Shown here: positions 1 through 64,000 of the stretch, piece after piece
Layout of the letters: the number at the start of each line of letters is the position of its first letter
Numbering within the stretch: position 1 is the stretch's first letter
Position numbers and translations under genes: made by a program
Sequence record: NC_070980.1
Length of the DNA: 64,000 nucleotides
Reading direction: 5' to 3' (one strand)
From: Escherichia phage vB_EcoP_SU7
Notes under the pieces: model-generated
The model's input: the letters and a program-made list of their open reading frames with translations, nothing else
What the model was told of the DNA's origin: nothing
Database searches by the model: none

Positions 1-2024
1 AATATCTACAAAAGTCTGATGCTGAAGCAACATATCAAACGAAAGCAGAAGGGGCTACTAAGCAATATGTAACCGATGCTATTAACCCTATTATGACAAA
101 TGCTCTGTTTAAAGATGACCCTTTTGTCAATAATGATACACCTATCCGCTCTGGTGGTGGTAACGGTGTTGAATCGGTAGACATGATTAAAGTCACTCCT
201 GAGAATAATATCAAACTGGGGAGCTATGCTTCTTCTGTTCAGGGGGTTGAGATTCATTCTGCTGGTCGTCTTCAGGTTGTTGATCAGAACGATTCTGGAG
301 TCGAAACTAAATACCCGATATACTCCAAAAGGTATCGCCCGGAAGTTGAGGATTTACCTTTCGCTTCAATCGGTTCCTACGTCAAAGATTCCAAAGGACG
401 CACTATTGGTGTAACTCGTACTGGTATCAACTCTGATATCAAACAACTTACCCAGAAGGTAACTTTCACTCAACCCGTTACTGTTCCTGATGCAGTTGGT
501 GATTATGATGCGGTTACTTTGAGACAGCTTCGAAACAGCGGTGGTGGTTCTGGTGGTCCTACAATGAGTGGAATTTCTAACTTTGGGATTGGGGATTTTC
601 ATTTACGTGACAGCCGTGCTTTCATCCCAGCTTTTGAGGTAGTGTCTGATGGTCAGCTTTTGAATCGTGCTGATTATCCAGATTTGTGGGCTTATGCTCA
701 ACTGCTATCTCCAATCGAGGATTCTCTTTGGTTATCTAACATCTACCAGAGGGGTAAATACTCTACGGGTAACGGTACAACGACTTTCCGTGTTCCTGAC
801 CGAAATGGTATTCAAGAAGGGTCTCTGAAAGCTCTGTATGGTCGTGGTGATGGTGGAGATTCGGCTGCTAATGGTCAAATATTTGATTCTGCTGCTCCTA
901 ACATTTATGGAGATATTGGTGGTGTTGTTGCTTATGGCCAGACTGGAGCTATTCTACGAGGTCAAGAGGAACAACCTCTCGCCCCTCAACCTTCAACTGG
1001 AAATGGTGTCTTGAGAGTTAGTTTAGACGCCTCAAAAGCAAGTCCTGTATATGGTCGTTCCACCGATGAAATCCTAACCCGTAACTTTGTCGGTGTGTGG
1101 ACTATTCGTGCGCATGGTGGTTTTACTGCTGCTAATACTTCTTGGTCAGTTATTAACAGTGATGCAAACCGTCCTGCTGGTGGAACTAGGGTAACTAGCG
1201 GTTCAGTTGTTTCTGAATATAAAATAGGTTCAGAAGTAGAAGCCTCTACTACGCTCCAAACTGATGCTTATATCGACGGAGCTTATTATGGGATTATCAA
1301 TGTTTATAATAAAACCAAAGGAGTTACCAAGCAATTAGCTTTTGACGATTCTGGAACCCTGAACTCTGATAGATATGTTGCTCGGTCTAGAACATTGATG
1401 TCTTGGAGTGAAACAGGAAGTCGCAGAGGGACGTTTTCTATAGACAACCAAGGGGTTGGTGCTAACTACTCTTTTAACTCTATACTGAGTGCTTCCCAAG
1501 CATCCCAAGGTGGATACAAAACTACTACCCATGTAGGGATGATTCACAATGATGCTGGATCTTTTGCTGATTCCTGTTGGCATGTTTCGGGAGATGAAGA
1601 CAACAAATATGGTTGTCGTTTAACTCTCCGACCAAACAGGAACGAGATTTACTACTACACTTGGCAGCCAAGTTCAACCGGAACTTATACTCTTGCTATG
1701 AATCCTGTATCTGATGAAAAGTTGAAACATAACATCCAAGATATCTCTCCTGATGAAGCAATTCGTGCGATAAAAGGTTTGGATTTCAAATCGTTTGTGT
1801 ACAACAATGATAATCAAGGAAGAACTCGTCGTGGTATCATTGCACAGCAGGCAGAGAAAGTTGAACCTCTTTATGTTAAAACTCGTAAATTCCATGACAA
1901 CGATGGGGTAGAGCAGGAACAGAAAGAGTTGGATGCAACTCCAATGCTTTTAGATACCATGCAGGTTGTTCAAGATCTGCTGAAGCGTATTGAAGTTCTA
2001 GAAGCGAAGTTAGCAGAGAAGTGA
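1..2024 (+). CDS. tail fibre protein with collar-like domain and C-terminal intramolecular chaperone (peptidase S74-like) domain; 5' partial
   Basis: Frame stays open from nt 3 to the window edge (…DAINPIMTNALFK), so the true start lies upstream; FRVPDRNG collar-like motif; the last ~110 aa (…DFKSFVYNNDNQG…LEAKLAEK) look like an auto-cleaving chaperone; terminator follows. Confidence 0.75.
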   Translation, partial: YLQKSDAEATYQTKAEGATKQYVTDAINPIMTNALFKDDPFVNNDTPIRSGGGNGVESVDMIKVTPENNIKLGSYASSVQGVEIHSAGRLQVVDQNDSGVETKYPIYSKRYRPEVEDLPFASIGSYVKDSKGRTIGVTRTGINSDIKQLTQKVTFTQPVTVPDAVGDYDAVTLRQLRNSGGGSGGPTMSGISNFGIGDFHLRDSRAFIPAFEVVSDGQLLNRADYPDLWAYAQLLSPIEDSLWLSNIYQRGKYSTGNGTTTFRVPDRNGIQEGSLKALYGRGDGGDSAANGQIFDSAAPNIYGDIGGVVAYGQTGAILRGQEEQPLAPQPSTGNGVLRVSLDASKASPVYGRSTDEILTRNFVGVWTIRAHGGFTAANTSWSVINSDANRPAGGTRVTSGSVVSEYKIGSEVEASTTLQTDAYIDGAYYGIINVYNKTKGVTKQLAFDDSGTLNSDRYVARSRTLMSWSETGSRRGTFSIDNQGVGANYSFNSILSASQASQGGYKTTTHVGMIHNDAGSFADSCWHVSGDEDNKYGCRLTLRPNRNEIYYYTWQPSSTGTYTLAMNPVSDEKLKHNIQDISPDEAIRAIKGLDFKSFVYNNDNQGRTRRGIIAQQAEKVEPLYVKTRKFHDNDGVEQEQKELDATPMLLDTMQVVQDLLKRIEVLEAKLAEK

Positions 2025-2027
2025 GAT

Positions 2028-2049
2028 AAGCCCCTTCGGGGGCTTTTAG
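2028..2049 (+). terminator. rho-independent terminator
   Basis: AGCCCC-TTCG-GGGGCT hairpin followed by TTTT directly after the tail-fibre stop. Confidence 0.6.
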
Positions 2050-2113
2050 GAGTGAAACTTGTGAATAAGTAATGAAACTACTATATCCAAAAGGAAAATG
2101 AAAGGAGAAGAAA

Positions 2114-2332
2114 ATGAAAATGATGAAACAGGTAACTTATGGTCTAGCTTGCTTAGGGACAGGTTTTGTGATTTCCACAGCAGTACCTGTAAATGCAGTA
2201 GGCTCTCATTCTATTATAGAAGCTCCTGTAGAGAAGCTTAGTTCTCAATGTAAACAAAGGACCATTCAAAATAATTTGGTTGTTATTTGCCCAGACGCTC
2301 AATCTTCAGCTCTGAGAAAAATTCTTCCTTAA
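2114..2332 (+). CDS. small exported/membrane protein (possible lysis accessory protein)
   Basis: 72 aa with N-terminal hydrophobic segment; RBS AAAGGAG; sits immediately upstream of the lysozyme. Confidence 0.45.
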   Translation: MKMMKQVTYGLACLGTGFVISTAVPVNAVGSHSIIEAPVEKLSSQCKQRTIQNNLVVICPDAQSSALRKILP

Positions 2333-2365
2333 TTGACCTAAAATAACAACAAAAGGAGGTCAAAG

Positions 2366-2857
2366 ATGGACGCTATCGCATTGCCGCCTGTACAGATGAG
2401 CCTAAGTCCGGCTGGTATGGAGTTTATCATGAAGCATGAAGGCATGAGAACTAAAGCCTATAAAGACTCCGCTGGAATCTGGACTATATGTGTAGGGGCT
2501 ACGCGCGATATGAATGGGTATCCAGTAAGACAAGGATTAACGTATTCTATAGAGGATTGTCTAGCTCTGCTAGATAGAGACACACAAGACTCTGTTCGTG
2601 CTACTCAGAAAAACATAAGAGTTCCTATGCTAGCTCATGAATTTGATGCTGTCACTTCTTTCAACTTTAATGTTGGTGGTGGTGCTTTGTCAGCTTCAAA
2701 ACTTAGGAAAGTGATCAACGGAGATGTGAAGGGTGATGTTTACTCAGAGTTCTTACGTTGGGATAAGATAACTGTTAAAGGTGTAAAGCAGCGGAGTCCG
2801 GGACTTCACAATCGCAGGGTTGCAGAAGCAAATCTATACACTACAGGAAAATATTAA
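2366..2857 (+). CDS. GH24 lysozyme (T4/lambda R-type muramidase), probable endolysin
   Basis: HEG…AYKD…G.WTICVG catalytic region; RBS AAAGGAGG; 163 aa. Confidence 0.85.
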   Translation: MDAIALPPVQMSLSPAGMEFIMKHEGMRTKAYKDSAGIWTICVGATRDMNGYPVRQGLTYSIEDCLALLDRDTQDSVRATQKNIRVPMLAHEFDAVTSFNFNVGGGALSASKLRKVINGDVKGDVYSEFLRWDKITVKGVKQRSPGLHNRRVAEANLYTTGKY

Positions 2858-2869
2858 TGGAGGTGCCTT

Positions 2870-3673
2870 TTGGCTATCGAAACAACTGCGGTAGTTACTA
2901 CCGATTTAAACCCCCTATACCCACGGGACAGGGATTATCTTTATGAAGGGGCTGCCCAGATACGACTGGTCAAACAAGTATTAATTAACACCTTTCCTAA
3001 CATCACAGAGCCAGTTCAACTTGACTCAGATTCTTTCAACATCTTAGCAAACAAGGTTTCCTTTACTGGAGATTCTATGGATGTTGGAGGTTTGATGATC
3101 AAAAACTTAACTCCGGGAACTGGTGATAAAGATGCTGTAACCAAAGGTCAGATGGAAGCTTTCATGTTAAACTGGATGCAGAATAAACTCTATCGTATTG
3201 GGGCTTACTATATCACTGAAGAAGATATCAACCCCGGAGATTCTAGCTCTCTTGGTTTTGGTTCTTGGGCTAAAGTAACTGGTGTTGTTATGGGTACTGG
3301 TGTTGTTAACCCTGATGGCTCTGTTCCTAATGCTCAGCGTGTAGAGTTCCAAGCAGGTGGTACTGGTGGTCGTGTATTTAACACAATTCGTGCTGACAAC
3401 ATGCCTCTGACTACAATCAATGGTTCTAGTTTTCAAGTTAGTTCTTATTCTCACTCACATAATATCACAATGGGTCGTGGAGATGCTAGTGGTCACAACA
3501 GCAGTCCTAATTGGTATAGTCCGGGTGGTGGTTATACTCAGGTAACTGACACTAACACCCACTCTCACTCAATTACAGGTTCTGTTAGTTTTGGACGTGA
3601 TGATGTATCAAGACAACCTATTAACACTTTGCCGCCTTTCAGAGCAGCGCATATCTGGAGACGTATTAGCTAA
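2870..3673 (+). CDS. virion structural protein, tail-fibre-like
   Basis: TTG start 7 nt after GGAGG; Gly/Thr/Ser-rich with SHSHNIT and THSHSIT repeats. Confidence 0.5.
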   Translation: MAIETTAVVTTDLNPLYPRDRDYLYEGAAQIRLVKQVLINTFPNITEPVQLDSDSFNILANKVSFTGDSMDVGGLMIKNLTPGTGDKDAVTKGQMEAFMLNWMQNKLYRIGAYYITEEDINPGDSSSLGFGSWAKVTGVVMGTGVVNPDGSVPNAQRVEFQAGGTGGRVFNTIRADNMPLTTINGSSFQVSSYSHSHNITMGRGDASGHNSSPNWYSPGGGYTQVTDTNTHSHSITGSVSFGRDDVSRQPINTLPPFRAAHIWRRIS

Positions 3674-3682
3674 GGAGGAATT

Positions 3683-6600
3683 ATGGCGCTTTATCCAATA
3701 AAATCTTTAGGGGCTGTAGGGGTTATTGCTGACCAAGCTCCGACTGATTTAGCACCTAATGCTTTCACTAATGCTATCAATGCCCGCTTTGTAGAGCAAA
3801 GAGTTTTTAAGACGGGGGGCAATGCCCCTCTTTCTTATGTAGAAGAAGATAAAGAGATTACACCACTTTCTTTTATATCAATGCCTTTTGACTACTACAG
3901 TGCAGGTAATAGCTTTCTGATTGTTGGTACAGACAAAAAGCTATACAAGCTAACAGATGAAAGTTTGACAGATATTAGCCGAAAGGTTGCTACTGTCACA
4001 AAAAGAGCTTCCGCTTCTATTAAGATATATCCAGTTGTTTCTCAGATTGTTCCTAAAGAAACTTCTATTTCAATGAATTTCAATCAAACTAAAACCTTGG
4101 AAGTTTCTATTCTTCCTGAAGATGCTAACAACACAGCTTTAGTTTGGGAGGTTAGTAATTCTTCTTATGGTAAAGTAGAAGCTGACACCGAGAACCCTAA
4201 AACTGCAACCTTGACGTCTTATGAAAAAGAAGGGAATTTAGTAGTTACTGTATCAACAGCTGATAAATCTATTAGTGCTCAGATTGCAGTAAACATCATA
4301 GACGGTGATTCTGGTATCTTCTTAAGTCAGGATACAATAACTGTCCGCAAAGGTGGTAACACAACGCTAACTGCTGTTACTGGAAAAACTCCTGTAACTT
4401 GGGTCTCTAGTAATGCTTCTGTTGTGTCTGTAACACCTAATGCTAATACACTGACAGCTACTTTGTCTGCTAATGGTGAGGGTACTGTAACAATAACTGC
4501 TGATAACGGAACTAAGAGTGCTTCTTGTCAAATTACTGTTATATCTCAGATAGACAGTATCACTCTGAGTCAGACAAGCGTTCAAATGAGCAGGGGTACT
4601 CAGTATGTTTTAACTGCTACGGTTAATCCTTCAGATGCTCCCAATAAAAACATAACTTGGACTTCCTCTAATCCTGCCATTGCCACAGTTTCTGGAAATA
4701 GTACAGAAGCGGTAATAACAGGGTTACTAGCTGGGTTTACTGAAATCACAGCTGTTACTCAAGAGGGTGATAGATCAGCAACCTGTACAGTGAGAGTTGA
4801 TTTAGCTGGGAGAATGATGCGAACTTCTGCAATGTCTTTATCAGAACCTGTTGTAGATTCTATACAAGAAGAAGAAACCAATAATACTCCTATCGAATCA
4901 GAAGAGGTTTTATATTTTGTTAATGAGCCATCTGGAGTTGATACCTCAGGGATGTATGAAGGTAACAACTTCTATGATTACTCAAACGTCAATGATATGG
5001 AAGGTTTTGCACGAGCTGCACTTATGTCCAGCGATACTCCGTTGCAATCTTTATCACTAGATATCATCGATGCCTCTCTTGATGTTGGGGAAGATATTGT
5101 AATTACAGCCAATGCTTTGCCTGAGGGAGAGTATTTCTATCAGTGGACAGTGGACAAAGCAGGATATGTTTCAACCACATCTACTACCGGGAAATCTCTA
5201 AAACTGACAGCTATTCGTAAAGGTGAGATCAAAGTTACTTGTACTGCTAGTCAAATGACTCAGAAAGATTATGATGCTTTTGACGACTATCCTTGGTATC
5301 ACACCATAATCTCTAACTGTGCAGTGGCTACCACTCACTATGAAACACCACAGGTCAAAGAATTTGAATCTGAGTATTTCGTAGATCTTCCGGGATGGGG
5401 TGAGCAAACAGTCGTTGATAATGATGGCAACCCTTCTGTTAAGAAATTTAACTGGAAGTGTGAGCGTATTCGTGCATTCAACAACAGACTTTTTGCTCTG
5501 AATATGAGGGAATCTAATGCATCTGGTGTAACTACTCACTACCCTCTAAGACTTCGGTGGTCGAATTTCGCTAACGAAAACAAAGCTCCATCTCTTTGGG
5601 ATGATTATGCTTATGATCGTTTAACAACTTCAGACCTATCAGCAAACATTGTTGGTCAAACTGAGGCTTTGGAAAATGGGTACGCTGGGTATATAGATTT
5701 AGCAGATTCTAACGGAAGCTTGATTGATGTACTTCCTCTGAAAGATTACCTTTTTGTTTACACGGAGTTCGAAACCTACATTGGTTCTCCAACCAATAAC
5801 ACATATCAGCCTCTTATGTTTAAGAAGCTGTTTAATGACTCTGGCATACTTGCTCCTGAGTGTGCAGTTGAAGTCGAAGGTGGACACTTCGTAGTAACTC
5901 AAAATGATGTGATCTTACACAATGGTGCATCTAAAAAATCTATAGCATCTAACCGAGTCAAGAATCTTCTCATTAATGAGATCTGTCTAGTAAACCCTCT
6001 AGCTACTAGAGTTCACCTACACCAAGACAAGAAAGAGGTTTGGGTTTTATATGTAGGTCCGGGAGAGCCTAAAGAGAGTTTTGCTTGTAATAAAGCCGCT
6101 GTTTGGAATTATGAGTTTGACACTTGGTCTTTCCGTACAATACCATATGCTCAGTGTATTGGGTTAGTCGATCCACCAGTTCTTGAGAGAGGTCCAATCT
6201 GGGCAGATTTTCAAGAGATCACTTGGGATGATCCCTCTATTAACCAATTAGTCTGGAGAAAGGATGCTAATAATTTCCGTCAAAGGATTACAATAGTTGG
6301 CTCTTTCCTGAAGGGATTCTATCAAGTGGATGTTGGTGCTCTGGACTACATCTATGACAGAACCAATGATAGGATTATAGAAAAACCTTTAGAAATGAGG
6401 CTAGAAAGAACTGGTATTGATTTTGATAGTGTCACTAACGAGTGGAATCAAAAACATATTAATAGATTTAGACCTCAAGTCACTGGTACGGGTACTTATA
6501 CTTTTGAAGTCGGTGGAAGTCAATTCTCAAACGAGTATGGACACAATCACTCAACTAAAGAGTTTAGGGTAGGCTCAGATCGTCATGTATCCGTGAGACT

Positions 6601-6703
6601 GAACCATCCATACCTATTCTATAATGTTATAGATAATGATGTTAACAGTAATGCTTCTATGAATGGTTTAACCATAGAGTTTAGTGTTGGCGGTCGAAGA
6701 TAA
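3683..6703 (+). CDS. large virion structural protein with bacterial Ig-like (Big_2) domains
   Basis: 1,006 aa; repeated Big_2-type segments (e.g. ITVRKGGNTTLTAVTG…VTITADNGTKSASCQITV); strong RBS; terminator follows. Confidence 0.7.
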   Translation: MALYPIKSLGAVGVIADQAPTDLAPNAFTNAINARFVEQRVFKTGGNAPLSYVEEDKEITPLSFISMPFDYYSAGNSFLIVGTDKKLYKLTDESLTDISRKVATVTKRASASIKIYPVVSQIVPKETSISMNFNQTKTLEVSILPEDANNTALVWEVSNSSYGKVEADTENPKTATLTSYEKEGNLVVTVSTADKSISAQIAVNIIDGDSGIFLSQDTITVRKGGNTTLTAVTGKTPVTWVSSNASVVSVTPNANTLTATLSANGEGTVTITADNGTKSASCQITVISQIDSITLSQTSVQMSRGTQYVLTATVNPSDAPNKNITWTSSNPAIATVSGNSTEAVITGLLAGFTEITAVTQEGDRSATCTVRVDLAGRMMRTSAMSLSEPVVDSIQEEETNNTPIESEEVLYFVNEPSGVDTSGMYEGNNFYDYSNVNDMEGFARAALMSSDTPLQSLSLDIIDASLDVGEDIVITANALPEGEYFYQWTVDKAGYVSTTSTTGKSLKLTAIRKGEIKVTCTASQMTQKDYDAFDDYPWYHTIISNCAVATTHYETPQVKEFESEYFVDLPGWGEQTVVDNDGNPSVKKFNWKCERIRAFNNRLFALNMRESNASGVTTHYPLRLRWSNFANENKAPSLWDDYAYDRLTTSDLSANIVGQTEALENGYAGYIDLADSNGSLIDVLPLKDYLFVYTEFETYIGSPTNNTYQPLMFKKLFNDSGILAPECAVEVEGGHFVVTQNDVILHNGASKKSIASNRVKNLLINEICLVNPLATRVHLHQDKKEVWVLYVGPGEPKESFACNKAAVWNYEFDTWSFRTIPYAQCIGLVDPPVLERGPIWADFQEITWDDPSINQLVWRKDANNFRQRITIVGSFLKGFYQVDVGALDYIYDRTNDRIIEKPLEMRLERTGIDFDSVTNEWNQKHINRFRPQVTGTGTYTFEVGGSQFSNEYGHNHSTKEFRVGSDRHVSVRLNHPYLFYNVIDNDVNSNASMNGLTIEFSVGGRR

Positions 6704-6707
6704 CAAA

Positions 6708-6731
6708 TAGGGGCTTCGGCCCCTTTTATTG
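6708..6731 (+). terminator. rho-independent terminator
   Basis: GGGGC-TTCG-GCCCC hairpin followed by a T-run. Confidence 0.6.
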
Positions 6732-6750
6732 TTTTTAATTGGAGGTACTT

Positions 6751-7719
6751 ATGGGTGCTGGAGGTTTTCGAAAGAATACTGGTAGAAACAACACCACACT
6801 TCCGTACAATGTTGGTTTTCTAAACAATGTGCAGGATACAGAAACTTACAACGTTGCCGTCTATGATGAACTACAAAAAGTTAGTACAGCAACTAATCAG
6901 ATGTTTCAAGCCATTGATGAAATACATGAAGAAATTGATGTTAGGATTAAAGCTCTTAATGCAATGAATCTTCAATTTGATGAACTTGAAAACAGAATTA
7001 CTACAGAGATCGAAACAGCTATTGCTGATATTCAAACACAGATGGGCAATCTGTCCACTGAAGATATTTGGGATAATTCAGTACAACCGCCAGTTAAGCT
7101 AGAAAGTTCTATGGCAGGGTTTAAAACTTCTATAGAAGGTAATGAGGTTAAGATACAGTCTGTTGAGGGAATCGTAAACCAGCAGGGAGAGGAAATTGGC
7201 TTAGTTCAAACAGAGATCTCCAACATTAACAGCAGTCTATCTTCTTATATGAAGCTATCTGACTACGAAGCTACGTGGGGAATTAACTCAAACGTCAACG
7301 GCAGGTATGCTGGTGTCAAACTAACTAACAACGGCACGAATAGTCAGTTCCAAGTTACAGCTGATAAGTTTGTTGTAGGTGATGGTAACTCGGGTAATAC
7401 ACCTTTTGTGTTTGAAGGAGGTCGAGCTAAGATAGAGTTTGCTGATATTAAGAACGTCAATATCACAACTGCTCAAATTGCTAATGCTCGTATTCAGTTT
7501 GCTCAAATAGATAACGTGTGGATTACTGATGGTCAGATTGCCAATCTTACAGCTAACAAGATCACTGCTGGCTCTATGAGTGGTTCAAACTGGAGACTTA
7601 CTGTTGGTGGGGATTTTGTGATGGGTGGCACAGGTGGAGCACAGCTCTGGATGAATGGTAATAGAATTGATTTCTATGATGGGAGCGGTGCACTGAGAAT
7701 CAGAATAGGGAGTTGGTAA
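6751..7719 (+). CDS. tail fibre / tail spike-like protein
   Basis: ATG at 6751 preceded by GGAGG (the track start at 6739 is TTG); N-terminal coiled coil, C-terminal repetitive region (…QIANLTANKITAGS…). Confidence 0.6.
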   Translation: MGAGGFRKNTGRNNTTLPYNVGFLNNVQDTETYNVAVYDELQKVSTATNQMFQAIDEIHEEIDVRIKALNAMNLQFDELENRITTEIETAIADIQTQMGNLSTEDIWDNSVQPPVKLESSMAGFKTSIEGNEVKIQSVEGIVNQQGEEIGLVQTEISNINSSLSSYMKLSDYEATWGINSNVNGRYAGVKLTNNGTNSQFQVTADKFVVGDGNSGNTPFVFEGGRAKIEFADIKNVNITTAQIANARIQFAQIDNVWITDGQIANLTANKITAGSMSGSNWRLTVGGDFVMGGTGGAQLWMNGNRIDFYDGSGALRIRIGSW

Positions 7720-7720
7720 T

Positions 7721-8752
7721 ATGGCTTATGGAATATGGTGTCAACCTGTAGGACCGGGACCAGCTTCCCCAGCTCCTCTCTTTATTGATAGCGGAAGCAC
7801 TTTTCCTCAAATAAAAAATTCAATAAGTGGGAGTTTCAACTTTAACGGGGCTGGAAGATCTTTTCCTATTAGTGGGTGGGATGGGAGTGGTCAAATAGTG
7901 ATTGTACCAACAGGCTCTCTTTGTTGGCAATGGGAGGTTCCTCCTAATTTAGTTCCTGATGTATATTGTGTCAACAATATCTATGTAGAGAATAACACAT
8001 CATTCAGGGTTACATTAAACCAAAACCCGGGAAGCAACCCCTTGTTTGACTGTGGTTTCAATGTATATCAAATCTACCCAAGAGCTGATAGGAACTATGG
8101 AATAACCTTCTCTAATACAGCTGATTACTTCTCTATCTCAGATGCTGGGATTGTGGGTCAATGTATCTGGGCTTGGCAAGGAACTATAAACAACGCTCTA
8201 CAGATACCTGATATTGGTGGTTTCTATATGCCTAATGCTGTAGTTTTTGCTAACTGGTCTGATGGTGGTGTTGGTTTATCTTATACGTCAGGAGATAGGG
8301 TGATTCGAGTTTATCAAAACAGGTCTTATAACAATGGCAACACTAATGAAGGTGGTTCTGTGTTTGCTAGGGTTGCTGTATTTTGTAATGGTGCTGGGGT
8401 TCCTGAACACAACGGCGGTTTAAATATATACTCTCCCGGAACTACTCAGTGCGTATTCTCTACTTATAGGTCTCCTTTTACAGTAGACACTTTCGTAGGC
8501 TCAGCAGGTGGAAATACTGGCTTAGCTTATCCTATGATTCCTCTGTCTTCTGGAGTTGGAGCTATCAGAGGAAGTGGGAGTGGTTGGTATTATCAACAAA
8601 TGCGTTCTCATACCATGTCAGGGTCTTCAATAGGAACTGGATATGGTAGATATATGTTCCAATGGTCTAACAGTTATGACTTAGGTTCTAATGCTGCTGT
8701 TAATATCTCCATCCCTGTAATCAACGCTGCTAAGATTTTTGCAGGTTTATGA
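7721..8752 (+). CDS. virion structural protein (function unknown)
   Basis: 343-aa ORF tightly coupled to neighbours; Gly/Ser/Asn-rich. Confidence 0.55.
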   Translation: MAYGIWCQPVGPGPASPAPLFIDSGSTFPQIKNSISGSFNFNGAGRSFPISGWDGSGQIVIVPTGSLCWQWEVPPNLVPDVYCVNNIYVENNTSFRVTLNQNPGSNPLFDCGFNVYQIYPRADRNYGITFSNTADYFSISDAGIVGQCIWAWQGTINNALQIPDIGGFYMPNAVVFANWSDGGVGLSYTSGDRVIRVYQNRSYNNGNTNEGGSVFARVAVFCNGAGVPEHNGGLNIYSPGTTQCVFSTYRSPFTVDTFVGSAGGNTGLAYPMIPLSSGVGAIRGSGSGWYYQQMRSHTMSGSSIGTGYGRYMFQWSNSYDLGSNAAVNISIPVINAAKIFAGL

Positions 8753-8764
8753 TAAGGAGTTTTT

Positions 8765-9562
8765 ATGACAAAAATAATGGGAGTGTCAGAGCTTGACCCT
8801 TTGGTCCAACAAGCTTCTAAGAAATATGGCATTCCTGCTGCTCTTATACATGCAGTGATTCAGAGAGAGTCTAATGGAAGACCTTCTGTTGAATCTGGTA
8901 CAGGACCAGTAGGTTTAATGCAAATCAGTAAGGGGTTGGCTAAAGATTATGGATATAAACTTGAAGATAGGTTAGACCCTGCAAAGAATATTGACATGGG
9001 TGCTAGATATTTAAGAGATAACCTGAAAGCTTTTGATGGTGATGTGAGGAAGGCTTTGGTGGGGTATTCAGAAGGAACTGGTGGTGCTAAGCAAATGTTT
9101 GCTGGTAAGAGAGGGTTTACACCTCAAGCTTTAGATTCAATGAATAATAAGCTGTTCCTACCATTCTTTGATAAGAACACAGCAGCGGCACAAGTGGCTA
9201 ATCCTGTAGGTGCTTTGAAAGCAGTTCAGCCTGTGGACCAGTTTGATTCTAATACGCTGACTAGAGAAGGTGCTGCAAACGCTCCTACTCAAGCAGAGAT
9301 AGCTGCAAGCAAGGCTGGAGCTTTAGGTGGTCGTCCTGTAGAGTTTTACTCTGATGAACAACCTACTGGGGAAAATCAAAAACCTCAACAGAACTTTGGA
9401 AATGCTGTATTGGCAGCTGCTTCTATGCTTGCAGGAAAACAGCCTAACTCTCAAACCGTACAGAGAGCACATGCCCCTACTCAAGCAGGTTCTCGATACA
9501 GTCCACAAACACAAGCCGTGCTGAGACGTTTGTCTAGCATAGGTACTGATATTTACAGATAA
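8765..9562 (+). CDS. virion-associated lytic transglycosylase (SLT domain)
   Basis: IQRESNGRP…GLMQIS…VGYSEGTGG, the SLT catalytic Glu-Ser and GLMQ motifs. Confidence 0.75.
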   Translation: MTKIMGVSELDPLVQQASKKYGIPAALIHAVIQRESNGRPSVESGTGPVGLMQISKGLAKDYGYKLEDRLDPAKNIDMGARYLRDNLKAFDGDVRKALVGYSEGTGGAKQMFAGKRGFTPQALDSMNNKLFLPFFDKNTAAAQVANPVGALKAVQPVDQFDSNTLTREGAANAPTQAEIAASKAGALGGRPVEFYSDEQPTGENQKPQQNFGNAVLAAASMLAGKQPNSQTVQRAHAPTQAGSRYSPQTQAVLRRLSSIGTDIYR

Positions 9563-9571
9563 GGAGGACGT

Positions 9572-10624
9572 ATGTCTCTTTTCGGTTCTGCTCCTAAATC
9601 TAAGACTACGGTAGCTCCGTCTTCTCAGGTTGATGCTCTTCTGAAACAGATTGTAGCAAATGCTCAGGCTATGAATCAAAACGATCAAGGTTTTATTGGT
9701 CGTAACGTAGCGGGTTTTAATGAAAACCAAACAGCAGCTCTTTCTAATTTAGCAAATTCTAACACACTCAACCAACTCAGTCAGATGTACACCCCTAGAA
9801 CTCAACAAGGGTTGGACCAGATGAATGAGTTGGCTCAGAAATATCAAAACCTAGTTAATAAAGGTGGTATCACTGCTCAGGTTGTTAATAATTTTAGCTC
9901 TGGATTGAATAGCTCTGCTTTAGCTAAGTCTACAGGTAAAGCTGCTGCTAATGTATCTCTTGGTAATGGTTCTGATTCAGGTTCTCTTAGACGTGCTGCT
10001 GCTCAAGGTGCTGCTCTCTCTTCAGCGAATACAAACCTTTCTCGTTCTATTCAAGGTAAAAACATGGGTGTTAGCAATCTTATGAATAACAACTCCTATC
10101 AGCAAGGTTTGCTCAATGCTCAATCGGGTCTAGCAAATCAGAATTTGAATCTAGGAGCTGCTGGGGTACAAGCTGGTCAACAGGCAATACAGAATCAGCT
10201 CACTGCTGGGAATCTTCAACAACAGCAAGATCAACTCCAAGCTAACAACAATTGGGAGAATGCTATTGGCAATCAGCAGTATGGTTGGAATCGGCTTAAC
10301 AACCAGCTTAATGTATTAAACTCAGTAAGCCCAATGGCTGGGTACACCATTACTAACAAAGGTGCTGCCCCTAATGTTTCACAACAAATCCTTGGTGCTG
10401 GGGTTACTGGTCTTGGTATTGCTGGACGTCTAGGTGCTTTTACCCCTAATCAGCAAACTACTAATGCTTGGAACTCATACAATGCTTCTGGAGGTCAAGC
10501 TGGGATGGCTGGTCCTATGATTGGTGGCTCAAACCTGTCTCAACAGAATGGTCAGAGCAACTGGTTATCTACCGCAGGAAGTAATATCTTAGGTGGTGTT
10601 CTAGGAGCCTTTGGAGCAAATTAA
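9572..10624 (+). CDS. Gln/Asn/Gly-rich low-complexity virion protein (paralog A)
   Basis: Starts MSLFGS…KTT; GFNENQTAALSNL; paralogous to the next ORF. Confidence 0.6.
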   Translation: MSLFGSAPKSKTTVAPSSQVDALLKQIVANAQAMNQNDQGFIGRNVAGFNENQTAALSNLANSNTLNQLSQMYTPRTQQGLDQMNELAQKYQNLVNKGGITAQVVNNFSSGLNSSALAKSTGKAAANVSLGNGSDSGSLRRAAAQGAALSSANTNLSRSIQGKNMGVSNLMNNNSYQQGLLNAQSGLANQNLNLGAAGVQAGQQAIQNQLTAGNLQQQQDQLQANNNWENAIGNQQYGWNRLNNQLNVLNSVSPMAGYTITNKGAAPNVSQQILGAGVTGLGIAGRLGAFTPNQQTTNAWNSYNASGGQAGMAGPMIGGSNLSQQNGQSNWLSTAGSNILGGVLGAFGAN

Positions 10625-10633
10625 GGAGGAGCT

Positions 10634-11602
10634 ATGGCTTTATTCGGTGGTGGGAGTAGCAAGACTACTTCTAAAATGACAAGACCTGACTACATTCAGT
10701 CCTATATTGATCAGTTGGTCAATCAGGTTAATAGCACTAGTTCAGGCGATTATGTGTATCGAGAAAATGTTGGACTTAATCAAAACCAGCAAGAAGCTCT
10801 GAACAATCTATCACAATCTGGTGCATTAGGTGCACTTTCTTCTCAGTATATGGATGCTGCTCAATCTGGCTTAGGTTATCTAGATAATGCATACTCTGGA
10901 TATAACAACCTGTCTAACTCTGGTCAAATCACTGGGGAACAGATTGGTGCTCTTGCAGGCCAGCTCTATGACGATGAGGCTGTGCAAGCAGCTATTGCAG
11001 CGAATAATGAACAAACCCAACAGAGTTTGGCTAGGAATGCACTTCCTCAAATCTCTCAGCAGTTTGCTGGTCAGCAAGGTTCTGGTGCACGTATGGCTAA
11101 ATCTTTTGCTCAAGGTGATGCTCTGAACCAGATGCAGAACACAGCAACCAATATTACTAATAGTGCTTATGACTCCGCTCTAACTCAAGCACAGAACATT
11201 CTTTCTGGTAATAGACAAACACAAGCATCTGCTTTGGGTGGTTTATCTAACATTGGCTCCAATCTTGCTAATCTAGGAAACCAAGCTGGTCAGTTATCAC
11301 AACAGCAAATGATGAATCAGTGGAATGCAGGACTGCAACAGCAGCAACAACAGCAGTCTGATTTGAACAATGCTTATGAGAATGCTCAGAATGCCGCTAA
11401 TTGGGGTTGGCAGGATATTAACAATCAACTAGGTGCTGCCGGGGTTCTTAATGGAGCTTTAGGGACAACCACAACTACTAAAACATCTGGTGGTAGTGGA
11501 GGCTTCCTAGGTGGTGCTGCTAGCGGTGCTGCTGCTGGCTCAGCTTTTGGCCCTTGGGGTGCTTTAGCTGGCGGTGTTATCGGTGGCTTAGCTAGCTCTT
11601 AA
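10634..11602 (+). CDS. Gln/Asn/Gly-rich low-complexity virion protein (paralog B)
   Basis: Starts MALFGG…KTT; GLNQNQQEALNNL; poly-Q stretch; Gly/Ala-rich tail. Confidence 0.6.
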   Translation: MALFGGGSSKTTSKMTRPDYIQSYIDQLVNQVNSTSSGDYVYRENVGLNQNQQEALNNLSQSGALGALSSQYMDAAQSGLGYLDNAYSGYNNLSNSGQITGEQIGALAGQLYDDEAVQAAIAANNEQTQQSLARNALPQISQQFAGQQGSGARMAKSFAQGDALNQMQNTATNITNSAYDSALTQAQNILSGNRQTQASALGGLSNIGSNLANLGNQAGQLSQQQMMNQWNAGLQQQQQQQSDLNNAYENAQNAANWGWQDINNQLGAAGVLNGALGTTTTTKTSGGSGGFLGGAASGAAAGSAFGPWGALAGGVIGGLASS

Positions 11603-11616
11603 TTAGGAGAATAATT

Positions 11617-13284
11617 ATGCAACAAACTTCTTATGCGTATCTTCGCAGTCAAGACCCAAGAAATCAGATTTATGGTGTTAAACAAGGGGCCGCTTCGGCC
11701 TCTCCATACATGGCAAGACCTGCTTACCCAGCTGCTGATGTTTCAATGTATAGTCAGAGACCTCCTGCCTCTCCTGTAGGTTTATCCTCTCTTGTTGCTA
11801 CTGCTCAAGAAGACCAAGAAGCTATGTTAAATCCGGGATTTAGGCAGCGCCTTATGGAAGCAGAGAATCAAGGGACTCCTACAAGCCTTCAGGGTATTGA
11901 TATTGGCGAACCAGCTCCTGCTATGAATAACCCAGATCTATCCTCTGATGAGGGTCTACAAGCTGCTGGGTTGATGCCTAGTGACCCACTTCCTGTTACT
12001 CCTCCTCGTAAACCTCTGGAAGAAACAGATAAAGAGTTCTCTCCAGTTCAGGTGGAACAGGCTCAGAATGTTATTAACACTTTAGCTAATAGTAATCCAG
12101 CTCCTGAAGGTATGGCTGGTGCAACTCGTGCTAAAGACCAAGAACGTATTAATAATGATATTATGGAAGTAGCTAAAGCTAAAGATCCAGCACAAGCTTG
12201 GAATGAGCTTCAGAAGCAACCGTTCTACCAGAAGTCTAGTTTCTATACTGGCTTAATGGGTGTTGGTCTTTCTATCATGTCAGGTAAATCCCCTATTGAA
12301 GCTTTCCAGATTGGTTCTGGCTTAGCTGCTCAGGATGAAACTAAACAACAACTAGAAGCCAACCGTGATGCTCTGTTAGAACAAGGCTATTCTCAAGATT
12401 CAGTTGCTGCTGCAATTGCTTCGGGAGATCCCTCCCTTCTCAAAATGCGTCAGATTAGTCCTCAGGAGAAGATGGCTCTTGCTGCTCAGGATGAAGAACG
12501 TGCTAATCGTGAGTGGGATAGACGTCAACAGATTCAAGAGAATTCGATGCGGGAACGTGCTGCTGAAACTCGTCGTGCTGCTGAAGAACGTGCTAATGCT
12601 CAGTTCGAGAAACAGAAAGAACTTATTGGATATCGTGATCAAGTTAAAGCAGAGCGTGCAGAGAAGGCTGCTCAGAGCTTTACTTTCAACCCTAAAGAAG
12701 TTCGTCTGGCTCAGAACACAGCAGAAGGTACAGTTGCTAAGCAGTGGGCAGAGAAAGCAGGTCTGTTCAACCAGTCTCATAAGGACTTGGATTTAGCAGA
12801 CAAAGCTGTTAAGGATAAGGATTACCAAACTGCTCGTTCTGCTTACATGCAGGCTATTATGAACTCCGCAAGGGCAGAAATTGGTGCTAACCGTTCTCTC
12901 CAAGCTGATGACTTGGCTCACTTTGCAGAAGACCCGTCAATCTTCGTTAAGGTTGGTAATACTTGGTCCCTTAAAGCAGGCTATCGTCCTTCTGATGCTG
13001 CTCTGTCATATGCTCGTAAGCAGGCAACTGTTGGTGCTACTTCCGCTGAGAAAGGTGTGAAGGATGCTAAGAAAGCAACAATTGAGGCATATATCGGTTC
13101 TGGTATGGATAAGAAAAGAGCTACAGCTCTTGTCAACCGTGCTATCCCATCTGCTGGTTTCTATGACCCATTCGGTACGTTTGAGAGTGAAGCTGAAGCA
13201 GCTGTTGGTGGAGATACTACAAATCCTCGCTTAACAGGTGCTCTTTCTTCTTCAGCGGCAGATACGAGTTGGATGTTCCAGTAA
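11617..13284 (+). CDS. internal virion / ejection protein (unknown)
   Basis: 555-aa ORF with RBS; charged coiled-coil middle. Confidence 0.6.
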   Translation: MQQTSYAYLRSQDPRNQIYGVKQGAASASPYMARPAYPAADVSMYSQRPPASPVGLSSLVATAQEDQEAMLNPGFRQRLMEAENQGTPTSLQGIDIGEPAPAMNNPDLSSDEGLQAAGLMPSDPLPVTPPRKPLEETDKEFSPVQVEQAQNVINTLANSNPAPEGMAGATRAKDQERINNDIMEVAKAKDPAQAWNELQKQPFYQKSSFYTGLMGVGLSIMSGKSPIEAFQIGSGLAAQDETKQQLEANRDALLEQGYSQDSVAAAIASGDPSLLKMRQISPQEKMALAAQDEERANREWDRRQQIQENSMRERAAETRRAAEERANAQFEKQKELIGYRDQVKAERAEKAAQSFTFNPKEVRLAQNTAEGTVAKQWAEKAGLFNQSHKDLDLADKAVKDKDYQTARSAYMQAIMNSARAEIGANRSLQADDLAHFAEDPSIFVKVGNTWSLKAGYRPSDAALSYARKQATVGATSAEKGVKDAKKATIEAYIGSGMDKKRATALVNRAIPSAGFYDPFGTFESEAEAAVGGDTTNPRLTGALSSSAADTSWMFQ

Positions 13285-13304
13285 TCTAAGACCTAAGTCC
13301 TATC

Positions 13305-13322
13305 TCTTATAATGTATATAGG
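13305..13322 (+). promoter_or_regulatory. candidate promoter with TAATGTATATAGG motif
   Basis: TTATAATGTATATAGG about 35 nt upstream of the 13355 start; the same core recurs at 23084-23096 (-), 23157-23171 (+) and 35528-35543 (-). Confidence 0.35.
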
Positions 13323-13354
13323 AGGTAGGACATTTTTATTTATAAGGAGACGTT

Positions 13355-16300
13355 ATGGCTAATTTAAAATCGTGGGAAGAAGCTTCCAAAGCTCCTGCGT
13401 ATCTGAATGCCTCTCCAGAGCAACAGGCTCAAATGAGAGAACAATACAAGGCAGCAGGGGGCACTATTCCTGAGACTCAACCACAAGAGCAACCACAACA
13501 AGAAGAACGAGGTGTTATTGGGGAGTTTGCTCAAGGTGTGTCTAACGCTCTTCAATCAGGTGGTGCTAACATTGCAGCTAGTGCTGCTAAAGGTTTAGGT
13601 GGGCTGGTAGAGATTGGTGAAAACCTAACTGGTTCGGAAACAAGCTATGGTAAGCGCATTCAAGAGAACTCTAAGCAATTGCTGGAAGAACGCTTATCCA
13701 AGATAGGAGATGGTTTTGGTAAAACAGCTGGTCAGTATGCTGGTGTTGCTGCTGATATTGGTTTGACAGTTGCAAACCCTGCTGTTGCTGCTGCTGTTAT
13801 CACAGCTCGTGAAACAGGTCGTGCTTATGCTGATCAAACTCCTAAAGAAGATGAAGATAAGTCAATCTTAGATGCTGCTCTTGTTGGTGGTGCTAACTAC
13901 GCTGCTCAGAAGATACTTCCGGGCATGACTGGTACAGCTTCTACTACTCTAGGTCGTGTAGGACAAAGCGTAGCCTCTAACGCGGTTGCTGGTGCTAAGG
14001 GTGGTGCTATTGTTGGTGCTGCTGAAGCTCAGAACAAATATGGAGATGATACTACTCTAGCTAATGTCTTAGAAGGGGCTATTGAAGAAGGTGCACTCGG
14101 TGCCGCTTATGGTGGGGCGATTGGTGGGGTTCATGGGTTAATAAGTCGTCCTAGTCCTCAAGTGTTTGATCGTACTCCTGAGCATGTTAAGACTGACATT
14201 GCTGCTGAAGATGAGGCTATTCGTAAAGCTGCTAACGCTGATGAACTTCGTGAAGCCTATGCTAAAGCTGAGAATGCTAATGCTGCCTCTGCTTTAAACC
14301 TTCTGGATGAAAATGGTTTCCGAATCACAGATGCAGTTGCTATGGACTCTCCTGCTGTTCAACGTATATTAAATACAGATCAAAGTCGTGCAGAGAAGGC
14401 TGCTACGGTTCAGAAAGATAGTTCTAACGTTCCCGGTCTTAATCCTTTAGCTTCTCCTAAGAAGACTCAAGGTAAAGCTTTTGCTGACAATGAGTACAAC
14501 CAGAAACAAGCTGTGGCAATGAAAGATGCAATGGCTGACTACACTAAAGATAACACCAAAGCCCTTACTGATGTTCTAGACAATCTAGACCGAGAGTTAG
14601 TAGCTCTGAGAGCAAGTGGTGATTTTACTGGTAGTGCTATTGACATTAAAAACCGTACTCAAGCTGATCGTGATTTTATTGATGCTTATAAAACTTTTTA
14701 CAGTGAAGCTAATCGTTTCAAAGCTCGTGATGGTGAAGACCTAAACAACTTCATTGATAAAGCTACTCAGTTGCAGAAGCTCTCTGAAAATGTTTCTCCA
14801 GAAATGAAGAAGGCCATTGGTGGATTAAAGAAACTAAAAGGTATGCCTGAAGGTTTTAACCCTATCCAAGATGCTTTCACTCTGAATAATACAGCTAAGT
14901 TCATGAGTAACCAAGACCGTGGTTGGACCTCTCTGACTGATGACGGTTTTCGTGAAGCTCCGGCTCCTGTGTTAGTTAAGAACCCCCTCGGTGCAGCCAA
15001 GTATGTACTTAACCGCTTTACTTCCGATCGTGCTCGTGCTCAACGTGAGAAGCAACAGTCAGCTAATAGTGAAGCTATCCGCTCTTTGGCTAGGGCTGAT
15101 TTAGAAGTACAACGAGCTAGGACTCAGGCTGAAGAAGCAAGAGCAAAAATGGAAGAAGAACCAACCACAGAAGACATCAAATTCCGTACTCAAAATGATG
15201 CACCTTCCGAACCGGTTCGTGAGGAGCCTTCTGCTACTACTGTGACGGAAGAAATTCCTTCCTCTCCAGCTCCAACTGAAACACCTCTTACTGCGAGGGA
15301 TTTGGTTGCTCAAAGACGTGCTCTACAACAAGCAGAACTTAGACGTCAAGAAGCGGAAGCTGCTCAGGCTCAAGAAAGCACTACTCCAGAACCTGAACCA
15401 CAGCAAGAAGCATTGACAGCGAGAGAGCTAGTAGCTCAGCGCAGGGCTGTAGCAGAAGCGAAGAAACGTCAAGAAGCAGAGGAGGCAGAACGTGCCAAAG
15501 AAGCTCCTGAGAAGACCGTAGAGGAACCTCAAGAGAAACCTGAGCCATTACCTGCTCGTGCGCCTAAAGCTCCTGAGAAGGCTCCTGAGCCTGTTAAACC
15601 ATCACTCGGTGTAGAGCGTCTGGCTTCCATGTCAACTGCTGCCCGTCAGGCAACAAAAGATCGTGCTGACCGATTTGCTCGTTCTTTGTATTCGGCTGCT
15701 GCTAAAGCTAAAGCTACTGCGGAAAACTTCCTTTCTTATAAAGGAGACCCTAAAGAGCTTATGCGTCGTATCCGTCAGGAAGACCAAGCAAACAACACAC
15801 AGCGTCATGAAGAGATGGCTAGAAACCAGCTAGCTTCACAGCAAGGTATTGCTTCTGCTAAGTCTCAACATGTTCGTTCTTCTTTTGCTGATTGGGTAAA
15901 AGAGCGTGGATTGCCTTCTGATATTGCTACTAAGGCTTTACGTGCTGAAGAGAAGGGTTTGGGTGGAAACGTCACAAGTCTAGACTCACTGAAACGAAGA
16001 GCTGAGCGTTTATATCAGAAACAGAGAGATGATGAATTTGACCGTCTCTATCGAGAGGCTCTGGAAGAGAATAAAGCTTTTGACAAGAAAGATGCTCCTA
16101 AACTGGTAGATCAGAAGAAAGAGCTTCAGGATGAAATTGGTACACTGCTTGATGCAGAACCGTTACGTCCTGCTCAGAAAGATGCTATGCGTAGGATTAT
16201 GGAAGACTTCGTGGAGAGTAAGTTTAAATCTTCAGAGAGAGCTGGAAGGGTTGAGGCTTTGGAAGTTGGTCAGATGAAGGATGTGTGGGATGGGTTTATT

Positions 16301-17800
16301 AATACCTATAACCGAGAAGTTAACATGTTCAACAAGGCTAACAAGAATTCTCAATACGAAGCAGCAGCTAAACACTTGCAAGCACGTCAAGAACGTCTTG
16401 AGACGCTCCGTAACAGAGCTAAAGCTCGCAGTGATGCTAAGGCAGCCATGGAGGCTGAGAAGCAGTCCTTGGAGGCTATAGCGGCTCAGAAATCCGAGAT
16501 GGAGAAGATGTTCAAAGAGTTGCCTGAAAGTGTCAGAGAAGCTCAGGAAGGTCGTACTTTGAAGCAGCTTGCTGCTCACCACGATAAAAACTCTCCAGTA
16601 CCACCAGAGCGTTTCCGTAGTATTATTGAACGTATTCACAACGCTGAGAGTGATTACCTCGATCGCAAACGTCGTTTGACCGAAGCAGAGGAAGATGCTC
16701 GTGAGGCTAAGTGGAACAGGATGTATGAACAGGCTGAGGAAATGAACCGTAGGTTTGATATTGATTCTAGAGTGAAGAGAGATAAGGCTCTGAAAGAAGC
16801 TCAGGAACGGGAGAATGACCTAATGGCAGTTCAACGTCAACGTGACGACATTCATAAGCGTTTAGTCAACACTCTGGAAGAGAAGGGGGTTTCTAGGGAG
16901 GATGCTGAAGCGTATGCTGGTTCTTATATGGACAATCGGTATGCTTTGTTAGAGAAACCTATGACTCCAGTGGAACATCAGAATGCTCGTGCTCGTATCG
17001 AATCTGACGTAGAGAAGTTTGTTAAGAAGTATGAAACAGCTACTCCAATCGAAAGAGAGATTGCTAAGGCAACTGGTGATGCAGATGGGAAAGCTTCTGA
17101 CCTTGATGCAGAAACAGCAAAAGCTATCGAAGATGCTCGTAAAGTTGATTCTGATTTTAAGAAACTTTTAGATGAAGAGAAAGAAATGGAGAAGATTCGT
17201 TCGGCTCTACCTGAGGATGAAAGATCTCAGGCTAACTCTGATATTCTTGAAAGTATTAAGAAGCAGGAAGATGACTTTGCTAACAAAGCAGAGAAAGCTT
17301 TTATTGAAGGGAAAGACTTGCAGGAGTTGGCGAGTGTTGCAGAGGTTCTAGATAGGGTTCATGGTGCAGATAAGGCTGGTAACAACCGTCGATTTGTGCG
17401 TGCTCTACAGACTGCTGCTGAGAACAAGAAACGTTATGGAGATAATCCAGTGGCTTGGTTTAGTGCTGATGATTATTCTGCTATTGCGAAACTTGGTGCT
17501 GCTTCGGCAGGTGGTAACAAATCTCGAGCACTTGAGAAGATCTTTGGTTCTACAGCAGAACAAGCTAAAGGGAAACTTTTAGGGAGGGATGATGTAGCTA
17601 AGATTAGACGTGTGATTGAAGCGAATCCTAATGCTAAGATTCCTTCTTACAAGACAACTACTCGACAAGAGTATTTACAGTTCTTGGAGAAGTATAATGA
17701 CGAGGGAGAGTTGAAAGTCAAACGTGGTTCTCTGTCTGACAAGTTGGAGAGAAGTAAGCGTCAAGCTAAACTTCGTGTTAGAGTTCGAGCTAAGGAGTAA
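13355..17800 (+). CDS. very large charged coiled-coil protein (internal virion / ejection or tape-measure-like)
   Basis: 1,481 aa, Ala/Glu/Lys/Arg-rich with long helical repeats; last gene of the + module; terminator follows. Confidence 0.7.
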   Translation: MANLKSWEEASKAPAYLNASPEQQAQMREQYKAAGGTIPETQPQEQPQQEERGVIGEFAQGVSNALQSGGANIAASAAKGLGGLVEIGENLTGSETSYGKRIQENSKQLLEERLSKIGDGFGKTAGQYAGVAADIGLTVANPAVAAAVITARETGRAYADQTPKEDEDKSILDAALVGGANYAAQKILPGMTGTASTTLGRVGQSVASNAVAGAKGGAIVGAAEAQNKYGDDTTLANVLEGAIEEGALGAAYGGAIGGVHGLISRPSPQVFDRTPEHVKTDIAAEDEAIRKAANADELREAYAKAENANAASALNLLDENGFRITDAVAMDSPAVQRILNTDQSRAEKAATVQKDSSNVPGLNPLASPKKTQGKAFADNEYNQKQAVAMKDAMADYTKDNTKALTDVLDNLDRELVALRASGDFTGSAIDIKNRTQADRDFIDAYKTFYSEANRFKARDGEDLNNFIDKATQLQKLSENVSPEMKKAIGGLKKLKGMPEGFNPIQDAFTLNNTAKFMSNQDRGWTSLTDDGFREAPAPVLVKNPLGAAKYVLNRFTSDRARAQREKQQSANSEAIRSLARADLEVQRARTQAEEARAKMEEEPTTEDIKFRTQNDAPSEPVREEPSATTVTEEIPSSPAPTETPLTARDLVAQRRALQQAELRRQEAEAAQAQESTTPEPEPQQEALTARELVAQRRAVAEAKKRQEAEEAERAKEAPEKTVEEPQEKPEPLPARAPKAPEKAPEPVKPSLGVERLASMSTAARQATKDRADRFARSLYSAAAKAKATAENFLSYKGDPKELMRRIRQEDQANNTQRHEEMARNQLASQQGIASAKSQHVRSSFADWVKERGLPSDIATKALRAEEKGLGGNVTSLDSLKRRAERLYQKQRDDEFDRLYREALEENKAFDKKDAPKLVDQKKELQDEIGTLLDAEPLRPAQKDAMRRIMEDFVESKFKSSERAGRVEALEVGQMKDVWDGFINTYNREVNMFNKANKNSQYEAAAKHLQARQERLETLRNRAKARSDAKAAMEAEKQSLEAIAAQKSEMEKMFKELPESVREAQEGRTLKQLAAHHDKNSPVPPERFRSIIERIHNAESDYLDRKRRLTEAEEDAREAKWNRMYEQAEEMNRRFDIDSRVKRDKALKEAQERENDLMAVQRQRDDIHKRLVNTLEEKGVSREDAEAYAGSYMDNRYALLEKPMTPVEHQNARARIESDVEKFVKKYETATPIEREIAKATGDADGKASDLDAETAKAIEDARKVDSDFKKLLDEEKEMEKIRSALPEDERSQANSDILESIKKQEDDFANKAEKAFIEGKDLQELASVAEVLDRVHGADKAGNNRRFVRALQTAAENKKRYGDNPVAWFSADDYSAIAKLGAASAGGNKSRALEKIFGSTAEQAKGKLLGRDDVAKIRRVIEANPNAKIPSYKTTTRQEYLQFLEKYNDEGELKVKRGSLSDKLERSKRQAKLRVRVRAKE

Positions 17801-17807
17801 ACAAGAA

Positions 17808-17848
17808 AAGCCCCCAACCTGTAAAAAGGAAGGGGGCTTCTTTATTTC
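17808..17848 (+). terminator. rho-independent terminator
   Basis: AAGCCCCC…GGGGGCTT stem followed by CTTTATTT. Confidence 0.55.
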
Positions 17849-18028
17849 TAGATACAGGTTCGACGTTTTATATCAAACCTTTATCACTTCTCTTGCCATA
17901 TCTACTGTACAGTAGGGGTGTGTCCTTACTCTTAATAGGAACTATTAGAACAAAGAGAAAACCCAAGGCTACTAGAATCCATCAAATTCGTCATACATCC
18001 CAATTTTATTCTTCAATCATAAAATCTC

Positions 18029-18328
18029 CTAGATTAAATCATAATACTTAATAATATCAGAGAGTTTGAACTCTCGAATGTCGTTCTTGTCGTTGTCCCA
18101 AGCGGTCATTATCCAACAAGGTTTGCCCCCATTATGATAACGGGAAGAAGCAACTGAGGTTCGTAAAGGAATAACGGAGCGGTCTGCAATCTCGCCTCTC
18201 CAATTACGATAGCTAAAGCGAAGAACTTGTTTCGTAGATACTTGATCATGTGTGTTTTCCTTATTCATAGATTCAAAGACTTCCTTCTCTTCAGGAGTCT
18301 CTAGATTTTTTAAATTCGCGTCTTGCAT
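18029..18328 (-). CDS. hypothetical protein
   Basis: ORF on the replication strand; start placed at the internal ATG (MQDANL…); start uncertain. Confidence 0.4.
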   Translation of the reverse strand: MQDANLKNLETPEEKEVFESMNKENTHDQVSTKQVLRFSYRNWRGEIADRSVIPLRTSVASSRYHNGGKPCWIMTAWDNDKNDIREFKLSDIIKYYDLI

Positions 18329-18695
18329 CGTTTTCCTCTTTAGTCTTAATCTTATGGCAAGACTCTTTACATAAGACTTGAAAACCATCTTTCTCAACTA
18401 AAGCCCTCTCGATGATTTCATCCCAAGTAGCTTCATGGTCCACTGGAACAATAGGCTCGATGTGGTCGACAGCCACCTCTTTCAGAGGAGAGTCATTACC
18501 GCACATGGCACACTTGTAGTGCATTGCCAGCTTGCCAGTCTTAGGGTTGATTTTACGTTCTGTCTGAGCTTCTTTGAGAGCATCAAACATAGGCTTCCAC
18601 TTTCTAGTCAGAGAACGAATCCCTGACTTAATGAAGGAGTTATAACGTGCTTCAGTCCACTGACCAGAGCATCTTGTCTTCTCAGCTTTCGCCAT
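18291..18695 (-). CDS. HNH endonuclease
   Basis: CAMCGND…VDHIEPIV…CH, an HNH zinc-finger nuclease motif. Confidence 0.55.
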   Translation of the reverse strand: MAKAEKTRCSGQWTEARYNSFIKSGIRSLTRKWKPMFDALKEAQTERKINPKTGKLAMHYKCAMCGNDSPLKEVAVDHIEPIVPVDHEATWDEIIERALVEKDGFQVLCKESCHKIKTKEENDARREFKKSRDS

Positions 18696-18873
18696 AACCT
18701 ACATCCATATCAGCGTCTTCCCAAATGCGTTTATTGACTCGGTGTGATTCTTTATCAGCACGAGGGATACGACCTGTGCGACGATCAAATGCTTGGTGCT
18801 TAATCTTTTGATCTTTACGAGATTCACGAGTAGAGGAGTTTTCATCATACGAACGATAGTCAAATTTACCCAT
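18682..18873 (-). CDS. small basic hypothetical protein
   Basis: 63-aa Arg/Lys-rich ORF tightly packed between neighbours. Confidence 0.35.
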   Translation of the reverse strand: MGKFDYRSYDENSSTRESRKDQKIKHQAFDRRTGRIPRADKESHRVNKRIWEDADMDVGYGES

Positions 18874-18886
18874 TATAATATCCTTA

Positions 18887-19705
18887 TTACCAAGTTTTAT
18901 CTAACCATGACCAATCAAAGAGGTCACCTTCAGCTTGTCCAACGAAGAGCAATCGAGCATTTTCTAACATCTTAGCTTCTGCTTCTTCCTCGAACCTTTT
19001 ATAGTATTCCATTCGTATAATATGATAAAGAGTCCACTTATCGAATACCTTCTCAATAAGTTTGATTGCAGCCTTACTACCAATGCCTTTACGACGCATT
19101 ACTAGATTGCCACCCCACATCATTTCAACCTTCTCACCACATCCGGGAATGTTATCTGTGCTATCCCCGATCAGCATTTGGTAGAAGAAGTTCTGCCATG
19201 CTACTTCCTCTGATACATAATGAGGGGGTACTTCTTTCTGTCTCTCCCCGCAAGCCCAACGGTAATGCCATCCGGGGGTGATTAACAAATCTTTATCACG
19301 GGTGCAAATGATAGTGTTCTTATCACGTCTCTGTCTTTCAGCTAAGGCATCATCTGCCTCTCTCCCAAAAACTTCTACGTATTCGTAATTCTCTTTAATG
19401 TAGTCACTAACATTTTGCCAGTGGTGAGGTCTTTCTCCCGGTGGTCGATTAGCTTTATAGCCTTGCTGCTTAGCAATATCAAACCGAAAATTACCACCTT
19501 CGCTGAAGTAAAAGATTGTTTTCTCGCAACCAGACCTTGCAATGATTACATCTATTTTATGTTGAAGTCGTTCAATCAAGAATCCATAATCAACTGGAAC
19601 ACGACCTGTGTCTAGAAAAGGATGCTCTTGTGTAAGAGCACCGACTTCATATCGCAGAACATCTCCGTCCACAATTGCTACTTCAGGATAGATTACATCA
19701 GACAT
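18887..19705 (-). CDS. 5'-3' exonuclease / flap endonuclease (FEN, T5 D15 / T4 RNase H family)
   Basis: H3TH motif LIGDSTDNIPGCGEK…KGIGSKAA; ATG at 19705 lies 2 nt after the upstream gene stop. Confidence 0.8.
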   Translation of the reverse strand: MSDVIYPEVAIVDGDVLRYEVGALTQEHPFLDTGRVPVDYGFLIERLQHKIDVIIARSGCEKTIFYFSEGGNFRFDIAKQQGYKANRPPGERPHHWQNVSDYIKENYEYVEVFGREADDALAERQRRDKNTIICTRDKDLLITPGWHYRWACGERQKEVPPHYVSEEVAWQNFFYQMLIGDSTDNIPGCGEKVEMMWGGNLVMRRKGIGSKAAIKLIEKVFDKWTLYHIIRMEYYKRFEEEAEAKMLENARLLFVGQAEGDLFDWSWLDKTW

Positions 19706-20294
19706 AGAGACCTCTCCGTGTCTCTTCAATAATCCACTCTAAATCCTCAACTGCCTCTTCTACAGAACGGTCATTAAAGAGGAGGTAGGTTGGTAGGTTT
19801 GTTCCTTCAATATAAGAACGGGAGTCCCCTTCAAAGGAGCAGCCATCGCGGAGAACCTGAACCACTCGAACATGGAAGTGTTTCTCTAGTTCTTCAACTT
19901 CTGCTTTAAAACCACCATCAGAGAAGACGATAACATCATTCTGTGATGGGATATGTTGTTGGATACTGCTAACAGCAAGTTTACCCATGCAGGTCTCACC
20001 AAACATAGGCTTCAGGTAATTCTCGCTAGTTGCAATCATCAAGTCTCGAACTGACTTACCGCCCCATTCAGGACGGACAAGTTCTTTCCACTCACGGTCG
20101 TTGTACAGCTCCATGAACTCGTAAAGAGGTAGACCTAATGCAGCAGCAGCCACTCGATACATAGGCTCCTTAAAAGCCCTTACATGCGGCCTAAACTCAG
20201 TGTTACCAGTGGTCTTCTCTAACCAAGCACTGGCGATTGTATCTTTACCGCAACCCGGAGGTCCATTTAGAATTACTACTAATGGTTTACTCAT
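19698..20294 (-). CDS. P-loop kinase, deoxynucleoside monophosphate kinase-like
   Basis: Walker A NGPPGCGKDT; size and layout resemble phage dNMP kinases (recalled, not searched). Confidence 0.45.
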   Translation of the reverse strand: MSKPLVVILNGPPGCGKDTIASAWLEKTTGNTEFRPHVRAFKEPMYRVAAAALGLPLYEFMELYNDREWKELVRPEWGGKSVRDLMIATSENYLKPMFGETCMGKLAVSSIQQHIPSQNDVIVFSDGGFKAEVEELEKHFHVRVVQVLRDGCSFEGDSRSYIEGTNLPTYLLFNDRSVEEAVEDLEWIIEETRRGLYV

Positions 20295-20944
20295 TATTGA
20301 ATCATCCCTTGAAGATCTTCTTTATCAAAGTGCTTCTCTACTACCGCTTCATACAGATCACGATTCTCCGAATAACGGCGATAGAAGGTTCCGTGTGAAA
20401 TTCCCAGCTCTTGCTGGATGTGATCATGAGGTATACCGAGGAAGAGCATTGAGAACATACTTGCCATCTTGCGGTTTTCCATAATATCACTTAGGTCCTG
20501 GAAGAAGAAAAAGATTCTAGATTCCAAGAATGGGTCTCCAGTAGAATCATGCTTATCCATAGCAATCTCTAAAGGACTTTCCCATGAATTCATCTCGGGA
20601 GGTCTAAACATATCAGCCTCTGGAATAGAATAGATACGTCTGTCTCCAACTGTCTGACGATTAGAACGAATCGACCAGATGATATTCTTCACACGATAAG
20701 TCATGTGTTCAATATCTTTTTCATCGGTAAGCAATAGTTCTTCTTGCTTTGCAAATACAAAACGCCAAGAGTTCAGTAACACTTCCTGAGCAACATCCTC
20801 TGCTTCGTGATAATCTTTAATGTCGTACATAAAATACTTATGCACAACTTTCCAATTCTCTCGATAGAATTCATCGAAGGTTGGGTAGTACTTAATAGGT
20901 ATGCCATGAATACGATAGCGTGTGGGTGTTGTCTTTTTCTTCAT
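20294..20944 (-). CDS. phage-encoded sigma factor-like protein
   Basis: Region 2-like [13 protein letters not shown] and region 4-like [15 protein letters not shown]. Confidence 0.5.
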
Positions 20945-20968
20945 AAGTCATCCTTAACTTACTTTACA

Positions 20969-21193
20969 TTAAACTACACAGAATAAATACATTGCTGTTT
21001 CAGGGGAAGGTATGTGGTCACTAGGATATCTAACCCTAATCCACTCATCATCTTCTGCTACATAATAAGCCCAATAAGACCCATTTTCATTAATAAAGAA
21101 CTTGAAGGTACAACCAAAGATTTGGTTATTGTGTTCCCATACTGCATGAAACTGAGTAACACCTTCTGGTATTGTAAGTTCCGCTCTGATCAT
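20969..21193 (-). CDS. hypothetical protein
   Basis: 74-aa ORF in operon context. Confidence 0.4.
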   Translation of the reverse strand: MIRAELTIPEGVTQFHAVWEHNNQIFGCTFKFFINENGSYWAYYVAEDDEWIRVRYPSDHIPSPETAMYLFCVV

Positions 21194-21456
21194 TGTATTC
21201 CTCTCTCCTTTAGAGCTTTAAGCAAACCGTTGTGGTTAGCGGCACAGGTTGTATAAGTGTCCTGATACCACTCGAGTGTTGTTGCAAGTGCTACTCCCTG
21301 TCCACTCTGAAGTAAAGGGAGGTCTACATCACATTCAGCTTTTAGGTTTGTTGGTAAGGGCATTAGCTGCCTGCTGTTGTCGCTCGTTGAACAAGCCATC
21401 AAACTAGAAGCGAGAAAAATCACCAAACAACTCTTTTGCTTTTTCTTTGTAAGCAT
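21190..21456 (-). CDS. lipoprotein, candidate outer-membrane spanin
   Basis: Signal peptide with lipobox LMAC; short mature part with Pro and Cys; lies downstream of the candidate inner-membrane spanin. Confidence 0.4.
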   Translation of the reverse strand: MLTKKKQKSCLVIFLASSLMACSTSDNSRQLMPLPTNLKAECDVDLPLLQSGQGVALATTLEWYQDTYTTCAANHNGLLKALKERGIQ

Positions 21457-21790
21457 TTTCTGCACCCTCTTGAGTGCTGTGATAACCAAGCCAAATTACT
21501 TTGTTTTGATATCCGATGCGAGCACTCCATTTGTTAATATCCGACCTGTACCCTACACCTTTTATTCCAGTTAAAGAGTTCTTTTGAACTATTTTGTTGG
21601 CATTATTAAGGACAGGTGTTGCTCTTCTTAGATTGCTCCAAGAATTATTAGATTTGTCTAAATCTTTATGGTCTATTTGAAAATCAGGAATCTCTCCAGT
21701 TTTGATATACCAAGCAATTCTATGAGCTTTGTACTGTTTATATTGATAGGTAATCACTGTATAGCCATCTGTGGCTTTACAACCTGCCAC
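21404..21790 (-). CDS. HNH homing endonuclease with AP2-like DNA-binding domain
   Basis: IDHKDLDKSNNSWSNLR (HNH) and GIKGVGYRSDINKWSARIGY…GYHSTQEGAENAY (AP2-like). Confidence 0.6.
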   Translation of the reverse strand: MAGCKATDGYTVITYQYKQYKAHRIAWYIKTGEIPDFQIDHKDLDKSNNSWSNLRRATPVLNNANKIVQKNSLTGIKGVGYRSDINKWSARIGYQNKVIWLGYHSTQEGAENAYKEKAKELFGDFSRF

Positions 21791-21885
21791 CTTTCCAGCG
21801 AATCTTGAATTCCACTGAGCGCTCTTATCCTCAGAATGTTTCCAGTAGAGAAGACCAGAAACCTCATCGTAAGATAGATATTTAA

Positions 21886-22227
21886 CTAATTCTTTAATTT
21901 CAGTGCCTCCGCTGCTTGTTGCTGTCGTTCATTGAAAAGTCCTACATACTCATCACTAGCACACACATTGTAAAAAACTGGCTTAGTCTTTTCATAATGC
22001 ATCTCTTTGTAAATAGTTTCCGTGTTCTTCTTCCAGTTAGATAAACCAGTCAGAACTTTCTGAGCCACTTCATCAGCAGCCTTAGCTCTCTCAACCTCAA
22101 TCTCTTGCTGTTTCTTCTCATGGTCAAGAGCATTACTATTACTTCTGTATTGCTCAAACTTGACACCACCAAAGAAAATAATAGCTGTGAAAATAAGAAA
22201 GCCTATATTGTTTTGAAGCTTTTCCAT
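21886..22227 (-). CDS. type II membrane coiled-coil protein, candidate inner-membrane spanin
   Basis: N-terminal TM (IGFLIFTAIIFFGGV) then charged coiled coil; ATG at 22227. Confidence 0.4.
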   Translation of the reverse strand: MEKLQNNIGFLIFTAIIFFGGVKFEQYRSNSNALDHEKKQQEIEVERAKAADEVAQKVLTGLSNWKKNTETIYKEMHYEKTKPVFYNVCASDEYVGLFNERQQQAAEALKLKN

Positions 22228-22240
22228 TTTAACTCCAACG

Positions 22241-22264
22241 AAAAAAGCCACCCGAAGGTGGCTA
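22241..22264 (-). terminator. rho-independent terminator (minus strand)
   Basis: GCCACC-CGAA-GGTGGC stem with U-run on the minus-strand transcript, after the 22287 gene end. Confidence 0.5.
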
Positions 22265-22286
22265 AGCTATTACAAGGAGAGATTCA

Positions 22287-23027
22287 TTAGAAAGGGCTGT
22301 CATCTTCTTCAAAGGTAGACTGCGGCTCTTCGTTAATAGTAGGGATACTTGGAGTAGCATCTTTCTGTTCAATATCAGAAGCTTTAGTAACTTCACGACC
22401 AGCCAGAGGGATGTTCTTAGCATCATTAGCTTGGGTCAGAAGATTACGTTGGAATGGGAAGATTGCTTGATAAGCAGCCAAGTTAGCATCAGTCTCAGCA
22501 TATGGTTCGAAGAAGATCAACTCACTACGAGGGGCACCTACAGAATCACGATATTTGGTAGGGATTGGAGTGATACTCTTAATGGAGTTTTTCTTCTCAC
22601 CAGCTTTGTTTACATAGGAATTAACCAGAATGTTAACAGGCTGACCTAGCAGCATATCTTTAAACCAACCCAAATCACCTTTCAGTGCTTGAACACTTGG
22701 GTCGATCATTTTGATCAGATTCAGAATACCAGAGTTCTTAGCTCGTGGGTTTACGTCGAAAGTTTTAAACTGGCAAGCAGGACGAGGGTCCAGAGGTTTG
22801 CCTTCATTATCAGTCCCTGTTGCATCCACGCCAATCAGTTCAAAAGCCAAGTCCATACGGAAAGCTGGGTTCTTAGGAGTAACTGCTTTAGTCTTAGGGT
22901 CAATCCAAGGGTCACGATTGTGAACACCTAAACCTACAACACGAACAATACGTGCTTCGTACTCACCATCAGGGATTACATCGTAGTTGGATTTACGGGA
23001 TACAGACAGTTCAGGGATCATAGACAT
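22287..23027 (-). CDS. putative single-stranded DNA-binding protein
   Basis: 246 aa ending in an acidic tail …TFEEDDSPF, as in SSB and T7 gp2.5 C-termini; first gene after a 415-bp intergenic region. Confidence 0.35.
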   Translation of the reverse strand: MSMIPELSVSRKSNYDVIPDGEYEARIVRVVGLGVHNRDPWIDPKTKAVTPKNPAFRMDLAFELIGVDATGTDNEGKPLDPRPACQFKTFDVNPRAKNSGILNLIKMIDPSVQALKGDLGWFKDMLLGQPVNILVNSYVNKAGEKKNSIKSITPIPTKYRDSVGAPRSELIFFEPYAETDANLAAYQAIFPFQRNLLTQANDAKNIPLAGREVTKASDIEQKDATPSIPTINEEPQSTFEEDDSPF

Positions 23028-23083
23028 ATTAATATTTCCTTATATAAATTTAAGATTGTTGCTCTCTTTGAGCGGTTTGTATA

Positions 23084-23096
23084 CTATATACATTAC
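23084..23096 (-). promoter_or_regulatory. candidate promoter motif GTAATGTATATAG (minus strand)
   Basis: About 57 nt upstream of the 23027 start; same core as 13310. Confidence 0.35.
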
Positions 23097-23156
23097 ACTT
23101 ATACAGATAAGGTTCTATTATACTATAACCTTTTTGGTAGTAGATAATGACAAGTA

Positions 23157-23171
23157 GTAATGTATATATGG
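23157..23171 (+). promoter_or_regulatory. second copy of the TAATGTATATA motif, opposite orientation
   Basis: GTAATGTATATATGG on the plus strand inside the 23028-23442 intergenic region. Confidence 0.25.
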
Positions 23172-23442
23172 TATAGCTAGTAAAGCTATTGCAGGCTTGT
23201 ATATTGGGCAATCATTGTAACCCTTGCAAGTACCGAAGGGCAGGAGACACCTGCGAGATAAAAATAGAGAATTAAGGAAATCCTTGATTTAGGTTGTAGG
23301 GACTCCTAGGGACTTTGATTCTCTATTTAAAAGAATATTAATTACTTACTACCTAAATAATTAACTAACTTACTTAAACCAAACTCAAGAATAATAGATA
23401 AAAAGATTATTCCTAAGAAAGCTAAAAAGTAAAGGATATAAG

Positions 23443-23607
23443 TTACCATTCAAGTAAACCTTTAAAGTTAGTTTGTTCTACTATCCTCTGATAACGAAGA
23501 TTAGAATCAGCTTGTTTCTTTAACATCTCATTATATTTATCTCTGATAGGGTCTTTATAAACTACAGGTTCTTTAAATAACGAGATCTTGTTCTTTTCTT
23601 CTTTCAT
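23443..23607 (-). CDS. small hypothetical protein
   Basis: ORF 23443-23691 trimmed to an internal ATG to reduce overlap with the phosphatase gene; start uncertain. Confidence 0.35.
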   Translation of the reverse strand: MKEEKNKISLFKEPVVYKDPIRDKYNEMLKKQADSNLRYQRIVEQTNFKGLLEW

Positions 23608-24076
23608 CGAAAACCTTCCTAATCTCTTGCAGAGAAACAGCTTTATAATTAATTTGCTCCATTGATGTACAGAAATATCTCCAATCATCAATTACATGAT
23701 TATGGGTATGAGCATAAATATTAAACTTCCCTCTCATTTCATCAGTGTGAATAGGAATATGAGTTACCCAAAACTCTTTATATTTATAATCACCAGAGAT
23801 TCTACGGAAGACTTTCATCATATCAGGGAGAAGTTCTAACCTGTCATGGTTTCCTAAGACTAGATGCTTCTCTCCTTTTACTTCAGCGATGATATCAAGG
23901 GCATACTTTTCAAACACCCAATCACCGGTAAAGAAAGTTTTATCACGTTTAGTAACATGGTCAAACGCTGCTAAGATAGCTTTGTCGTGTTCTTCAATAC
24001 TACTAAACCTCTTCCTAAAGCTACAGATGTTACGATGGCCTAGGTGACCATCACCTGCAAAATAAACTTCAGCCAT
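23573..24076 (-). CDS. calcineurin-like metallophosphoesterase (Ser/Thr phosphatase-like)
   Basis: GDGHLGH…GDWV…GNHD…HTHNH metallophosphatase motifs. Confidence 0.7.
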   Translation of the reverse strand: MAEVYFAGDGHLGHRNICSFRKRFSSIEEHDKAILAAFDHVTKRDKTFFTGDWVFEKYALDIIAEVKGEKHLVLGNHDRLELLPDMMKVFRRISGDYKYKEFWVTHIPIHTDEMRGKFNIYAHTHNHVIDDWRYFCTSMEQINYKAVSLQEIRKVFDERRKEQDLVI

Positions 24077-24219
24077 TCTCGTATGTGTCCTCATAATATG
24101 AGTAGTTGAAGGATTCAGCTTTCGTTTCAGCCTCCTCCATATCGTCTGTTTCCAGAATCACTCTCCAGCCAGAACCGTTAGGATATTCAGCTCCCTCATC
24201 TAGCCAGACTTTGTATCGT

Positions 24220-24423
24220 TTAGATTGTGCAACCATCGCAGATGTAATCTCCGCTTAGAGACTCTTGCAAGAGCCGGGATTGTTCATCTGATACCAACTT
24301 GTCAACCTCTTCTTTCAGAGCCATAAGATCAACAAAGGTTAGTAGCTCGTGTCGGTCAGCAATCACTTGGTATTTGTAGTCATTAATATGTGGTGCGCTT
24401 TGTACGACGTAAATATTAGACAT
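24220..24423 (-). CDS. small hypothetical protein
   Basis: 67-aa ORF, stop-start coupled. Confidence 0.4.
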   Translation of the reverse strand: MSNIYVVQSAPHINDYKYQVIADRHELLTFVDLMALKEEVDKLVSDEQSRLLQESLSGDYICDGCTI

Positions 24424-24647
24424 TATAAGATCTCCCTTTGTTTAGCGTTAATGACTGACATTGCTGTGATTGGGTTGTTTGTTCCAAGATATTCCAGAAC
24501 AGGGACACCCTTAGTCGGTTTATCAGCCTCTGTGTAATTCTTAACCTTGCCACCAAGAACCGCTAGAGAAGCCTGAGCTTCCGCTTCATCATAGTGAATT
24601 CGGTCAACTGTTTTCTTTCCAATCCTATAAGTGTGAACGTAAATCAT
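24423..24647 (-). CDS. small hypothetical protein
   Basis: 74-aa ORF, coupled to neighbours. Confidence 0.4.
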   Translation of the reverse strand: MIYVHTYRIGKKTVDRIHYDEAEAQASLAVLGGKVKNYTEADKPTKGVPVLEYLGTNNPITAMSVINAKQREIL

Positions 24648-24850
24648 TTAACTTCCTCAATATCAACTAATTCAAAACTTCCTATTTCTTCAAGCTTAAT
24701 AATCTCTTTAACCTTCTCAACAGCTTTAATAGGGTTTTCTTCTTCTACAACTTTACACCCTGATACTTCAAGACTGCCTGTTCCACGAAGGTATAAATTC
24801 AACTTATAAACTACTTTGTAGTATTTCATCGTGCTCCCAATTTCTTTCAT
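24644..24850 (-). CDS. small hypothetical protein
   Basis: 68-aa ORF. Confidence 0.4.
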   Translation of the reverse strand: MKEIGSTMKYYKVVYKLNLYLRGTGSLEVSGCKVVEEENPIKAVEKVKEIIKLEEIGSFELVDIEEVK

Positions 24851-25019
24851 AATATCCAGAGTTGTAGTTTAGGGCGCATTTCTCGGCCTCTTCTATGTCG
24901 TCTGTGTTTAGGATATTAACCCAACCACCAACTTCATCAAAACCCTCTTCTACCTCATTGAACCACACGCTGTATTTCTTCATCTTGATAAGACCCTTCC
25001 CCAATCCTTGATGTAACAT
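24804..25019 (-). CDS. small acidic hypothetical protein
   Basis: 71-aa ORF. Confidence 0.35.
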   Translation of the reverse strand: MLHQGLGKGLIKMKKYSVWFNEVEEGFDEVGGWVNILNTDDIEEAEKCALNYNSGYYERNWEHDEILQSSL

Positions 25020-25155
25020 CGACCATCAACCCACTTGGTCTCTGATTTAAACTCTTGAGAGATTCTTGTTTCACAGTCTTCTTTACTGTAATCACCAAGA
25101 GCATCCATCACCCAAAGAAACAGAGCAATTACAATAGACCAGATTAGAAACTTCT

Positions 25156-25548
25156 TCATCGTATCACCAGAGGCTCTTCAGAGTACACAGGAGAGGTTAT
25201 TTCTACCGGAGGTGCTGCTCTAAGGTCATTAAGCCTTACGCCCTTCAGCATACCATCTAGGTGGTCCATTTTAGGGATACCTACAGGGAAGTCATCAATC
25301 CAAACATCCACAAAGAAACCCAAGCTCTGAGTGACGGAATCCTTCTGAACACCATTGCAAAAGATAACAGGAATATCTAGACTTGCTGCATCTGCTAGAA
25401 GCTCCTCATTTGAATACCCATTAGGTTGAGCAAAACGATAGGTGACAATACGTACATCATGTCCACGAGATTTCATAAGACCTACAATGTGGGTCCACAT
25501 CTCTTTGTCCACTGTAAAAGTGTCATCATAATCTAAACCAATATTCAT
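25156..25548 (-). CDS. HAD-superfamily phosphatase-like protein
   Basis: N-terminal IGLDYDDTFT resembles HAD motif I (DxDxT). Confidence 0.4.
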   Translation of the reverse strand: MNIGLDYDDTFTVDKEMWTHIVGLMKSRGHDVRIVTYRFAQPNGYSNEELLADAASLDIPVIFCNGVQKDSVTQSLGFFVDVWIDDFPVGIPKMDHLDGMLKGVRLNDLRAAPPVEITSPVYSEEPLVIR

Positions 25549-25565
25549 ATTAGCCTCTTAGACAA

Positions 25566-25590
25566 GAAAAGCCACCCGAAGGTAGCTTAT
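25566..25590 (-). terminator. rho-independent terminator (minus strand)
   Basis: Hairpin plus U-run on the minus transcript right after the 25587 gene end. Confidence 0.45.
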
Positions 25591-25832
25591 TTATTCTGTG
25601 TTTCCAGTTCGCTGATACGAACTTTCAAACCGTTAATCTCAGCCTGAGCAGCTTCTAGTTTAATTAGAGCTTCTTCAGCGTCAGCTTCTGTTTGAAGAAC
25701 CGCAGTGGTTAGTTCGTATAAAGCTTGGCGGAGAGAATCTTTTCCCATAGCATGAATCTGTGCAACAAAGAATTGCTTACCTTCCGTGGTTTCCAAAGTC
25801 TCTTTTAATTCTTTAGATGTTAAAGTCATCAT
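25587..25832 (-). CDS. small coiled-coil protein
   Basis: 81 aa, heptad-like (…LEAAQAEINGLKVRISELETQNK). Confidence 0.45.
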   Translation of the reverse strand: MMTLTSKELKETLETTEGKQFFVAQIHAMGKDSLRQALYELTTAVLQTEADAEEALIKLEAAQAEINGLKVRISELETQNK

Positions 25833-26212
25833 TACTCCCTTTCATAAATTTTAAGAACTGTACCGCCATCTGCTTCAATCTGAGCAACTACTTCATCGCG
25901 CTCTTCATCAGAATAAACCAGTTGGTTGTGAAATTTGCCTGTACTATCTTGGAAATACACATTCCATTTTGGAGCAGGTTTACGAATCAAATCCATCATT
26001 GATCTCTCTCCTCTCGTTCAACCCATGTATGGAAAAGCTCCCCATACACTTTGGCATCATCAAAACGTCCTTCTTCCTGTGCGAGTTTTTGTTGCTTCAA
26101 GCACCATTCAGAACTTTTTACTTCTTCCACTTCCTTGTCTCCTTAAAAAAGAACTAATCAATAAGACTAGTTCATTTCATAATACGATTCAGCTCTTCCA
26201 CTGAACTAATCA

Positions 26213-26524
26213 CTACTTCTCCACCACAAAGAGGTTAACTTCAATGAAAGTTTCGTATTGTGTTGACTCCTGCTTACGGGTGTAGTAGAAATGACGACCT
26301 TCTAATGCACCTCCGTACTGAGTGGCACATCTTTTAACCATCTCTTTTATCACATCTACAACTGATTCGCCTTTCCACGGACGTAACCCCTGAGTTGGGA
26401 CTTTTGCTGTACAGGTTACTTGTGTGTAACCTACATCTTGTAGAGATATCTCAAGAATCAGCTTTGCCCAAGCATCAAAATTAAGCTTGGGGTTATATTT
26501 AACTTCAGTTTTGATATCAATCAT
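26213..26524 (-). CDS. hypothetical protein
   Basis: ATG overlaps the polymerase stop (TAATGA). Confidence 0.5.
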   Translation of the reverse strand: MIDIKTEVKYNPKLNFDAWAKLILEISLQDVGYTQVTCTAKVPTQGLRPWKGESVVDVIKEMVKRCATQYGGALEGRHFYYTRKQESTQYETFIEVNLFVVEK

Positions 26525-26676
26525 TAGTGAGTATGATTCCAGTTTAATCCAATCTTACAATCTGATGCAAGAGGACATTCCATCTTGAGGTATTCCCCTG
26601 CTTTACGAACACATTCTTCAGTGAGGGTACGAAGTTTGTTAACATCATCACGATGTACAGTGAACTGACCTTCATC
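26524..26676 (-). CDS. DNA polymerase (family A), exon 2 (C-terminal 50 codons)
   Basis: Encodes DEGQFTVHRDD…KIGLNWNHTH, matching the extreme C-terminus of T7-type Pol A (HDE…G.NW..H). Confidence 0.7.
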   Translation of the reverse strand, partial: DEGQFTVHRDDVNKLRTLTEECVRKAGEYLKMECPLASDCKIGLNWNHTH

Positions 26677-27283
26677 CATTCAGTTATTCCCAAATTACTT
26701 CGGGTGTCGGACTATATCATAACAGCATAGCTAATTTGCTGTTGTTGGCGCTTCGAGGGTTTCCCTGTTAACCCCCTACTCCCTTAGGATAGTCTCTACA
26801 CTTTCCACTTCCGAATCCATCTACAACCGATTCCGAAGCTCACACCAAACTTCTCTGCAAGATGTACACCAGAGCATTCTGTTTCTAGCCAATAAAGCCT
26901 TGCAGCTTCTTGTCTATCTCCATTTCTTCCAGTGTTTGATTCTATTGCATGTTCTGAACCTTCAAGCATTTCTAAGTGCTCAAGATTGGAACAAGCCCTA
27001 TTCTTGCATTTGTGATTTATTTCATAACCATCAGGAATAGAACCAAAAGATTCTTCCCAAACATATCTATGATACATGACCCATTTGCCATCTATTACTT
27101 TTCTGAAATAACCATCTTTGTTAAGTTTGTGTGAGATAGGGATGATACACCCTGTTTCGGTTGTTTCCAAAACAAGAGTTTTCTTAGCCATATCATCTCC
27201 TAATAGCTTAGCTCGGTATTGCCCCCAACTTAATGGTAGGGTTTCACCGAGTTCACCAACTTTTACATGCACAATGAAAGTTT
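26677..27283 (-). mobile_element. group I self-splicing intron with HNH homing endonuclease ORF, inserted in DNA polymerase motif C
   Basis: P1: exon end CAUGCAU pairs with intron GUGCAUG (U.G at splice site); R-like AGAGACUA (26790-26797) and S-like GAUAUAGUCC (26709-26718) form P7; P9 hairpin with GUAA loop; terminal G at 26677; splicing restores …VIDMH|DEGQ…. Confidence 0.7.
26796..27191 (-). CDS. intron-encoded HNH endonuclease
   Basis: YEINHKCKNRACSNLEHLE HNH motif; ATG at 27191 preceded by AGGAG (track start 27272 is GTG inside P1). Confidence 0.65.
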   Translation of the reverse strand: MAKKTLVLETTETGCIIPISHKLNKDGYFRKVIDGKWVMYHRYVWEESFGSIPDGYEINHKCKNRACSNLEHLEMLEGSEHAIESNTGRNGDRQEAARLYWLETECSGVHLAEKFGVSFGIGCRWIRKWKV

Positions 27284-28978
27284 ATGCATGTCAATAACCT
27301 TCGCACAACGAACACCATCCCGCTCAATCCATTTATTGAGGAATAGCATTGCATACTTCATAACAATCGCCCCAGCGCTCTGTAAGAGTGTATTTAAGGC
27401 TTTATGGACCATAACCTTTCCAGTTGCATCTCTTCTCATTGTAATACGACGTCCATCCACACCGTAGATATATCCACTTTGCGCTTTCTCTGTCATACGT
27501 TCAATAAGGATTGCAATACAAGGGTTCTCTGCTAAGAATCTTGCTCTCATGATAGCCCCTTCGTCAGAGCCACCACCTACAATACTTCCTAACTTAGCGT
27601 CACCTGCCCCATAGTTAAAGGCATAGATAAACGTTTTAGCATTATCACGAGTAGGAAGGCCAGCAAGTTTTTGGTTATGTGAGTGAATATCTCCTTCTAA
27701 AAGAATATCTCTATACATAACAGCAGAAGCTAGACCACGTTCAGCTTCTCGTTTCTTAGCCGGGTTGTTTTCTCGCTCTGCTTCAGCGAGCATCTCACGA
27801 CATTCTTTAATAAGGTAGTGAGCTAGCATCCTCAGCTCAAGACCAGAGCCATCGTAACCTAAGAAGATTTCACGACCAGCAGGAACATAGAACTTATAGG
27901 CACCTACAGGTTTGTCTTTCTTGCCCGGTTTTCCCACTTCGTAGATAATGTTAGTACCCTTTCGTACGTAACACCCATCAGGGATATGGTTGGTAATGAT
28001 GAAAGGATGGTTATGACTATCGTCTGAGGAATAGTCAGATTGAAAAAGACTGCGGCACTCGTGACCAAACAAACCGCGAGAAGGAATATTAACAACAATG
28101 CGATGTTTAAAACGAAATGTCGGAGTAGCGCAGCTATTAGCTTCGGCGGACAACTTACCATCTTTACGTTCCTTGTCGATAAGCCCGCTAATCAAACCTA
28201 GCCTGTGAGCCGCTACAACGCGTCTCTTAAGCAAACTTCCTACACCCCCTAGCTCACCCCCAAGCCCCTCTTCAAGAGTCTCCTCAAGGTTTGTAGGGGC
28301 TGTGGGCCACTTGTTTGATGTAGCCAAAGCTTTTTTGATTTCATCAAAGGTTACAGGTTTCTTCCTATTCGGATTAAGACCTAAACCACTGACGTAGGCT
28401 TTCATGTAGTTGACAGTGTGATAACGGAAATGTTTATCCAAAAATCTTCGGATATCAGCATCTATCATCTCCGCTGTCTGTTTCTCTTTAGCATTACCTC
28501 GAATCCAAGCAGAATACCATGCAGAGTATGTACCATACTTCTTCATAGCTCTACGGATTTCAAATGTATTCCAAGGTTTCTTAGAATAATTCCACTCTGG
28601 AGGTATGAAGCCTTCGTCCATCAAGGCTTCTTTGATACGTGCATCTTTCGATGGGTCGAAGTCTACATACTCAACGCAAGTAAACGCCCCACCGATATCT
28701 TCTCTTTTAAGACCAACTCTGTCACAATAGAGCTGAGGCCACTTCTGTAAAGCACCTGACTTCTTAAAAGGTTTCGAATAAGTTGAACCATCCACCCGCA
28801 TTTTGGGGAGGAGAGGAATCAGTTCTTTATCAATATTGACAATAATCTCTTTGAGAAGGTGAACAAACCACCGAGCGTTTCTTCTGTTGAAGTTGACTCC
28901 ATGCTTCGCTTGTTTTGAGATTATATCAGCGACTGTCATCTCCGTTATGAAAGGTAACTTATCAGGGTTATCCATCAC
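27284..28978 (-). CDS. DNA polymerase (family A, T7-like), exon 1, polymerase domain
   Basis: Motif A GYDGSGLELRMLAH; motif B RDNAKTFIYAFNYGAGDAKLG; …LNTLLQSAGA…; ORF stops six codons past the splice point. Confidence 0.85.
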
Positions 28979-28991
28979 CCACTCCTTATAG

Positions 28992-29345
28992 TTATTGGTA
29001 TATTAAGTCTGTGAATGCTTGGTTGTCTTCAACAATATCTAAAGCTTCATATGAATCAGCCAATTCATCCACATAAAAGACTGCTGGAATATCTTCTGCT
29101 CGCTGTCTACGAGATTCCCTTTGTTCATTGATATTTCTTTGAACCTGTGCAAGTTTCATACCCCACACCTGCTCATACAACTCTGGATATTTGTCACTAA
29201 CCACTACATAATTTCGAGCTGGTTGGTTTCTATTAATCTTCGCTGTCAACTCAATAAACTGGCGAAACTCTTGAATAGAGAGGTTGTCATGAATATTATC
29301 CCATTTGAGAACGCAGTGACGTTCTAGGCGTTGAGGTACTGGCAT
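28992..29345 (-). CDS. hypothetical protein
   Basis: 117-aa ORF immediately upstream of the polymerase. Confidence 0.5.
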   Translation of the reverse strand: MPVPQRLERHCVLKWDNIHDNLSIQEFRQFIELTAKINRNQPARNYVVVSDKYPELYEQVWGMKLAQVQRNINEQRESRRQRAEDIPAVFYVDELADSYEALDIVEDNQAFTDLIYQ

Positions 29346-29348
29346 AAC

Positions 29349-29618
29349 TTACTCCACTGTCGGGAATGGTTTTAGGTTGTTCATGGCTGTACGAACATCA
29401 GCACAGATTTCAGGATCACGATAAGAGAGGAATTTACCATCCTTACCACGAATCATTACATTAGTCCGTGCTGTTTTATTAGGCAATAAAGAAATCCCTC
29501 CAATAAGATGGTTGGTAGGGTGTTGTCCTTGATTAACCTTGTAGTCATGAGTCTGAGCGTCACCATTAAAGAGATGATCACGAATTTGGATTAAGCTAAT
29601 CTTCATATTATGCACCAA
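29349..29618 (-). CDS. small hypothetical protein (tandem paralog 1)
   Basis: Shares TARTNVMIRGKDGKFLSYRD…NLKPFP with the next ORF. Confidence 0.5.
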   Translation of the reverse strand: MVHNMKISLIQIRDHLFNGDAQTHDYKVNQGQHPTNHLIGGISLLPNKTARTNVMIRGKDGKFLSYRDPEICADVRTAMNNLKPFPTVE

Positions 29619-29895
29619 AATTAGGGAAAGGTTTCAGATTTTCAATAGACTTAGCAATACGCTTAGGAACAGCCTTATCACGGAAGGAGATGAACTTTCC
29701 ATCAGGACCACGAAGGGCTACATTAGTACGAGCTGTTGTTTTGTTAAACTGAATCATCTCAACAGAGCTTGTAACATTTTCTACAGGAAAAGTATAGCTC
29801 TCAGTTGTGTTCAGAGAAGGGAGGAAATCAGTTACAGTGATGTAAGTTACTTTAGACATATTTATTACCTTAGGTTCTATAAAAGAAAAGGCCAC
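29608..29895 (-). CDS. small hypothetical protein (tandem paralog 2)
   Basis: TARTNVALRGPDGKFISFRD…NLKPFP. Confidence 0.5.
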   Translation of the reverse strand: MAFSFIEPKVINMSKVTYITVTDFLPSLNTTESYTFPVENVTSSVEMIQFNKTTARTNVALRGPDGKFISFRDKAVPKRIAKSIENLKPFPNFGA

Positions 29896-29909
29896 CCGAA
29901 ATGGGTAGC
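29881..29909 (-). terminator. rho-independent terminator (minus strand)
   Basis: GGCCACCC…GGGTAGCC hairpin followed by U-run on the minus transcript. Confidence 0.45.
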
Positions 29910-29915
29910 CTTATA

Positions 29916-30233
29916 TCAACTTGAGCTTAAAGCTCCTTTGCGACCGCCTGCTGATTTTCCAGCACGATCTCCACTTTTGCCGCCGTTCGAGCGATTTCGA
30001 GAGACTGATTCAACACGTAAGTTACTTGACGCATTAGAACCTCCCGACTTGATTGATCGTTTGTGTCCAACATCTTTACCTCGGACAGCAGCTTTTCCAT
30101 CGCGCTTTTCAACGATGCGACGTGCACGGTGGCGCTGAGCATCTCCGCTCTTGCTCCCAATTCCCGTTTCACCGCGCTTGATCGCAGTCCTTCTTTCTTG
30201 AGCATAGTCTCTTTTTCCTACATGATCTGCCAT
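29916..30233 (-). CDS. highly basic low-complexity protein
   Basis: 105 aa, Arg/Lys/Gly/Ser-rich; codon choice fits this frame better than two overlapping alternatives. Confidence 0.4.
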   Translation of the reverse strand: MADHVGKRDYAQERRTAIKRGETGIGSKSGDAQRHRARRIVEKRDGKAAVRGKDVGHKRSIKSGGSNASSNLRVESVSRNRSNGGKSGDRAGKSAGGRKGALSSS

Positions 30234-30562
30234 TAGATTTCTCCTGATTCTCTTTGGTTAAAGGTGTGGATGGCGTGGCAATTAGCACACAATATCCTGC
30301 ACTTCCTCATCTCTTCTTTTATTTGAGATAAAGATCTGGTGTGCCCTTTGGAGAGTTCGAATGACTTAGTTAATGGATTTAAATGATCAAACTGAAGAGC
30401 AGATGCGTGGCCTTTAAAACCACATTCAGAGCACCCGTAGAATGTTTTAACTCTACGAATAAAAGCTAGTTGCCTAAACCTTCTTCTCTCATTGTCTGCT
30501 TTTCTCTTATCTCTATTTCCTGGGTCGGCCCATCTACACGAGTCATTGCAAAACCTCTGCAT
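30233..30562 (-). CDS. HNH endonuclease
   Basis: CSECGFKGHASALQFDHLNP…CANCHAIH. Confidence 0.55.
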   Translation of the reverse strand: MQRFCNDSCRWADPGNRDKRKADNERRRFRQLAFIRRVKTFYGCSECGFKGHASALQFDHLNPLTKSFELSKGHTRSLSQIKEEMRKCRILCANCHAIHTFNQRESGEI

Positions 30563-30795
30563 TATATACTTCGTTACAAATGGTACCTTACAGGTTTCAC
30601 ATTCCTTGTGGTATGTTGCTATTTTGACCCCCTACTCAGTGTAAACAAAACCTTCTTTATCGGCTGACTCTTTTGCAAAAGTTTTTGCATCTTCAAGAGT
30701 GTCAAAAGTCTCAGTGATATAAACTTCTCGAGGCCCGTTTTTGTATACTACAGAAAACTTACCACCCTTAAGTTCTATTGGTTTCACAACAGTAC

Positions 30796-31536
30796 TCATT
30801 GAGACCCCTTCTCCATTGCTTTAACAATCGCCTTACAGAAACCAGAACGAACAATGTCATCTGATTCACCATCTACAATCTCAGCGAACTCATACAGATC
30901 ATGTTCATCAATAAAGTTAGTAGCCCAAGTAAGACCACTCTCACGACCACGCATATCATGCTGGTTAGTATCACCCATGCAGAACAGCTGAGAGGTTTCT
31001 CCCAATCGGGTCATGATTGAGAAGGCTTCATCCTTAGTTGTGTTCTGGAACTCATCTACGATAACAATAGCATCATTGAAAGAACGACCACGGAGATATT
31101 CCAGAGGTACGAACTCAATGTTACTGTTACCGAGCTGGCATTCATAGAACCCCTTACCATATCGCTGAGTAATAACATCAATGATGGGCATCAGGTAAGG
31201 TTCAAACTTCTCACGCATTCCTCCCGGAAGTAACCCAAGAGAGTTGCCCATGCCAACTGAAGGTCGACTCAGAATGATCTTCTGAATCTTACCGCTCTTC
31301 AGTGCATCAATAACTGTGGAAGTGATTACAAAGGTCTTACCACAGCCCGCAGGAGCGTCTGTGAACACAACTTGTTTAGTCTTAATAGCATTGAGTAGCT
31401 CAGACTGAAACTGGTTCTGAGGGACTACAGGCTTTGCTAAAACCACCTCTTCATACTCTCGCTTACCCTTATGAGTAACAAGTGCTTCCCGACGAAGGTC
31501 TTTCCGTGATTCTTTCCGTGATTGACGACGACTCAT
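30796..31536 (-). CDS. phoH: PhoH-like ATPase
   Basis: Walker A APAGCGKT; LGLLPGGMREKFEPYLMPIIDV; DEFQNTT. Confidence 0.75.
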   Translation of the reverse strand: MSRRQSRKESRKDLRREALVTHKGKREYEEVVLAKPVVPQNQFQSELLNAIKTKQVVFTDAPAGCGKTFVITSTVIDALKSGKIQKIILSRPSVGMGNSLGLLPGGMREKFEPYLMPIIDVITQRYGKGFYECQLGNSNIEFVPLEYLRGRSFNDAIVIVDEFQNTTKDEAFSIMTRLGETSQLFCMGDTNQHDMRGRESGLTWATNFIDEHDLYEFAEIVDGESDDIVRSGFCKAIVKAMEKGSQ

Positions 31537-31718
31537 TTACGCTCTCCAATTTCTTCGTAATGACACTCAGTAGTTAAGCAATCTTTACAGATTGCTGTAT
31601 AAACCCTGACGTTAGTAAATCGTTTGTTCTTCCCTTTGGTTGGAGAGCCTTTAGCAAGCTCTCTGATAACCTTGTTACTTAAATGAAGGTTTGTTCCTTC
31701 ACATCTAGAGCACTTCAT
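31533..31718 (-). CDS. small zinc-ribbon protein
   Basis: CSRCEG…CKDCLTTEC cysteine pairs. Confidence 0.4.
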   Translation of the reverse strand: MKCSRCEGTNLHLSNKVIRELAKGSPTKGKNKRFTNVRVYTAICKDCLTTECHYEEIGERK

Positions 31719-32034
31719 GGTTCATGTCTTTATGAATCCTGTAAACAGCTGTCGCCATACAAGCAACAGCCTCGTTGTGTGGGAGATGCATTCCTGTAGA
31801 ACCATCCCAATCTTTGAACTCAGCGTCAAAGACTCCGGTAGGCTCTGGATACAGAGCTTGCAGCTCCACTAGATCATTAGCAACTTGTTGCCATTTATCA
31901 TCAGACCAGATAGGGTCATCCAACCAGTAATACAAATAGGAATGGATGATCAATTGCCTTCTGTGCCGATTTATTACTTCAGCGGGACTTATCTCACTTC
32001 CATTTGAAGTCCTAAATGTATTACTGTCAATCAT
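31705..32034 (-). CDS. stand-alone protein resembling the N-terminal Ia domain of NAD-dependent DNA ligase
   Basis: RQLIIHSYLYYWLDDPIWSDDKWQQVANDLVELQALYPE resembles LigA domain Ia (YY..D.P.ISD..YD.L…L..L..P). Confidence 0.4.
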   Translation of the reverse strand: MIDSNTFRTSNGSEISPAEVINRHRRQLIIHSYLYYWLDDPIWSDDKWQQVANDLVELQALYPEPTGVFDAEFKDWDGSTGMHLPHNEAVACMATAVYRIHKDMNHEVL

Positions 32035-32216
32035 TTCACAACCTTAAATTTGAATGTTGTTGGGTGATAATAGTGCAACCTGTTAATGGTGTGCTTTGTT
32101 TCAAGGTATAACCTGCAAGAGTGACACATGACATGAGTCAAACCGGTTACAGGATTAGGTTTAAAGTTGGCGACAGTCTTCTCTTTCTTACAGAAGCTAC
32201 AGACTTTCTTTTCCAT
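32031..32216 (-). CDS. small zinc-binding protein
   Basis: CSFCKK…MCHSC; internal ATG chosen; overlaps the next ORF. Confidence 0.35.
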   Translation of the reverse strand: MEKKVCSFCKKEKTVANFKPNPVTGLTHVMCHSCRLYLETKHTINRLHYYHPTTFKFKVVK

Positions 32217-32430
32217 CTTTTCTCCAGTGGTCAACGAATTGCTGAAACACTTTATGGTCGAAGGTGAAACCGCGAGCAATCCCACACTCTACGAAAGTAG
32301 AAGGCATATAATCTACATCACCTTCAGATGTATGACCATAGATTTGAATAAGCTTCTTAATCTTATCCTTCTCTCTTCGAGGAAGCATTCTAAATGCCTC
32401 CTGAATATCTGTAATATGTTTTATCTTCAT
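32197..32430 (-). CDS. small hypothetical protein
   Basis: 77-aa ORF. Confidence 0.35.
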   Translation of the reverse strand: MKIKHITDIQEAFRMLPRREKDKIKKLIQIYGHTSEGDVDYMPSTFVECGIARGFTFDHKVFQQFVDHWRKDGKESL

Positions 32431-32576
32431 AAGAAATTCCTGCTAATCCTCTGAGTTGTGGGAACAGCAATATTCACATACTCCACAACAAGGGCAGATT
32501 TCTACACTTGGGTCATATGCATCATCAACTGTCATCCCACACTTGGTGCAGAACACGTCATCATCTTCTTCCAATA

Positions 32577-33224
32577 TTAACTCTCCAAAGTTTTCTTCAG
32601 GGCTGCCCACGAGATTGGGTAGAGTTTAGCCATCTCTTCGTCTAGAGATTGGGCAAACACTCGAACTTCATATTGAGCGTGAGATGAGAGTCGCTGACGA
32701 CACAACTCAAACCAGCCATACAAAGAACCAGTCCAGTACCAAGTAGTTATCATACCTTGAGGCAAAACAAATCTAGCCTGTTCCGGAGCAATAAATTTAA
32801 TCAATTCATCATAACTAGCAAGAGATGCTTCATACGCAGAGTTAAACAAAGCCAAAGCTTTTGCCTCCTCTTCCCCTTCAAGAAGCGCTCCAGAACCAGA
32901 GTGTAAATCATCTGGACGAGAGAAAATTTCTTTAGGTATGAAAATATCCACTGCTCCGTCTTTGTATCTACGACTCATCTCATTCCAAGAGAATCCAACT
33001 TGATGTTTTTGTAGCTGTCGTGCGATTGCTATCGGGGCTTCACACCGGAAGCTTGCTTGTGGGTGACGAAAAGGGCTTACATGGCGTTCTCGAGCTAAGA
33101 AGTTAATAAGCCGAGTATCATTTTCTTTCAGCTCCTCCCTTTCTACTCCCATAGTTACACGAGCGGCATTTACCACAGTAAGGTCTGATCCGAAGTTATC
33201 AATTAGTGAAGCTTTGATTGTCAT
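32577..33224 (-). CDS. thyX: flavin-dependent thymidylate synthase (ThyX family), divergent motif
   Basis: Aligns by eye to ThyX across AARV, SPF.H, F..APIA.ARQ, SWNEMSRRY, SHAQ.E, but the canonical RHR is KHQ here. Confidence 0.65.
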   Translation of the reverse strand: MTIKASLIDNFGSDLTVVNAARVTMGVEREELKENDTRLINFLARERHVSPFRHPQASFRCEAPIAIARQLQKHQVGFSWNEMSRRYKDGAVDIFIPKEIFSRPDDLHSGSGALLEGEEEAKALALFNSAYEASLASYDELIKFIAPEQARFVLPQGMITTWYWTGSLYGWFELCRQRLSSHAQYEVRVFAQSLDEEMAKLYPISWAALKKTLES

Positions 33225-33690
33225 TTATATAAATCTCCTTGACTTTATTATATTCCCTAGAGGCCTCTTCTACGGTTGAGAAGAGTCCTATATGCTTAGA
33301 TTTAAATACAGCCCGATAAGCAATAGAACCACTTTTCCTTTTATGAACAGTTACTCCAATTACTCCAGTGGATAAGTTATTACTCTGTGCTACCCTATTA
33401 AGACTGTTTCCTGCTTTAGTAGTCCCTCTAAGATTCTCTCTTTTGTTGTTCAACCTGTTGCGGTCCAAGTGGTCTACCTCTTCAGGAAGCGAACCAGTGT
33501 CCCACCAGTAAGCAAGACGGTGAGCGTAATACTTAACACCTTTATAGATGATTCTCAAATACCCATTGGTATTTACAGAACCAGCTATAGATCCTTTGTG
33601 TCCTTTTCCATAAGTTTTAACCCATCGGAAATCTCCAGTCAAAGGGTCGTAATCAAGAGCTTCTTTTATTGATAGGTCAATGTCATTCAT
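33199..33690 (-). CDS. HNH homing endonuclease with AP2-like domain
   Basis: VDHLDRNRLNNKRENLR (HNH) and GVIGVTVHKRKSGSIAYRAVF (AP2-like); directly upstream of thyX. Confidence 0.65.
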   Translation of the reverse strand: MNDIDLSIKEALDYDPLTGDFRWVKTYGKGHKGSIAGSVNTNGYLRIIYKGVKYYAHRLAYWWDTGSLPEEVDHLDRNRLNNKRENLRGTTKAGNSLNRVAQSNNLSTGVIGVTVHKRKSGSIAYRAVFKSKHIGLFSTVEEASREYNKVKEIYINDNQSFTN

Positions 33691-33705
33691 CCGTGAACTT
33701 CCTTA

Positions 33706-33981
33706 TTACTTTTTGTTCAGAGCTGTATCCAAAAAGGCTTTCAGGTTTGCTTCAGTTTGCATACCGGACAAGCTGTAATGAGCACCACTGTTCTTATCAG
33801 GGATGACAAAGGCTGGGATACTGCGAACACCATATTCAATGGCTCGCTCTCGACCATCACCTTCGGTGATATTTACTTCTTCAACTTCTACGTTGTAATC
33901 ATCTACAACCTTCTTAAACACAGGAGCCATAGCTGCACAAGGTGCACATGAATTACTATAAAACTTAATCACTTTACTCAT
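33706..33981 (-). CDS. thioredoxin
   Basis: …KFYSNSCAPCAAMAPVF… CxxC active site; ATG at 33981. Confidence 0.6.
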   Translation of the reverse strand: MSKVIKFYSNSCAPCAAMAPVFKKVVDDYNVEVEEVNITEGDGRERAIEYGVRSIPAFVIPDKNSGAHYSLSGMQTEANLKAFLDTALNKK

Positions 33982-34171
33982 TCTATTCCTTGTTAATAAA
34001 CAGGTTGATATGACGCTGGGTAGCAGGAACAACAATAAAAGATTTATACTGACCTTTTGCTAAGTCATGAGCAATCTTCTTTGTCTGACCAAGACCCATC
34101 ACACAGCCACTAACGATAATGGCATGTGCTTGTAATTCTTCAGGTAGGTTTAGTTTCACTCTTTGGGTTCC

Positions 34172-34357
34172 TTATAGCATACAAAGAATAATAACAAGAG
34201 GTAGTGTTATAGCAAAATGTACCAGAACAACACTACCTAGCTTGATAGCTTTAACATCCTCTTCTGCTGGGTTTTCTTTAATTGCTAAATTTCGAGCTTT
34301 ATATATAACAGTACCAACTATTAACGACCACACGGCCCACACAATCAGTGAAATCAT
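34172..34357 (-). CDS. small two-TM membrane protein (tandem paralog)
   Basis: Two hydrophobic helices flanking …KENPAEEDVKAIKLGS…. Confidence 0.45.
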   Translation of the reverse strand: MISLIVWAVWSLIVGTVIYKARNLAIKENPAEEDVKAIKLGSVVLVHFAITLPLVIILCML

Positions 34358-34366
34358 ATCAAACCC

Positions 34367-34588
34367 TTATGCAGTCAACAGGTGGAGAAGGAAAGGAATC
34401 ACAATAGTACAAACTACCAGAGCGATGCTGCCATGTTTAATAGCTTTAGCTTCACTTGGATTTTCTTTAAGCATCTGCTTCTGGGCCAGATAGACGATAC
34501 CACCAATAATGATTGCCCAAAAAGACCATACGATTGCTGAAAACATATTCACATCCTTATAAAGAAGTTCGCCCCACCTCTTAAACAA
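34367..34588 (-). CDS. small two-TM membrane protein (tandem paralog)
   Basis: Same layout as the previous ORF (…KENPSEAKAIKHGS…). Confidence 0.45.
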   Translation of the reverse strand: MFKRWGELLYKDVNMFSAIVWSFWAIIIGGIVYLAQKQMLKENPSEAKAIKHGSIALVVCTIVIPFLLHLLTA

Positions 34589-34609
34589 AGAGACAGGGCG
34601 GAGGTTTGA

Positions 34610-35185
34610 TTAGTAAGACACATCACCACTAGAGTGGGACATGTTGCTCTTGACGAAGTAACAGAACTTGCCAAGACCTTCATTAATTTCTTGAAGCATA
34701 CTCTGGTCCACTGGATAGGTGCACAAGTCTGAATCAAACTCATCCATCTTCTCAATGATACACATAAGAGTCATGCACATGTCGGAAAGCATACCGTCCA
34801 TGTCAAGATCAGCGTTACCTTCTCGGAACCAAGCATGACCTAAATAATTACTAGCAGTAGCATCCACCTTAACACAATGAAAGCGCATACGCTCTGCTAT
34901 TCGGTCGCCTGCCTCACGAGCATAATCTTCTAGTTCATCGAACATACCATGAACACCTTGGAAACCAGCTCCAGAGACGTTCCAGTGGTAGTTCTTTGCT
35001 TTGATGTGTAGAAGTTCAAGGTTAGCTTGCACACCACACAAGATGTGTTCTAAGCTGTTACCGCTAATCAGTTTATTCATTCCCTCAAGACGAGAGATAG
35101 AAGAGTCAGTAGTAGAGAATGGGTTGCTAGAACCCACTCGTGTTAGTTCTGGTAAGTCGAAGACATTATTATGCATTAGGTGCAT
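34610..35185 (-). CDS. Dps / ferritin-like protein
   Basis: …ANLELLHIKAKNYHWNVSGAGFQGVHGMFDELEDYAREAGDRIAERM matches the Dps di-iron helix pattern. Confidence 0.5.
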   Translation of the reverse strand: MHLMHNNVFDLPELTRVGSSNPFSTTDSSISRLEGMNKLISGNSLEHILCGVQANLELLHIKAKNYHWNVSGAGFQGVHGMFDELEDYAREAGDRIAERMRFHCVKVDATASNYLGHAWFREGNADLDMDGMLSDMCMTLMCIIEKMDEFDSDLCTYPVDQSMLQEINEGLGKFCYFVKSNMSHSSGDVSY

Positions 35186-35516
35186 CCCCTTCTAAGTTAG
35201 TTGAATTAGCTACATTACGAGCAATGTTATCCATGACCTGCTGTGTAATAACAATGCAATTCTGAGGGTCTACTGATTTAGAACGCCCCATCTCAGGGTC
35301 ATAGACTTTGACTCGCTTGGCTGTTGAGCCAGTAACTTGCAACACTTTGAGAAGATAGCCTTGGTTTCCAATAGACCATGCAACAACATCACGATTCTTG
35401 ATATAACGACCAAGCATGTCACGATGATAGAACTGCTGCATAACTTTAGCTTTGCTAATCTCTTCAGATGGCGGGGCCACTTTACTCAAATCTAACATAA
35501 CTCTCTCCTGTTTCAT
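35169..35516 (-). CDS. hypothetical protein
   Basis: 115-aa ORF preceded by an intergenic promoter-like motif. Confidence 0.45.
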   Translation of the reverse strand: MKQERVMLDLSKVAPPSEEISKAKVMQQFYHRDMLGRYIKNRDVVAWSIGNQGYLLKVLQVTGSTAKRVKVYDPEMGRSKSVDPQNCIVITQQVMDNIARNVANSTNLEGDAPNA

Positions 35517-35527
35517 ACAATATTCTT

Positions 35528-35543
35528 ATACTGTATATACATT
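35528..35543 (-). promoter_or_regulatory. candidate promoter motif AATGTATATACAG (minus strand)
   Basis: In the 35517-35568 intergenic gap; same TGTATATA core as 13310 and 23084. Confidence 0.3.
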
Positions 35544-35568
35544 TGAGAGTTATCATATCTACTACCAA

Positions 35569-35775
35569 CTAGTAATAAACCTTGCTGGATATGAATCCAG
35601 CACTGTTATGGATATTTTCAATCCAACGATGAATCTCCACCTTTTCAGCGAGACCTAAAGCTTTTGTAGCTTTCTTAGCAAGACGAGCTTCTTGTCGAGT
35701 GTCGAATAATTTAAGACAATCACCACCAAGGTCTTTGTTAGCCCATTTAACGCGAACTGCCCATAATTTAGCCAT
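35569..35775 (-). CDS. small hypothetical protein (tandem paralog)
   Basis: W.VR.KW…TRQEAR..KK shared with the next ORF. Confidence 0.45.
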   Translation of the reverse strand: MAKLWAVRVKWANKDLGGDCLKLFDTRQEARLAKKATKALGLAEKVEIHRWIENIHNSAGFISSKVYY

Positions 35776-35987
35776 TAGTAATGTACCTTTCCGCTGATAT
35801 AGAAACGACCTGATTTAAAGTCTTGAGCTTTGTGGATAGTGATCTTATTAATTGTGCTTTCACAACTTAACAAGAACTTCTTATGAGCGCGAGCTTCTTG
35901 ACGGGTGTTTCTAATACCCATCGACTCTGCACCACTACTCCAGCGAATACGAACTACCCAACGTCTTTTCATTGTTCCAAACTCCAT
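35775..35987 (-). CDS. small hypothetical protein (tandem paralog)
   Basis: W.VRIRW…TRQEARAHKK. Confidence 0.45.
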   Translation of the reverse strand: MEFGTMKRRWVVRIRWSSGAESMGIRNTRQEARAHKKFLLSCESTINKITIHKAQDFKSGRFYISGKVHY

Positions 35988-35990
35988 CAG

Positions 35991-36524
35991 TTATACGCCT
36001 TTAGAAGCAACTACACCATTACTACCGTTATAACGACCCTTCACTGCATAGGAATCATCACCAGCGTGAGAGTGTTCAAACATAACCATTTGACCAACAC
36101 GCATCCCAGCACGAACTCGTAAGCTGTGATTGTGGGTAACGTTATGGAACTCAAAGGTTAGCTTACTGCTATTAAACCCTGCATCAGCCCAACCAGCATG
36201 TAAGTGGTTCAAACCACAACGAGCCATAGAGGAGCGAAGTACAAACAGACTTGAGATGTTATCTGGAAGGTTAAACTCTTCCATTGAGTGAGCTAAGAAG
36301 AACTGTCCCGGAGTGATGACAATGCCATCTTCAGGGATTTTCACTTCTTTCCACTTGAGGTTTTCTTTAGCATCAATGTCAACAATACCATCAGCCTGTT
36401 CTTCAACAAGGATAGTATCACCAATACGGATATCCACGCTAGCAGCGTTAACATATTTATGCTCCGCATCTAAAAAGCCATTATCAATAACGCTGTGTAA
36501 TTCTTGAGAACCTAAAAGACTCAT
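35991..36524 (-). CDS. dCTP deaminase / dUTPase-superfamily enzyme
   Basis: NAASVDIRIGD… and C-terminal …GMRVGQMVMFE fit the dCTP deaminase family. Confidence 0.6.
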   Translation of the reverse strand: MSLLGSQELHSVIDNGFLDAEHKYVNAASVDIRIGDTILVEEQADGIVDIDAKENLKWKEVKIPEDGIVITPGQFFLAHSMEEFNLPDNISSLFVLRSSMARCGLNHLHAGWADAGFNSSKLTFEFHNVTHNHSLRVRAGMRVGQMVMFEHSHAGDDSYAVKGRYNGSNGVVASKGV

Positions 36525-38008
36525 GAGTTTCTGTTTCCTTGTACAGATGATGCCAAATTATTAATCATATTACGAGCTGTTTCACGAGATAGTGTAACAC
36601 CTGCTAGGTTGTTGTGAAGCTCACCAGATAGCTCACGAGCTGCTGCTCGTAGTTCTGCACCAAGTGCAGTGTCAGAGTGAGCTAGACCATTACGACGACC
36701 AACAGGTCGAGGAGCTTCGTTAGCGTCATTAGCTAATGATGCAAAACCAATATGAGCAGCTTCACGAGCCGCTATAGCTGATACTCGATCTTCTGTAGGG
36801 GTTGGCAAATCACCAACTTCTACACGTTCAATATCACTAGCACGTAGACCCTGAACAACAGAGCTTACTGTTTCCCATGAACGACGAGAACGCTGCAAAT
36901 CATCCATTGACGGAGATGGAATAGGACGAGCAGTTCCTCCTTGGACATGCCATGTACGAGTATCCATTCCAGAAGAGTGTGCACTACCAAAACTACCAGT
37001 GAAAGTATCACGAGGTCTTTCATGAGGTTGTACGTTATACCCTACAACACCCCCTCGAACAGTTCGAGAAGTTTCTTCATTAAAAGCTTGAAGATCTCGT
37101 CTGTTAGTTCCCGGAGTCCAAGGTCGTGTAATTGCTTCAGCACCTATAGTGGTTAATCCACTAGACCATTCTGTCTGTAGGTTAACTTCCTCGTCCAGAT
37201 AACTACGACCCCTTTCCTGAGGAATGTTTAATGTAGTTTCCATCATCTTCAGGGTATAATGACGACGCTGATTCTGATATAAATTTACACCAGCCATAGG
37301 CCCAACTAAATCACTGATCAGATGAACTTCTGGTTCACCAAAAGCTCCCATTGCAAGGTGCATGTACTCAGTAGAACTGCTGTAAACTGCAACTGTTGCT
37401 TCAGGCCACTTTTTGTGGACATACTTCATGTCACGACTTGTCACCACAGGGATATCATTAGTATATGCCATTGCAAACATACCTTCGTTCGACACATACA
37501 TATCATCGAGAGTCATAAACCCTTGACAAATCATAGGGAAGCGACCGCTCAGAGTATCCATATCCAGAGGGAGGTTAATCATCATCTGAATCTTCACTTC
37601 GTCAATCTCCACTTCCAAAATCTCTTGGAAAGTGAAAAGTGCTTCAGCGTAGGTTGTTCCACTGATAGGCTGAACTAGTCGAGATGTAACTTGAAGCCCC
37701 TTACTCTCTGTCCAAGACAAGAAGTTGTCAAGGAACAGTGCAGCATTACTTACGTTAGCAGGGCTGTTTTCCTGACGAGTGTTCCAACGGAATCCTCCTT
37801 GAACTAGGAAGATATCAACATCATTCGGAGTTCGATTTTGGAAGAACGTATCACGGATAGCACCACCTGCAATGACAGGATAGATACCATCAGGGACTAC
37901 GTTATCTCTGATCAGATTGCGAATCAGATCAAGCCCTACGCTGAGGGCTTCTCCTTCTTGAAGGTTTAATTCAGACAATGGAATCTTAATCATTTCTACA
38001 TTTTCCAA
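36521..38008 (-). CDS. nucleotidyltransferase-domain protein (tRNA-NT / poly(A) polymerase-like head) with long C-terminal extension
   Basis: [24 protein letters not shown] matches the GG.[VI]RD…D.D head motif; C-terminal ~250 aa Ala/Arg/Ser-rich. Confidence 0.4.
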
Positions 38009-38544
38009 TTTAGAGATGGGGGATTCTTATAATCAAATCCAGCCATTTGACAAAGACACATGTAAACTTTAACTGTCAAGTTAACGTCTTGCTCACAATA
38101 GGTGAACATGTCTTCAGTGAATGCGTCCCATGCCTCCTCCTGTTCTCCATAATCTCCTTTCAGCTCCCCAAGAAACTCGCCCCATTGTTTGAGGCCGTGA
38201 CCACGAGGGCCATGTCTAGGGTCGCCTTTGGGGTATTCTGGACTATCACCAATACGGTCAGGCTTGAGATATCTACTCAGGCACAAAGTATCGAAGACGT
38301 TAAAGCGAAAAGGTATCACATGAGAATAAAACTTAAACAAAGCAGGAAGGTCAAAATCAATAATATTGTGACCTATTACTACATCAGCTTCTTTCAGTTT
38401 GTGTAGTGCTTCTTCAATTTGGTGAGGGCGATACCCCCACCGCTCTCCAGATAATACATCAAATATCCAGATACACCAGACATTCTGAATACCATCATAG
38501 AGATTATCCCCCTCGATATCAAACGCATACAGTTTCTTTACCAC
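37996..38544 (-). CDS. stand-alone 3'-5' proofreading exonuclease (T7 DNA polymerase exo-domain-like)
   Basis: Exo [12 protein letters not shown], Exo [16 protein letters not shown], Exo [12 protein letters not shown]; 182 aa; encoded ~9 kb from the polymerase domain. Confidence 0.75.
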
Positions 38545-40328
38545 GGACGTGCCTCCCCTTCTTGTGCAAGTAAGGAAGCTGCATCCTCTCCATTGGTAAC
38601 GGTAAAAGGATGCTCTTCATCAACTTCATGATCTTCTCGTTCTACAAGACGACCTGTTTCATTGATGTATTTGGTATAGCAAACCCCTGTCTGTCCATAG
38701 TTACGCTCTTTGAGCAGTCGTATGATTGACAAGTTTTTACCTAACCCATCCGCTTGTTTGTTACGTTCAAAACCAATAATACACTGACACCAGCGCATCA
38801 ATGAACGTGAACCAGTAAACTGTACTTCTTTAACCTGACCACCTTCTTCGTGGGGTGCACCACCTGCCGGAGCGTTCAAGTGAGATAATACAAAAGCAGT
38901 GAAGTCTAATTCCTTACACATACCAGCAAGCTCTGAAGCAATCTTGCTGATTTCTGTGTTTACCTCAGATGGGGTTAAGTGAGATACCAATGCAGTGATG
39001 TTATCAAGAATGATAAATTTACACTGATTCTCAACTACCCAAAAGCGAATACACTGCTTAATGTCTTCCCACTCGTTCTGCCCAAAGTTGTCATACAAGA
39101 AAAACTTATCAGCGTATCGAAGTGCTTCATCTCGTAGCTGGCTTTCTTCGTACTCAACATCTGGTCGGTGGAATGGAATAGATGCAGATTTACCTGCAAT
39201 GTTCTTAACAGACATGCCTACCTTCTCTTCCAAGAAGAAGCCACCACCATTAAAACCATGCTCAAGGCAAAGCCATGCTACTAGTTCGTGTGCGATTAAG
39301 GTTTTACCTGAACCAACACCACCGCCGATTGCAACCATCTCTCCCCAACGAATACCAAAGGTCATGTCGTTAAGAGTTTTCCACGGATAAGGAATACCCC
39401 ATTCCGCTTTCTTCAGAGCATCTTCGAGGCAATCAAAAACTGTAACAGCTCCAGCAGGAGATTCCCGCTTAGCTGAATATTTCAGATTGTTGAAAAGCTC
39501 TTGACCTCTCCCTGCAAGTAACATGTCGTTTGCATCTTTGATTTCCTTTTCTTGTCCGTTATAAGTGAACGTACCTTTTGGAATCCTTGCAAACTTAACA
39601 TGCGGGTACAGAGAACGACCCTTAGTTAAAGCAATCTCACCTGCATCATCATTGTCCATGCAGAGTACAATCTCCTCGAAACCATTAATAAAATCACGGT
39701 TTCTTGATAATACAGAAGAGATTGAACCTGCACCGAACGGAAGAGAGACGCAAGCAGGTTTGATGTTAGTTGCGTTTGTAAACGCGGTAAGTACGTGGAA
39801 CCCAGACATACAAGAGAGAGGGTCTTCAAAGATGAAGAGTTTCTTGTTGTATACGTCACCACGTTGTGCTTGAGCCATACCAAACAAGTCGGCTTCTTTC
39901 ACATTACCTACATAATAGAACTTCTTGCTGTCTAGAAGTTTTACTTCATATCCAACAATGTTCCCATCACGTTCACGAGGGAAGAAGTAGCTGTCAGGAG
40001 TTTGACCATCTGTTTGGCTTAAACCGATACGGCATCCATAACGTTCAGATACAGCTTTAGGAATTAAGCGACGAGTCAACTCTCCCTGAGGAAGCTCTAA
40101 GCAATCGTCTAAGACTTCTCGGAGTTCTTCAGGGGACAGCTCTTTCTTTTCATTAGGAGTGGGCGTCGTTCCTTTCTCGAAGATTTCATACGCACCACAT
40201 CTGTTACATGAACCCCACTCCTCACCGGACTCTTCATTTCGGAAGAGAATCATGTGATTGCGGGTCTTATCACGACCATGAGAGATACACTCTTTACAGC
40301 CCGTGTCTCCCAAAATGATCTTTGACAT
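38538..40328 (-). CDS. DNA primase-helicase (T7 gp4-like)
   Basis: N-terminal zinc ribbon; [15 protein letters not shown]; Walker [10 protein letters not shown]; Walker B FIILDNI. Confidence 0.85.
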
Positions 40329-40363
40329 GCTCTATCCTCCTTGGAATTCCTTGAGCAATCTTC

Positions 40364-40570
40364 TTAGTAAAACGATCGTATTTCTTCCCACACATCATCT
40401 TGCAAGTTTCTAAAACCCTGCAAGGTTTGCTTTGTTCTGTGAATAAATTCTTCAGAGTGCTTATCAGGTGTGAGCATACTGACAAACTTTTCATAGCGAT
40501 TAATCTTCCACCGCATCTTTAAGTAGTCAGATTCAAGCTTTCTTAACTTCTGCCTGTCAGTTACTGTCAT
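40364..40570 (-). CDS. small hypothetical protein
   Basis: ORF 40364-40666 trimmed to an internal ATG; start uncertain. Confidence 0.3.
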   Translation of the reverse strand: MTVTDRQKLRKLESDYLKMRWKINRYEKFVSMLTPDKHSEEFIHRTKQTLQGFRNLQDDVWEEIRSFY

Positions 40571-40988
40571 CCTTCTCACCTGCCAGATATGCTGTCCAGT
40601 CACCCGATTCAACCAGAACATCTTGTTCTTCGTCGATGTGATAAATCCACGCTTCCACAGTTTCACCGCTGTCCAATAATACTGGAATCAGCGTACGCTT
40701 GTAAAAGGTGTATGGGTTATCATTACCACGATGACCTTCCAGACCGTCATACGGACCTTCCAGACCAGCTTGGGTTGTTTCAAAGACTTCTACACGAACA
40801 GGCTTACCATTGCTGTCATGCTCCAAAGATACACTTGGGAAGTATGCTGTGCAATATTGATACAGGTTACAGTTGTTTACTGTCCACCCTTCACCAATAG
40901 ACACACCACCGGCACGAGCATTGATAGCGTGGTTGTGTTGACCTTTTCTCAAGCTTCCGTAAGTTGCAACTAGTACTTTATCAGACAT
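40557..40988 (-). CDS. gamma-glutamyl cyclotransferase-fold protein (AIG2 / GGACT-like)
   Basis: N-terminal VATYGSLRKGQHNH matches the YG[ST]L[KR]KG..NH motif of AIG2/GGACT enzymes. Confidence 0.6.
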   Translation of the reverse strand: MSDKVLVATYGSLRKGQHNHAINARAGGVSIGEGWTVNNCNLYQYCTAYFPSVSLEHDSNGKPVRVEVFETTQAGLEGPYDGLEGHRGNDNPYTFYKRTLIPVLLDSGETVEAWIYHIDEEQDVLVESGDWTAYLAGEKDDSN

Positions 40989-41054
40989 TATATTACCTTT
41001 TAGTGTTTCAGTTAAATTCGAACTAGCCTCCTCTTTCGAAGAGGCTAAAGCAAA

Positions 41055-41240
41055 TTATTCTACTTCGAAGTGTTTGATCACACCAGTCAGTACATCAGAT
41101 TGGAATGTACCCACTAGCTCTGTACCTCGGAAGAAGTTGACATTTGTTCCAAGTGATTCAAAGCGATCTGCTTGAATGTCCAGAGATTGAATATTTCCTT
41201 CTGCTGACATTGTACGAAACATGATTGTGTATTTATTCAC
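41055..41240 (-). CDS. small hypothetical protein
   Basis: 61-aa ORF. Confidence 0.35.
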   Translation of the reverse strand: MNKYTIMFRTMSAEGNIQSLDIQADRFESLGTNVNFFRGTELVGTFQSDVLTGVIKHFEVE

Positions 41241-41479
41241 AGACTTGTTACTCCCTTATCTGCTTGTGCAATTGCGATGATACGCTCAGCACATTCCATT
41301 GAATATTTATCACCTCGTTTGAGGAAGGTGATGATTGCAGAGAACTGATTACCAATCATTCTCTTATTTGTGATACCGAACTCTTCACAGAGTTGGTTGA
41401 TAGCTTTACGAGAGCCTACAATAAGAGGCTCTTTTTCTTCGGTCATTCCACGGCTGATCAAATCTTCGATAGACAACAT
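41237..41479 (-). CDS. small hypothetical protein
   Basis: 80-aa ORF coupled to neighbours. Confidence 0.4.
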   Translation of the reverse strand: MLSIEDLISRGMTEEKEPLIVGSRKAINQLCEEFGITNKRMIGNQFSAIITFLKRGDKYSMECAERIIAIAQADKGVTSL

Positions 41480-41505
41480 TACAAATTCCTTTTTGTTTAA
41501 TTTAA

Positions 41506-42741
41506 TTACAGAGTTACTGCTACTTCGCTACCTTCAACATTGACAGACTCTAACTTGCGAGGGTTATGAATCTGGACTGGATTGACCGGAACGTTCCAAC
41601 CACTGCGGTAGAAGTTACGACCATCACAGAACAGGATGACATTGGCAGACATTGCATTCGGTTGCAGGTTGTTGTGGACATGACGGATATTTGCAATCCA
41701 GTAGCCACGAGACAAAGTGTAGCCAGTAGGTGCATTACGAATAGTTTGAGTATTCATCTGACCTTCCAGTTGCATTTCTTCAGGAACCACATCAACTGAA
41801 TCAATCGGCTGTGCTACTTGTCCTTCCAGTGCAAAGTTTTCATCATCAGCACTTTCACTGTCAGCAACCAATTCACCGTCCCCGTCTTCAATCGGAGTCT
41901 GGTAAACCACTTTATACTGAGGGGTATAGAGAGGGTTCTGAGCTTTAACAAACTCAAGAATGTTGTGACGATAAGTATCCAGAGTCGTACCAGTCAGTCC
42001 CGGTGCTGTGTTAACTTCCAGTACCCATGCTTCTTGACCTTTGGTGATAATATCAACTGCACCGAAATCCAGACCCATTGATTCAACAGCTTTCACCGCA
42101 TTGATCAGAGAGGCATCATTCGGAGCATCTGTGAAGGAGCTTGAGTAAACCCAGCCAGTGTGGTGATTACGAATATCTTCACGATAGTTAGGGTCTTCGC
42201 GATAACCATTGCGACGAATCTTCTTCTGAACATAGGTGATTACACCTTTGAACACATGGACACGCCATTCACGACGTGGGCCTTGAATACCTTTAGTGTA
42301 CAGCTCAGCCTGATCAACTGTAGTGTTAGGCTCTACAACAACAATACCTGAACCAGAGTGACCAGTCAGCTCGTGACGCTCATACACAATGTTGCCAGCG
42401 TTTGACCACTCCTGAGCAGTCTCTTGAACATCTGTGTATTCCACAGTTTTAACACCTGCTTGGTCCATCACACTGAAAGCACGACGTTTGTTCGCTGCCA
42501 TATGTAAGGCTGCGGTACGGTTAAGGACGGTTGCAGAACCAAAGAATGATTCAGGATAGCGACGGTTCCCGTAGTTAACAACCACATCATCTTCACGAGA
42601 ACGCCAGCGGCTATTCTCTGAAAGAAGCCCCATCACGTTAGCATTGATGCGTTCATCACGGATAGTATCACTGATAGCAGATACCAGAGCGTTAACAGAA
42701 TCAGACGGGCCATACGGAAGAACACGGATACGAGTAGTCAT
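41506..42741 (-). CDS. ATP-grasp ligase
   Basis: AWVLEVNTAPGLTG is the ATP-grasp Mg-ATP E-x-N motif; 411 aa. Confidence 0.65.
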   Translation of the reverse strand: MTTRIRVLPYGPSDSVNALVSAISDTIRDERINANVMGLLSENSRWRSREDDVVVNYGNRRYPESFFGSATVLNRTAALHMAANKRRAFSVMDQAGVKTVEYTDVQETAQEWSNAGNIVYERHELTGHSGSGIVVVEPNTTVDQAELYTKGIQGPRREWRVHVFKGVITYVQKKIRRNGYREDPNYREDIRNHHTGWVYSSSFTDAPNDASLINAVKAVESMGLDFGAVDIITKGQEAWVLEVNTAPGLTGTTLDTYRHNILEFVKAQNPLYTPQYKVVYQTPIEDGDGELVADSESADDENFALEGQVAQPIDSVDVVPEEMQLEGQMNTQTIRNAPTGYTLSRGYWIANIRHVHNNLQPNAMSANVILFCDGRNFYRSGWNVPVNPVQIHNPRKLESVNVEGSEVAVTL

Positions 42742-42743
42742 TT

Positions 42744-42974
42744 TTAGATACCTTTTAGTTTAAGAATTTCGTTACGACAGGATTGAATTTTAGCTTCGAT
42801 TGCCCAATACTCAGCGAACATTTCGTCTTCTTGGGCATCGCTTGGAGAGTCGATTAAGTTAAAAGCAAACGGATACAGCTTTCGCTGCTCCGTTACCAGT
42901 TGTTGAAGTCGGAGTTGTTGATACTCCAGCATTGTCAGGTGAGGCTTAGCTCCCTTGCTTGACATGAGGCTCAA
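42744..42974 (-). CDS. small hypothetical protein
   Basis: 76-aa ORF directly downstream of the ATP-grasp gene. Confidence 0.4.
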   Translation of the reverse strand: MSLMSSKGAKPHLTMLEYQQLRLQQLVTEQRKLYPFAFNLIDSPSDAQEDEMFAEYWAIEAKIQSCRNEILKLKGI

Positions 42975-43179
42975 CTTTAATCCCCTTCATTTTAACATAG
43001 TCAGCCAACACGTTGTTGATAACGGTTGGAAAAGGGATTTCTACTGGAGAATCAACCAGCTTCCCAATACCTTCTTGCATCCACTTCTGAATTGCTCGGA
43101 GGTTATCACATCCTGTGCTTGTCATCGGAATACGGCGGGTAGTTACCACGTTATCCAACATCAGTTTACGAACTTCCAT
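42946..43179 (-). CDS. small hypothetical protein
   Basis: 77-aa ORF. Confidence 0.4.
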   Translation of the reverse strand: MEVRKLMLDNVVTTRRIPMTSTGCDNLRAIQKWMQEGIGKLVDSPVEIPFPTVINNVLADYVKMKGIKVEPHVKQGS

Positions 43180-43190
43180 AACTATACCTC

Positions 43191-45224
43191 TTAGTGTTTA
43201 CCTTTACAGTAATCTGAATTACAGATCACCCTGTTTTCTTTGTTCAGTGAGCAAGTTTCTGCATCACGCCACGGAATTTGTTTATAACAGACTGCACAAA
43301 ACCCAATTGAAGTCCAGAGGGCTTTTGTGAACTCGGCTGTTCGTTGTCCATCATAGCTGACAACTGTTTTTCGGAGAGAGGTTGACTTTTTTGGAAATGT
43401 CTCCGCTTTCTCAGCGGGTACCTCCTTTGGGGAATTCTTTGGACCATAAACAGAGATGGCATAAGTATCACCACCACGTTTTTCCAAATACGAATTAGGA
43501 ACATCTGCAAGTGTAATATCCCCTGAACGTTTTGCTGAGCTAACCATTACGATCATACGGCTAAGCATACGTTCATCAACACGAACAGCTACTTCAGGAC
43601 GACGTGGGTTGGTTGTGTCTACTGCTTTAGTCCAAATATAACCCTCAGATAGAGTAACATTCTTTACTTTATCTTTGATTTCTTTGGAGCAGATATAACA
43701 AACATCTTCACCACGAAGTTTACTCATTTCGTTGTCAAACTCGAAATCAGTCTTGACTTCACCACAGACAGCACATACGCCCAAAGGCACATCTTCTTCA
43801 TCTTCAGAGATTTTAGATAACGCTTCGAAGCATTCTGGATGCCAGTATGCTTGATAAGCAAACACAGCCTTACGAGCATCTTTCCAGTCAATGTGCTTAT
43901 CACAACCACCACAATCACCATGAGAGTGAGATTCCCAGAACTTACGAGTGACTTCTACACCATTTTTAGTGATGAAGGAGTCCTCTGCATCAAAAGGGAT
44001 GTCATCATCAAAATCAGCAGTAGTGCTTTGAGGCTCCTTATCTGTAGCATCAACAAACAGCCCTGAAGTTAGTACGAGGCGAATCATACTGTCCACTTCG
44101 GAGATACAAGCAATCGTCCCGCGATATACTACCTTTGGGTTTTCAAGAGCCTTAAGATATTCATCTTTGGCTACGTTGTGAACATCCCCTTCGACATACT
44201 CTTGGGCTTTATCGTCGTAGATGTAACCAATCATCTTACCACGATCTGTGTTGTTATAAGCATGGAACTCGTGAGGAATAATATCCACACGACCATCACG
44301 ACGATAAGGAAGACCACGATCGGCAGCCAGTTTGTTCTGGTCTTCAATCGCTTTACGACGACGAATGTCTCCGCTTGTCACGCCGGGCTTGTCGTCTTTG
44401 TTTCCGTAAATGTCGCTTGTGCTGCTGCTTGATTTGTTTGTCTGTTGGTTCTGATATAGAGAGGAGTTCGAGTAATAGCCGCCCCAGCGACTCGTTATCG
44501 TAAAAACCGGAAGCTTGTGCTCCACCTCTTGAACCAGAGTCATACGACTGTTAGACACATCAAAGATATACTCAGTTCCCACTTTACATTCGAAGTGGTC
44601 ATTGATACGGTTCTTGTGGGATTTAGAACGCTCTAAAATCCACATAAGCATAGCTTCTTCAGAAGCCCCAAACCAATCTAAACCACAACGGGCTAGGTGG
44701 AAAGGACGCTCATCATTACGGATAATGTGAAGCGTGTTGTCTTTAGCATCATGCCAAATCAAAGTGAATGCACCATCCAGTTTTTGGATAGTCTCTGCTG
44801 CTCCAATGGTATTAATTGAGTGGCAGATGTTTTCACTATCAACTTCGAAACGCTTACTGTCAGGAAGGAGATCTTGATCTAACAGGGTTCCATTATGAAC
44901 CAGAGTAATATCCCCGTGAGTAAATGGGTGAGCATTTCGAGCATTGACAGCCCCACGAGTGGCATGTCGGCTGTGACCAACAATCCACGAAGGAGGAACT
45001 ACGTAGTTCGTAAGCCCTTTGGTAATATTTGTATATTCTGTCTGGAGCATAAAAGCATAAGAAGGAAGAGCTTCTTTATAAGAGAAGACTTGCTTTTCAC
45101 CTTTACGCTGACCAAACACACCAGTTGAGTGCTGTCCACGGAAAACACCAGCATACAGAAGTTGGTTGAAAATATCCAAATCTGTTGAGGTCATGTTGCC
45201 GCCAGCTAATACGATACCACAAAT
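43191..45224 (-). CDS. class II glutamine amidotransferase-like (Ntn hydrolase) protein with C-terminal Cys-rich zinc-binding region
   Basis: In-frame CGIVLAGG sits just 5' of the track ATG and is preceded by AGGTGG plus an ATT codon 8 nt downstream; GVFRGQHSTG; C-terminal CxxC clusters. Confidence 0.5.
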   Translation of the reverse strand: MCGIVLAGGNMTSTDLDIFNQLLYAGVFRGQHSTGVFGQRKGEKQVFSYKEALPSYAFMLQTEYTNITKGLTNYVVPPSWIVGHSRHATRGAVNARNAHPFTHGDITLVHNGTLLDQDLLPDSKRFEVDSENICHSINTIGAAETIQKLDGAFTLIWHDAKDNTLHIIRNDERPFHLARCGLDWFGASEEAMLMWILERSKSHKNRINDHFECKVGTEYIFDVSNSRMTLVQEVEHKLPVFTITSRWGGYYSNSSLYQNQQTNKSSSSTSDIYGNKDDKPGVTSGDIRRRKAIEDQNKLAADRGLPYRRDGRVDIIPHEFHAYNNTDRGKMIGYIYDDKAQEYVEGDVHNVAKDEYLKALENPKVVYRGTIACISEVDSMIRLVLTSGLFVDATDKEPQSTTADFDDDIPFDAEDSFITKNGVEVTRKFWESHSHGDCGGCDKHIDWKDARKAVFAYQAYWHPECFEALSKISEDEEDVPLGVCAVCGEVKTDFEFDNEMSKLRGEDVCYICSKEIKDKVKNVTLSEGYIWTKAVDTTNPRRPEVAVRVDERMLSRMIVMVSSAKRSGDITLADVPNSYLEKRGGDTYAISVYGPKNSPKEVPAEKAETFPKKSTSLRKTVVSYDGQRTAEFTKALWTSIGFCAVCYKQIPWRDAETCSLNKENRVICNSDYCKGKH

Positions 45225-45301
45225 TTTCTAATCCACCTGAAGGGTAAACCCTTTCATCTAATTAACCTTTAAATGCGCCCTTTATCAGAGCGCCCATTGT
45301 G

Positions 45302-46402
45302 TTACAGCAGTCGTTCTAATTGCATTTCCAGATGGTCTGGAATGTAATCAGTGATGTTATTATCACTGCTACCTGATTCACGCATCAGAGCAAACATGTG
45401 ACGAATTTCACGAACCGTTGCGATTCGAGTGCTTTCAATCTGAGGGGTGTAGTAGGTCATGATCTCTTCATAGACAGTGTTGGCATTACCGCGCACATAT
45501 CCCAAGAAACCATAGAAGTCATTCATATCACGTAAGTTGATAAGGACTTCACCATCAGGGCCAGTCTGTTGCACACGAACACGACCAACCAAAGTTACAG
45601 ATTGCTCACGACAGAACAGAATATCACGAGCAAGACGATACCCTTCAGTGAGATCACTGTCTCTTGGAGTATAGTCTAGGGGTAGATGTTGAATCATAGG
45701 AGCGAAGCGCAGCTCATTCAACTTCTCAACATAAGCTTCATTGTCTAAATCTGCATATTCAACAGCCAGTTTCTTGAGAACCAAGAAGCGGTTGACCAGA
45801 TTCAGAAGTTGGCTCTTTTTCCACTTCGGCTCTGAGATACGGAACTCAACAGAACCAAATTGAGATAGAGGCAAAAGATTAAGGGAGGTATATTTATCCC
45901 AGCTATTAACAAGAGAGTGGAAGAAAGCTTCCCCGTCTCGGTTGAACGCTGACGAAGCATTCATAACTTGTGCTTGAACGACAGCAAAAGCTGGACAGAA
46001 GTTGCTACGATAGCGATGGTATCCAGAACATTTGAACATCATCTTTTCATAGAACGTCCATCCAAGAATAACTTTCTTAAGGATATTACTATCAGCGTCA
46101 CGCATATCCATATGAACGTGAGTGGAACAGCGCCAAGTTCCCTCGGCTCCAGAATCCTGTACTGCTTCACTCAGATTGTTAATAGCACGAAGTAATTCTT
46201 CACCGTTGTAAGGTCGTGCACATACTAATTCACAACCATCACGAAGAGAGCCATCTTCAGTACAAACCCACATATCAGCGTCAATGTTAGTTGTACCTTC
46301 GACTTCTAACTCAATACCAACACCACACTGAAAAGCAATACTTGGATGCGGTTCAGATAAGCGAGGGTTACGGTATCCAAAAACTTGTGCTACGGTTGTC
46401 AT
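45302..46402 (-). CDS. glutamine-synthetase-like amidoligase (putative carboxylate-amine ligase)
   Basis: GIELEVEG and STHVHMD metal-binding-type motifs; sits next to GATase II-like and AIG2-like genes. Confidence 0.4.
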   Translation of the reverse strand: MTTVAQVFGYRNPRLSEPHPSIAFQCGVGIELEVEGTTNIDADMWVCTEDGSLRDGCELVCARPYNGEELLRAINNLSEAVQDSGAEGTWRCSTHVHMDMRDADSNILKKVILGWTFYEKMMFKCSGYHRYRSNFCPAFAVVQAQVMNASSAFNRDGEAFFHSLVNSWDKYTSLNLLPLSQFGSVEFRISEPKWKKSQLLNLVNRFLVLKKLAVEYADLDNEAYVEKLNELRFAPMIQHLPLDYTPRDSDLTEGYRLARDILFCREQSVTLVGRVRVQQTGPDGEVLINLRDMNDFYGFLGYVRGNANTVYEEIMTYYTPQIESTRIATVREIRHMFALMRESGSSDNNITDYIPDHLEMQLERLL

Positions 46403-47025
46403 AATGATTCCACCAACTCTACATTATATGATGACAGGTCTGAAGAAATATGCTTGAACTTCTCCAGAAGGTTTAAAGATTGACGACCATTGTCGCCATA
46501 ACCAGCTTCAAGAAGCACGTTTCCAACGTAAGCTCCTTTGTAATAAACTTTTCCATCGACAGGATTGATATAGATGAAACGAGTAACCAACCCTTCAAAC
46601 TCTGGATTAAACAGGTTGTACACCAAATCACCCGGAATCGAACGTCCGAGAGAAGGTGGAGTACCACGAAGTTTATTCCCCATCAATCCTTTAGCTCGCT
46701 GACGAACAGGGTTGATATGGGTCCAGCTCACCATGTTATTACCATGCTGAAGGTATCCTACATCTGGAGACTCCAGAATGAGGCTGTGATCAAACACTGG
46801 GATATTACTAACAATCTGACGCTCAAACTGACCTTCGGAGTTTTTAGTCCAGCGTTCCGCCTCAAACACTAAAGACATTTCAGCGTCGTGTGAGTAGTCG
46901 TCGATATCAAAGTTACCTTGCTGACGAACATCAAGCACATATAGAGGGAGGTTTTTACCATCAGGTGATCGCTGAGCAATCCATGTTCCACAATAATAGT
47001 GTTGAAAATCTCTTAACAAGCTCAC
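46399..47025 (-). CDS. hypothetical protein (cluster member)
   Basis: 208-aa ORF, stop-start overlap with the amidoligase. Confidence 0.5.
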   Translation of the reverse strand: MSLLRDFQHYYCGTWIAQRSPDGKNLPLYVLDVRQQGNFDIDDYSHDAEMSLVFEAERWTKNSEGQFERQIVSNIPVFDHSLILESPDVGYLQHGNNMVSWTHINPVRQRAKGLMGNKLRGTPPSLGRSIPGDLVYNLFNPEFEGLVTRFIYINPVDGKVYYKGAYVGNVLLEAGYGDNGRQSLNLLEKFKHISSDLSSYNVELVESL

Positions 47026-47034
47026 AATATCACC

Positions 47035-47844
47035 TTATACAATCTGGAGTTTAGAGGAGAATTTATCCGCTTCTTTAACATCGTTACTGTTGATGATGTT
47101 GTGAAGCTTTTCAATTGGAAGGCGAGAGTGAAGTGACATCAATACTTCCATATCACAGCCTTGAACAACCTTATCAACTTGCTCATAAACAAACTTGCGG
47201 GTTGACTTCTCGCCAATCCAGAAGTTAGAAAGAGAACGATATTCAATACCGTAATCTTTGTAGCGAATGGCAGAAGCCTTTCCGTATAACTCTTTACGAC
47301 GAGTATCTTTATCCATGATCACAGCTGGCAAGGACAGGAAGTAATCACACAACACACCTAACATCATTTGAGTCTGACGACTAATTTCCAGCGTACCAGT
47401 GACGCCAAGGTGAACATGACCACCAGCAGTACGCAGACCTTTGTCTGTCGCTACTGGAGATGGGTTTTTCTGACCAGTGAAGGCGTTGAAATCAGGAGTA
47501 CAACCAAATACAAAGGCTGACGGATGGAAAGATTCCATCTCTTCTGAAGTGAACACATGAGAGCTAATCCCAAGTGCTGCCTCCATGCCACGTTCATTGA
47601 GAACTTTGTTAGTCAGATCAATACCACGCTGAATGTTATCATTAAACGCTTCAAACCCTTTCTGTGGGTTAATATCGAACTCGGCCAGAACGTTGTCTTC
47701 TTGAAGACGAACATCAGGGGCCAGATCAATTTTGTTGTCTTTAGAGCAGCCCAGCTTACCAGCCACAGAGGTGATAATACCAGAAGCAGTACGAACAAAC
47801 ATTTCCGGATCCGACCCTATTAAGAATTTACGTTTAGTAGTCAT
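47035..47844 (-). CDS. hypothetical protein, possibly a second carboxylate-amine ligase-like enzyme
   Basis: IGSDPEMFV and GGHVHLG motifs; assignment weak. Confidence 0.3.
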   Translation of the reverse strand: MTTKRKFLIGSDPEMFVRTASGIITSVAGKLGCSKDNKIDLAPDVRLQEDNVLAEFDINPQKGFEAFNDNIQRGIDLTNKVLNERGMEAALGISSHVFTSEEMESFHPSAFVFGCTPDFNAFTGQKNPSPVATDKGLRTAGGHVHLGVTGTLEISRQTQMMLGVLCDYFLSLPAVIMDKDTRRKELYGKASAIRYKDYGIEYRSLSNFWIGEKSTRKFVYEQVDKVVQGCDMEVLMSLHSRLPIEKLHNIINSNDVKEADKFSSKLQIV

Positions 47845-48311
47845 GCTTTAGTCCAACCTTTATGAGATAGATAGTTTTTAAATCTGCCACTGTGCACAGC
47901 GCCCATGTGGCCTTGATGTAAGTCGTTGCTTCTACAGAAGTCTTTAAGATTGTATATTGTTACAACCTCGCCATCTGGAGATCTAAACTTCCAAAATCTA
48001 GCATTCCCTTTCACAGCGTTTTCTTCACTGGTCAGAAGTTGGAAATTACTTGGGTGGTTATTAAGTTTATCGCCATCGATGTGATCAACAGTCATACCAT
48101 CCGGAATAGGCCCAATAAACAATTCATACATAAGTCTATGTAATAAAAAGTTCCTTGTTATCTTTTCAGGAGCCTGAACTGTTGTAAACTTAAGATAACC
48201 ATCTTTATCAGGAAACAGTTTCCTCTGTTTCCCTGTTCTTGCATGGAATATACTACCGTCTTCGAACACCAAGAAGGTAGCAACTCCGACTACTAACTCC
48301 CTAAATTCCAT
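47841..48311 (-). CDS. HNH homing endonuclease
   Basis: VDHIDGDKLNNHPSNFQLLTSEENAVKG. Confidence 0.6.
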   Translation of the reverse strand: MEFRELVVGVATFLVFEDGSIFHARTGKQRKLFPDKDGYLKFTTVQAPEKITRNFLLHRLMYELFIGPIPDGMTVDHIDGDKLNNHPSNFQLLTSEENAVKGNARFWKFRSPDGEVVTIYNLKDFCRSNDLHQGHMGAVHSGRFKNYLSHKGWTKA

Positions 48312-48335
48312 AGAGAACCAATAAGGAAAGCACGC

Positions 48336-49286
48336 TTAGTCATTGTAATACTCCACGAGTTCATCAAAAAGGGAAACAACACGAGCACCAGCTTCTTCTG
48401 GTGTCATTGAGGAAGGTACTGCTTGCATCAGACGTTCGATAAAACTTCGAACAGTAATTCTGTCCATACGCTGATCTAATACTTCTCGCTTGTGACCTGC
48501 ACAAGTTGACCAGAGACGTAACCACTCACTCATACTCTCATAATGGTCAGGGTCTTGGTCACGACGACGTGCCATACGACGGAGAACTCCATCATTATGG
48601 TTTCGTACATAACCATCTCGGTTGTCATCAACACCGAATACATTCTGAACCCATACGTTTTCAGAAAATTCATCAGTGGTGCAAATTAATGGCAGAAATG
48701 CAATTGCACTCATGTCGCCATCAAAATAAGTCGCTGCTGACTCATCGGTTGAGTCTACGTCATTACTATAACACCAGCGACCAAAGAAGTTACGACTTAA
48801 ACCAGCTAAGCGTAGAGCTAAACCGATTCGTTGTCGCTTAAGCAACTCTTCCTTGTCTTGTACGCCTTCCTGAAGGAACTCCATTCCATTAAAATCACCA
48901 TCCAAATAGCTACGGATGGTCATTAGTCCAGTAAACACCTTGTCTGCTGGATGGTTTCGAAGGTTCACGGCAATGGAGTTCACCGAAGTGACAGAGAACA
49001 TATCTTTATAGCAAGACATTGAGTTAAAAATATCTGTTGCTTCAACTAAAGCTCTTTCGATATCTTTAGCTGGCACGCCATAAAAATTGTGAGGCCAGAA
49101 GTTAATAACTTCAATTTCTGAAGTTCTATCACGAAGGCTTGTTCGGTTACGACTTTCACCGTTAATGTCTGTAACAGAATACATGTGCATACAGTTAAAA
49201 GTACCAAAGCAAGCTCTTCCTTTGAACACTGACTCACCGAAATCCTCTGCCGGTGTTACCGGAGCAATCGATGCGGAGATTGACAT
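48336..49286 (-). CDS. hypothetical protein (cluster member)
   Basis: 316-aa ORF, no motif recognised. Confidence 0.5.
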   Translation of the reverse strand: MSISASIAPVTPAEDFGESVFKGRACFGTFNCMHMYSVTDINGESRNRTSLRDRTSEIEVINFWPHNFYGVPAKDIERALVEATDIFNSMSCYKDMFSVTSVNSIAVNLRNHPADKVFTGLMTIRSYLDGDFNGMEFLQEGVQDKEELLKRQRIGLALRLAGLSRNFFGRWCYSNDVDSTDESAATYFDGDMSAIAFLPLICTTDEFSENVWVQNVFGVDDNRDGYVRNHNDGVLRRMARRRDQDPDHYESMSEWLRLWSTCAGHKREVLDQRMDRITVRSFIERLMQAVPSSMTPEEAGARVVSLFDELVEYYND

Positions 49287-49294
49287 ATTCGCCT

Positions 49295-50512
49295 CTATTT
49301 ATTAAAGAATAGTTTTTCCATAATGGTTTCCCACTCTTCTGAGGGGAGGGTTGAGAACCCGTTTCCGTGAAGCCTGTTTGTCATGCAACTAATAATATTG
49401 TACATGTTGTAGCTTCGGGTGGATTCTGTTCCATTGTTCCAGTTGTAACCGAAAACAATTTTATCGAAGGAGGTTTTATCCGTAGTTACTTCTCGGATAA
49501 ACTCAACCAAGAGCGATTTCTCTGTGATGACCGCACGTTCACCATCTGGCAGATTGCAATACTGAGGAAGAAGGATTGGTAAGAACATCGAATTGTTCAC
49601 TCGACAATCACGAACACCTTCACTGCGATAGATTAGGCTTGAGAAGTCTTCATCACGCAGGTGTCCTTCACCTTCAGTGTATTCACACTGTCGCCACTTG
49701 GTCTGGCGAGGCTCAATCATTGTACTACCAACGCCTACTGTATACAGAGACGCTTGGAAAATACATGAATCGTAATCATTCCCTGTTAAAGCAACACGTT
49801 CGTTACCGAACACATCCACTGAAGAGTTGATCAGTCGGCTGAATGCAAGAGAGGCTAGTGGAGACCAACCTTTCTTATACATCTTGTTCAGCATTTCATA
49901 CACAGCAGATTTTTCATCATCTGTATAGAATGTACGATTCAGCATCAGATAGAACAGAGCGCGATCAGCAGGACAACCATCAGTACAAACACCCATGAAT
50001 CCTACTTCATGCCATACCAGACATGAGTCAGAATCTTTATCCATGAATGCTTCAAAGGCTTCCATTACAGCCCTGTCAGTAACATCAGGACGGTTGTTTT
50101 CTTCTGCCCATGTTTCTACATGAGAAGGGGGACGAGGGTCTCCATTCTCCACCCCTTCGCGGAAATATTGAGTGGTAATAGGCTTTTTATCACCATAACG
50201 TTTTACACCATAAGCGGGAAGGTGTGTACCAGAGTTCCAGATGTACTTGATTTCGGACATAGGCATCATGTTTTCGAGAACATTCTCTTCAGCAGTGCCT
50301 TGACGAACCATCATACCCTCACTCCACACCTTAATACGGATATTCCAGCCAAAATTGCTGTCATATGCGTTGTAGTAGTCAGGATAACCATCTTCATCTT
50401 CATCATAATCACCACCCTGATAGTAACCTGCTTTCAGGAAACCATAACAAGGAGGCCAGACGGTTACAACATCATCTGATTCTTTCCAGCTTTGAAGTGT
50501 TACAGGGAACAT
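49295..50512 (-). CDS. hypothetical protein (cluster member)
   Basis: 405-aa ORF, acidic Tyr-rich N-terminus, no motif recognised. Confidence 0.5.
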   Translation of the reverse strand: MFPVTLQSWKESDDVVTVWPPCYGFLKAGYYQGGDYDEDEDGYPDYYNAYDSNFGWNIRIKVWSEGMMVRQGTAEENVLENMMPMSEIKYIWNSGTHLPAYGVKRYGDKKPITTQYFREGVENGDPRPPSHVETWAEENNRPDVTDRAVMEAFEAFMDKDSDSCLVWHEVGFMGVCTDGCPADRALFYLMLNRTFYTDDEKSAVYEMLNKMYKKGWSPLASLAFSRLINSSVDVFGNERVALTGNDYDSCIFQASLYTVGVGSTMIEPRQTKWRQCEYTEGEGHLRDEDFSSLIYRSEGVRDCRVNNSMFLPILLPQYCNLPDGERAVITEKSLLVEFIREVTTDKTSFDKIVFGYNWNNGTESTRSYNMYNIISCMTNRLHGNGFSTLPSEEWETIMEKLFFNK

Positions 50513-50523
50513 CTTTTACCTCT

Positions 50524-50886
50524 TTACTCTGCTACCAAAAGGCTCAGAGATTTGCGAATGTAGTCAATACTACGGAAGTTTCGATAGTTCTCTTGGAAGC
50601 GCATTTTTTCAAACTCTGCTTCCTGAAGCTCTACCTCTGCTGCTTTATATCCTGATAAAGCTAAACTTACCACATCCTGAGGTAAGGTATTACGACGGCG
50701 AATAAGATATTTATTCGCTTTTAGTTTACCTTGTGCACGAGCCATTTTGGCCTTTGCCGCCTTGATACCATGAGAAATCCAAAGCAGTTGCTGTTTCAGA
50801 TCTTCCTCATCCATACCACCTAAATCATTTGCTACTTTATGAAGCGTAGACAGGTTCACATGGCCTTTAATGGGGCGTAGGTTCAT
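50524..50886 (-). CDS. hypothetical protein
   Basis: 120-aa ORF, helical. Confidence 0.45.
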   Translation of the reverse strand: MNLRPIKGHVNLSTLHKVANDLGGMDEEDLKQQLLWISHGIKAAKAKMARAQGKLKANKYLIRRRNTLPQDVVSLALSGYKAAEVELQEAEFEKMRFQENYRNFRSIDYIRKSLSLLVAE

Positions 50887-51253
50887 AACTTCTCCTGTTT
50901 ATCACATTGATTGGTCAGCCAGTTGTAAGCCCCTCTGTTGTTCTTGCTTAACTCACAAGATGCAAAAGAATAGGTTCTGACAAACCCTACGGTGGCTAAG
51001 CAAATAAAGATTGCTGCCAATAAGAACTTAACTTTCAACTTATTATCCATACAACCTCTTCTTTGAACTTAAAAAAGGACTCTCCTAAGAGAGCCAAGCT
51101 TTAAGGCCAATTAAATAGATATCACCCAATATCTGTGGATAACCTGCTCTTAAAATATTCTATCCGACGGATGTTCGAGGATTACTCCTCTCCCTAGCAT
51201 CGGCCCCATACGGGTAAGATTAAATTAAGATTAGGTTAGTTGAGCCAGAATAG

Positions 51254-51287
51254 CTCACATAGCCCTCTGATACTCACAAGGGCTATA
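51254..51287 (-). repeat. conserved hairpin element (copy 1) just 3' of a paralog gene
   Basis: CTCAC-ATAGCCCT-12 nt-AGGGCTAT; 8-bp stem 51259-51266 / 51279-51286; no U-run. Confidence 0.5.
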
Positions 51288-51291
51288 GATG

Positions 51292-51540
51292 TTACTCTGT
51301 GGCTCCGTCGAAGCGGAGGATTGCTGCTGGGGCAGGGTATACTTCCAGATCTTCATCCAGTCGGTACAGGTGCCCTGTGCTTAAATTTACAGCTGTTACT
51401 GGCTTAGAGTGACCTCCAGCCTGTATGGAAGGGACTCTGATAAAGAACTCTTCCGGATATTCAACAGCGTGGAACACACTCCCTGAATAGAGATTCTTTA
51501 TTTTGGAAGTTTGTTTAGGAGTTTTATCGGCAATTTGCAT
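51292..51540 (-). CDS. small protein, multi-copy early paralog family
   Basis: Shares …LS.G.VF……H..V.L..G.L..L.ED.EV.P.P with 52661-52924, 52928-53182, 55147-55398, 56112-56342. Confidence 0.5.
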   Translation of the reverse strand: MQIADKTPKQTSKIKNLYSGSVFHAVEYPEEFFIRVPSIQAGGHSKPVTAVNLSTGHLYRLDEDLEVYPAPAAILRFDGATE

Positions 51541-51773
51541 TACAGACCTTTCTTAGCACGATCTTTGGCAGTTTTGCCAGTGCGAATACGGTGGGAAACA
51601 TTAACCAGTTCGCCGCCTTCGACGATGGTTACGCTTTTGTTTTTCGCAATATCAAACACAGTCTTCTCTGTACCGCCCAGACGGATCTGTTTAGGTTCGC
51701 TGTGGGTCTGAGTTGATTTAGACTGGAACTGGAACGGCTGACGGATGGCATCAATTGCGCTAACTTTAGACAT
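51540..51773 (-). CDS. small hypothetical protein
   Basis: 77-aa ORF coupled to neighbours. Confidence 0.45.
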   Translation of the reverse strand: MSKVSAIDAIRQPFQFQSKSTQTHSEPKQIRLGGTEKTVFDIAKNKSVTIVEGGELVNVSHRIRTGKTAKDRAKKGL

Positions 51774-51800
51774 GTTTTATTACCTTATTTTAAAGAGAGA

Positions 51801-52229
51801 TTAAACAACAAATTGGAACGCTTCGTATCCAAACTTGTAAGAGAAGTCATGCTTGAATTTCACTACACGACCACAATCACGGAAAGATTTCAAACGGCTA
51901 CTGAACCCAGCCATCGGCTCAGGGTCGATAGGGCTACGAATCTTCATAGCTACAGAGTGCAGCTTGAAGCGTTTACCAGTGCTACAGGCCATCATCACAT
52001 ACTCCATACGAGTAGTCCAGATGTTGAGCACCATGCTTGTTTTCTCCGCTGACCAACCAGTCTTGCGGGCGATTTCCTTGTGGACATTAAGCTCCAAAGG
52101 AAGAGGGAATTGCTTGTTGAATGAAGCCGGATATAGCTTGACCAGAAGATCAATGTTTTCTTTATACGTGAGGTAAGCCAATTTCTTGCTTACGTTGGGG
52201 AATTTCCCAGCCATTTTTTGAAGCTCCAA
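51801..52229 (-). CDS. ProQ/FinO-domain-like RNA-binding protein
   Basis: …LYPASFNKQFPLPLELNVHKEIARKTGWSAEKTSMVLNIWTTR… resembles the ProQ N-terminal domain. Confidence 0.4.
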   Translation of the reverse strand: MELQKMAGKFPNVSKKLAYLTYKENIDLLVKLYPASFNKQFPLPLELNVHKEIARKTGWSAEKTSMVLNIWTTRMEYVMMACSTGKRFKLHSVAMKIRSPIDPEPMAGFSSRLKSFRDCGRVVKFKHDFSYKFGYEAFQFVV

Positions 52230-52413
52230 AACAGCGCCGAAAAGAGAGGCGTCATAGTAGTTAAAAGGAGGAGAGAAGAGAGCTTATTTACTTGCCTTTT
52301 TCTGTCCGTTAATGTACCAGATAACTGAGCCGTCAGGCTGTCGTTGACCGAAACCTTTCAGGTTAACCATTTCTTCTTCAGAGTAGGCACGTTTTCTCAC
52401 TGATTTTCTCCTG

Positions 52414-52671
52414 TCAATAGAAGGTGTGTGTAGAGTCGTCGTTCATAGATAACCAAACGAAGAAGACAATCACACAGAAAGCAATAACACCGAGAATTGC
52501 AAGGATTATAGTGTTAGCTAATGTGATATCTAACACGCTTTGCAGATACATAAAGAACTGTACGACACCACATATCATTAGCACAACCCCAATAATAATA
52601 AGGAGCCAGTACGTGCAGAGAAGGGCTGCATCCAATAGCGATACATACTTTGGATGGTCTTTATGTTTCAC
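52414..52671 (-). CDS. small polytopic membrane protein
   Basis: 85 aa with 2-3 hydrophobic helices. Confidence 0.45.
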   Translation of the reverse strand: MKHKDHPKYVSLLDAALLCTYWLLIIIGVVLMICGVVQFFMYLQSVLDITLANTIILAILGVIAFCVIVFFVWLSMNDDSTHTFY

Positions 52672-52924
52672 TGATCTTCTCCACTAAATCCAGAGTTGCT
52701 GATTCAAACACAATACCAACTGGCATATTGGATGCCATATTACGAACGTATCCACTCTGCATAGACACAGCTCGGTGGTATTCACAACCATTAGAGCTTT
52801 TGTTCACTTTCATGTAAATGGTTTGTTCTTTATCTTCTTTCAAAGTAAAGAAAGAACCGATAGAAACACCTGCCACCATTAGAGGAATATCCGCAATACG
52901 AGTTTTGTTAATGGTCAGAGCCAT
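52661..52924 (-). CDS. small protein, early paralog family
   Basis: Family pattern as for 51292-51540. Confidence 0.45.
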   Translation of the reverse strand: MALTINKTRIADIPLMVAGVSIGSFFTLKEDKEQTIYMKVNKSSNGCEYHRAVSMQSGYVRNMASNMPVGIVFESATLDLVEKISET

Positions 52925-52927
52925 TGC

Positions 52928-53182
52928 TTACTCCTTAATAGTTGCTTCAGCTTTAATAGGAATAACAGCAACATCTTTACGAGGAGCTGTCGCTCGGCCT
53001 GTGTTAAGACAGGCTACAAGTCTATGCTCATCCGCACCCTTAATGCAGAGTCGAGTTGAGAACTCTGTAGATAGTAAGATGTACAAATCACCATCTTCAC
53101 TGTTAGGGTACATGAAGCAATCCCCAAGACGCAGAGCGCTGAGTGGTATTGCGTTCTTACTGGCTGGTTTGTTGACTTTCAT
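52928..53182 (-). CDS. small protein, early paralog family
   Basis: LSALRLGDCF…HRLVACLNTG…DVAVIPI. Confidence 0.45.
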   Translation of the reverse strand: MKVNKPASKNAIPLSALRLGDCFMYPNSEDGDLYILLSTEFSTRLCIKGADEHRLVACLNTGRATAPRKDVAVIPIKAEATIKE

Positions 53183-53458
53183 TTTACCACCTTTAGTTAT
53201 GGACCAATTTATGAGAGAACTCTCGGAAGAATGCTTTCATAAATAGGGGGAGGGGACGAATCCTCCCATATCCTATTAATTAATGTTGCATGTAAGACCT
53301 AACAATCCGATGCTGTAGTGGATAGCGTAAAACGCTTACCGGCATTAAACCCAGCCCATGAGGGGCTTATGTGAATAAAATGCTCAACATTGAGCGGTTA
53401 GTTGATAGGAGATCTGAAGTCCTATCTCAAAGGACTCTCGTAAGAATCCTTCACGATA

Positions 53459-53725
53459 TTACTTAGTAACAAAGATTGTCACCTTATCCATTACCCAACC
53501 TATCAACATAAGTAAAGGTAAGAAGAGGATAAAGATCAGCATAAAAGGCCAGAAGAATATCACCGTCCAAATAGAGTATTCATCAGGCTTACCACTCCAT
53601 GAGGAATGGAAGAAGTTGTAGAGTGTATTGGTTTTGAAGCACCATTTAACTACAATGGCTGCCAACCACCAACCAATAACATAAATCAGGAGGACATACG
53701 CTGCTGTAACCATTGACCGTTCCAT
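53459..53725 (-). CDS. small polytopic membrane protein
   Basis: 88 aa with 3 hydrophobic helices. Confidence 0.45.
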   Translation of the reverse strand: MERSMVTAAYVLLIYVIGWWLAAIVVKWCFKTNTLYNFFHSSWSGKPDEYSIWTVIFFWPFMLIFILFLPLLMLIGWVMDKVTIFVTK

Positions 53726-53940
53726 TGATAGTTGCGAGTGACCACGTTTCCGTGGATAAGAAAGTGCTGTCGGCGAAGTATATCTTTAACGTTGTAATAA
53801 GCAGCGTTTCCAAGATGACCTTCTTTGACAAGCCAACGCAGGTTTTGAATATCAACCAACAACATTTTTACTTGCTGTTGGCATGAAGTCTTAGCCGCTG
53901 TTTCAAGTAAAGCTTTTGTATCAGAATAATGACCAGACAT
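53686..53940 (-). CDS. hypothetical protein
   Basis: 84-aa ORF. Confidence 0.4.
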   Translation of the reverse strand: MSGHYSDTKALLETAAKTSCQQQVKMLLVDIQNLRWLVKEGHLGNAAYYNVKDILRRQHFLIHGNVVTRNYQWNGQWLQQRMSS

Positions 53941-53941
53941 A

Positions 53942-54268
53942 TCACCACTCCTTACCCTTTGTTGTCACAGAGCCACTACATTGCACACCACGGGAGATAA
54001 AGTCGTATCGTGACCAATCACCTTGTGTTTCCATGTCACGTTTTGCATAAGCTTTCTCGTCAACAGCACCGCCATTAGAACAAGAAGCGCCAGCATAACG
54101 CATATCAATTTCACCGCTAGGAACCTTCTCCCCACTATGCCAACGGGAAACACAGACACCTTCTACAGATAATGCACACCACCCATCAGGACGATGCTGT
54201 ACACAGCCTGTAAGAGCTACACAGGCGATAAAGATACAGGTTAAGGTAATTACACCACCCCAGCTCAT
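53942..54268 (-). CDS. lipoprotein (candidate superinfection-exclusion / receptor-blocking)
   Basis: Signal peptide with lipobox LTGC; 108 aa. Confidence 0.45.
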   Translation of the reverse strand: MSWGGVITLTCIFIACVALTGCVQHRPDGWCALSVEGVCVSRWHSGEKVPSGEIDMRYAGASCSNGGAVDEKAYAKRDMETQGDWSRYDFISRGVQCSGSVTTKGKEW

Positions 54269-54422
54269 GATCCCTCCTGAAGCGCCTTACGGCGGCTATC
54301 TCGCCAAGCCATCCATAGGTAGGTTTTAAGTTCTTCTCTTTCTTCTTCGCTGAACAAAGGAGAAGTAAAGATATCATCGAACCACTCATTAAACTCAGGG
54401 GTCATAAACCCTCCTACGTTGA

Positions 54423-54498
54423 TTGGTGCACCCTACAGGATTCGAACCTGTAACCAACGACTTAGAAGGTCGCTGCTCTGTCCATTGAGCTAAGGGTG
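54423..54498 (-). tRNA. tRNA-Arg (anticodon UCU)
   Basis: Minus-strand read GCACCCT-TA-GCTC…GAGC-A-GCGAC-CUUCUAA-GUCGU…ACAGG-UUCGAAU-CCUGU-AGGGUGC-A-CCA folds as a canonical cloverleaf with encoded CCA. Confidence 0.85.
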
Positions 54499-54508
54499 CT
54501 GGATTTGT

Positions 54509-54760
54509 TTAACTGAAAATACGCAAGGCCACATCATGACCGATATGACCGGGAACTTTATGCTGTTCTATTTTCAAACAGTGTTTACAGATACGAGATA
54601 CCCGAGATTCTTTTCTCTCTACTGGAGTATCTTTAGCGTGAGTGATGTGTAGGTTTTCAGTGATCACCCACTCGTGTTTACATCCAGAATCTTCGGGCTT
54701 TTTCTTACGAAAGAACATAACACCCCTTAGATCAGATCTGTTTTCTTGTGCAGACCACAC
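54509..54760 (-). CDS. small zinc-finger protein
   Basis: CKHEW…CKHCLK. Confidence 0.4.
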   Translation of the reverse strand: MWSAQENRSDLRGVMFFRKKKPEDSGCKHEWVITENLHITHAKDTPVERKESRVSRICKHCLKIEQHKVPGHIGHDVALRIFS

Positions 54761-54915
54761 ACTTTACAGCGAGAGTAGATACGCAACCCTTGTCGCTCTC
54801 TGTCAGTAAGTTTATTTGTGATCGTCAGTTCATAAGTAGAAAGATCTTCCCACTCATGGAAATGAAAGAGACGCTTGAACCATTTAATCATACTAAGCAC
54901 ACGCCGGTAGTTCAA
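54727..54915 (-). CDS. small zinc-ribbon protein
   Basis: 62 aa; …CKVCGLH…. Confidence 0.35.
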   Translation of the reverse strand: MNYRRVLSMIKWFKRLFHFHEWEDLSTYELTITNKLTDRERQGLRIYSRCKVCGLHKKTDLI

Positions 54916-55150
54916 TTAACTGAGGAGTACGACAAGGACCGTCTTCATACACACCAACCAACGTTGGCATGTAAGGCCCAGCGCACTGGTATTCGTCGAA
55001 CAGTTCATTGTAAGTAGGCTTCCACTTCCAAGCCCACACACAACCCATTCGGTCAATGGCAATGTAACGAGTGTTCAGAGGAACTTGCATCATTACATCA
55101 CCAACTGCTATTACTTTAGTAATAACTGCTGCTCGGAAGTTTGTCTTCAT
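54893..55150 (-). CDS. small hypothetical protein
   Basis: 85-aa ORF. Confidence 0.4.
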   Translation of the reverse strand: MKTNFRAAVITKVIAVGDVMMQVPLNTRYIAIDRMGCVWAWKWKPTYNELFDEYQCAGPYMPTLVGVYEDGPCRTPQLIELPACA

Positions 55151-55398
55151 GGTGATTTAATCTCAATCTGAACACTGACAACAAATACAGTATGGTTTGC
55201 ACTGTACACCGAAGTGCCGATGATTGGCTTATCATCACTGAGGATTTCAACAGCGTGATCGAGGTTGATCTTCAGATGAAGACGACCTGATTCCATGAAG
55301 AAATCACCAGCACGTATCTCACCGAACTTAGCTGGCACACCGATAGAAGGTATCAGTATGTCAGTGCGACCTTTACGGTCAAATAAACGATTGAACAT
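55147..55398 (-). CDS. small protein, early paralog family
   Basis: FGEIRAGDFF…LHLKINLDHAV; start set at internal ATG 55398. Confidence 0.45.
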   Translation of the reverse strand: MFNRLFDRKGRTDILIPSIGVPAKFGEIRAGDFFMESGRLHLKINLDHAVEILSDDKPIIGTSVYSANHTVFVVSVQIEIKSP

Positions 55399-55448
55399 AT
55401 CAACCTCTCTTGTTAGTTTAAGTAAGAGTTGTCCCTTAATTAAAACAA

Positions 55449-55478
55449 CAAAGGCCACCCCGAAGGGCAGCCTCTTAT
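55449..55478 (-). terminator. rho-independent terminator (minus strand)
   Basis: GC-rich imperfect hairpin plus U-rich tract on the minus transcript after the 55478 stop. Confidence 0.4.
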
Positions 55479-55687
55479 TAAGCACTACGCAACTTGTTGT
55501 TCAAGAAGCGATCCTCTGCATTATATAGGAATGCATAGAACAATTCTTTTGCTACATCCCGATCGCAATTGAGACATTTAGAAACCTGTAACAACAGGCC
55601 ATCGCGACTGTTAGGGTGGTCAATTATCGCAAGACGAATAATCTCAAGAATACCAACATCATGCTCAGCCGCCATAGAACCAATCAC
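55478..55687 (-). CDS. small hypothetical protein
   Basis: 69-aa ORF. Confidence 0.4.
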   Translation of the reverse strand: MIGSMAAEHDVGILEIIRLAIIDHPNSRDGLLLQVSKCLNCDRDVAKELFYAFLYNAEDRFLNNKLRSA

Positions 55688-56065
55688 CTTGACGCTTACG
55701 GATGTTAGTTGTCAGACGAAGCATGGCAGACTCAATCTTCAGAGCACCATTTGCTACTGCATCCATACGTTCAGGACGGTTCATACGCTTGGTTGACTTC
55801 TTCATAACGTTCTCTCTTTGTTAATGGAGGCAGGATTGCCAGTTAATATAAAGGGAAGCCCTACACGTTAAGGCTTCCGCTTGTACAAACTGTCGAGAAC
55901 TCTCTACCCCTAGATTGTTCTCTATCCCAAACCGATACATACCCCTACATATCGGAAAGCTGTTCGAAAATTAACAGGTTTTAGTCTATCACCGGATGTT
56001 TGAGACAAGTCTCGCCCTAGCGGTGAGCCATATGGCGTTGAGATTATAGTTAATTGAGGAACACC

Positions 56066-56099
56066 CTCACATAGCCCTCTGATAAACACAAGGGCTATA
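56066..56099 (-). repeat. conserved hairpin element (copy 2) just 3' of a paralog gene
   Basis: CTCAC-ATAGCCCT-12 nt-AGGGCTAT, near-identical to 51254-51287. Confidence 0.5.
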
Positions 56100-56111
56100 A
56101 GTCGATGTTAC

Positions 56112-56342
56112 TTAACCATTGATATGAGTTACTTGAACATCAGGTACAGGGATAACTTCATGGTCTTCCTGTAATTGGAACAGTGTCCCCTGACTAAGAC
56201 CAACCACACGATGCATATCGTTAAGGCTAGTGTCTGTCTTTAGGTAGACATTTTCAGAGTTAGTTGGTAAACGGAACACATCGCCCGGACGTAACTCACT
56301 GAGCTTTTTAGTAACAACTACAGAGAAGAGATTAATTTTCAT
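56112..56342 (-). CDS. small protein, early paralog family
   Basis: LSELRPGDVF…HRVVGLSQGTLFQLQEDHEVIPVP. Confidence 0.5.
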   Translation of the reverse strand: MKINLFSVVVTKKLSELRPGDVFRLPTNSENVYLKTDTSLNDMHRVVGLSQGTLFQLQEDHEVIPVPDVQVTHING

Positions 56343-56515
56343 TTGATTAACACCAAATCAGTACGACGTTCGAAGGAAGGAGAAGATTCACCATTCCACT
56401 GAACAAGATAACAGAGAACACCATCAATCGTTGTTCTCCGACGAATAACACCTGTTTGAGTACCGCCAACAAGGCGAACAGTGTTACCAGTGGTAAACTT
56501 AACCTTTGAGCGCAT
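56339..56515 (-). CDS. small hypothetical protein
   Basis: Start set at ATG 56515 with upstream AGGAAACAGAGG. Confidence 0.4.
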   Translation of the reverse strand: MRSKVKFTTGNTVRLVGGTQTGVIRRRTTIDGVLCYLVQWNGESSPSFERRTDLVLIK

Positions 56516-56804
56516 CCTCTGTTTCCTCATTCTGGCGTTTAATTTCTTCAGTGAGTTGCTTGTTGAGATCTTGAATACGTTTAATCTCCCAACCCAAAGA
56601 AGCCAAACGATCATTACGTGCTTCAATTTGCTCCTGCATCTTGAGCAGTTTGGAACGAACATCAGCATTAAAGACTTCCTCTTGCTTAAGAAGGAACTCA
56701 TAACGACGCTTCCAGCTTGCTGACTTATTACTTAACGCAATAAATCCTAGAACAGAAATCGTTACAGTGAGTACGAGAAGGAATCTATAAACCTCTAAAG
56801 TCAT
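56499..56804 (-). CDS. membrane-anchored coiled-coil protein
   Basis: N-terminal TM (FLLVLTVTISVLGFIAL) then charged coiled coil. Confidence 0.45.
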   Translation of the reverse strand: MTLEVYRFLLVLTVTISVLGFIALSNKSASWKRRYEFLLKQEEVFNADVRSKLLKMQEQIEARNDRLASLGWEIKRIQDLNKQLTEEIKRQNEETEDALKG

Positions 56805-57005
56805 ATCTTTATCCTCTTAAAGTAAGATATTATAAGAAATGTTATTTAGAATTTATTATTTCTAAACTTAATTTCTATCAATAATTTTCAGAGGTCTATA
56901 TACAGTCATTACCTCTGGTCCCAAATCACTTCCACTTTTTGCAGAGAAAATCATAAGTGTGTGATTTATAAGGAAATTTAGTTTGTCAATCTTGGCACCT
57001 ATGAA

Positions 57006-57392
57006 TCAATCACGGGCACTATTATTGAACACTAAATCACCACAATACATTGGATTGGTATACCACTTTGGCACCCCTTCGCTCTTACTCTGAAAGTATG
57101 TACCGCTGTATAAAGGCACATAACCTCTCTTCAGTGCACGTCTCGCAAGCTCCTCGCTCTCTCTGATTGCTTTCTTTATCAGAGGATTATCATCACGAAT
57201 TAGCTTTACATAACGCTTAAAAGGTTTCTCCTTCTTTAGTAGGACGGGTATCCACTCGAACTGGTTTCGTTGGTTTATAACCTGCTCGGCAGTCAGTTTT
57301 CGTTGTGACATTCTGTTTATTACGGTATCCGCTACTAATGCTTTGCAAGCGGTTGGCTGATTCCCTGCCTCATAATAAATAGTCAATGTCAA
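57006..57392 (-). CDS. cell-wall hydrolase, SleB-like
   Basis: …IYYEAGNQPTACKALVADTVINRM…NQFEW… matches the SleB-type pattern. Confidence 0.55.
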   Translation of the reverse strand: MTLTIYYEAGNQPTACKALVADTVINRMSQRKLTAEQVINQRNQFEWIPVLLKKEKPFKRYVKLIRDDNPLIKKAIRESEELARRALKRGYVPLYSGTYFQSKSEGVPKWYTNPMYCGDLVFNNSARD

Positions 57393-57443
57393 AAGTAGCT
57401 GTGCTGTCGTTATCAGAACTTACTACCCCCTGTTTTACGGGCA

Positions 57444-57471
57444 TAAAAAAGCCCCATCCGAAGACGGGGCG
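57444..57471 (-). terminator. rho-independent terminator (minus strand)
   Basis: GCCCC-ATCCGAAGAC-GGGGC hairpin with U-run on the minus transcript. Confidence 0.5.
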
Positions 57472-57706
57472 ACCTGAAAAGTGAACATGACCTCACTCAT
57501 TTAAAAATCCTCGCAAAGACTCTTAAAAAGCGGCCTCGTTAAAGGCCCGGTCAAATGACCATCCAATAGGGATTGAACCATGCCAATGATTCACAAAGGG
57601 AGTTCCCTTTAGGCATCACTAGCTACGCAAAAAGCCGCACAGAGGCGGCAGACAAAAGACGCTCAAGAAGAGCGTCATAGTAGTTGACCACTGGTACAGA
57701 AGGGGC

Positions 57707-58150
57707 TTACTTAACTCTTGCTGTTTTGATTGGGTCAATATATTTTTCAACTCCCCACTTATGTTTACTGTCAGCGTAGAAAACATCAGGTGCACATTGA
57801 CTAGTAGTAGGAAATGCTTTCGGTGGCTTAGTGCTACCTTTATTCTTCTGCTTACCTTTAGTGCGACCGTTACAAAAGATTTCTAAACGTTTTTCTTGTT
57901 CTGTTTTCGCCGCCCCGTTGGTTAACAAGGAACGCTTGTGATCAGCAAGAAGAAGCGCATCAGCACGATGAACACGACGACCTAGCACCTTTGGTACAGG
58001 TGATTCTTTATGTGCTTGAGCGGCCTGTTTCATAGCTCTTCGTTTAAGGCTACGTTTGCTAATATGACTAACAGCGGCTGGCTTTTCTTTTTCCAGCTCA
58101 CTCATAGAGAACACTCGTCCGCCTTTCATGCTGATTTTAGATTTAGCCAT
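57707..58150 (-). CDS. basic hypothetical protein
   Basis: 147 aa, Lys/Arg-rich. Confidence 0.45.
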   Translation of the reverse strand: MAKSKISMKGGRVFSMSELEKEKPAAVSHISKRSLKRRAMKQAAQAHKESPVPKVLGRRVHRADALLLADHKRSLLTNGAAKTEQEKRLEIFCNGRTKGKQKNKGSTKPPKAFPTTSQCAPDVFYADSKHKWGVEKYIDPIKTARVK

Positions 58151-58220
58151 TGCTTTATTCCTTTCGCTGATAAATTATATCGTGCAAGCCTTACCACACA
58201 GCAAGGCTTAACCAAATAAC

Positions 58221-58430
58221 TTAATCAATTAAACTAAATGATTTCCAACTACGTGTAATTGCTACACGTTCGCCATCAAAGAGAACACTTACGGAGATTA
58301 GCTTACCGCAGCGACTTGATACCGTGGTAATACGTCCAGTTAATGCCTTACCTTTATTCAGGTAGTGGTAGCGAACACGACGCCCTAACAGTCGAGTCGC
58401 TTTCTTCTCTAACGTGCTTAAACTAGTCAT
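58221..58430 (-). CDS. small hypothetical protein
   Basis: 69-aa ORF. Confidence 0.4.
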   Translation of the reverse strand: MTSLSTLEKKATRLLGRRVRYHYLNKGKALTGRITTVSSRCGKLISVSVLFDGERVAITRSWKSFSLID

Positions 58431-58652
58431 TTAAACAACCTCTTTATATTGGAGTGCTCTTACACGACGATACATTACAGAAGATGCACTAATCGCCGCT
58501 TGTTTTCTTTCGTGCTCATGCTGATTCTTTCGAATCTTATCCATTTCGGCATCATTACGACGACGCTGTAGTATTCTGCTACATTTGCGATGGTTGTTAT
58601 TAGCACGTGCTTTCTTACAGATAGGGCACAAATGGGATTGAGTTAAGATCAT
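58431..58652 (-). CDS. small basic zinc-binding protein
   Basis: CPICKK…; stop-start coupled. Confidence 0.4.
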   Translation of the reverse strand: MILTQSHLCPICKKARANNNHRKCSRILQRRRNDAEMDKIRKNQHEHERKQAAISASSVMYRRVRALQYKEVV

Positions 58653-58873
58653 TTGCGTAACCCCAGCTTACGAAGGAATCGGCCTAGCTTAGTTTCCTGC
58701 GTGATAGTGTAAGTAACAGAGTTTTCAATCAATGCTTGTTCTTGAATCGGCGACGGATACCACTCGCCAGTAAGAATGCATTTGCATTCGATTCCGTATT
58801 TATCGGTTTTACGATAGGTCATGTTGTTGAGAATGTTACGATACATCTTAACTTCTGTTTTCAGTTTTGGCAT
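58649..58873 (-). CDS. small hypothetical protein
   Basis: 74-aa ORF. Confidence 0.4.
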   Translation of the reverse strand: MPKLKTEVKMYRNILNNMTYRKTDKYGIECKCILTGEWYPSPIQEQALIENSVTYTITQETKLGRFLRKLGLRK

Positions 58874-58981
58874 GGTGTTTATCTCTTTTTAGTTTCTTTG
58901 ATTAGTACACTGAATCAATGCACTAGTAAAAGAAAAGGCGCTACCCTTTCGAATAGCGCCTTATGTGTTCTTTATTGTTGG

Positions 58982-59893
58982 TTATGCTGCCTGTTGGCGT
59001 GCTGCCATGATTTCGGCAGCTTTGCGCAACACTTCTTCTTCTTCCTGCGCAGCTTTCTCGTTCGCTTTGATAGTTGAAGCATTTGAGATGCGACCACGAA
59101 GGTTAGACAATTTTTCAGTCATTTCGTTGATCGCTTTTTCCATTTCATCAGCGTATGAGTCCAGAGATTCAAGCTCTTTAGTCGAGGCATTAATCAGGTA
59201 GTCATCGCTGATAGATACAGTTGATGCGGTCACTTTCTTAAGGAGTGAATCGAAAGTTTTCTTAACTTTGCCTACTTCTTCACTCAGTGCGATAGTGTTA
59301 TCAGAAGATGCGCCGTTGCGTTCATCTGCCAGTAGTGCCGCTTCAATACGGATTGCAGCCAGACGGTCAACCAGTGCATAAATATCCTGATTAAAGTTTT
59401 CGTTAACCTTCTGGTTGATCTGGTTTGCTACCGGAACATTGTCGTTGCAACCTTTGTAGAATGCTGGGTTATCAACCTGCACGTCTTCACCTTTAGCAAA
59501 GCGTTCAAAGGAGTTCGACCAGCGGGCGCGGTTTTGTTCCATTTTAGATTTAACTTGTTCCGGTTTAGCATCTTCTTTAGCTTTCGCTTCACCTTCCAGA
59601 TTAATCCATTTCTTCTTACCGTTCGCCCCGTCAGTGTTATATTTGATAGGAGTCAGGAAAGAGATTGCAACCGAAATCACATCTAAATCACGATAACGTT
59701 CAATTAACAGGAAATCAACCGCCGCCTGTAATACATCAAGTTTCTTACCGTTAGTGCGGAAGTGCTGCAAATGGCCTAACAGGAAGTTAGAAACATCTTG
59801 TTTGATCGCCGCGTTGTTGCTACGAATGTTGTTAGCCAGTGCATTAAAACCAGATTCGTTAACCAGATTAAAGATTTTAGCCATGATATTCAC
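58982..59893 (-). CDS. hypothetical protein (first gene downstream of the large non-coding region)
   Basis: 303-aa helical ORF. Confidence 0.5.
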   Translation of the reverse strand: MNIMAKIFNLVNESGFNALANNIRSNNAAIKQDVSNFLLGHLQHFRTNGKKLDVLQAAVDFLLIERYRDLDVISVAISFLTPIKYNTDGANGKKKWINLEGEAKAKEDAKPEQVKSKMEQNRARWSNSFERFAKGEDVQVDNPAFYKGCNDNVPVANQINQKVNENFNQDIYALVDRLAAIRIEAALLADERNGASSDNTIALSEEVGKVKKTFDSLLKKVTASTVSISDDYLINASTKELESLDSYADEMEKAINEMTEKLSNLRGRISNASTIKANEKAAQEEEEVLRKAAEIMAARQQAA

Positions 59894-60703
59894 CTTTCAA
59901 TTGTAAGGGCGCTATTGCCCCGCTCTCTATGAGCTTTTTAAGTCACTATTAACTTAACTATAAACGCTCACTACTAAACGCTTATAGGTAAGTGGGGCGG
60001 TCTTATCAGGAGTTAACCTTGCCGCCCCCTTATCCGTGATGTTTCATCTGGTATCTTTAATTAGTCGCTATAAACGAAGCCGACCTGATAGCGATGATCA
60101 ATCATCACAATAAGGCAGTGCGTCCGACACTATTTAATTACTTTATCGTAACCGTCGGCAATATCGTCTACTTTGCTTTCGCTCCCGCCTATCCTTTTGT
60201 ACTAACTCTCAATCGCTAACCATCGCCCACTACGGGAGGTTATTGCGAAAGAGTCATTAGCCGTCTAATACATTGACGTTTTATATCTTTCAGCAGGTTT
60301 ACTACATAAACTGATTATGTACGCCATCAATAGTGGCCTCAAATCATTCACATCGTAAACGTTCACACTAAACCTTATTGTTAAATAGCAATTTGCCACT
60401 TTTTAACCACTCCCCGCCGCTCGCAATTGAGCGTTAATTCTTCGGACTTGTCTACCCTGATTAACTTCTTTCACTGTAGCGCCTTGTTAGCGATGACCGC
60501 CGCTACCCTTAACCGTGGGCGATTAGCTTAAGTCTTTGCGTGCACTCAATGAATCCGTCTATCAGTGGTGACGTTTCCAGTAAGGGATTGTAAGATTGTT
60601 TTCTCTGATAGTTTAGAGAATCTCACACCGTTTTATCTGGTATGCTTTCCGATGGTTATTATCATCAAGCATATTCAACCGATATAGGAGAATGTTTAAA
60701 TTA

Positions 60704-61489
60704 TTAAAGAGCGGTAAATCTATCAGTGTGCTTTCTCACACTATGCAACTGTTAGCCGTTGTTACGCTTTTCTTAAGCGGTGATTTGCTTAAGTGATGTG
60801 CTCATTATGAATCATGCTGTTTTAGCTGTCAACCACTTTTTTAAATCTTTTCTCATCTATTCTTTCGAATGACTAGTTAATCACGCATTGGATTAACAAG
60901 ATTGTAAGCGGTTGCGCTTAACTTTCTGATTCATATTTTTAAAGAGCGGTGTTTCTTACTGCTTAGTGAACATTCTAACAGAACGTTTCACCTTGTCAAC
61001 TCTTTTTATCGTCTTCTTTTTATTCTCTTCCCTTATCTCGCGTGAATCTTTGCGAAAGGGCAAGACGATAAATTGTTAAAGAGCGGGGCACTAAGTGCCG
61101 GATGTTTTATGTCATCACTGACCGTGTGAACATCTTATCATAATGATTCGATGTGTCAACAACTATTTTTCGATTAATGCATCTTGATAAACTAGCGACC
61201 GTTAAGGCCGCTAACCTTACCTTAGTTCATACGTTTAAAGGTTAAATCTTTATCCGTACTTACCAGCGATAACACCGCAATAGCTTTGCCTTTATCGGCA
61301 TCGGCTACCATCTCTTTTGCCTGCTGTAATGTACTACCGACTATTCTCATAATCATGTTAGTAACGTTAATGCTAGTGCAAGTGATTTGCGTGTCTTTGC
61401 TTGAGAAGGTATACACGTTCATTGATAAATCCTCATTATGGCATGGTTGGGAGTTTATCAAGATACACTAATCGAATTATTAAAGAGCA
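60704..61489. repeat. array of four TTAAAGAGC(G/A)(G/A) motifs, each followed by a short hairpin
   Basis: TTAAAGAGCGG at 60704, 60949 and 61076; TTAAAGAGCAA at 61479; each preceded by AT-rich sequence; lies within and just past an ORF-free region. Confidence 0.5.
61222..61461 (-). CDS. small hypothetical protein
   Basis: 79-aa ORF. Confidence 0.35.
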   Translation of the reverse strand: MINSQPCHNEDLSMNVYTFSSKDTQITCTSINVTNMIMRIVGSTLQQAKEMVADADKGKAIAVLSLVSTDKDLTFKRMN

Positions 61490-61782
61490 AGGCTAAACAT
61501 CTAGCCTATCAGGAGGTAACTTACTGCATCACGTCCTGACAAGATTCAATATACACTATCCTAAAACCGTTGCAAGCCTTTTTCTAAAAATAATTTCACT
61601 TTCTTTTGTGTACAGAGGAACGCGCACACGAATAACATCAAGGGAGGAAGAAAACAAGCCTTATAATCGAAAATAAGGCATACAGGAGGTGTTCTAACGA
61701 GCTAAACAAGGGCAAGATGTGCAATCACCTTAGAAATGAAAAAAGCGCCTCAAAAGGGCGCTTAGAAAGTCTTACGGATTGG

Positions 61783-62109
61783 TTACGGATTGGTGCAAGT
61801 GCCGTTGCCTGATGCTATTTCGTTCATCGACTCATCGAACAACGTCATGCTAGATCGCATCATGTGATCTATGGTGACTTGTTTGCCTGTTGTCTGATTG
61901 ACCAGCATTGCAGACTTACTATCAACTATCTTGCTGTCGTAGTCGTTAAGGTCAACCAATATTGCCTTGCTGGACTTCTTGCCAGTGTCGTAGTTTTCCA
62001 TAAGATAGGTGCATTGCAGACCATCTAAACTGGCCTCGTTGAATACGGCAGCATGTGACACGGAAGAAATAGCGAACAAAGCAGAACATACAGCTAATTT
62101 AATTTTCAT
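61783..62109 (-). CDS. secreted/periplasmic protein
   Basis: ATG at 62109; signal peptide MKIKLAVCSALFAISSVSHA. Confidence 0.45.
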   Translation of the reverse strand: MKIKLAVCSALFAISSVSHAAVFNEASLDGLQCTYLMENYDTGKKSSKAILVDLNDYDSKIVDSKSAMLVNQTTGKQVTIDHMMRSSMTLFDESMNEIASGNGTCTNP

Positions 62110-62201
62110 GATCCAACCCTTAAGCGGAACGTGCAACAAAGAAAAACATGTCATAGATAAATAACATGATACAGAAAGCAATAAGGCAATGCAAAAAGTA
62201 T

Positions 62202-62474
62202 TTATGAATCACCACTTACAACCTTATCTAGATGATCATCGAACGTTTCACAAATGGATTGCACTTCGTCAATGTCCAGTAGTATCCCATTACGGGCAAA
62301 GAACTGGGCTAGCTCAAGATAATCCACACCAATGAGCATGACACCATTGAAAGGAGCAATTTTAGCATCACTAGGGGTGACTAATAACAAATTACCAATA
62401 TCAGCCATAGCGTCATAATTCAGTGTAATGCCTACACCGTAATTATGTGTTTCAATAATGGCAATAGTTTCCAT
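62202..62474 (-). CDS. small hypothetical protein
   Basis: 90-aa ORF. Confidence 0.4.
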   Translation of the reverse strand: METIAIIETHNYGVGITLNYDAMADIGNLLLVTPSDAKIAPFNGVMLIGVDYLELAQFFARNGILLDIDEVQSICETFDDHLDKVVSGDS

Positions 62475-62476
62475 CG

Positions 62477-62725
62477 TTAATTATCCTCGACGGTTAGTAG
62501 TTCTTCCAGTGACAAACCGGATTTAACCAGCAAGTCACGATACTCGTTAGCATCCATCGGATCAAGGCCGGACAATTGAGCGATGGTCATGCGTGCACGT
62601 AATGAAGACAAGGAAGCCAACGCACGGATAGGGATCAGTACAAGGCCATACTTGCCACTGATAACTAAATCACCGTGCTGGATGCACATATAGGCATTTA
62701 TTACAGTTGCGTATGACTCATTCAT
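62477..62725 (-). CDS. small hypothetical protein
   Basis: 82-aa ORF. Confidence 0.4.
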   Translation of the reverse strand: MNESYATVINAYMCIQHGDLVISGKYGLVLIPIRALASLSSLRARMTIAQLSGLDPMDANEYRDLLVKSGLSLEELLTVEDN

Positions 62726-63222
62726 TGGATAGCCTCACAATTAGCAAAGTTAATAAAGGTTGTATAAACTGCTACACCGTCATGATATGCAGTAGTAGCG
62801 AGTACGGTTTCACTCACATCACCATAACTAACGAGATTAGTTACAAACTGTAATTTCTCTTTCTCAACCTTCTGATACAGAGAATAAGTAACCATGTCAT
62901 GATCACTATCAGCACGTTTCAATTTAATGACTGACTGAGTGCCAGATTTCTCGTCCAACGGGGTAAGAGTGACACGCACATCTTTTACGGTTACAGAGTT
63001 AAAATGCACCTTCCAGAAGTCATCATTACCATCACTACCAACGTCACGGCAGACCATATCAGGAGCATTCTTAAACGTGCTAACAAAGGATTGCAGACCA
63101 GTAAGAGCGGATAACGCTTTATCATCTTTAGCCTGAACATTGGTAGCGATAGCACTAACACCGATAGCTGCAACCAGTGCATAAGACGCTAGATTGATAG
63201 CCTGCATTGCTTTGATAGCCAT
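62722..63222 (-). CDS. secreted/periplasmic protein
   Basis: ATG at 63222; signal-peptide-like N-terminus ending …NVQA|KDD. Confidence 0.45.
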   Translation of the reverse strand: MAIKAMQAINLASYALVAAIGVSAIATNVQAKDDKALSALTGLQSFVSTFKNAPDMVCRDVGSDGNDDFWKVHFNSVTVKDVRVTLTPLDEKSGTQSVIKLKRADSDHDMVTYSLYQKVEKEKLQFVTNLVSYGDVSETVLATTAYHDGVAVYTTFINFANCEAIQ

Positions 63223-63499
63223 TATTACTACTCCTGATAAATGAAAGATTGTTTGTCGTGTGTGGTTACTTAGGCTGATCAACCTTCACTACTCACTATC
63301 ACCGCTAACTACTTTACATCACTGCTTCATTAACGATAATTCAAACTACGATTGCAACTATATATTAAAGGAAAAACTTGTCAACCACTTATTTTCAAAC
63401 TGTTTAGATTTCTAATCACAACTCATTGAATCTAAAAGAAATTTAATTTACTAAACTTTCTTGTTCAGAGATATAGCTTACTACTTAATAACACTTATA

Positions 63500-63610
63500 G
63501 AACGGGTAGCAGACCAACGGGATAGATGCATGGGTAAGACGTGCCGCATAGGTTAGCCAATGGGTAAGAAGCCTAACGGGGAAGGGGAAACGGGTAGGGT
63601 ATAATGTAAG
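63500..63610. repeat. cluster of about six degenerate A(C/T)GGGTA(A)G repeats ending in a TATAAT-containing motif
   Basis: ACGGGTAG, ACGGGATAG, ATGGGTAAG (x2), ACGGGGAAGG, ACGGGTAGGGTATAATGTAAG at 11-28 bp spacing in an ORF-free region. Confidence 0.4.
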
Positions 63611-64000
63611 TTAGTTACAGGTAACAGGTCAGACCATGCGGTAATAAATTACCAGTCAAAAATCTACTCATCAAAAGAAAAAAGAAACGCTGAAAAAGAA
63701 AAGAATAAAAGAAAGAATAAAAATAATAACTAAAGTAAACAACTACCAATTCTCATTGCTACGCAATGGACTAAAACCAGTCTAATGATACATACATCAA
63801 TAATCCACTCATGAAACATTAACATAAGTTATTACATTCAAACGTGGGGAAGTGTTAGCAACAGTATAGTTTACATAGGTTATCATTAATGTTCTTACTA
63901 TTAATACCGGTTAGTTATAGTCACTATCAGTATGCCTGTACAGTGCTAGCCTTTCATCCCTTCTCAACATGAGTAAGAGAAATACGGGTAGGAAATCACT

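Follow-up and report, generated by a model that had tools for sequence, protein, structure and literature searches.

A duplicated pair of Q/N-rich DNA ejection proteins with glycine-zipper tails in an SU10-like podophage

Proteins that leave the virion during DNA delivery have been described for phage SU10, in which gp20-24 are absent from intermediates of in-vitro genome release and were named ejection proteins by the authors (PMC9509320; main text, Suppl. Fig. 4C and Suppl. Table 1). Among these, gp21 and gp22 were identified in virions by mass spectrometry, with sequence coverages of 53% and 49% (PMC4281155), while gp23 and gp24 are also virion components that are lost at genome release (PMC4281155, PMC9509320). 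Both gp21 and gp22 are packed in the head together with the DNA and leave once the tail needle has been released. The SU10 capsid map shows no ordered density for gp20-24, in contrast to the ordered core stack of T7; it does contain unassigned density in the portal barrel, and the SU10 nozzle lengthens the tail by 28 nm (PMC9509320). In other podoviruses, P22 gp7 has been grouped with T7 gp14 as an outer-membrane factor; proteins of this gp14/gp7 type comprise 181-240 aa, and a role analogous to that of T7 gp14 has been proposed for them (PMC8954989). In the SU10 literature that we found, there is no remark on a paralogy of gp21 and gp22, on glycine-zipper tails, or on the destination of the two proteins after ejection.

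The window analyzed here, a 64,000-nt stretch of Escherichia phage vB_EcoP_SU7 (NC_070980.1), belongs to a Gordonclarkvirinae (phiEco32/SU10-like, Kuravirus-like) podophage with 99.5% nucleotide identity to phage Bas87. Its genes match SU10 gp17-gp24 and Bas87 gp13-gp20 one by one, preserving the SU10 order of nozzle, needle, gp19, SLT gp20, gp21, gp22, gp23 and gp24. The two genes of interest, here called A and B, had been described in an initial annotation as adjacent ORFs of 350 and 322 aa placed between an SLT protein and large internal proteins. Their coordinates proved exact, both are real genes with ribosome-binding sites, and they are indeed flanked by the SLT gene on the 5′ side and by the genes for the 555-aa and 1481-aa proteins on the 3′ side (Table 1). 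The SLT gene is the first of the ejection cassette, with A directly after it.

Table 1. Features of the ejection cassette, in window coordinates.
Feature	Position	Strand	Basis and remarks
SLT lytic transglycosylase	8765-9562	+	Pfam SLT E 1.6e-24; phrog_12507; SU10 gp20 orthologue
Ribosome-binding site TAAGGAGG, gene A	9560-9567	+	Read off the sequence
Gene A	9572-10624	+	350-aa ORF, ATG start; ejection protein, SU10 gp21 orthologue
A residues 18-252, helical body, Q/N/A/L-rich	9623-10327	+	AlphaFold2 DSSP, mean pLDDT 53
A residues 273-291, glycine zipper ILGAGVTGLGIAGRLGAF	10388-10444	+	Counterpart of the B tail (hhalign)
A residues 292-350, A-specific Gly/Asn/Gln/Ser-rich extension	10445-10621	+	Alignment; pLDDT <50
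Ribosome-binding site TAAGGAGG, gene B	10622-10629	+	Read off the sequence
Gene B	10634-11602	+	322-aa ORF, ATG start; ejection protein, SU10 gp22 orthologue
B residues 19-272, helical body	10688-11449	+	AlphaFold2 DSSP, mean pLDDT 43.5
Poly-Q (Q7) run, B residues 235-241	11336-11356	+	In the last long predicted helix
B residues 277-322, Thr-rich linker and C-terminal glycine-zipper tail GGFLGGAASGAAAGSAFGPWGALAGGVIGGLASS	11462-11599	+	Highest conservation within the B family
555-aa ejection protein	11617-13284	+	phrog_12130; synteny; SU10 gp23 orthologue
1481-aa ejection protein	13355-17800	+	phrog_14629; synteny; SU10 gp24 orthologue

A shares 77.4% amino acid identity with SU10_021 (dN/dS 0.11) and B shares 81.7% with SU10_022 (dN/dS 0.10), in both cases at equal length and with saturated synonymous sites (dS >1.4). 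In SU10, gp21 (350 aa) is recorded as a 'hypothetical protein' and gp22 (322 aa) as a 'DNA injection protein'; lengths, gene order, neighbors and PHROG agree with those of A and B, and there is no difference of substance. The phiEco32 and Bas87 counterparts likewise belong to PHROG 4287, and in Bas87 both are annotated as 'DNA ejection protein' (A corresponding to Bas87_0017). A and B are orthologues of SU10 proteins that occur in virions and are lost on release, and they therefore count as published ejection proteins. This agrees with their earlier description as virion proteins acting in ejection, for which absence from purified virions had been named as the contrary outcome: both SU10 orthologues were found by mass spectrometry (PMC4281155). 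Judged by these orthologues, A and B are a duplicated pair of DNA ejection proteins and, as such, already known.

Signals and termini are alike in the two genes. The sequence TAAGGAGG lies 4 bases 5′ of the ATG in each, both sites being strong, and the 27-nt stretches ahead of A and ahead of B, with this sequence included, are 81% identical. The encoded N-termini, MSLFGSAPKSKTT in A and MALFGGGSSKTT in B, display the common MxLFGx start that had been noticed earlier. A scan of the cassette for promoters and terminators returned counts no higher than expected from shuffled sequence, with none between A and B. At the protein level, BLASTP with composition adjustment aligned A and B at E 1e-13 (29% identity over 270 aa), and hhalign of the A-family against the B-family alignment reached 99.9% probability (E 8.9e-33, 280 columns), the helical bodies of the two proteins aligning with each other. 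Both match the profile of phrog_4287 ('DNA ejection protein'), A over residues 1-350 (E 3.4e-104) and B over residues 1-310 (E 2.1e-98). Similarity of this strength lies far outside chance, and the proposal that they are tandem paralogues is confirmed. In Pfam, neither protein matched any family, even at E<=10.

The family to which A and B belong comprises 2984 clusters at E<=1e-3, and some of its members occur as fusions with cell-wall hydrolases (Hydrolase_2, SLT). All SU10-like loci that we examined show the order A-then-B, among them those of uncultured relatives of 82-90 kb and that of an E. coli chromosomal element, and a single B-like copy is present in the 7-11/GAP52/Privateer/BUCT695 group. 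On these single-copy relatives, the B-type HMM outscores the A-type HMM; as judged from such profiles, B is the paralogue nearer the single-copy ancestral form and A is the divergent one. In Salmonella 7-11, Cronobacter GAP52, Proteus Privateer, Aeromonas BUCT695 and the LAh phages, the single copy is a 'DNA injection/ejection protein' of 400-430 aa that falls into the same family (phrog_4287 E 4.5e-101; 99.4-99.8% in hhalign against the B family), encoded at the same spot in the structural module and possessing a glycine-zipper tail near-identical to that of B. These proteins also carry a C-terminal Peptidase_S74 intramolecular-chaperone/self-cleavage domain that opens with SDxxxK. Peptidase_S74 scores over the Pfam threshold in several members, the domain occurs in 17 of 50 longer family members, and B ends within 3 residues of the position at which it starts in the single-copy relatives. 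The domain and its SDxxxK motif are absent from A and B, and the single-copy relatives are predicted to be self-cleaving S74 precursors.

Glycine zippers are present in both paralogues. In A, the segment ILGAGVTGLGIAGRLGAF is the hydropathy maximum of the protein (KD19 1.29); two of its glycines (G275 and G285) are invariant and three more (G277, G282 and G288) reach at least 90% conservation. The extension that follows in A is found neither in B nor in the single-copy relatives in our alignments, and its end forms another small glycine zipper, GSNILGGVLGAFGAN. B ends in a P-W-G motif at its extreme C-terminus, whereas the related zipper of A is internal and lacks this motif. The KD19 maxima of the zipper segments (1.07-1.29) lie below the usual threshold for a transmembrane helix (~1.6). 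The tails of relatives gave weak to moderate matches to the Gly-zipper_Omp, Gly-zipper_YMGG and 2TM glycine-zipper models of Pfam.

The B tail aligns with the C-terminal tail of P22 gp7, a glycine zipper with a P-W-G-A motif, at 91.7-95.6% hhalign probability (E 7.8e-7 to 1.1e-8), compared with 1.7% for the reversed-sequence control. Homology to gp7 was not detectable beyond this tail of 34-40 residues, the body giving only 19 columns at 63% probability, and the Pfam P22_gp7 HMM (PF25688; gathering threshold 28 bits) matched neither A nor B at E<=10, against 428 bits for P22 gp7 itself. Like A and B, P22 gp7 is small and is encoded first among the ejection proteins of its cluster; it differs in having 229 aa and one copy, as opposed to 322-350 aa and two copies, and its N-terminus is cut by the host OpdA. 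A PDB search yielded no gp7 homologue of solved structure. T7 gp14 resembles A and B in being a small helical ejection protein ahead of mid-sized and very large ones, but it is more charged (20%) and less Q/N-rich (13%), and hhalign showed no sequence similarity (0.3% probability). Comparisons of the helical bodies with P22 gp20 (0.3%), P22 gp14, SP6 gp35, epsilon15 gp13/gp14 and T7 gp14 were negative for homology. P22 gp7, whose tail that of B matches, belongs to the T7 gp14-like class.

To describe the remainder of the two proteins, we consider AlphaFold2 monomers built on 27- and 33-sequence alignments (pLDDT 53 and 43.5), in which A and B are predicted, at low confidence, to be ~70% alpha-helical. 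A long helix of ~115 residues is predicted in A at 137-252, again at low confidence, and in B the helix at 194-272 (~79 residues) has a helical hydrophobic moment above that of shuffled sequence (z 3.4). The long helices of A and B show no clear heptad register, and amphipathicity is significant only in this last helix of B. Foldseek searches of the PDB with the models found nothing at E<=0.001; the helices that came up, of a generic coiled-coil or alpha-pore-forming-toxin-like kind, had E>=0.5, and what BFVD returned was confined to uncharacterised phage homologues (TM-scores 0.2-0.3). These searches are uninformative because the models are of low confidence. Single-sequence and profile searches of the PDB with A and B found nothing meaningful, the best matches being a lysozyme repeat at E 0.21 and designed helical repeats. 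Across A/B homologues down to 38-40% identity, 26-28 columns are invariant, and the invariant positions in homologues at ~40% identity include W, Y, G, N and P. The earlier characterization of the proteins as disordered is thus only partly sustained: it fits the lack of ordered density in the SU10 capsid and the low AlphaFold confidence, and it conflicts with the predicted helix content, the invariant positions and a dN/dS of ~0.1.

With respect to composition, glutamine and asparagine together make up 26.9% of A and 24.2% of B, the two highest values among the 36 window ORFs of at least 150 aa (median 8.8%, sd 4.5), and charged residues (6.9% and 8.1%) are the two lowest in the same set. Sequence entropy is low in both (3.66-3.67 bits versus 3.94-4.12 in neighbors). 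The poly-Q run noted before is present in B as Q7; it is homopolymeric in close relatives only, while distant homologues are Q-rich at that place without a run, and Q241 is invariant in the B family alignment. A has a Q4 run at residues 216-219. The NQ-rich repeats that had been reported were not recovered, as alternative self-alignments of the family profiles for A and B reached at most 0.5% probability; what is present instead is a biased composition and the single Q7 run, whose CAA/CAG codons form the only repetitive DNA in the two genes. Described earlier as unusual for structural proteins, such a composition is not unusual within this class of protein, given the very similar make-up of P22 gp7 (Q+N 18%, G 14%, A 17%, charged 10%). 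Richness in Q, N, A and G together with near-absence of charge characterizes the family as a whole and does not amount to loose low-complexity sequence.

We consider it likely that A and B are the small members of a five-protein cassette (SLT, A, B, the 555-aa and the 1481-aa protein), derived from an old tandem duplication of one ancestral gene, and that they are ejected, predominantly helical proteins whose glycine-zipper tails act at the envelope-proximal part of the conduit. After release of the tail needle, A and B would travel, themselves in an extended state, through the channel of portal and nozzle, and would fold again on the outside into long alpha-helical hairpins or bundles. The zipper segments, weakly hydrophobic as they are, may then become part of a trans-envelope conduit by inserting into its envelope-proximal part or lining it, in the role assigned to T7 gp14 and P22 gp7; this pore role and the site of A and B after ejection are proposed by analogy with those two proteins. 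We infer that A and B probably form a hetero-oligomer. The SLT protein would cut the peptidoglycan, while the two large proteins would build the remaining tunnel. Helices of this almost uncharged composition can be stabilized by contacts between polar side chains and by the packing of small residues, which would be suited to unaided unfolding and refolding.

A wider evolutionary reading is possible, although we hold it to be doubtful as a whole. According to it, A and B belong to a huge and essentially undescribed superfamily (~3000 clusters at 50% identity) whose ancestor was an S74 precursor; in the Kuravirus-like phages the S74 domain would have been lost and the gene duplicated, giving an obligate A/B hetero-oligomer, and the tail would connect the superfamily with P22 gp7-type factors. 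In the precursors, S74 would trimerise the protein and then release itself by a cut placed exactly where the glycine-zipper tail ends, and in some phages the cut would also free a downstream peptidoglycan hydrolase.

Other roles for the pair can be weighed against the envelope-proximal one. A and B might be ejected and serve as the periplasmic tube, the role of T7 gp15 and P22 gp20, or as a 'tape' for the large proteins, and not as a membrane-proximal pore. Their lengths, which exceed the 181-240 aa of gp14/gp7-type proteins (PMC8954989), their long predicted helices and tails less hydrophobic than a classical transmembrane helix would all suit such a function; furthermore, the 28 nm that the SU10 nozzle adds to the tail may make an outer-membrane pore protein less needed. 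We nevertheless regard this as unlikely, since the 555-aa and 1481-aa proteins already fill the positions of tunnel and inner-membrane factor, and the only characterized ejection protein that the pair specifically resembles, through its tail, is P22 gp7, a small member of the outer-membrane class. Less probable still is that the two are internal head proteins, whether organizing or spacing the DNA, plugging the portal or persisting as a scaffold remnant, which are lost passively with the DNA. The SU10 head without ordered density, the unassigned density in its portal barrel and a near-neutral polar composition that would be inert beside DNA are compatible with this role, but strong purifying selection and position-specific conservation over the full length argue against it, as do conserved glycine-zipper tails in common with a bona fide ejection protein and the hydrolase fusions and S74 domains of family members, which suggest that these proteins work outside the cell or in the periplasm. 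That A and B are intrinsically disordered, prion-like proteins working through composition and not fold is very improbable, for the Q/N content, poly-Q, low entropy and low AlphaFold confidence that suggest it are outweighed by the absence of repeats, a poly-Q not kept as a run, equal lengths and low dN/dS despite dS >1.4, invariant W, Y, G, N and P, and consistent helix predictions.

As a discovery, the identification of A and B amounts to little, both being annotated in a 99.5%-identical phage and the ejection of their SU10 orthologues having been shown by proteomics. What is added for podovirus genome delivery is the paralogy of gp21 and gp22, the tail module in common with P22 gp7, and the predicted self-cleaving S74 precursors among the single-copy relatives. 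These additions yield testable ideas, namely a trimer-based heteromeric stoichiometry and which end of the proteins meets the membrane. If the superfamily reading were true, the shared tail would supply a connection to P22 gp7-type outer-membrane factors that has long been sought.

The reading of A and B (ORFs orthologous to SU10 gp21 and gp22, respectively) as tandem paralogous ejection proteins is supported by work on their orthologues. The window follows the SU10 gene order (gp17 nozzle, gp18 needle, gp19, gp20 SLT, gp21 of 350 aa, gp22 of 322 aa, gp23, gp24), and A and B are 77.4% and 81.7% identical to gp21 and gp22, with equal lengths in both pairs. Shotgun proteomics of SU10 preparations recovered gp21 at 53% coverage (11 peptides) and gp22 at 49% (5 peptides) (PMC4281155). 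By SDS-PAGE and mass spectrometry, virions contain gp20-24 together with the needle gp18, and in-vitro genome-release intermediates lack them (PMC9509320, Suppl. Fig. 4C, Suppl. Table 1); the authors of that cryo-EM study, who saw no ordered density for gp20-24 in the head, termed them ejection proteins, an assignment restated in a Kuravirus genomics paper (PMC9965538). The virion check proposed in the initial annotation has therefore already been done on the orthologues, with the predicted outcome: both occur in virions and are lost at release. Over nucleotides 8700-13400 the window shares 99.5% identity with Escherichia phage AnnaHegner_Bas87, a member of the Gordonclarkvirinae (PMC11990801) whose counterparts Bas87_0017 and Bas87_0018 are both annotated as 'DNA ejection protein', and matches 97 phage records, nearly all from E. 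coli/Shigella phages of the phiEco32/SU10 group.

Only these two plus-strand ORFs fill positions 9572-11602, the small ORFs overlapping them on the opposite strand or in other frames being without support. TAAGGAGG lies four bases 5' of the ATG in both, the 27 nt spanning the two starts are 81% identical, and the N-termini read MSLFGSAPKSKTT in A and MALFGGGSSKTT in B. Among the 36 window ORFs of at least 150 aa (Q+N median 8.8%, sd 4.5), A and B rank as the top two in Q+N (26.9% and 24.2%) and the bottom two in charged residues (6.9% and 8.1%); poly-Q is present as Q7 in B (residues 235-241) and as Q4 in A. Proteins of 555 aa and 1481 aa are encoded on the other side of the pair from the SLT gene. 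ORF calls and composition thus agree with the initial description of two adjacent Q/N-rich proteins with poly-Q, placed after SLT and before the large proteins. The NQ-rich repeats also described were not recovered: internal repeats sought by alternative self-alignment of the A and B family profiles reached at most 0.5% probability, and at the DNA level the poly-Q codons alone are repetitive.

Coordinates of A, B, neighbouring features of the window and related loci
Feature	Location	Strand	Description
Tail-needle ORF	window 6739-7719		mechanical start TTG 6739, 326 aa
gp19-like protein, between needle and SLT genes	window 7721-8752		343 aa; Pfam DUF6453; PHROG label 'membrane protein, moron'
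SLT transglycosylase, 5' neighbour of A	window 8765-9562		Pfam SLT, E 1.6e-24
A	window 9572-10624	+	350-aa ORF, ATG start
B	window 10634-11602	+	322-aa ORF, ATG start
Terminator-like hairpin (strong)	window 13297-13331		15-bp stem, then T-run
Two HNH-type homing-endonuclease-like ORFs	window 18291-18695 and 21404-21790	-	early/middle region just 3' of structural module
Single-copy relative with S74, metagenomic (L007)	8001-9272		
Single-copy relative with S74, Aeromonas phage BUCT695 (L003)	8743-9945		
BUCT695 gp110 (L003)	9971-10648		next gene after the family member
SU10-type module, E. coli chromosomal contig (L005)	GCA_023211535.1, DAHCAP010000002.1, 204317-225285		
Other listed S74-bearing family proteins			P0234-P0295, P0312, P0335

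Several neighbouring features were also recorded. The tail needle is annotated as 322 aa in Bas87 and SU10, equivalent to a start at ATG 6751 here. The gp19-like protein is the third least charged ORF (8.7%), and in SU10 its orthologue went undetected in virions. The hairpin lies within the 70 nt that separate the 555-aa gene from the 1481-aa gene, the only sizeable intergenic gap of the five-gene ejection cassette, and Bas87 annotates both homing-endonuclease-like ORFs as HNH endonucleases.

At the sequence level A and B are true paralogues, as the initial annotation had held: they align by compositionally adjusted BLASTP (E 1e-13 across 270 residues) and by profile-profile comparison of their families (99.9% probability, E 8.9e-33, 280 columns, beginning at the N-terminus and ending at the first glycine-zipper segment), and both match PHROG 4287 ('DNA ejection protein') end to end (E 3e-104 for A, 2e-98 for B). 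A alone extends at its C-terminus by about 60 further residues. In a complete HMMER search of 1.84 billion representative proteins, 2984 clusters matched the family at E<=1e-3 and 544 at the stricter cut-off of E<=1e-10, mostly of 300-360 aa, with minorities of 400-430 aa and 770-1560 aa. The proposed copy-number comparison found A followed by B in every SU10-like locus examined (the window, Bas87, SU10, phiEco32-type IMG/VR contigs, three 82-90 kb uncultured relatives and the element in a 389-kb E. coli chromosomal contig) and one copy in other prolate podophages (Aeromonas BUCT695 and metagenomic L007; via tblastn, Salmonella 7-11, Cronobacter GAP52, Proteus Privateer and Aeromonas LAh phages). 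Because the single-copy proteins score better with the B-type model, B is on these scores the conservative copy and A the divergent one. The gene that follows the family member in single-copy phages codes for a distinct small protein rich in Gly, Ala and Ser, such as BUCT695 gp110 (AGAIVGGALAAGGAAGSAGSAGASG...); gp110 has no detectable relation to A/B (hhalign 3%), and proteins of this type may be non-homologous stand-ins for the second small subunit.

The chromosomal contig holds a whole SU10-type structural and ejection module (SU10_MCP, terminase, SU10_portal, SLT, A-type of 334 aa, B-type of 322 aa, and proteins of 498 aa and 1113 aa), and B-type proteins also occur in 317 kb Enterobacter contigs and another, 132 kb E. 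coli contig (P0088, P0090 and P0096, listed with L005). These occurrences suggest that the Kuravirus-like phages, supposedly strictly lytic, have relatives that are temperate or reside in their hosts in some other way.

The initial view of A and B as disordered, low-complexity proteins holds in part. AlphaFold2 models are of low confidence (mean pLDDT 53 for A, 43.5 for B) and leave the final 50-100 Gly-rich residues unstructured, but they predict about 70% helix in both proteins, including very long helices at residues 137-252 of A and 194-272 of B. Q/N richness is common to the family (median 21% in 124 members), and the Q7 of B is kept as a run in close relatives only. Between the window and SU10, where synonymous sites are saturated (dS ~1.5-1.7), A has a dN/dS of 0.11 and B one of 0.10, without length change and inside the range of nozzle, SLT and gp23/gp24 (0.07-0.15). 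In alignments down to 38-40% identity, 26 columns of A and 28 of B are invariant, with W, Y, P, N and many G among them. A and B are not loose low-complexity sequence, to judge by this dN/dS of ~0.1, the constant length, the invariant columns and the helix predicted at low confidence.

Conservation in B is highest at its C-terminal end, GGFLGGAASGAAAGSAFGPWGALAGGVIGGLASS, which can be compared with the C-terminus of P22 gp7, GGGASGAIAGAGLAKLIGSSTPWGAAIGGGIGLLGSLF, a protein resembling B in overall composition. In hhalign the B tail matched the single gp7 sequence at 78% probability and the gp7 family alignment at 91.7%, while the gp7 tail matched the 124-member family profile at 95.6% (E 1.1e-8); a reversed tail scored 1.7%, so the match is more than composition. 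Outside the tail no relation of gp7 to the A/B family was detectable (best match 19 columns, 63%), the Pfam P22_gp7 model matched neither protein, P22 gp7, gp20 and gp16 belong to PHROGs other than that of A/B, and searches for homology to T7 gp14, SP6 gp35, epsilon15 gp13 and gp14, and P22 gp20 returned nothing. Given the tail match, and a review that puts P22 gp7 and T7 gp14 together as the small outer-membrane component of the podovirus ejectosome, ejected first (PMC8954989), we place A and B in this functional class, not in the gp7 family. The tails are weakly hydrophobic (KD19 <=1.29) and are glycine zippers, not classical transmembrane helices.

In single-copy proteins a Peptidase_S74 domain, the intramolecular chaperone of endosialidases, directly follows the glycine-zipper tail: the L007 protein reads ...GGAASGAAIGSAFGPIGTGVGAVAGGVIGAF / SDATLKDRV..., and B ends in ...GGAASGAAAGSAFGPWGALAGGVIGGLASS. 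S74 matched at the tail end in all ten scanned proteins of 400-430 aa, three above the Pfam threshold. Two long fusions scored 33-40 bits for S74, and one of them runs on into a Hydrolase_2 cell-wall hydrolase. At E<=1e-3, 17 of 50 longer members carried S74, two Hydrolase_2 and two SLT; some S74-bearing relatives are polyproteins running on into such hydrolases. We found no paper tying S74 domains to ejection proteins. As Schulz et al. reportedly found in 2010, S74 domains work as trimers and are cut at a conserved serine; with such cleavage, the mature single-copy protein would end where B ends, and the trimers hint at a trimer-based assembly.

A and B are thus already known as annotated genes with experimentally characterised orthologues, and the new points, all incremental, are that they are paralogues, that the tail resembles that of gp7, that relatives have putative S74 precursors and that the duplication is conserved. 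The SU10 orthologues are packaged in the head without ordered density and leave the particle at genome release (PMC9509320). In the mechanism we propose, A and B would pass through the tail in extended form and refold as helical oligomers, their glycine-zipper ends contacting the envelope at the tip of the nozzle; SLT would breach the peptidoglycan, and the 555-aa and 1481-aa proteins would complete the conduit. Within it, A and B probably work together.

Follow-up and report, generated by a model that had tools for sequence, protein, structure and literature searches.

The motif that recurs in the window, by which is meant the whole stretch of 64,000 nucleotides of Escherichia phage vB_EcoP_SU7 that was analysed (NC_070980.1), very likely serves as a -10-like promoter element for E. 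coli RNA polymerase carrying the phage's own sigma factor, a homologue of gp36, with a homologue of gp79 helping. Three copies, at 13310(+), 23095(-) and 35544(-), can be assigned with high confidence as gp36 promoters, the predicted orthologues of P26, P40 and P68 in phage phiEco32. Because these copies lie at the positions of P26, P40 and P68 and match the published consensus, the sequence-only reading of the motif as a promoter signal was correct and also already known; the motif is published as the gp36 promoter signal of phiEco32-like coliphages. The phage in the window uses the published phiEco32 gp36/gp79 programme, to which the main finding adds nothing new, and the orthologues of P26, P40 and P68 can now be annotated in this phage. 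The analysis also gives three leads in a system with purified components and a cryo-EM structure: an extra promoter without a gene, class-specific words in the -35 region and a promoter in a terminator loop. The first of these, the plus-strand copy at 23158, is a credible and probable, though unlisted, promoter for a conserved small RNA. The coordinates of the features are collected in Table 1.

Table 1. Features of the gp36-type transcription system in the window, with coordinates of the whole stretch unless phiEco32 is named
Feature	Position	Strand	Details
Sigma factor, gp36 homologue	20294-20944	-	216 aa; E = 2.8e-117 to PDB 9M7Y chain F
gp79 homologue	41237-41479	-	E = 5e-37 to PDB 9M7Y chain G
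Predicted P26 orthologue, late	13287..13320	+	TAAGACCTA at -38..-30 (13287-13295); core TAATGTATATA at 13310-13320; PWM 18.2 bits
TAAGACCTA in late promoters	window 13287-13295; phiEco32 9078-9086, 25991-25999	+	at -38..-30
15-bp hairpin with AUUUUUAUUU, predicted intrinsic terminator	13297..13341 (hairpin 13297-13331)	+	terminator scan, folding
Predicted P40 orthologue, middle	23085..23117	-	core TAATGTATATA at 23095..23085; -34A at 23114; PWM 18.6 bits
Predicted P68 orthologue, middle	35534..35566	-	GGTAGTAGATA at 35566..35556 (-37..-27); AAATGTATATA at 35544..35534
Candidate divergent seventh copy	23136..23168	+	GGTAGTAGATA (-37..-27), 11-nt spacer, TAATGTATATA; PWM 15.5 bits; predicted start 23173
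Predicted non-coding transcript	23173..23330	+	about 157 nt; 5' hairpin, variable middle, invariant block
5' hairpin (helix 1)	23173-23189	+	6 bp, ATAGCT/AGCTAT; first base is the predicted start 23173
Invariant block	23232-23328	+	essentially invariant in all relatives; includes long stem 23262-23328

The window is that of a phiEco32-like podophage (Gordonclarkvirinae). A 12-kb piece around the motif region is matched by 97 records of phiEco32-like phages, all from Escherichia or Shigella; the best of the 97 matches is Bas86 with 96.7% identity, and phiEco32 itself is found among the relatives. The gene order is collinear with that of phiEco32, with the late virion genes on the plus strand up to 17800 and the middle and early genes on the minus strand from 18029. 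The sigma-like protein noticed from the sequence alone is indeed encoded in the window, as a homologue of gp36. The tRNA-Arg gene (anticodon TCT) at 54424-54499 (-) is also found as in phiEco32 and is the sole Rfam match in the window at the gathering score.

In phiEco32, gp79 inhibits transcription by sigma70 and co-activates gp36 (PMC12276001). An alignment to PDB 9M7Y_F shows that the gp36 homologue in the window keeps E79, H80, Y83, R84, W90, S91, S94 and N95 as well as Y186 and R187, the last two being placed two residues later because of a 2-aa insertion. All DNA-contacting residues of gp36 are thus kept, and the same promoter specificity is expected.

Pavlova et al. [quoted passage not shown] According to Lavysh et al. 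2022 (PMC8948821), six promoters of the gp36 holoenzyme have been mapped in that phage, with the consensus tAATGTAtA and a start 6-8 bp downstream. Table S3 of that study gives P6 (TAATGTAgA), P13 and P26 as late and P40, P58 and P68 (aAATGTATA) as middle promoters, and the SU10 genome paper gives the same six with their sequences (PMC4281155). Exact copies of TAATGTATA are found in phiEco32 at 9101+ (P13), 26014+ (P26), 36632- (P40), 36704+ and 42937- (P58), while the cores of P68 and P6 are the variants AAATGTATATA and TAATGTAGA. A cryo-EM study from 2025 in NAR describes the open complex of RNA polymerase, gp36 and gp79 on P68 (PDB 9M7Y), in which AATGTA is centred at -11.5; N95, S91 and S94 of gp36 read -14A, -13A and -12T, E79 and H80 read -11G, and R187 and Y186 touch -37G and -34A (PMC12276001). 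Mutation of the bases contacted by gp36 abolishes promoter activity, and both P26 and P68 are transcribed by the gp36 holoenzyme, P26 in vitro, with stimulation by gp79 (PMC12276001). The sequence-only reading had pointed to a similar consensus for late promoters of the phiEco32 sigma factor. The consensus is right, since gp36 reads tAATGTAtA (PMC8948821, PMC12276001, PMC4281155), but the element serves middle and late promoters and not late ones alone.

Exactly four copies of the 10-mer AATGTATATA are present (13311+, 23094-, 23159+ and 35543-), where 0.19 would be expected, and none of 100 dinucleotide shuffles reached four, the largest count being 1. All four copies are intergenic, in a window where about 10% of the DNA is non-coding. 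When one mismatch is allowed, TAATGTATA has 22 matches against 18 expected; the enrichment is lost, which shows that the signal is the exact extended word. A position weight matrix (PWM) built from seven phiEco32 sites only was also used to scan the window. The four copies are its top four hits, with 14.4-18.6 bits; the following hits reach at most 13 bits, and shuffled sequence gives a mean of 0.23 hits at 15 bits or more. Each copy has a base-for-base counterpart in phiEco32, namely P26, P40, P68 or the copy at 36704+.

The placement of the motif before gene starts was confirmed for the three promoters with a gene downstream: TTATAATGTATATAGG (13307-13322, +) precedes the ATG at 13355 by 32 nt, GTAATGTATATAG (23096..23084, -) precedes the ATG at 23027 by 57 nt, and AATGTATATACAG (35543..35531, -) is situated within the gap 35517-35568. 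The assignment of these sites as promoters is based on orthology and on the conserved contact residues of the sigma factor, and the starts were predicted by taking AATGTA as -14..-9. For P26 this gives a start at 13325 and a 30-nt leader with the ribosome-binding site AAGGAG, followed by the gene for a 1481-aa protein from 13355. The P26 region of the window is nearly identical to phiEco32 25991-26024, and the near-identity spans -38 to +40. The predicted P40 start at 23080 results in a 53-nt leader, with a ribosome-binding site, to the ATG at 23027; the P40 core is invariant in 17 distinct versions despite three unrelated upstream sequences. The predicted P68 start is 35529, and the leader is 31 nt with a GGAGAG ribosome-binding site if gene 68 starts at the ATG at 35498. 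That codon, as in phiEco32, is probably the true start of the gene, and not the upstream ATG at 35516.

In phiEco32 the N-terminal domain of gp36 reads A-14, A-13, T-12 and G-11 of AATGTA and melts the DNA from -11, its C-terminal domain contacts the -35 region at -37 and -34, and transcription starts about 7 nt past tAATGTAtA. By orthology, the site at 13310(+) is the predicted late promoter of the gene for the 1481-aa virion protein, the site at 23095(-) the predicted middle promoter for the operon that begins with gene 40 and extends through the sigma gene, and the site at 35544(-) the predicted first middle promoter, at the boundary between early and middle genes. P6 and P13 fall outside the window. 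No orthologue of P58 was found in the window by motif or PWM search, and there is no motif near 30233. Its absence is explained by a TAATG stop/start at that point (30225-30240), where the homologues of genes 58 and 59 overlap and leave no spacer.

Other candidate sites in the window were rejected. Related TAATGTAA(A)GT motifs had been noticed before the sigma gene and near the right end, and these do exist, but they do not belong to the same set. The first, TAATGTAAAGT at 20971..20961 (20963-), reaches 4.6 bits, with G at -34; the close relative Bas86 has an identical site, but in phiEco32 a sigma70-like TGGACA-N18-TATAAT takes its place. The second, TAATGTAAGT at 63602-63611 (+), scores 7.3 bits, contains TATAAT and lies in the non-coding region at the right end, where it is unconserved in phiEco32. 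A score of 4.6 bits or more is reached at over 130 positions of the window and one of 7.3 bits or more at about 50, and such background-level scores together with the absence from phiEco32 led to the rejection of both sites. Among the lower PWM hits, 61547(-) corresponds to the -10 region of an early promoter of the sigma70 type, 46418(-), with the sequence TAATGTAGA, lies inside a coding region and is unconserved, and 35527(+) is a palindromic shadow of P68.

An AT-rich and partly palindromic word could recur by chance, and the lack of enrichment of the 9-mer at one mismatch fits such an explanation. It is hardly conceivable for the exact 10-mer, given the count of four, the intergenic position of every copy, the correct orientation of three of them upstream of genes and the fact that three are orthologous to mapped promoters, with conservation of the copies across genera. 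The motifs might also be ordinary sigma70 promoters or AT-rich -10 variants for the unmodified host polymerase; the P26 copy contains a perfect TATAAT at 13308-13313, and in the SU10 genome paper the P68 region is taken to be sigma70-like as well (PMC4281155). Scans at the four sites, however, found no TTGACA-like -35 element 16-18 nt before a TATAAT-like -10 element, and the invariant -11G and -14A fit the contacts of gp36 and not the sigma70 consensus. In phiEco32, furthermore, it is the gp36 holoenzyme that transcribes these promoters, while transcription by sigma70 is shut off by gp79 (PMC12276001, PMC8948821). The window does contain genuine sigma70 promoters, such as TTGCAA-N16-TGTATATT near 61550(-), and their appearance is different. 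A sigma70 origin of the motif is for these reasons very improbable, and recognition by the gp36 homologue is preferred.

The core of P26 lies inside the loop of a terminator hairpin, an arrangement that is unreported in the literature accessible to search. The hairpin is followed by ATTTTTATTT, and its 5-nt loop consists of the ATGTA of the P26 core. It folds at -21.2 kcal/mol with a z of -5.4; the phiEco32 version folds at -22.8 kcal/mol and has five one-sided differences, all of which are still paired through G.U. Read-through transcription from gene 25 would stop at this hairpin. Because the predicted P26 start is located inside the 3' arm, transcripts from P26 would lack the 5' arm, could not form the hairpin and would escape termination. 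Terminator-like hairpins are also found before P6, P13 and P68.

The phiEco32 promoters have earlier been described as "single-element" promoters (PMC8948821). Position -34 is nevertheless A in P6, P13, P26, P40, P58 and P68 of phiEco32 and in its divergent copy, in the four sites of the window and in all P40 variants. Position -37 is more variable: in the window it is G in P68 and in the copy at 23158(+), A in P26 and T in P40, and the published promoters of phiEco32 vary there to the same extent. Longer words also recur. P68 and the divergent copy have TTGGTAGTAGATA in common at -39..-27, and GGTAGT, which both have at -37..-32, is found at exactly this place in P40 of the myPSH1131-type lineage too. 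Among the late promoters, P13 and P26 both carry TAAGACCTA at -38..-30, and they do so across genera, in phiEco32, KBNP1711, ECBP2, NJ01 and one uncultured relative. As an independent motif TAAGACCTA was rejected; its three other exact copies in the window have no downstream -10 element and are probably due to chance. The conservation of -34A and the recurring words make the "single-element" description look incomplete, which fits the 2025 structure. The difference between the late TAAGACCTA and the GGTAGT word of the P68 type could be a basis of middle versus late timing, and class-specific words of this kind might explain how two temporal classes arise from one sigma factor. Such words are unreported in the literature accessible to search.

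The fourth copy was described in the sequence-only reading as plus-oriented and antisense to the early genes. The copy is present, as GTAATGTATATATGG at 23157-23171 (+), but the genes to which it is antisense are middle genes (homologues of 41-68). Its phiEco32 orthologue is the copy at 36704+ (36682-36714), so phiEco32 also has a seventh copy, facing the opposite way and outside the published lists. The window has exactly two copies of the block GGTAGTAGATA, one in P68 and one in the divergent copy, and both are followed after 11 nt by (T/A)AATGTATATA, so that the -35 block and the spacing of the divergent copy are identical to those of P68. When 11 diverse relatives are aligned, neither block shows any change, whereas the 11-nt spacer is variable. 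The exact bipartite match is present in every sampled spacer between genes 40 and 41 except in one lineage, which has GGTAGTATATC-N11-TAATGTATATA with two substitutions in the -35 block. The divergent copy is the best conserved of the four copies in the window.

There is no gene downstream of the divergent copy, and the copy is absent from the three published promoter lists accessible to search (PMC8948821 Table S3; PMC4281155). These lists came from groups that searched with the same motif, which counts against the divergent copy. Taken together, its conservation and its likeness to P68 point with moderate confidence to an active promoter, of the P68 type, that would fire away from P40 with a start at 23173. 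The fuller proposal, put forward with about equal belief and doubt, is that a seventh gp36/gp79-dependent promoter is present in all sampled Gordonclarkvirinae and gives rise to a structured RNA that is non-coding, about 157 nt long and antisense to the terminator separating two middle operons. If true, it would mean a phage sigma-dependent RNA with a regulatory or replication-priming role in an otherwise closely studied transcription system.

Some variation was seen around this site among the relatives. In the lineage of the myPSH1131/ES17 type, which is the one with GGTAGTATATC-N11-TAATGTATATA, an insertion of about 150 nt separates P40 from the divergent promoter, which is nevertheless retained; the P40 of this lineage is the one with GGTAGT at -37..-32. 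Two metagenomic variants have changes in the core of the divergent promoter (TAATATATATA and TAATGTATACA).

The region downstream of the fourth copy has the features of a structured RNA. The hairpin at the 5' end begins at the predicted +1 in all three lineages, although the intervening bases differ. Alignment folding shows compensatory exchanges in helix 1, from U-A to G-C and from C-G to U-A or A-U, together with a change from G-C to G.U; outside helix 1 the changes in the predicted RNA are of the G.U type only. The folding energy is -45.5 kcal/mol on the plus strand versus -36.4 kcal/mol on the minus strand. The one-sided changes in predicted pairs are all G.U-compatible on the plus strand only, and helix 6 is paired in 100% of cases on the plus strand and in 77% on the minus strand; this comparison of the pairs is biased towards the plus strand, for which the structure had been predicted. 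Most of the predicted pairs are invariant and thus uninformative. The middle domain exists in two unrelated versions among the relatives. The plus-strand U-tract after the long stem is short (UAUUU), which makes the 3' end of the RNA uncertain.

The sequence is also the most conserved of the region. Identity to phiEco32 is 95.1% for the predicted RNA and 98.1% for the invariant block, compared with 75-83% for four genes (26, 40, 68 and the sigma gene). In the 418-nt spacer all 97 relatives have at least 80% identity, whereas 54 of them have only 60-80% identity in the 12-kb flank.

A protein-coding function for 23173-23330 was rejected since its only open reading frame (28 codons, starting with TTG) does not stay intact in sequences of the phiEco32 type, where a 1-nt indel interrupts it. 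The open reading frame 23050-23211 on the minus strand, annotated in some records, was rejected as well; it overlaps both promoters and is unannotated in phiEco32. A search with the Rfam covariance models gave no family for 23173-23330, the best E-value within 23000-23500 being 1.3, and the predicted RNA had no match in E. coli genomes or plasmids. In an RNA-RNA target search of all translation-initiation regions the best energy was -42 kcal/mol versus -35 to -39 for shuffled RNAs. This best trans target is unconvincing, with a loop-ridden duplex and a core of only 7 bp. The literature searched has no mention of an RNA, an origin or a promoter at the 23.2-kb spot.

A role in cis might be suggested by the other strand. 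There the long stem 23262-23328 is followed by TTTTTAT and is likely to be the terminator of the leftward operon of genes 68-41, before P40 re-initiates. An RNA from 23173 would be fully complementary to the 3' end and terminator region of this operon, and it would be made by the same holoenzyme and at the same time as its target. The likeliest role of the RNA, and the simplest reading, would be that of a cis-antisense or insulating transcript at the operon boundary, which is suggested here with low certainty.

Next to this region, at 23342-23449 (-), there is a gene for a hydrophobic peptide of 35 aa (MVTYILYFLAFLGIIFLSIILEFGLSKLVNYLGSK), a homologue of phi32_41 that is below the cut-off of the list of open reading frames. 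It is missing from several relatives (Bas86, ECBP2, Paul and XT32).

The main rival to an antisense or insulating transcript is a transcription-primed replication origin. It belongs to a wider explanation in which 23158(+) is conserved at the level of DNA with no RNA product, as a transcription-activated origin, a polymerase roadblock or an upstream element of P40. A promoter-like element beside a structured invariant block and an AT-rich stretch at 23330-23440 would suit an origin, the block is conserved (98% identity) beyond the needs of RNA helices, and the literature searched has no description of an origin in phages of this group. The AT-rich stretch is, however, the gene for the 35-aa membrane peptide, which several relatives lack, and the compensatory changes in the +1 hairpin together with the G.U-only changes point to a plus-strand RNA. 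The GC skew just tracks the direction of transcription and has nothing at 23.2 kb, which is uninformative as a test of an origin, and an origin primed by a transcript from 23158(+) would still need an active promoter. Conservation at the level of DNA is therefore judged unlikely to account for the site. The conservation of 23136-23330 could also be a matter of the minus strand only, as a terminator or processing site of the operon of genes 68-41 with the upstream region of P40, the plus-strand match being incidental. The TTTTTAT after the long stem on the minus strand speaks for this, as does the fact that terminators precede or overlap the other gp36 promoters P6, P13, P26 and P68. A terminator nevertheless leaves unexplained an invariant bipartite match of 33 nt with the exact spacing of P68, situated 95-190 nt beyond it, as well as a covarying hairpin exactly at the predicted plus-strand start, and the pairing of helix 6 is better on the plus strand. 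A purely minus-strand explanation appears somewhat less probable still, and a plus-strand promoter with an RNA product remains the preferred reading of the fourth copy.

Transcription-dependent origins are known from other phages. In T7 the primary origin consists of phi1.1A/B with an AT-rich region, and in T4 oriF and oriG consist of a middle promoter and an unwinding element. Only the fourth copy resembles these, in that a phage promoter without a downstream gene is followed by a conserved non-coding and AT-rich region. The difference is that the region after the fourth copy is a strongly folded RNA-like element and not a simple unwinding element.

As a promoter system, the window has the same core (t/aAATGTATAta) as phiEco32, the same genome positions of P26, P40 and P68, the same DNA contacts of the sigma factor, a gp79 and the -37..-27 block at P68, and differs in having no orthologue of P58. 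The late promoters of Salmonella phage 7-11 and Cronobacter phage GAP52 are also read by host RNA polymerase directed by a phage sigma factor and are found at equivalent genome positions (PMC8948821). Their consensus, in contrast, is GTAAtg-N16-aCTA, read by the sigma factor gp47 and unrelated to the one found here (PMC8948821). The sigma factor of these phages is only about 15% identical, and they have neither gp79 nor a middle class of promoters. The authors of the 2025 structure draw an analogy to the middle promoters of T4 (MotA box, AsiA), where a two-protein switch likewise silences sigma70 promoters and redirects RNA polymerase to an element specific to the phage (PMC12276001). In T4 sigma70 is retained and remodelled, whereas it is replaced in the gp36 system.

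Some further observations concern other parts of the window. At about 21400-22320 (-) the Bas86 record (9480-10372) annotates an Rz-like spanin as a join of two pieces, between which lies a gene for an HNH endonuclease, and this hints at an intervening sequence; no group I intron was found in the window with Rfam at the gathering score. Two early promoters of the sigma70 type are present on the minus strand, one at 61547-61590 (TTGCAA-N16-TGTATATT) and one at 63360-63395 (TTGACA-N16/17-TATAGT) upstream of the homologue of gene 128, the latter being conserved in phiEco32. Repeated words of the type (A/T)CGGG(T/G)A(G/A) are found at 63480-63600 and 63975-63985, namely ACGGGTAGC, ACGGGATAG, ATGGGTAAG (twice), ACGGGGAAG and ACGGGTAGG. 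They lie in a non-coding region that matches the right end of phiEco32, where more copies of ACGGGGA are located beside the terminal repeat, and they could be sites for packaging or replication.

Follow-up and report, generated by a model that had tools for sequence, protein, structure and literature searches.

One fixed HNH gene and probably five mobile HNH homing elements within 30 kb of the Escherichia phage vB_EcoP_SU7 genome

Escherichia phage vB_EcoP_SU7 is a Kuravirus, a phiEco32-like podophage of E. coli, and the 64,000-nt window of its DNA that we analyzed (prefix w, position in that window) raises the question of whether six HNH ORFs crowded into 30 kb are all selfish homing endonucleases, as the initial annotation proposed. 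The six ORFs were borne out at the positions called, each of them minus-strand, and when every six-frame ORF was scanned with jackhmmer, no further HNH gene emerged in the window. PHROG families annotated as HNH endonuclease match all six (E = 2e-37 to 4e-23). Pfam HNH_3 matches above its gathering cut-off of 24.8 bits for four of them, at 43.5–62.5 bits (HNH2, 51.8; HNH3, 46.7; HNH5, 43.5; HNH6, 62.5). HNH4 matches Pfam HNH marginally (21.9 versus a cut-off of 21.4), and no Pfam match above cut-off was found for HNH1, whose best score is 16.2 bits. HNH1 and HNH4 are of a common zinc-finger HNH type with weak similarity (E = 1e-4). The AP2 fusions proposed for HNH2 and HNH5 hold only in part: AP2 is below threshold in HNH2 (28.7 versus 33.3 bits) and has no Pfam match in HNH5, and HNH5 aligns with HNH2 end to end, AP2-like C-terminal region included (34% identity, E = 2e-20). 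With dN/dS of 0.10–0.16 in each, all six genes are under strong purifying selection.

HNH2 to HNH6 proved polymorphic when presence and absence were counted over about 100 Kuravirus-like records. Each occurs in four to seven phages: HNH2 in six, the intron that carries HNH3 in seven, HNH5 in six, HNH6 in four, and HNH4 in six plus one diverged copy. Phage HC-25922 carries none of the five and matches the window at 99–100% identity in the sequences flanking the intron and HNH6, and in this alignment the intron and HNH6 are clean insertions. The homologous ~40-kb segment holds 1, 1, 1, 3, 4, 5, and 6 HNH genes in seven relatives, and the window's six, the high density remarked on earlier, ties the maximum seen. 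Presence and absence alone cannot separate gain from loss.

HNH3 was correctly described as intron-borne. This 131-aa HNH_3 endonuclease (w26796–27191, minus strand), preceded by a GGAG Shine-Dalgarno, is encoded inside a 607-nt group I intron (w26677–27283) of the family A DNA polymerase gene. Compared with alleles that have no intron, the intron is an insertion of exactly 607 nt, and it separates exon 1 (w27284–28975, minus strand; DNA_pol_A, E = 5e-14) from exon 2 (w26524–26676, minus strand; 50 codons and the stop) between the His and Asp codons of motif C (CAT|GAT). Joined, the two exons encode a protein colinear with the 614-aa polymerase that HC-25922 encodes without interruption. The intron has a P10, a terminal G, and, at the 5' splice site, a P1 containing a U.G pair. 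Rfam Intron_gpI matches partially on both sides of the HNH3 ORF (26.3 and 14.3 bits), with P4–P6 and P7–P9 core elements visible in the alignment; the score of 26.3 is below the gathering threshold of 50 because the ribozyme core is split by the ORF. The ORF lies in the P6 loop, and the RNA is probably self-splicing, with an internal guide (UUCAUU|GUGCAUGU) predicted to pair with both exons.

Sequence comparison identifies this intron as a homolog of the known T7-like phage intron, to which it is 66–68% identical in nucleotides along its full length, exactly up to both boundaries. The likeness extends to a 131-aa ORF in the matching loop, a common P3, P4, P7, and P9 layout, and a shared insertion point, Pol I position 881, which separates His from Asp in polymerase motif C and is the site of the PhiI/W31 intron (PMC3428280). 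The earlier label of a classic homing site fits here, as the site is identical to that of PhiI/W31. HNH3 (dN/dS 0.10) is 62–63% identical in amino acids to the equally long endonucleases of the 13a, Bas102, VSG32, and WX2 introns. Compensatory changes relative to the T7-like introns fall in helices P1, P10, P3, P8, and P9, the P10 change tracking a synonymous GAA/GAG codon in exon 2. The T7-like intron is also found in 13a, whose polymerase gene gp5 is annotated as spliced, and in Bas102–104, JeanTinguely, and Yersinia and Klebsiella Studiervirinae. The window intron differs in residing in a Kuravirus (Gordonclarkvirinae) rather than in Autographiviridae, in having P1 and P10 retuned to the Kuravirus exons, and in a 9-nt P5 extension and altered P7.2 and P8. 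I-HmuI, I-HmuII, and I-BasI are HNH_3-type enzymes. In Bacillus phages SPO1, SP82, and Bastille these nicking enzymes are encoded within introns of the DNA polymerase gene, and they resemble HNH3 in that the intron is of group I and interrupts a family A gene in one of its conserved parts (PMC3428280). They differ in their polymerase insertion site and in belonging to phages of Gram-positive hosts, and an intron nucleotide search detected no similarity between their introns and that of the window. Nuclease activity, specificity, and the direction of gene conversion are inferred: in a mixed infection, HNH3 would nick or cut the polymerase gene of a relative that has no intron, and repair would then copy the intron in.

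HNH6 (w47841–48311, minus strand) is also an HNH_3 endonuclease, free-standing, and its insertion point follows codon 10 of a COOH.NH2-ligase gene. The native 5' leftover of that gene is a 16-codon stub ORF (w48293–48343, minus strand), ATG plus nine native codons, which overlaps the HNH6 start codon and follows its own backbone in each HNH6 carrier. The ligase itself remains a complete ORF (w47035–47844, minus strand; phrog_3815, E = 1e-112, profile positions 2–265 of 268), with its ATG overlapping the HNH6 stop codon (GCATGACT). Its first ~13 codons (w47806–47844) are a recoded copy borne by the HNH6 cassette; mismatches to HC-25922 at w47806–47833 fall at three-base spacing, and Bas86 and PE006 share this recoded copy. 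The cassette has one mismatch in 534 nt with Bas86, versus about 91% identity in the adjacent ligase gene, and is 87–94% identical to PE006, versus 68–77% in backbone and flanks. A deletion from stub to recoded copy predicts GGTTCT|GATCCG. HC-25922 shows GGTTCT|GACCCT and therefore cannot be a simple deletion derivative.

HNH2 lies at the overlap of the two spanin genes, Rz and Rz1, as an insertion spanning about w21397–21910; it is a free-standing HNH_3 enzyme whose C-terminus is AP2-like. It had been listed at w21404–21790, but no stop codon interrupts its frame in the 36 codons preceding the GTG taken as its start (w21790), and purifying selection acts on those codons too. None of them is ATG, GTG, or TTG. 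An ATT at w21898 stands 7 nt after GGAGG, and this layout (Shine-Dalgarno, 7 nt, ATT or ATC) is kept in the 74%-identical E20-1 allele. The N-terminal extension keeps 24 of 36 residues across 16 synonymous codon changes relative to a diverged allele, and it aligns with the HNH5 N-terminus. Translation thus likely starts at AUU, giving a gene at w21404–21898 (minus strand), longer than listed.

Both spanin genes have been refitted around HNH2. The Rz-like i-spanin is a complete ORF (w21886–22227, minus strand; phrog_1152, E = 1.5e-32, profile positions 6–122 of 127) whose last ~19 codons (w21886–21942) are a recoded copy that the HNH2 cassette carries at its 5' end, so that the protein ends ...EYVGLFNERQQQAAEALKLKN versus ...EYVSLFNERQQQAVSALTNKPKN in the HNH-less allele. 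The Rz1 o-spanin (w21190–21456, minus strand; phrog_2425, E = 1.7e-23) has a new lipoprotein signal peptide, MLTKKKQKSCLVIFLASSLMAC, in an alternative frame within the HNH2 3' end (E20-1 counterpart, VHIKKKLLSCTGILLAFSLSAC). The native signal-peptide fragment (w21942–21995) is cut off by a TAG codon, and the native Rz 3' end persists at w21335–21397. [quoted passage not shown] 2018). The outcome at HNH2 is the same. HNH2 differs in nuclease type (HNH_3) and phage family, in drawing the new signal peptide from an alternative frame in the nuclease gene 3' end, and in still holding the old gene-end fragments.

HNH5 (w33199–33690, minus strand), also a free-standing HNH_3 endonuclease (43.5 bits), now uses the ribosome-binding site and start codon that natively belonged to thyX (TAAGGAAGTTCACGGATGAATGA). 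The present thyX (w32577–33224, minus strand; Thy1, E = 5e-43) takes its ribosome-binding site, AAGGAG, and its start codon from the cassette, and these overlap the HNH5 3' end. Its N-terminus is divergent, and the gene is only 71% identical in nucleotides to otherwise close relatives without HNH5. ECBP2 and TH34 have a different HNH gene (about 40% identical) at this site in a matching layout.

The HNH4 cassette (w30216–30811, minus strand) lies between phoH and a 105-aa gene, in place of the 64–78-nt spacer of empty alleles, and also contains a 55-aa ORF (w30632–30799, minus strand). HNH4 itself (minus strand) covers w30233–30562 when read from its ATG, as first listed. Upstream of that ATG the frame remains open, encoding an intact CxxC...CxxxC zinc ribbon, as far as an ATA (w30622) that follows GGGGG/GGAGG; translation probably starts at this AUA, extending the gene to w30233–30622. 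A Shine-Dalgarno followed by an AUH start is conserved across alleles of both HNH2 and HNH4. The HNH4 homolog is unannotated in the 1-6af record. Six phages of the phiEco32-like clade carry the cassette at 96% identity, and Bas86 has a diverged form of it at 76%. Together with phoH, HNH4 is 93–98% identical to a clade otherwise about 82% identical to the window, and by this comparison the block derives from that clade. For HNH6 as for HNH4 plus phoH, aligned cassette identity is discordant with backbone identity. In ICP1 phages, nuclease genes lie at recombination boundaries (PMC10448857).

HNH1 (w18291–18695, minus strand) behaves differently. This zinc-finger HNH protein (CxxC...DH...CxxCH; phrog_3106, E = 2e-37) is encoded at all 12 Kuravirus loci compared and also in less closely related phages; homologs of at least 60% amino-acid identity occur in 97 phage records, against 98 relatives found. 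Its dN/dS is 0.11–0.13, and a PDB sequence search gave no match. It lies in an early/middle operon, adjoining an exonuclease gene, on the strand opposite to the terminase genes. Small, conserved, and non-mobile, HNH1 resembles the HNH proteins of the HK97 gp74 type, which reportedly belong to phage DNA-packaging machines (Kala et al. 2014); it differs in that the terminase genes are not adjacent. Several GenBank records name it "terminase small subunit". In phage YF01, HNH1 is gp25, and the terminase subunits are gp3 and the product of the gene beside gp3 (PMC9965538).

That HNH1 too is selfish, as the initial annotation had it, is very improbable. All six ORFs do fall in HNH families, HNH1 shares its zinc-finger type weakly with HNH4, and other HNH genes have inserted right next to HNH1 in TH34, phiEco32, and PAS59. 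Yet HNH1 is syntenic in essentially all of about 98 relatives, among which no empty site was seen; its divergence tracks that of the backbone; and Klebsiella phage Asterion and a Zobellviridae phage have homologs at 47% identity just downstream of an exonuclease gene. With this near-universal, syntenic presence, and with an exonuclease gene still its neighbor in other phage families, HNH1 is by these comparisons a fixed, non-mobile member of an exonuclease/replication/recombination module, not a homing element; conservation and synteny in all relatives are what the initial annotation had itself named as evidence against homing. It is extremely unlikely that the HNH2 and HNH6 cassettes are instead introns removed from the spanin and ligase mRNAs, even though the Bas86 and Bas89 GenBank records join both CDSs across the HNH genes and native Rz 3' and ligase 5' remnants flank the cassettes. 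Unjoined, both ORFs are complete and match full-length profiles. The stub-to-HNH6 gap is only 2 nt and the HNH6 stop overlaps the ligase start, so there is no room for a ribozyme; Rfam gave no hit for these two cassettes even at E ≤ 1, and no intron-like RNA was detected at the HNH2, HNH4, HNH5, or HNH6 sites. Recoded duplicates and a new signal peptide, kept in diverged alleles, would be pointless if spliced out.

Whether the variable genes are kept mainly for phage benefit, by harming co-infecting competitors or excluding markers, with patchiness due to differential loss, is a related question. Strong purifying selection and the neat fit of the cassettes into host gene expression are consistent with this, and an intron endonuclease is reported to mediate competition between co-infecting phages (PMC11620839). 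We consider it unlikely as the main cause, given that HC-25922, NC-B, and EcK-vB are viable isolates with HNH1 alone on a nearly identical backbone and that horizontal gain is indicated by clean insertions and by cassettes whose identity disagrees with that of their flanks; such benefit is compatible with homing rather than exclusive of it. It is quite improbable that some ORFs, especially HNH2 and HNH4, are decaying relics no longer expressed. The lack of a canonical start ahead of the conserved N-terminal domain of each, and the unannotated 1-6af homolog of HNH4, would suit decay, and the two could be poorly expressed or inactive. Against this, frameshifts and internal stops are absent, pN is far below pS relative to diverged alleles (0.21 and 0.80 for HNH2; 0.23 and 0.86 for HNH4), and the HNH2 extension and the start layouts are conserved between alleles as described above.

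The selfish reading is thus supported for HNH2–HNH6, by polymorphism, clean insertions, and discordant identities, and fails for HNH1. The designation of classic homing sites suits the polymerase intron, whereas the thyX, spanin, and ligase junctions fit it only loosely. The HNH4 cassette is intergenic; the others lie within the ends of conserved genes, at the Rz/Rz1 overlap (HNH2), the thyX start (HNH5), and the COOH.NH2-ligase start (HNH6), each bringing a recoded substitute for the displaced gene end. With this replacement, the host genes stay continuous ORFs without splicing. The recoded ends may alternatively be divergent-donor sequence, a co-conversion tract rather than an adaptation. 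Nuclease levels are probably held low by weak translation signals: AUU/AUC for HNH2, AUA for HNH4, and, for HNH6, a start within the stub ORF lacking a Shine-Dalgarno.

The seg and mob genes of T4 are likewise free-standing nuclease genes adjoining conserved replication and nucleotide-metabolism genes and polymorphic among relatives; they overlap or couple translationally with neighbors, and flanking DNA is mobilized by co-conversion (PMC2988022). The window cassettes match them in being free-standing, polymorphic, and beside such genes. They differ in that the T4 genes are described as intergenic, whereas three of the four cassettes here lie inside coding sequence with a replacement gene end, and in comprising HNH types only, versus GIY-YIG and HNH types in T4. 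HNH2–HNH6 belong to already known kinds of homing element. Most probably, this phage carries one fixed HNH gene and five mobile HNH homing elements of two kinds, an intron and free-standing cassettes. By destroying the original cleavage site, the HNH2, HNH5, and HNH6 cassettes would make their carrier resistant to its own enzyme.

Plus-strand genes stop at about w17800 (w, window position), and the minus strand carries all genes from w18000 on. The initial annotation had listed six HNH endonuclease genes in 30 kb of this region, and all six were found where it had placed them: HNH1 (18291–18695), HNH2 (21404–21790 as listed, probably starting at w21898), HNH3 (26796–27191), HNH4 (30233–30562), HNH5 (33199–33690) and HNH6 (47841–48311). 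All match PHROG families annotated as HNH endonuclease (E-values 2e-37 to 4e-23), and a jackhmmer search over every six-frame ORF recovered these six and no further HNH gene in the window. HNH2, HNH3, HNH5 and HNH6 score 51.8, 46.7, 43.5 and 62.5 bits against Pfam HNH_3 (PF13392; gathering threshold 24.8 bits). HNH1 and HNH4 are not members of that family; against Pfam HNH (PF01844; gathering threshold 21.4 bits), HNH4 reaches a marginal 21.9 bits in its ATG form and 19.3 bits in an extended form, and HNH1 reaches 16.2 bits. Both keep the CxxC...DH...CxxCH pattern and are strong PHROG HNH matches. HNH2 and HNH5 had been labeled AP2 fusions, a label that is too strong: AP2 (PF00847) scores 28.7 bits in HNH2 (E = 1.7e-6), under its gathering threshold of 33.3, and HNH5 has no Pfam AP2 hit. 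The two proteins align end to end, C-terminus included (34% identity, E = 2e-20), and "AP2-like" is a fair description of both because the HNH5 C-terminus is homologous to that of HNH2. All six genes are under purifying selection when compared with diverged alleles (dN/dS 0.10–0.16 or, with dS saturated, a pN far below pS).

A polymerase search of IMG/VR returned five Kuravirus loci only, and comparisons were then drawn from the phage GenBank collection, with identity along the genome read from a 300-nt identity table of the window against its relatives. By Megablast, 98 phage records match w18000–42000, nearly all of them Escherichia phages of the genus Kuravirus (phiEco32-like, Gordonclarkvirinae), the closest being PAS59, HC-25922, 101114UKE3 and Bas86/87 at 94–97% identity. 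Homing had been proposed for these genes, and for HNH2–HNH6 the proposal holds up well, since each is present or absent at a fixed site in colinear relatives; it does not extend to HNH1, which is in essentially all relatives. Site-specific searches of about 100 records found HNH2 in six phages, the intron that carries HNH3 in seven, HNH4 in six plus a diverged copy in Bas86, HNH5 in six and HNH6 in four. No other genome examined has all five mobile elements together. Across the homologous segment of about 40 kb, HNH genes number six in this window and in PAS59, five in Bas86, four in TH34, three in PE006, and one each in NC-B, EcK-vB and HC-25922. The window and HC-25922 are 99–100% identical over w22200–30000 and w37800–50000, and HC-25922 lacks the intron and HNH6.

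The history of several elements differs from that of the genome around them. The intron is common to T7-like and Vibrio phages, and HNH4 is 96% identical to copies in phages of a clade only ~82% identical overall; such discordance is less clear for HNH2 and HNH5. A block from w30216 to about w32400 (HNH4, phoH and small ORFs), with HNH4 as its left edge, is 93–98% identical to the phiEco32-like clade and only 70–80% identical to the relatives that are otherwise close to the window. The block after it, w32400–33700 (thyX and HNH5), is 87–90% identical to PAS59/Bas86, and its thyX is only 71% identical to thyX of otherwise close relatives. The mosaic edges within 30216–33700 coincide with HNH genes; in ICP1 phages, nuclease genes are reported to lie at recombination boundaries (PMC10448857). 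Taken together, these comparisons support HNH2–HNH6 as mobile homing-type elements with predicted nuclease activity.

In relatives, additional HNH_3-type genes occupy sites where the window has none, among them sites directly upstream and downstream of HNH1 (PAS59, locus L001:12011–12529 and 13391–13903; TH34, L036:9673–10125 and 19441–20028; phiEco32, L008:19563–19916). Across the family, the 40-kb region has at least nine HNH insertion sites.

For HNH1 the homing reading fails on the very pattern that the initial annotation had named as speaking against it, conservation and synteny in relatives. By local tblastn, HNH1 keeps its position in all 12 of the Kuravirus loci and is found in more distant relatives at 61% identity; a copy at no less than 60% amino-acid identity is in 97 phage collection records, essentially every relative found (98 by Megablast). 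Its identity tracks the two backbone clades, at 95–98% in one and 79–82% in the other. It lies at the end of a minus-strand early/middle operon, with exonuclease, dNMP kinase and sigma-factor genes as neighbors. In Klebsiella phage Asterion and a Zobellviridae phage, homologs with 47% identity lie downstream of an exonuclease gene at a distance of one to three small genes, and the gene order in the window matches (exonuclease at w18887–19729, a small ORF, HNH1). As judged from these sequence comparisons, HNH1 is a core gene and not a homing element. A packaging function of the HK97 gp74 type was considered for HNH1, and several records (OQ921332, MZ234017, KP308307 and others) label it "terminase small subunit"; HNH1 does not, however, have the position beside the terminase genes and the genome end that marks that type, and the label is likely an annotation error. 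The published analysis of phage YF01 doubted the same label, the terminase genes being far away, and assigned the terminase small subunit to gp3 and the HNH1-type HNH to gp25 (PMC9965538). A PDB sequence search with HNH1 gave no match. Directly downstream of HNH1, and overlapping its 3′ end, is a gene for a WYL-domain protein of about 99 residues (18029–18397, minus strand; 26.7 bits vs a cut-off of 21.8). Domains of the WYL type mostly act as ligand-sensing regulators, and one is unexpected in the replication module of a lytic phage.

The description of HNH3 as intron-borne was borne out: the gene lies within an exact 607-nt insert in the polymerase gene (w26677–27283) that has a group I core and covariation. 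In alignments with intron-less relatives, the match breaks off at w26676 and picks up again at w27284, with the relatives' own sequence running on unbroken. An indel near w26150 spoils an ungapped mismatch count on the left flank, and the right flank and the 300-nt table were used instead. Removing the insert in silico joins ...VIDMH|DEGQF... and yields a 614-residue polymerase colinear with that of HC-25922. The junction, CAT|GAT, separates His from Asp in polymerase motif C, at Pol I position 881, where T7-like phages are reported to have the PhiI/W31 introns (PMC3428280). A P1 helix is present: ACAUGCAU of the exon is paired with GUGCAUGU, and the U that closes the exon forms a U·G pair at the splice site. 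Position −6 has an A-U pair here and a G-C pair in T7-like copies. The final intron base is G (...CUGAAUG|GAUGAA). P10 is formed by UUCAUU, immediately 5′ of the guide sequence, with GAUGAA of exon 2, and it covaries, as CUCAUU with GAUGAG in WX2 and 13a, a change that follows a synonymous Glu codon in exon 2. P7, the guanosine-binding helix, is GACUAU/AUAGUC, and among 10 introns P3, P8 and P9 each come in two or three distinct versions, all fully paired. Tabulated by hand, helix by helix, the ten introns have compensatory changes in P1, P10, P3, P8 and P9. A MAFFT alignment of ORF-removed introns misaligned P3′/P8 between Kuravirus and T7-like copies and was set aside; a P6 pairing change (GCU/AGU to GCC/GGC) fails in Vp_R1 and was dropped, and P5 and P7.2 are only loosely defined.

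At Rfam gathering thresholds the window yields a single RNA gene, tRNA-Arg(TCT) at w54424–54499 (minus strand; 73 bits), and no intron. In E-value mode, Intron_gpI (RF00028) matches both non-coding halves of the insert as two partial hits, showing the P4–P6 and P7/P8/P9 core including GAUAUAGUC. The halves score 26.3 and 14.3 bits, below the gathering threshold of 50 bits, and flank the 396-nt ORF; a sub-threshold score is expected for ORF-bearing introns because the ORF splits the model. By blastn, exactly the intron (query bases 146–762) is 66–68% identical to polymerase introns of 13a, Bas102–104, JeanTinguely and Yersinia and Klebsiella T7-like phages, with a related copy in Vibrio phage Vp_R1; the polymerase gene gp5 of phage 13a is annotated as spliced. 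HNH3 and the endonucleases of the T7-like introns are all 131 residues long and 62–63% identical, and only seven phages among the Kuraviruses carry the intron. The polymerase insert is a group I intron by sequence and predicted pairing, and its splicing is predicted.

A second, different group I intron of about 780 nt interrupts the same polymerase gene in a 76,184-bp Kuravirus (L013:11232–12011; IMGVR_UViG_2700988942), splitting it at ...FIYAFN|YGAGD in the motif B region; its core elements are GAGACUAUCC...GAUAUAGUCCGA, and its endonuclease ORF looks frameshifted. The polymerase gene of another locus (L011) likewise contains about 700 nt of inserted sequence. Directly downstream of the window's polymerase gene is a 103-residue ORF with no family match (w26213–26524, minus strand), whose start overlaps the polymerase stop codon. 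The window shares this ORF (region 26201–26523) only with HC-25922 and ECBP2; in PAS59, NC-B and Bas86 the sequence at this place is different and about 195 nt long, and the site is another replacement polymorphism.

The free-standing genes are arranged differently, as is clearest for HNH6. In HNH-less phages, the COOH.NH2-ligase gene begins ATGACTAAGCGTGCTTTCCTTATTGGTTCT|GACCCTGAAATG. In the window, the first ten ligase codons are left upstream of HNH6 as a stub, the HNH6 start codon lies 2 nt on, and a new start codon overlapping the HNH6 stop opens a recoded copy, ATGACTACTAAACGTAAATTCTTAATAGGGTCGGATCCGGAAATG. The ligase ORF is complete, matching its profile at positions 2–265 of 268, because the recoded copy restarts the gene at the HNH6 stop. 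In all four carriers the stub matches the backbone of the phage it is in, and the recoded copy travels with the cassette. Between the window and Bas86 the cassette has a single difference in 534 positions (99.8% identical) next to a ligase gene that is ~91% identical, and it is 87–94% identical to that of PE006 in a backbone of 68–77%. Near HNH6, the sole differences between the window and HC-25922 are changes three bases apart in 13 recoded codons; HC-25922 is not derivable from the window by a simple stub-to-copy deletion, and the difference must therefore come from recombination between phages.

HNH2 targets the overlap of Rz (i-spanin, phrog_1152) and Rz1 (o-spanin). A recoded Rz tail stands at the 5′ end of the cassette, a TAG codon cuts off the native Rz1 signal peptide, and a new one, MLTKKKQKSCLVIFLASSLMAC, lies in another frame within the 3′ end of HNH2, in frame with mature Rz1. 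The E20-1 cassette (74% identical) shares all three features. In T5-like phages, a GIY-YIG gene between the spanin genes has the same outcome (PMC6139136). At thyX, HNH5 has taken the native ribosome-binding site and ATGAATGA start, and thyX, whose N-terminus is divergent, begins anew at an AAGGAG plus ATG located in the 3′ end of HNH5; ECBP2 and TH34 have a different HNH (~40% identical) at this spot with the same layout. At the HNH4 site, a 596-nt cassette (a 55-residue ORF and HNH4) stands in place of a 64–78-nt spacer between phoH and the next gene.

The 55-residue ORF (w30632–30799) is unique to the window and has no family match. The site downstream of phoH is a hotspot (L048:1630–2580 in ES17; L008:8046–8477 in phiEco32; L047, 1-6af): ES17 has another HNH_3-like ORF, in tandem with its HNH4 copy and upstream of it, and phiEco32 and PE006 have two unrelated small ORFs (430 nt) instead. 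The spacer of relatives' empty HNH4 sites holds a promoter-like motif, TAATGTATA (there as TAATGTATACTCC), that is deleted in the window. Three exact copies occur elsewhere in the window vs 0.6 expected (13310–13318, plus strand; 23087–23095, minus; 23158–23166, plus), two of them lying 40–60 nt ahead of a gene start. The HNH4 cassette may have taken the place of a phage promoter, the motif copies being too few to build on.

Both HNH2 and HNH4 probably extend beyond their listed starts. Ahead of its listed GTG, HNH2 can be read for a further 36 codons in which none of ATG, GTG and TTG occurs; compared with E20-1, 24 of the 36 residues are kept with 16 synonymous codon changes, and the extension aligns with the HNH5 N-terminus. 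It is preceded by GGAGG, 7 nt and ATT in the window, PAS59 and Bas86, or by GAGGG, 7 nt and ATC in E20-1. The HNH4 frame runs upstream through the CxxC half of a zinc ribbon to an ATA after GGGGG or GGAGG (three alleles), and the Bas86 homolog has ATG at the ATA position. We infer from these reading frames that HNH2 and HNH4 may initiate at AUH codons. Codons of the AUU/AUC/AUA type initiate weakly in E. coli. In public records, homologs of both genes have truncated N-termini or are unannotated (1-6af), which is likely an error.

Introns might also be thought to carry the genes at the spanin, phoH, thyX and ligase sites, and in Bas86 (PQ850622) and Bas89 (PQ850613) the Rz-like spanin and COOH.NH2-ligase are indeed annotated as joined across HNH genes, though continuous full-length ORFs exist. 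Rfam finds no intron-like RNA at the HNH2, HNH4, HNH5 and HNH6 sites even at E ≤ 1, and the host ORFs match full-length profiles; we therefore rejected introns there. The joins are probably unnecessary because Rfam finds no ribozyme at these sites, and they are likely annotation errors. At slightly less than an even chance, the free-standing cassettes may work as intron-free "gene-end replacement modules", each with a recoded copy of the displaced gene terminus, in which AUU/AUC/AUA starts would throttle nuclease expression. The HNH2 module would include a lipoprotein signal peptide in a second frame of the nuclease gene. Such replacement would let a homing endonuclease colonize the coding sequence of needed genes, even an overlapping pair, while immunizing the carrier genome.

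Parts of this picture are known. Homing genes that stand free in phage genomes are textbook material (PMC2988022), an earlier analysis of phage YF01 had noted four HNH domains (PMC9965538), and the BASEL collection paper mentions homing-endonuclease insertions in Gordonclarkvirinae in passing (PMC11990801). The polymerase intron belongs to a described family, and the spanin case has a T5-like precedent. We found no published description of the replacement gene ends, the overprinted signal peptide or the possible non-AUG starts, which extend known behavior and are no departure from it.

For annotation, HNH1 should not be called a terminase small subunit, and HNH2 and HNH4 are probably annotated too short. 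If gene-end replacement is general, it would be an overlooked invasion route of homing genes, mis-annotated in public records as spliced genes or truncated ORFs. Several of the enzymes are candidate site-specific nickases or cutters whose target sites can be read from the empty alleles, and the window phage and HC-25922 are a ready pair for crosses that measure homing directly. Gene-end replacement and the overprinted signal peptide illustrate how a selfish insertion may be made harmless without an intron or intein, with the T5-like case as precedent. With two phages 99–100% identical over much of the region differing by five elements, and mosaic edges coinciding with elements, this region offers a clear natural example of homing endonucleases reshaping a lytic phage genome.

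Follow-up and report, generated by a model that had tools for sequence, protein, structure and literature searches.

The sigma gene and its surroundings

The window analyzed in this study is a stretch of 64,000 nucleotides from Escherichia phage vB_EcoP_SU7 (NC_070980.1), in which the genes lie on the plus strand before about 18 kb and on the minus strand from about 18 kb onward. On the minus strand, at 20294..20944, the ORF list contains a gene that runs from ATG to stop and encodes a protein of 216 amino acids, with exactly the limits that an earlier sequence-only reading had given to a sigma-factor-like protein. A Shine-Dalgarno sequence, AAGGA, can be read on the same strand at 20951..20955, 7 nt upstream of the gene, and is kept in relatives. 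The sigma gene and the dNMP-kinase-like ORF that follows it at 19698..20294 overlap by 1 nt, the stop codon of the former with the start of the latter. The ORFs flanking the sigma gene give a weak dNMP-kinase-like match and no Pfam match. A megablast search with positions 19500-22000 returns 95 phage records, nearly all of them Escherichia phages, and the best relatives are PAS59 and Bas86, with 97.7% and 96.4% nucleotide identity, respectively. The phiEco32-like group to which these relatives belong is the Gordonclarkvirinae, with the genera Kuravirus, Suseptimavirus and Nieuwekanaalvirus, and, judged by its sequence, the window comes from a phiEco32-like (Gordonclarkvirinae) E. coli podophage.

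The window and phiEco32 have in common the gene order of an exonuclease (gp33), a dNMP kinase (gp34) and the sigma factor (gp36). They differ in that the dNMP kinase gene of the window directly follows the sigma gene, without an ortholog of gene 35, and in that a 74-aa ORF stands upstream of the sigma gene in place of the macro-domain gene 37. In phage SU10, a sigma-70-like promoter has been reported inside gene 37 (PMC4281155), which has no counterpart in the window because the 74-aa ORF replaces this gene. A terminator-like hairpin is found at 22263-22246 after the gene 40 ortholog, so the sigma gene is likely to be first transcribed by read-through from the upstream units. We also considered an autoregulatory promoter at TAATGTAAA, which lies at 20963-20971 on the minus strand, 19 nt upstream of the sigma start codon. 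This candidate was rejected because PAS59 has TAATATAAA there, which lacks the -11 G contacted by E79 and H80, because more distant relatives carry unrelated sequence at that place, and because chance explains matches with one mismatch (22 found vs 18 expected).

Similarity to known sigma factors and conservation of contact residues

Database searches bear out the proposal that this gene encodes a sigma-factor-like protein. The window protein aligns with phiEco32 gp36 over its full length, with 79% identity over 216 columns, and differs from it by a two-residue insertion in the linker and by the substitution M138L, among other positions. It is 100% identical to a Bas86 protein that is annotated in GenBank as 'RNA polymerase sigma factor', and tblastn finds it in 97 records, with 97.7% identity in ECBP2 and about 80% in the phiEco32 clade. 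Chain F of PDB entry 9M7Y, named 'RNA polymerase ECF sigma factor', is matched over the full length with an E-value of 2.8e-117, and PHROG 1740, 'RNA polymerase sigma factor', with an E-value of 9.1e-43.

The sequence-only reading had recommended a profile search for sigma70 regions 2 and 4, and the outcome of this search is divided, since the curated Pfam and NCBIfam models stay below threshold whereas a profile built from the family itself reaches ECF sigma factors. Pfam Sigma70_r2 matches residues 26-61 with an E-value of 0.011 and 15.9 bits, below its cut-off of 24, and the Pfam scan of the window protein gives no region 4 match (Sigma70_r4; PF08281 or PF04545). At E<=10, 18 NCBIfam models match, nearly all of ECF-type sigma factors and to residues ~20-63, all of them far below their cut-offs; the sigma70-ECF model TIGR02937 spans residues 23-191 with 18.6 bits vs a cut-off of 42.9. 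The gp36 family is small: clustering at 90% identity gives 20 clusters, and identities within the family go down to 45%. When the profile of these 20 sequences was searched against 1.84 billion representative proteins, four family clusters were found at E<1e-10, and the next 16 proteins, of 99-234 aa and most of them of 184-199 aa, followed at E-values of 5.5e-7 to 9e-4. A Pfam scan of ten of the profile matches found no domain in the two closest; the other eight have Sigma70_r2 (PF04542) in all cases, Sigma70_r4_2 in seven and Sigma70_ECF in five. Two ECF proteins align to the family profile across both domains, at positions 23-196 and 22-162. Against the PDB, the same profile gives weak and consistent matches of the N-terminal domain to ECF sigma factors (SigW, SigK, SigL, SigE and RpoE). 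Because the curated thresholds are missed, membership in the sigma-70 family rests on profile similarity, structural similarity and the published structure.

These searches also bear on another reading, in which the protein is not a subunit of RNA polymerase (RNAP) but a DNA-binding regulator of the common helix-turn-helix kind, similar to TetR or DUF1492. The C-terminal residues 148-201 show weak Pfam helix-turn-helix matches to DUF1492 (E 0.028) and TetR_N (E 0.065), and chains of TetR-family proteins occur among the weak PDB matches. However, the DUF1492 and TetR_N matches are below threshold and cover only about 40 residues, whereas the full-length match is to a chain that was solved as the sigma subunit in an RNAP open complex. 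In addition, the family-profile, NCBIfam, PDB and fold searches all align the N-terminal domain with region 2 of ECF sigma factors, and both co-purification with core and sigma-dependent initiation have already been reported for the ortholog. We therefore give next to no weight to a simple DNA-binding regulator and retain the sigma factor.

The predicted fold points in the same direction. An AlphaFold model from the single sequence reached a mean pLDDT of 40.8 and was discarded, and the model used here was made from the 20-sequence alignment. It has a mean pLDDT of 76.4, with two helical domains at 80-92 and low confidence in linker residues 99-135. With the domain limits taken from PMC12276001 and shifted for the two-residue insertion, the protein consists of an N-terminal sigma-2-like domain (residues ~1-103), a long linker and a C-terminal sigma-4-like domain (residues ~140-216), which is a minimal architecture of two domains that lacks regions 1.1 and 3. 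A Foldseek search with the model returns 9m7y_F first, with an E-value of 1.2e-19, and after it almost only ECF sigma factors, with 172-203 alignment columns for the sigma-factor matches. These include M. tuberculosis SigE, SigL and SigH, AlgU, SigW, SigK, BldN and E. coli sigma-E, all with weak E-values, low TM-scores and 11-21% identity in the structural alignments. The region 2-like and region 4-like segments that had been noted in the protein are thus supported by PHROG 1740, 9M7Y_F, the family profile and Foldseek; we take both segments as real, although region 4 is undetectable by curated sequence models.

PDB 9M7Y is the cryo-EM structure of the gp79-dependent open complex, which contains E. 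coli RNAP, phiEco32 gp36, gp79 and promoter P68 (Xu et al. 2025, PMC12276001), and it allows the contacts of gp36 to be followed residue by residue. According to this structure, gp36 contacts the clamp helices through the acidic residues D44, E47, E49, D50 and E54, the -10 region and fork junction through E79, H80, Y83, R84, W90, S91, S94 and N95, the flap tip helix through M138, I142, F166, L167 and F204, and the -35 region through Y186 and R187, and its C-terminal domain resembles sigma-4 with a shorter helix 4 (PMC12276001). In the window protein, 19 of these 20 published contacts to RNAP or promoter DNA are identical (clamp-helix 5/5, -10 region 8/8, -35 region 2/2, flap tip 4/5), and the only change, M138 to L, is conservative. 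In the alignment of the 20 family sequences, most contact residues do not vary. Also identical in the window protein are the residues of the gp79-binding groove, F146, M164, L167 and I169.

The window also encodes the partner of the sigma factor. An 80-aa ortholog of gp79 is found by tblastn at 41237..41479 on the minus strand, with 76% identity and an E-value of 2.5e-40, between the orthologs of genes 78 and 80. Among its contact residues, L6I, V10I, L29I and W36F are conservative changes, and the rest are identical, including R26 and R68. In phiEco32, gp79 displaces sigma-70 region 4 from the RNA channel and stabilizes the C-terminal domain of gp36, stimulates P26 four-fold and P68 three-fold, and shuts off sigma-70 and sigma-S transcription (PMC12276001).

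Promoter elements and the spacer between genes 40 and 41

Six gp36-dependent promoters are given for phiEco32, upstream of genes 6, 13, 26, 40, 58 and 68 (PMC8948821). The promoter consensus is tAATGTAtA, and transcription starts 6-8 bp downstream of it (PMC12276001, PMC8948821). The SU10 paper gives the consensus as tAATGTATAtA, which is the very 11-mer that the sequence-only reading had singled out (PMC4281155). Our scan of the phiEco32 genome finds the element at all six mapped places. In the window, TAATGTATATA occurs exactly three times, at 13310 on the plus strand, 23085 on the minus strand and 23158 on the plus strand, and AAATGTATATA occurs at 35534 on the minus strand. With up to one mismatch the motif has 5 matches vs 1.35 expected, and 1 of 100 shuffles reaches 5; exact 9-mers are found 3 times vs 0.63 expected, and 2 of 100 shuffles reach 3. 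By count alone, the enrichment of the motif is weak. The sites are convincing because all four are intergenic and three are orthologous in position to mapped phiEco32 promoters. Four of the six AATGTATA 8-mers are truly intergenic; with the annotation of relatives taken into account, intergenic DNA amounts to about 10% of the window. The two in-gene CAATGTATA sites, at 8059 and 11744 on the plus strand, lie inside late genes and are taken as chance occurrences. The suggestion that TAATGTATATA is a phage promoter motif thus agrees with the published gp36 consensus and with the positions of the P26 and P40 orthologs.

The late promoter element orthologous to P26 lies at 13310..13320 on the plus strand, with a predicted start at ~13325-13327, in front of the gene at 13355..17800 (1481 aa), and its surroundings from -38 to the ATG are identical to phiEco32 P26 except for a few bases. 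The middle promoter element orthologous to P40, which is listed in Table S3 of PMC8948821, lies at 23085..23095 on the minus strand, with a predicted start at ~23079-23081 and the gene at 22287..23027; TAATGTATA at this promoter is invariant in an alignment of 14 phages. The middle promoter orthologous to P68 extends over 35534..35566 on the minus strand and consists of the box GGTAGTAGATA at 35556-35566 and AAATGTATATA at 35534-35544, with a predicted start at ~35528-35530; the gene after it probably starts at 35498. Here AAATGTATATA carries the same a-variant as phiEco32 P68. P68 is the promoter in the cryo-EM structure, in which the C-terminal domain of gp36 contacts -37G and -34A (PMC12276001), and both bases are present in the window.

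P6 and P13, in front of genes 6 and 13, would lie upstream of the start of the window and hence outside it, and three of the four promoters expected inside the window (P26, P40 and P68) are present. The fourth, P58, is absent: the minus strand has no AATGTA between 30233 and 35211. The gene 58 ortholog itself is found at 29919-30233 with 93% identity, and it is directly abutted by an HNH endonuclease gene at 30233..30562 (Pfam HNH). The sole candidate for a displaced P58, AATGTG at 30598-30603 upstream of the HNH gene, was not counted as a promoter. A further element, TAAGACCTA, is common to the late promoters P13 and P26 at -38 to -30. It has 4 copies in the window vs 0.73 expected, with a maximum of 5 in shuffled sequences, and it was not accepted as a promoter part elsewhere, the other copies having no AATGTA downstream.

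The promoters allow two further readings to be weighed. One is that the protein belongs to the gp36 family and has drifted in specificity, so that it reads a motif other than tAATGTAtA. Such a drift might be expected from the 21% of residues that differ from gp36, from the missing P58 promoter and from the distant relative gp47 of phage 7-11, which reads a different bipartite motif (PMC8948821). However, all ten residues that contact promoter bases or the fork junction are identical, and the motif stands unaltered at three orthologous positions, with no variation at P40 among 14 phages, which makes a drifted specificity very improbable. The other reading takes the protein as a decoy, which would bind RNAP and inhibit the sigma factors of the host but have no part in initiation. 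Inhibitors of this kind are encoded by phages, and gp79, the partner, acts in this way, but nothing specific to this protein speaks for a decoy. The residues that contact DNA are fully conserved, the late structural genes still have cognate promoters ahead of them, and in vitro transcription is initiated by the ortholog. We consider the probability of a decoy to be close to nil. An initiating sigma factor that reads the gp36 consensus is therefore the reading carried forward.

The third exact TAATGTATATA lies in the spacer between the gene 40 and gene 41 orthologs, a region of 314 bp at 23028-23341. This spacer is present in all 97 related phage records with 84-99% nucleotide identity, whereas most of those phages reach only 60-80% in the search with the sigma gene and its neighbors. 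On its plus strand, at 23136..23168, GGTAGTAGATA (23136-23146) and TAATGTATATA (23158-23168) together form an additional gp36-type promoter-like site with a predicted start at ~23173-23175, which corresponds to 36704 in phiEco32 and points away from gene 40, against all neighboring genes. In the 14-phage alignment there is no variation in the plus-strand element or in a 12-nt box that lies between the two promoters, although the flanks of some phages, such as MN05 and ECBP2, have diverged. Read on the plus strand, the box is TGGTAGTAGATA at -38 to -27, and its sequence and spacing match those upstream of P68. The 11-mer GGTAGTAGATA has two copies in the window and two in the complete phiEco32 genome, in both cases at the plus-strand site and at P68 and nowhere else; each of 13 relatives has one copy of the bipartite pattern, in the corresponding place. 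The site is not among the six promoters given in later papers that cite the original mapping, and it may be new.

Downstream of this site a conserved non-coding stretch extends over 23172..23335 on the plus strand and ends just short of the stop codon of the gene 41 ortholog, which lies on the minus strand at 23342..23449. Downstream of the site, some 95 columns of the 14-phage alignment show almost no variation. There is no ATG ORF on the plus strand of this stretch, and a 53-aa ORF with a TTG start at 23050..23211 was rejected as coding, as the region is intergenic in annotated relatives. A search of Rfam with 22900-23700 at E<=1 gives no match, and the whole window at gathering thresholds gives only a tRNA. 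The predicted fold of the plus strand has -47.7 kcal/mol (z -2.8) vs -36.4 (z -2.1) for the minus strand, and the consensus fold -36.2 vs -26.9. The 5' hairpin after the predicted start contains two compensatory pairs (CG/AU/UA at one and UA/GC at the other), and several G-U pairs and U-G/U-A switches keep the pairing on the plus strand only. Alternatively, on the minus strand, where a long stem is followed by TTTTT, the structure of the spacer may terminate transcription after gene 41.

The evidence on the plus-strand element is suggestive only: no covariation can appear in a conserved core, and statistics of this kind are inflated by relatedness among the sequences. We tentatively propose, at somewhat below even odds, that the site is a seventh gp36-dependent promoter of the P68-like bipartite type (GGTAGTAGATA at -37 to -27 and AATGTA at -14 to -9), which fires against the surrounding genes and yields a non-coding RNA, conserved and structured, of ~160 nt or longer (23172-23335). 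Such an RNA could be a regulatory antisense RNA, or it could form a replication primer or R-loop, as an analogue of the promoter-dependent origins of phages T4 and T7. If the plus-strand element is confirmed, a much-studied system of transcription control in phages would gain a non-coding transcript or an origin.

Proposed mode of action and comparison with known systems

Taken together, our results indicate that the gene at 20294..20944 encodes the phage's own two-domain, ECF-like sigma factor, an ortholog of phiEco32 gp36, and we put the probability of this interpretation at about 0.95. The homology, the residue conservation, the partner gene and the conservation of promoter sequence and position are direct observations on the window. 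For the ortholog, it has been established that gp36 associates with E. coli RNAP in infected cells and forms a holoenzyme with core in vitro (PMC12276001), and that this holoenzyme transcribes middle and late promoters (PMC12276001, PMC8948821). By analogy, RNAP binding, promoter specificity and timing of the window protein would be those of gp36. The protein would be made in mid-infection and replace sigma-70 on the host core RNAP, with its N-terminal sigma-2-like domain bound to the clamp helices and its C-terminal sigma-4-like domain to the flap tip helix. This holoenzyme would read the single strong element tAATGTAtA at about -15 to -7 (AATGTA at -14 to -9), in part while the DNA is still double-stranded (-14 to -12) and with unwinding from -11, and it would start transcription 6-8 bp downstream of the element. 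The promoters read in the window would be those at 13310 (plus strand), 23095 (minus strand) and 35544 (minus strand). Together with gp79, which would shut off sigma-70 and sigma-S, the holoenzyme would transcribe the middle genes and the late structural genes.

The sigma factor, its consensus, gp79 and the structure of the initiation complex are already known, having been published from 2008 to 2025; experiments and a solved structure show that phiEco32 gp36 redirects E. coli RNAP to TAATGTATA promoters (PMC12276001). The earlier proposal would have been refuted by a failure to bind core RNAP together with a lack of profile similarity to sigma factors; instead, core binding is on record for the ortholog and profile similarity is found for the family. 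The main value of this study is therefore one of validation: a reader of the raw sequence found a highly divergent sigma factor, one that escapes the curated Pfam and NCBIfam models, and its true promoter motif as well. In addition, two details of this lineage can help annotation: the gene 58 promoter has been lost beside the inserted HNH gene, and the opposite strand has an invariant promoter-like site.

Judged by all the features examined, the window protein belongs to the gp36 family, the exception being one missing promoter of the four expected. The closest known system is phiEco32 gp36 (phi32_36), the sigma factor of Kuravirus and related Gordonclarkvirinae phages, with which the window protein shares the neighborhood, the contact residues, the gp79 partner and the promoter element at P26, P40 and P68, and from which the window phage differs by the lack of the P58 promoter. 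Gp47 of Salmonella phage 7-11 (SaPh711_gp47) is likewise a phage sigma factor in a syntenic position of a phiEco32-like genome, and with it the core RNAP of E. coli or Salmonella is guided to late promoters (PMC8948821). In contrast to the window protein, gp47 is only ~15% identical to gp36 and recognizes a bipartite GTAAtg-(16)-aCTA motif, and phage 7-11 has no gp79 homologue, no middle class of genes and no host shut-off (PMC8948821). Sequence searches with the window protein did not recover gp47.

In fold, and probably in working, the window protein is like a group 4 (ECF) sigma factor, such as E. coli sigma-E or M. tuberculosis SigE, SigH and SigL, which have ~200 residues and consist of sigma-2, a linker and sigma-4, and both the family profile and the predicted fold match ECF factors best; the similarity is remote. 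Unlike ECF factors, gp36 has its first helix rotated by ~70 degrees and binds the flap tip helix in another orientation (PMC12276001), gp36-type promoters are dominated by one -10-like element, and the regulator of gp36 is the co-activator gp79 rather than an anti-sigma factor, which ECF factors typically have encoded beside them, though this is no strict hallmark of the group. The authors of PMC12276001 have compared the phiEco32 system with sigma appropriation by AsiA and MotA of phage T4. In both cases the phage moves the host RNAP from early to middle or late promoters, but AsiA and MotA remodel sigma-70 instead of replacing it. T4 gp55 and SPO1 gp28 are phage sigma factors that follow the same logic of switching from early to middle or late transcription, and in sequence they are probably unrelated or only distantly related.

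Promoter-like site on the opposite strand

A gp36-type promoter-like site, resembling the promoters that depend on the phiEco32 sigma factor gp36, is located on the opposite strand at 23136-23168 (+), and its phiEco32 counterpart lies at 36682-36712 (+). The site carries GGTAGTAGATA at -37 to -27, followed by TAATGTATATA, a bipartite architecture identical to that of the published promoter P68 in phiEco32. It shows no variation across 14 phages and is absent from the six published gp36-dependent promoters. The site faces an ultra-conserved non-coding stretch at 23172-23335 (+), which folds better on the plus strand and has a 5' hairpin that shows compensatory changes. A search of Rfam gives no match for this stretch. 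It may correspond to an ncRNA or to the transcript of a replication origin, or it may serve as a minus-strand terminator.

Other candidate regulatory elements

The late promoters P13 and P26 have in common a 9-mer, TAAGACCTA, at -38 to -30, found at 13287-13295 (+) in the window and at 9078 and 25991 (+) in phiEco32. There are four copies in the window versus 0.73 expected, with shuffles reaching a maximum of five, and seven in phiEco32; the copies other than those of P13 and P26 have no AATGTA downstream. Immediately 3' of the gene 40 ortholog, a strong terminator-like hairpin at 22246-22263 (-), formed by AGCCACCTTCGGGTGGCT and followed by TTTTTT, matches in position a terminator annotated in phage Paul, and it would restrict read-through from the gp36-dependent promoter P40 toward the sigma gene. 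We also considered an autoregulatory promoter of the sigma gene at 20963-20971 (-), where TAATGTAAA, 19 nt ahead of the start codon, shares bases with the stop codon of a 74-aa ORF. This candidate was rejected: TAATGTAAA is probably a chance match here, because its key G is mutated in the close relative PAS59 and the site is missing from more distant relatives. Toward its right end, the window has two long stretches, 59894-61221 and 63283-64000, that contain no ORFs of at least 45 aa on the gene strand; these may represent the phage's early promoter or regulatory region.

Gene content compared with phiEco32

A tRNA-Arg (anticodon TCT) is located at 54424-54499 (-) and is likewise annotated in phiEco32. 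Upstream of the gene 58 ortholog (29919-30233, -), an immediately adjoining HNH endonuclease gene (30233-30562, -) takes the place of gene 59 and promoter P58 in phiEco32, and no canonical gp36 promoter element is found there, only AATGTG at 30598-30603. The surroundings of the sigma gene are mosaic relative to phiEco32. The GTP-binding gene 35 lacks an ortholog here, and the macro-domain gene 37 is replaced by the 74-aa ORF (20969-21193, -), for which Pfam gives no match. An annotated HNH homing endonuclease gene lies nearby at 18291..18695 (-), and a 128-aa ORF at 21404..21790 (-) interrupts the spanin region, where the annotation of the close relative Bas86 joins the spanin from two pieces that flank an HNH gene.
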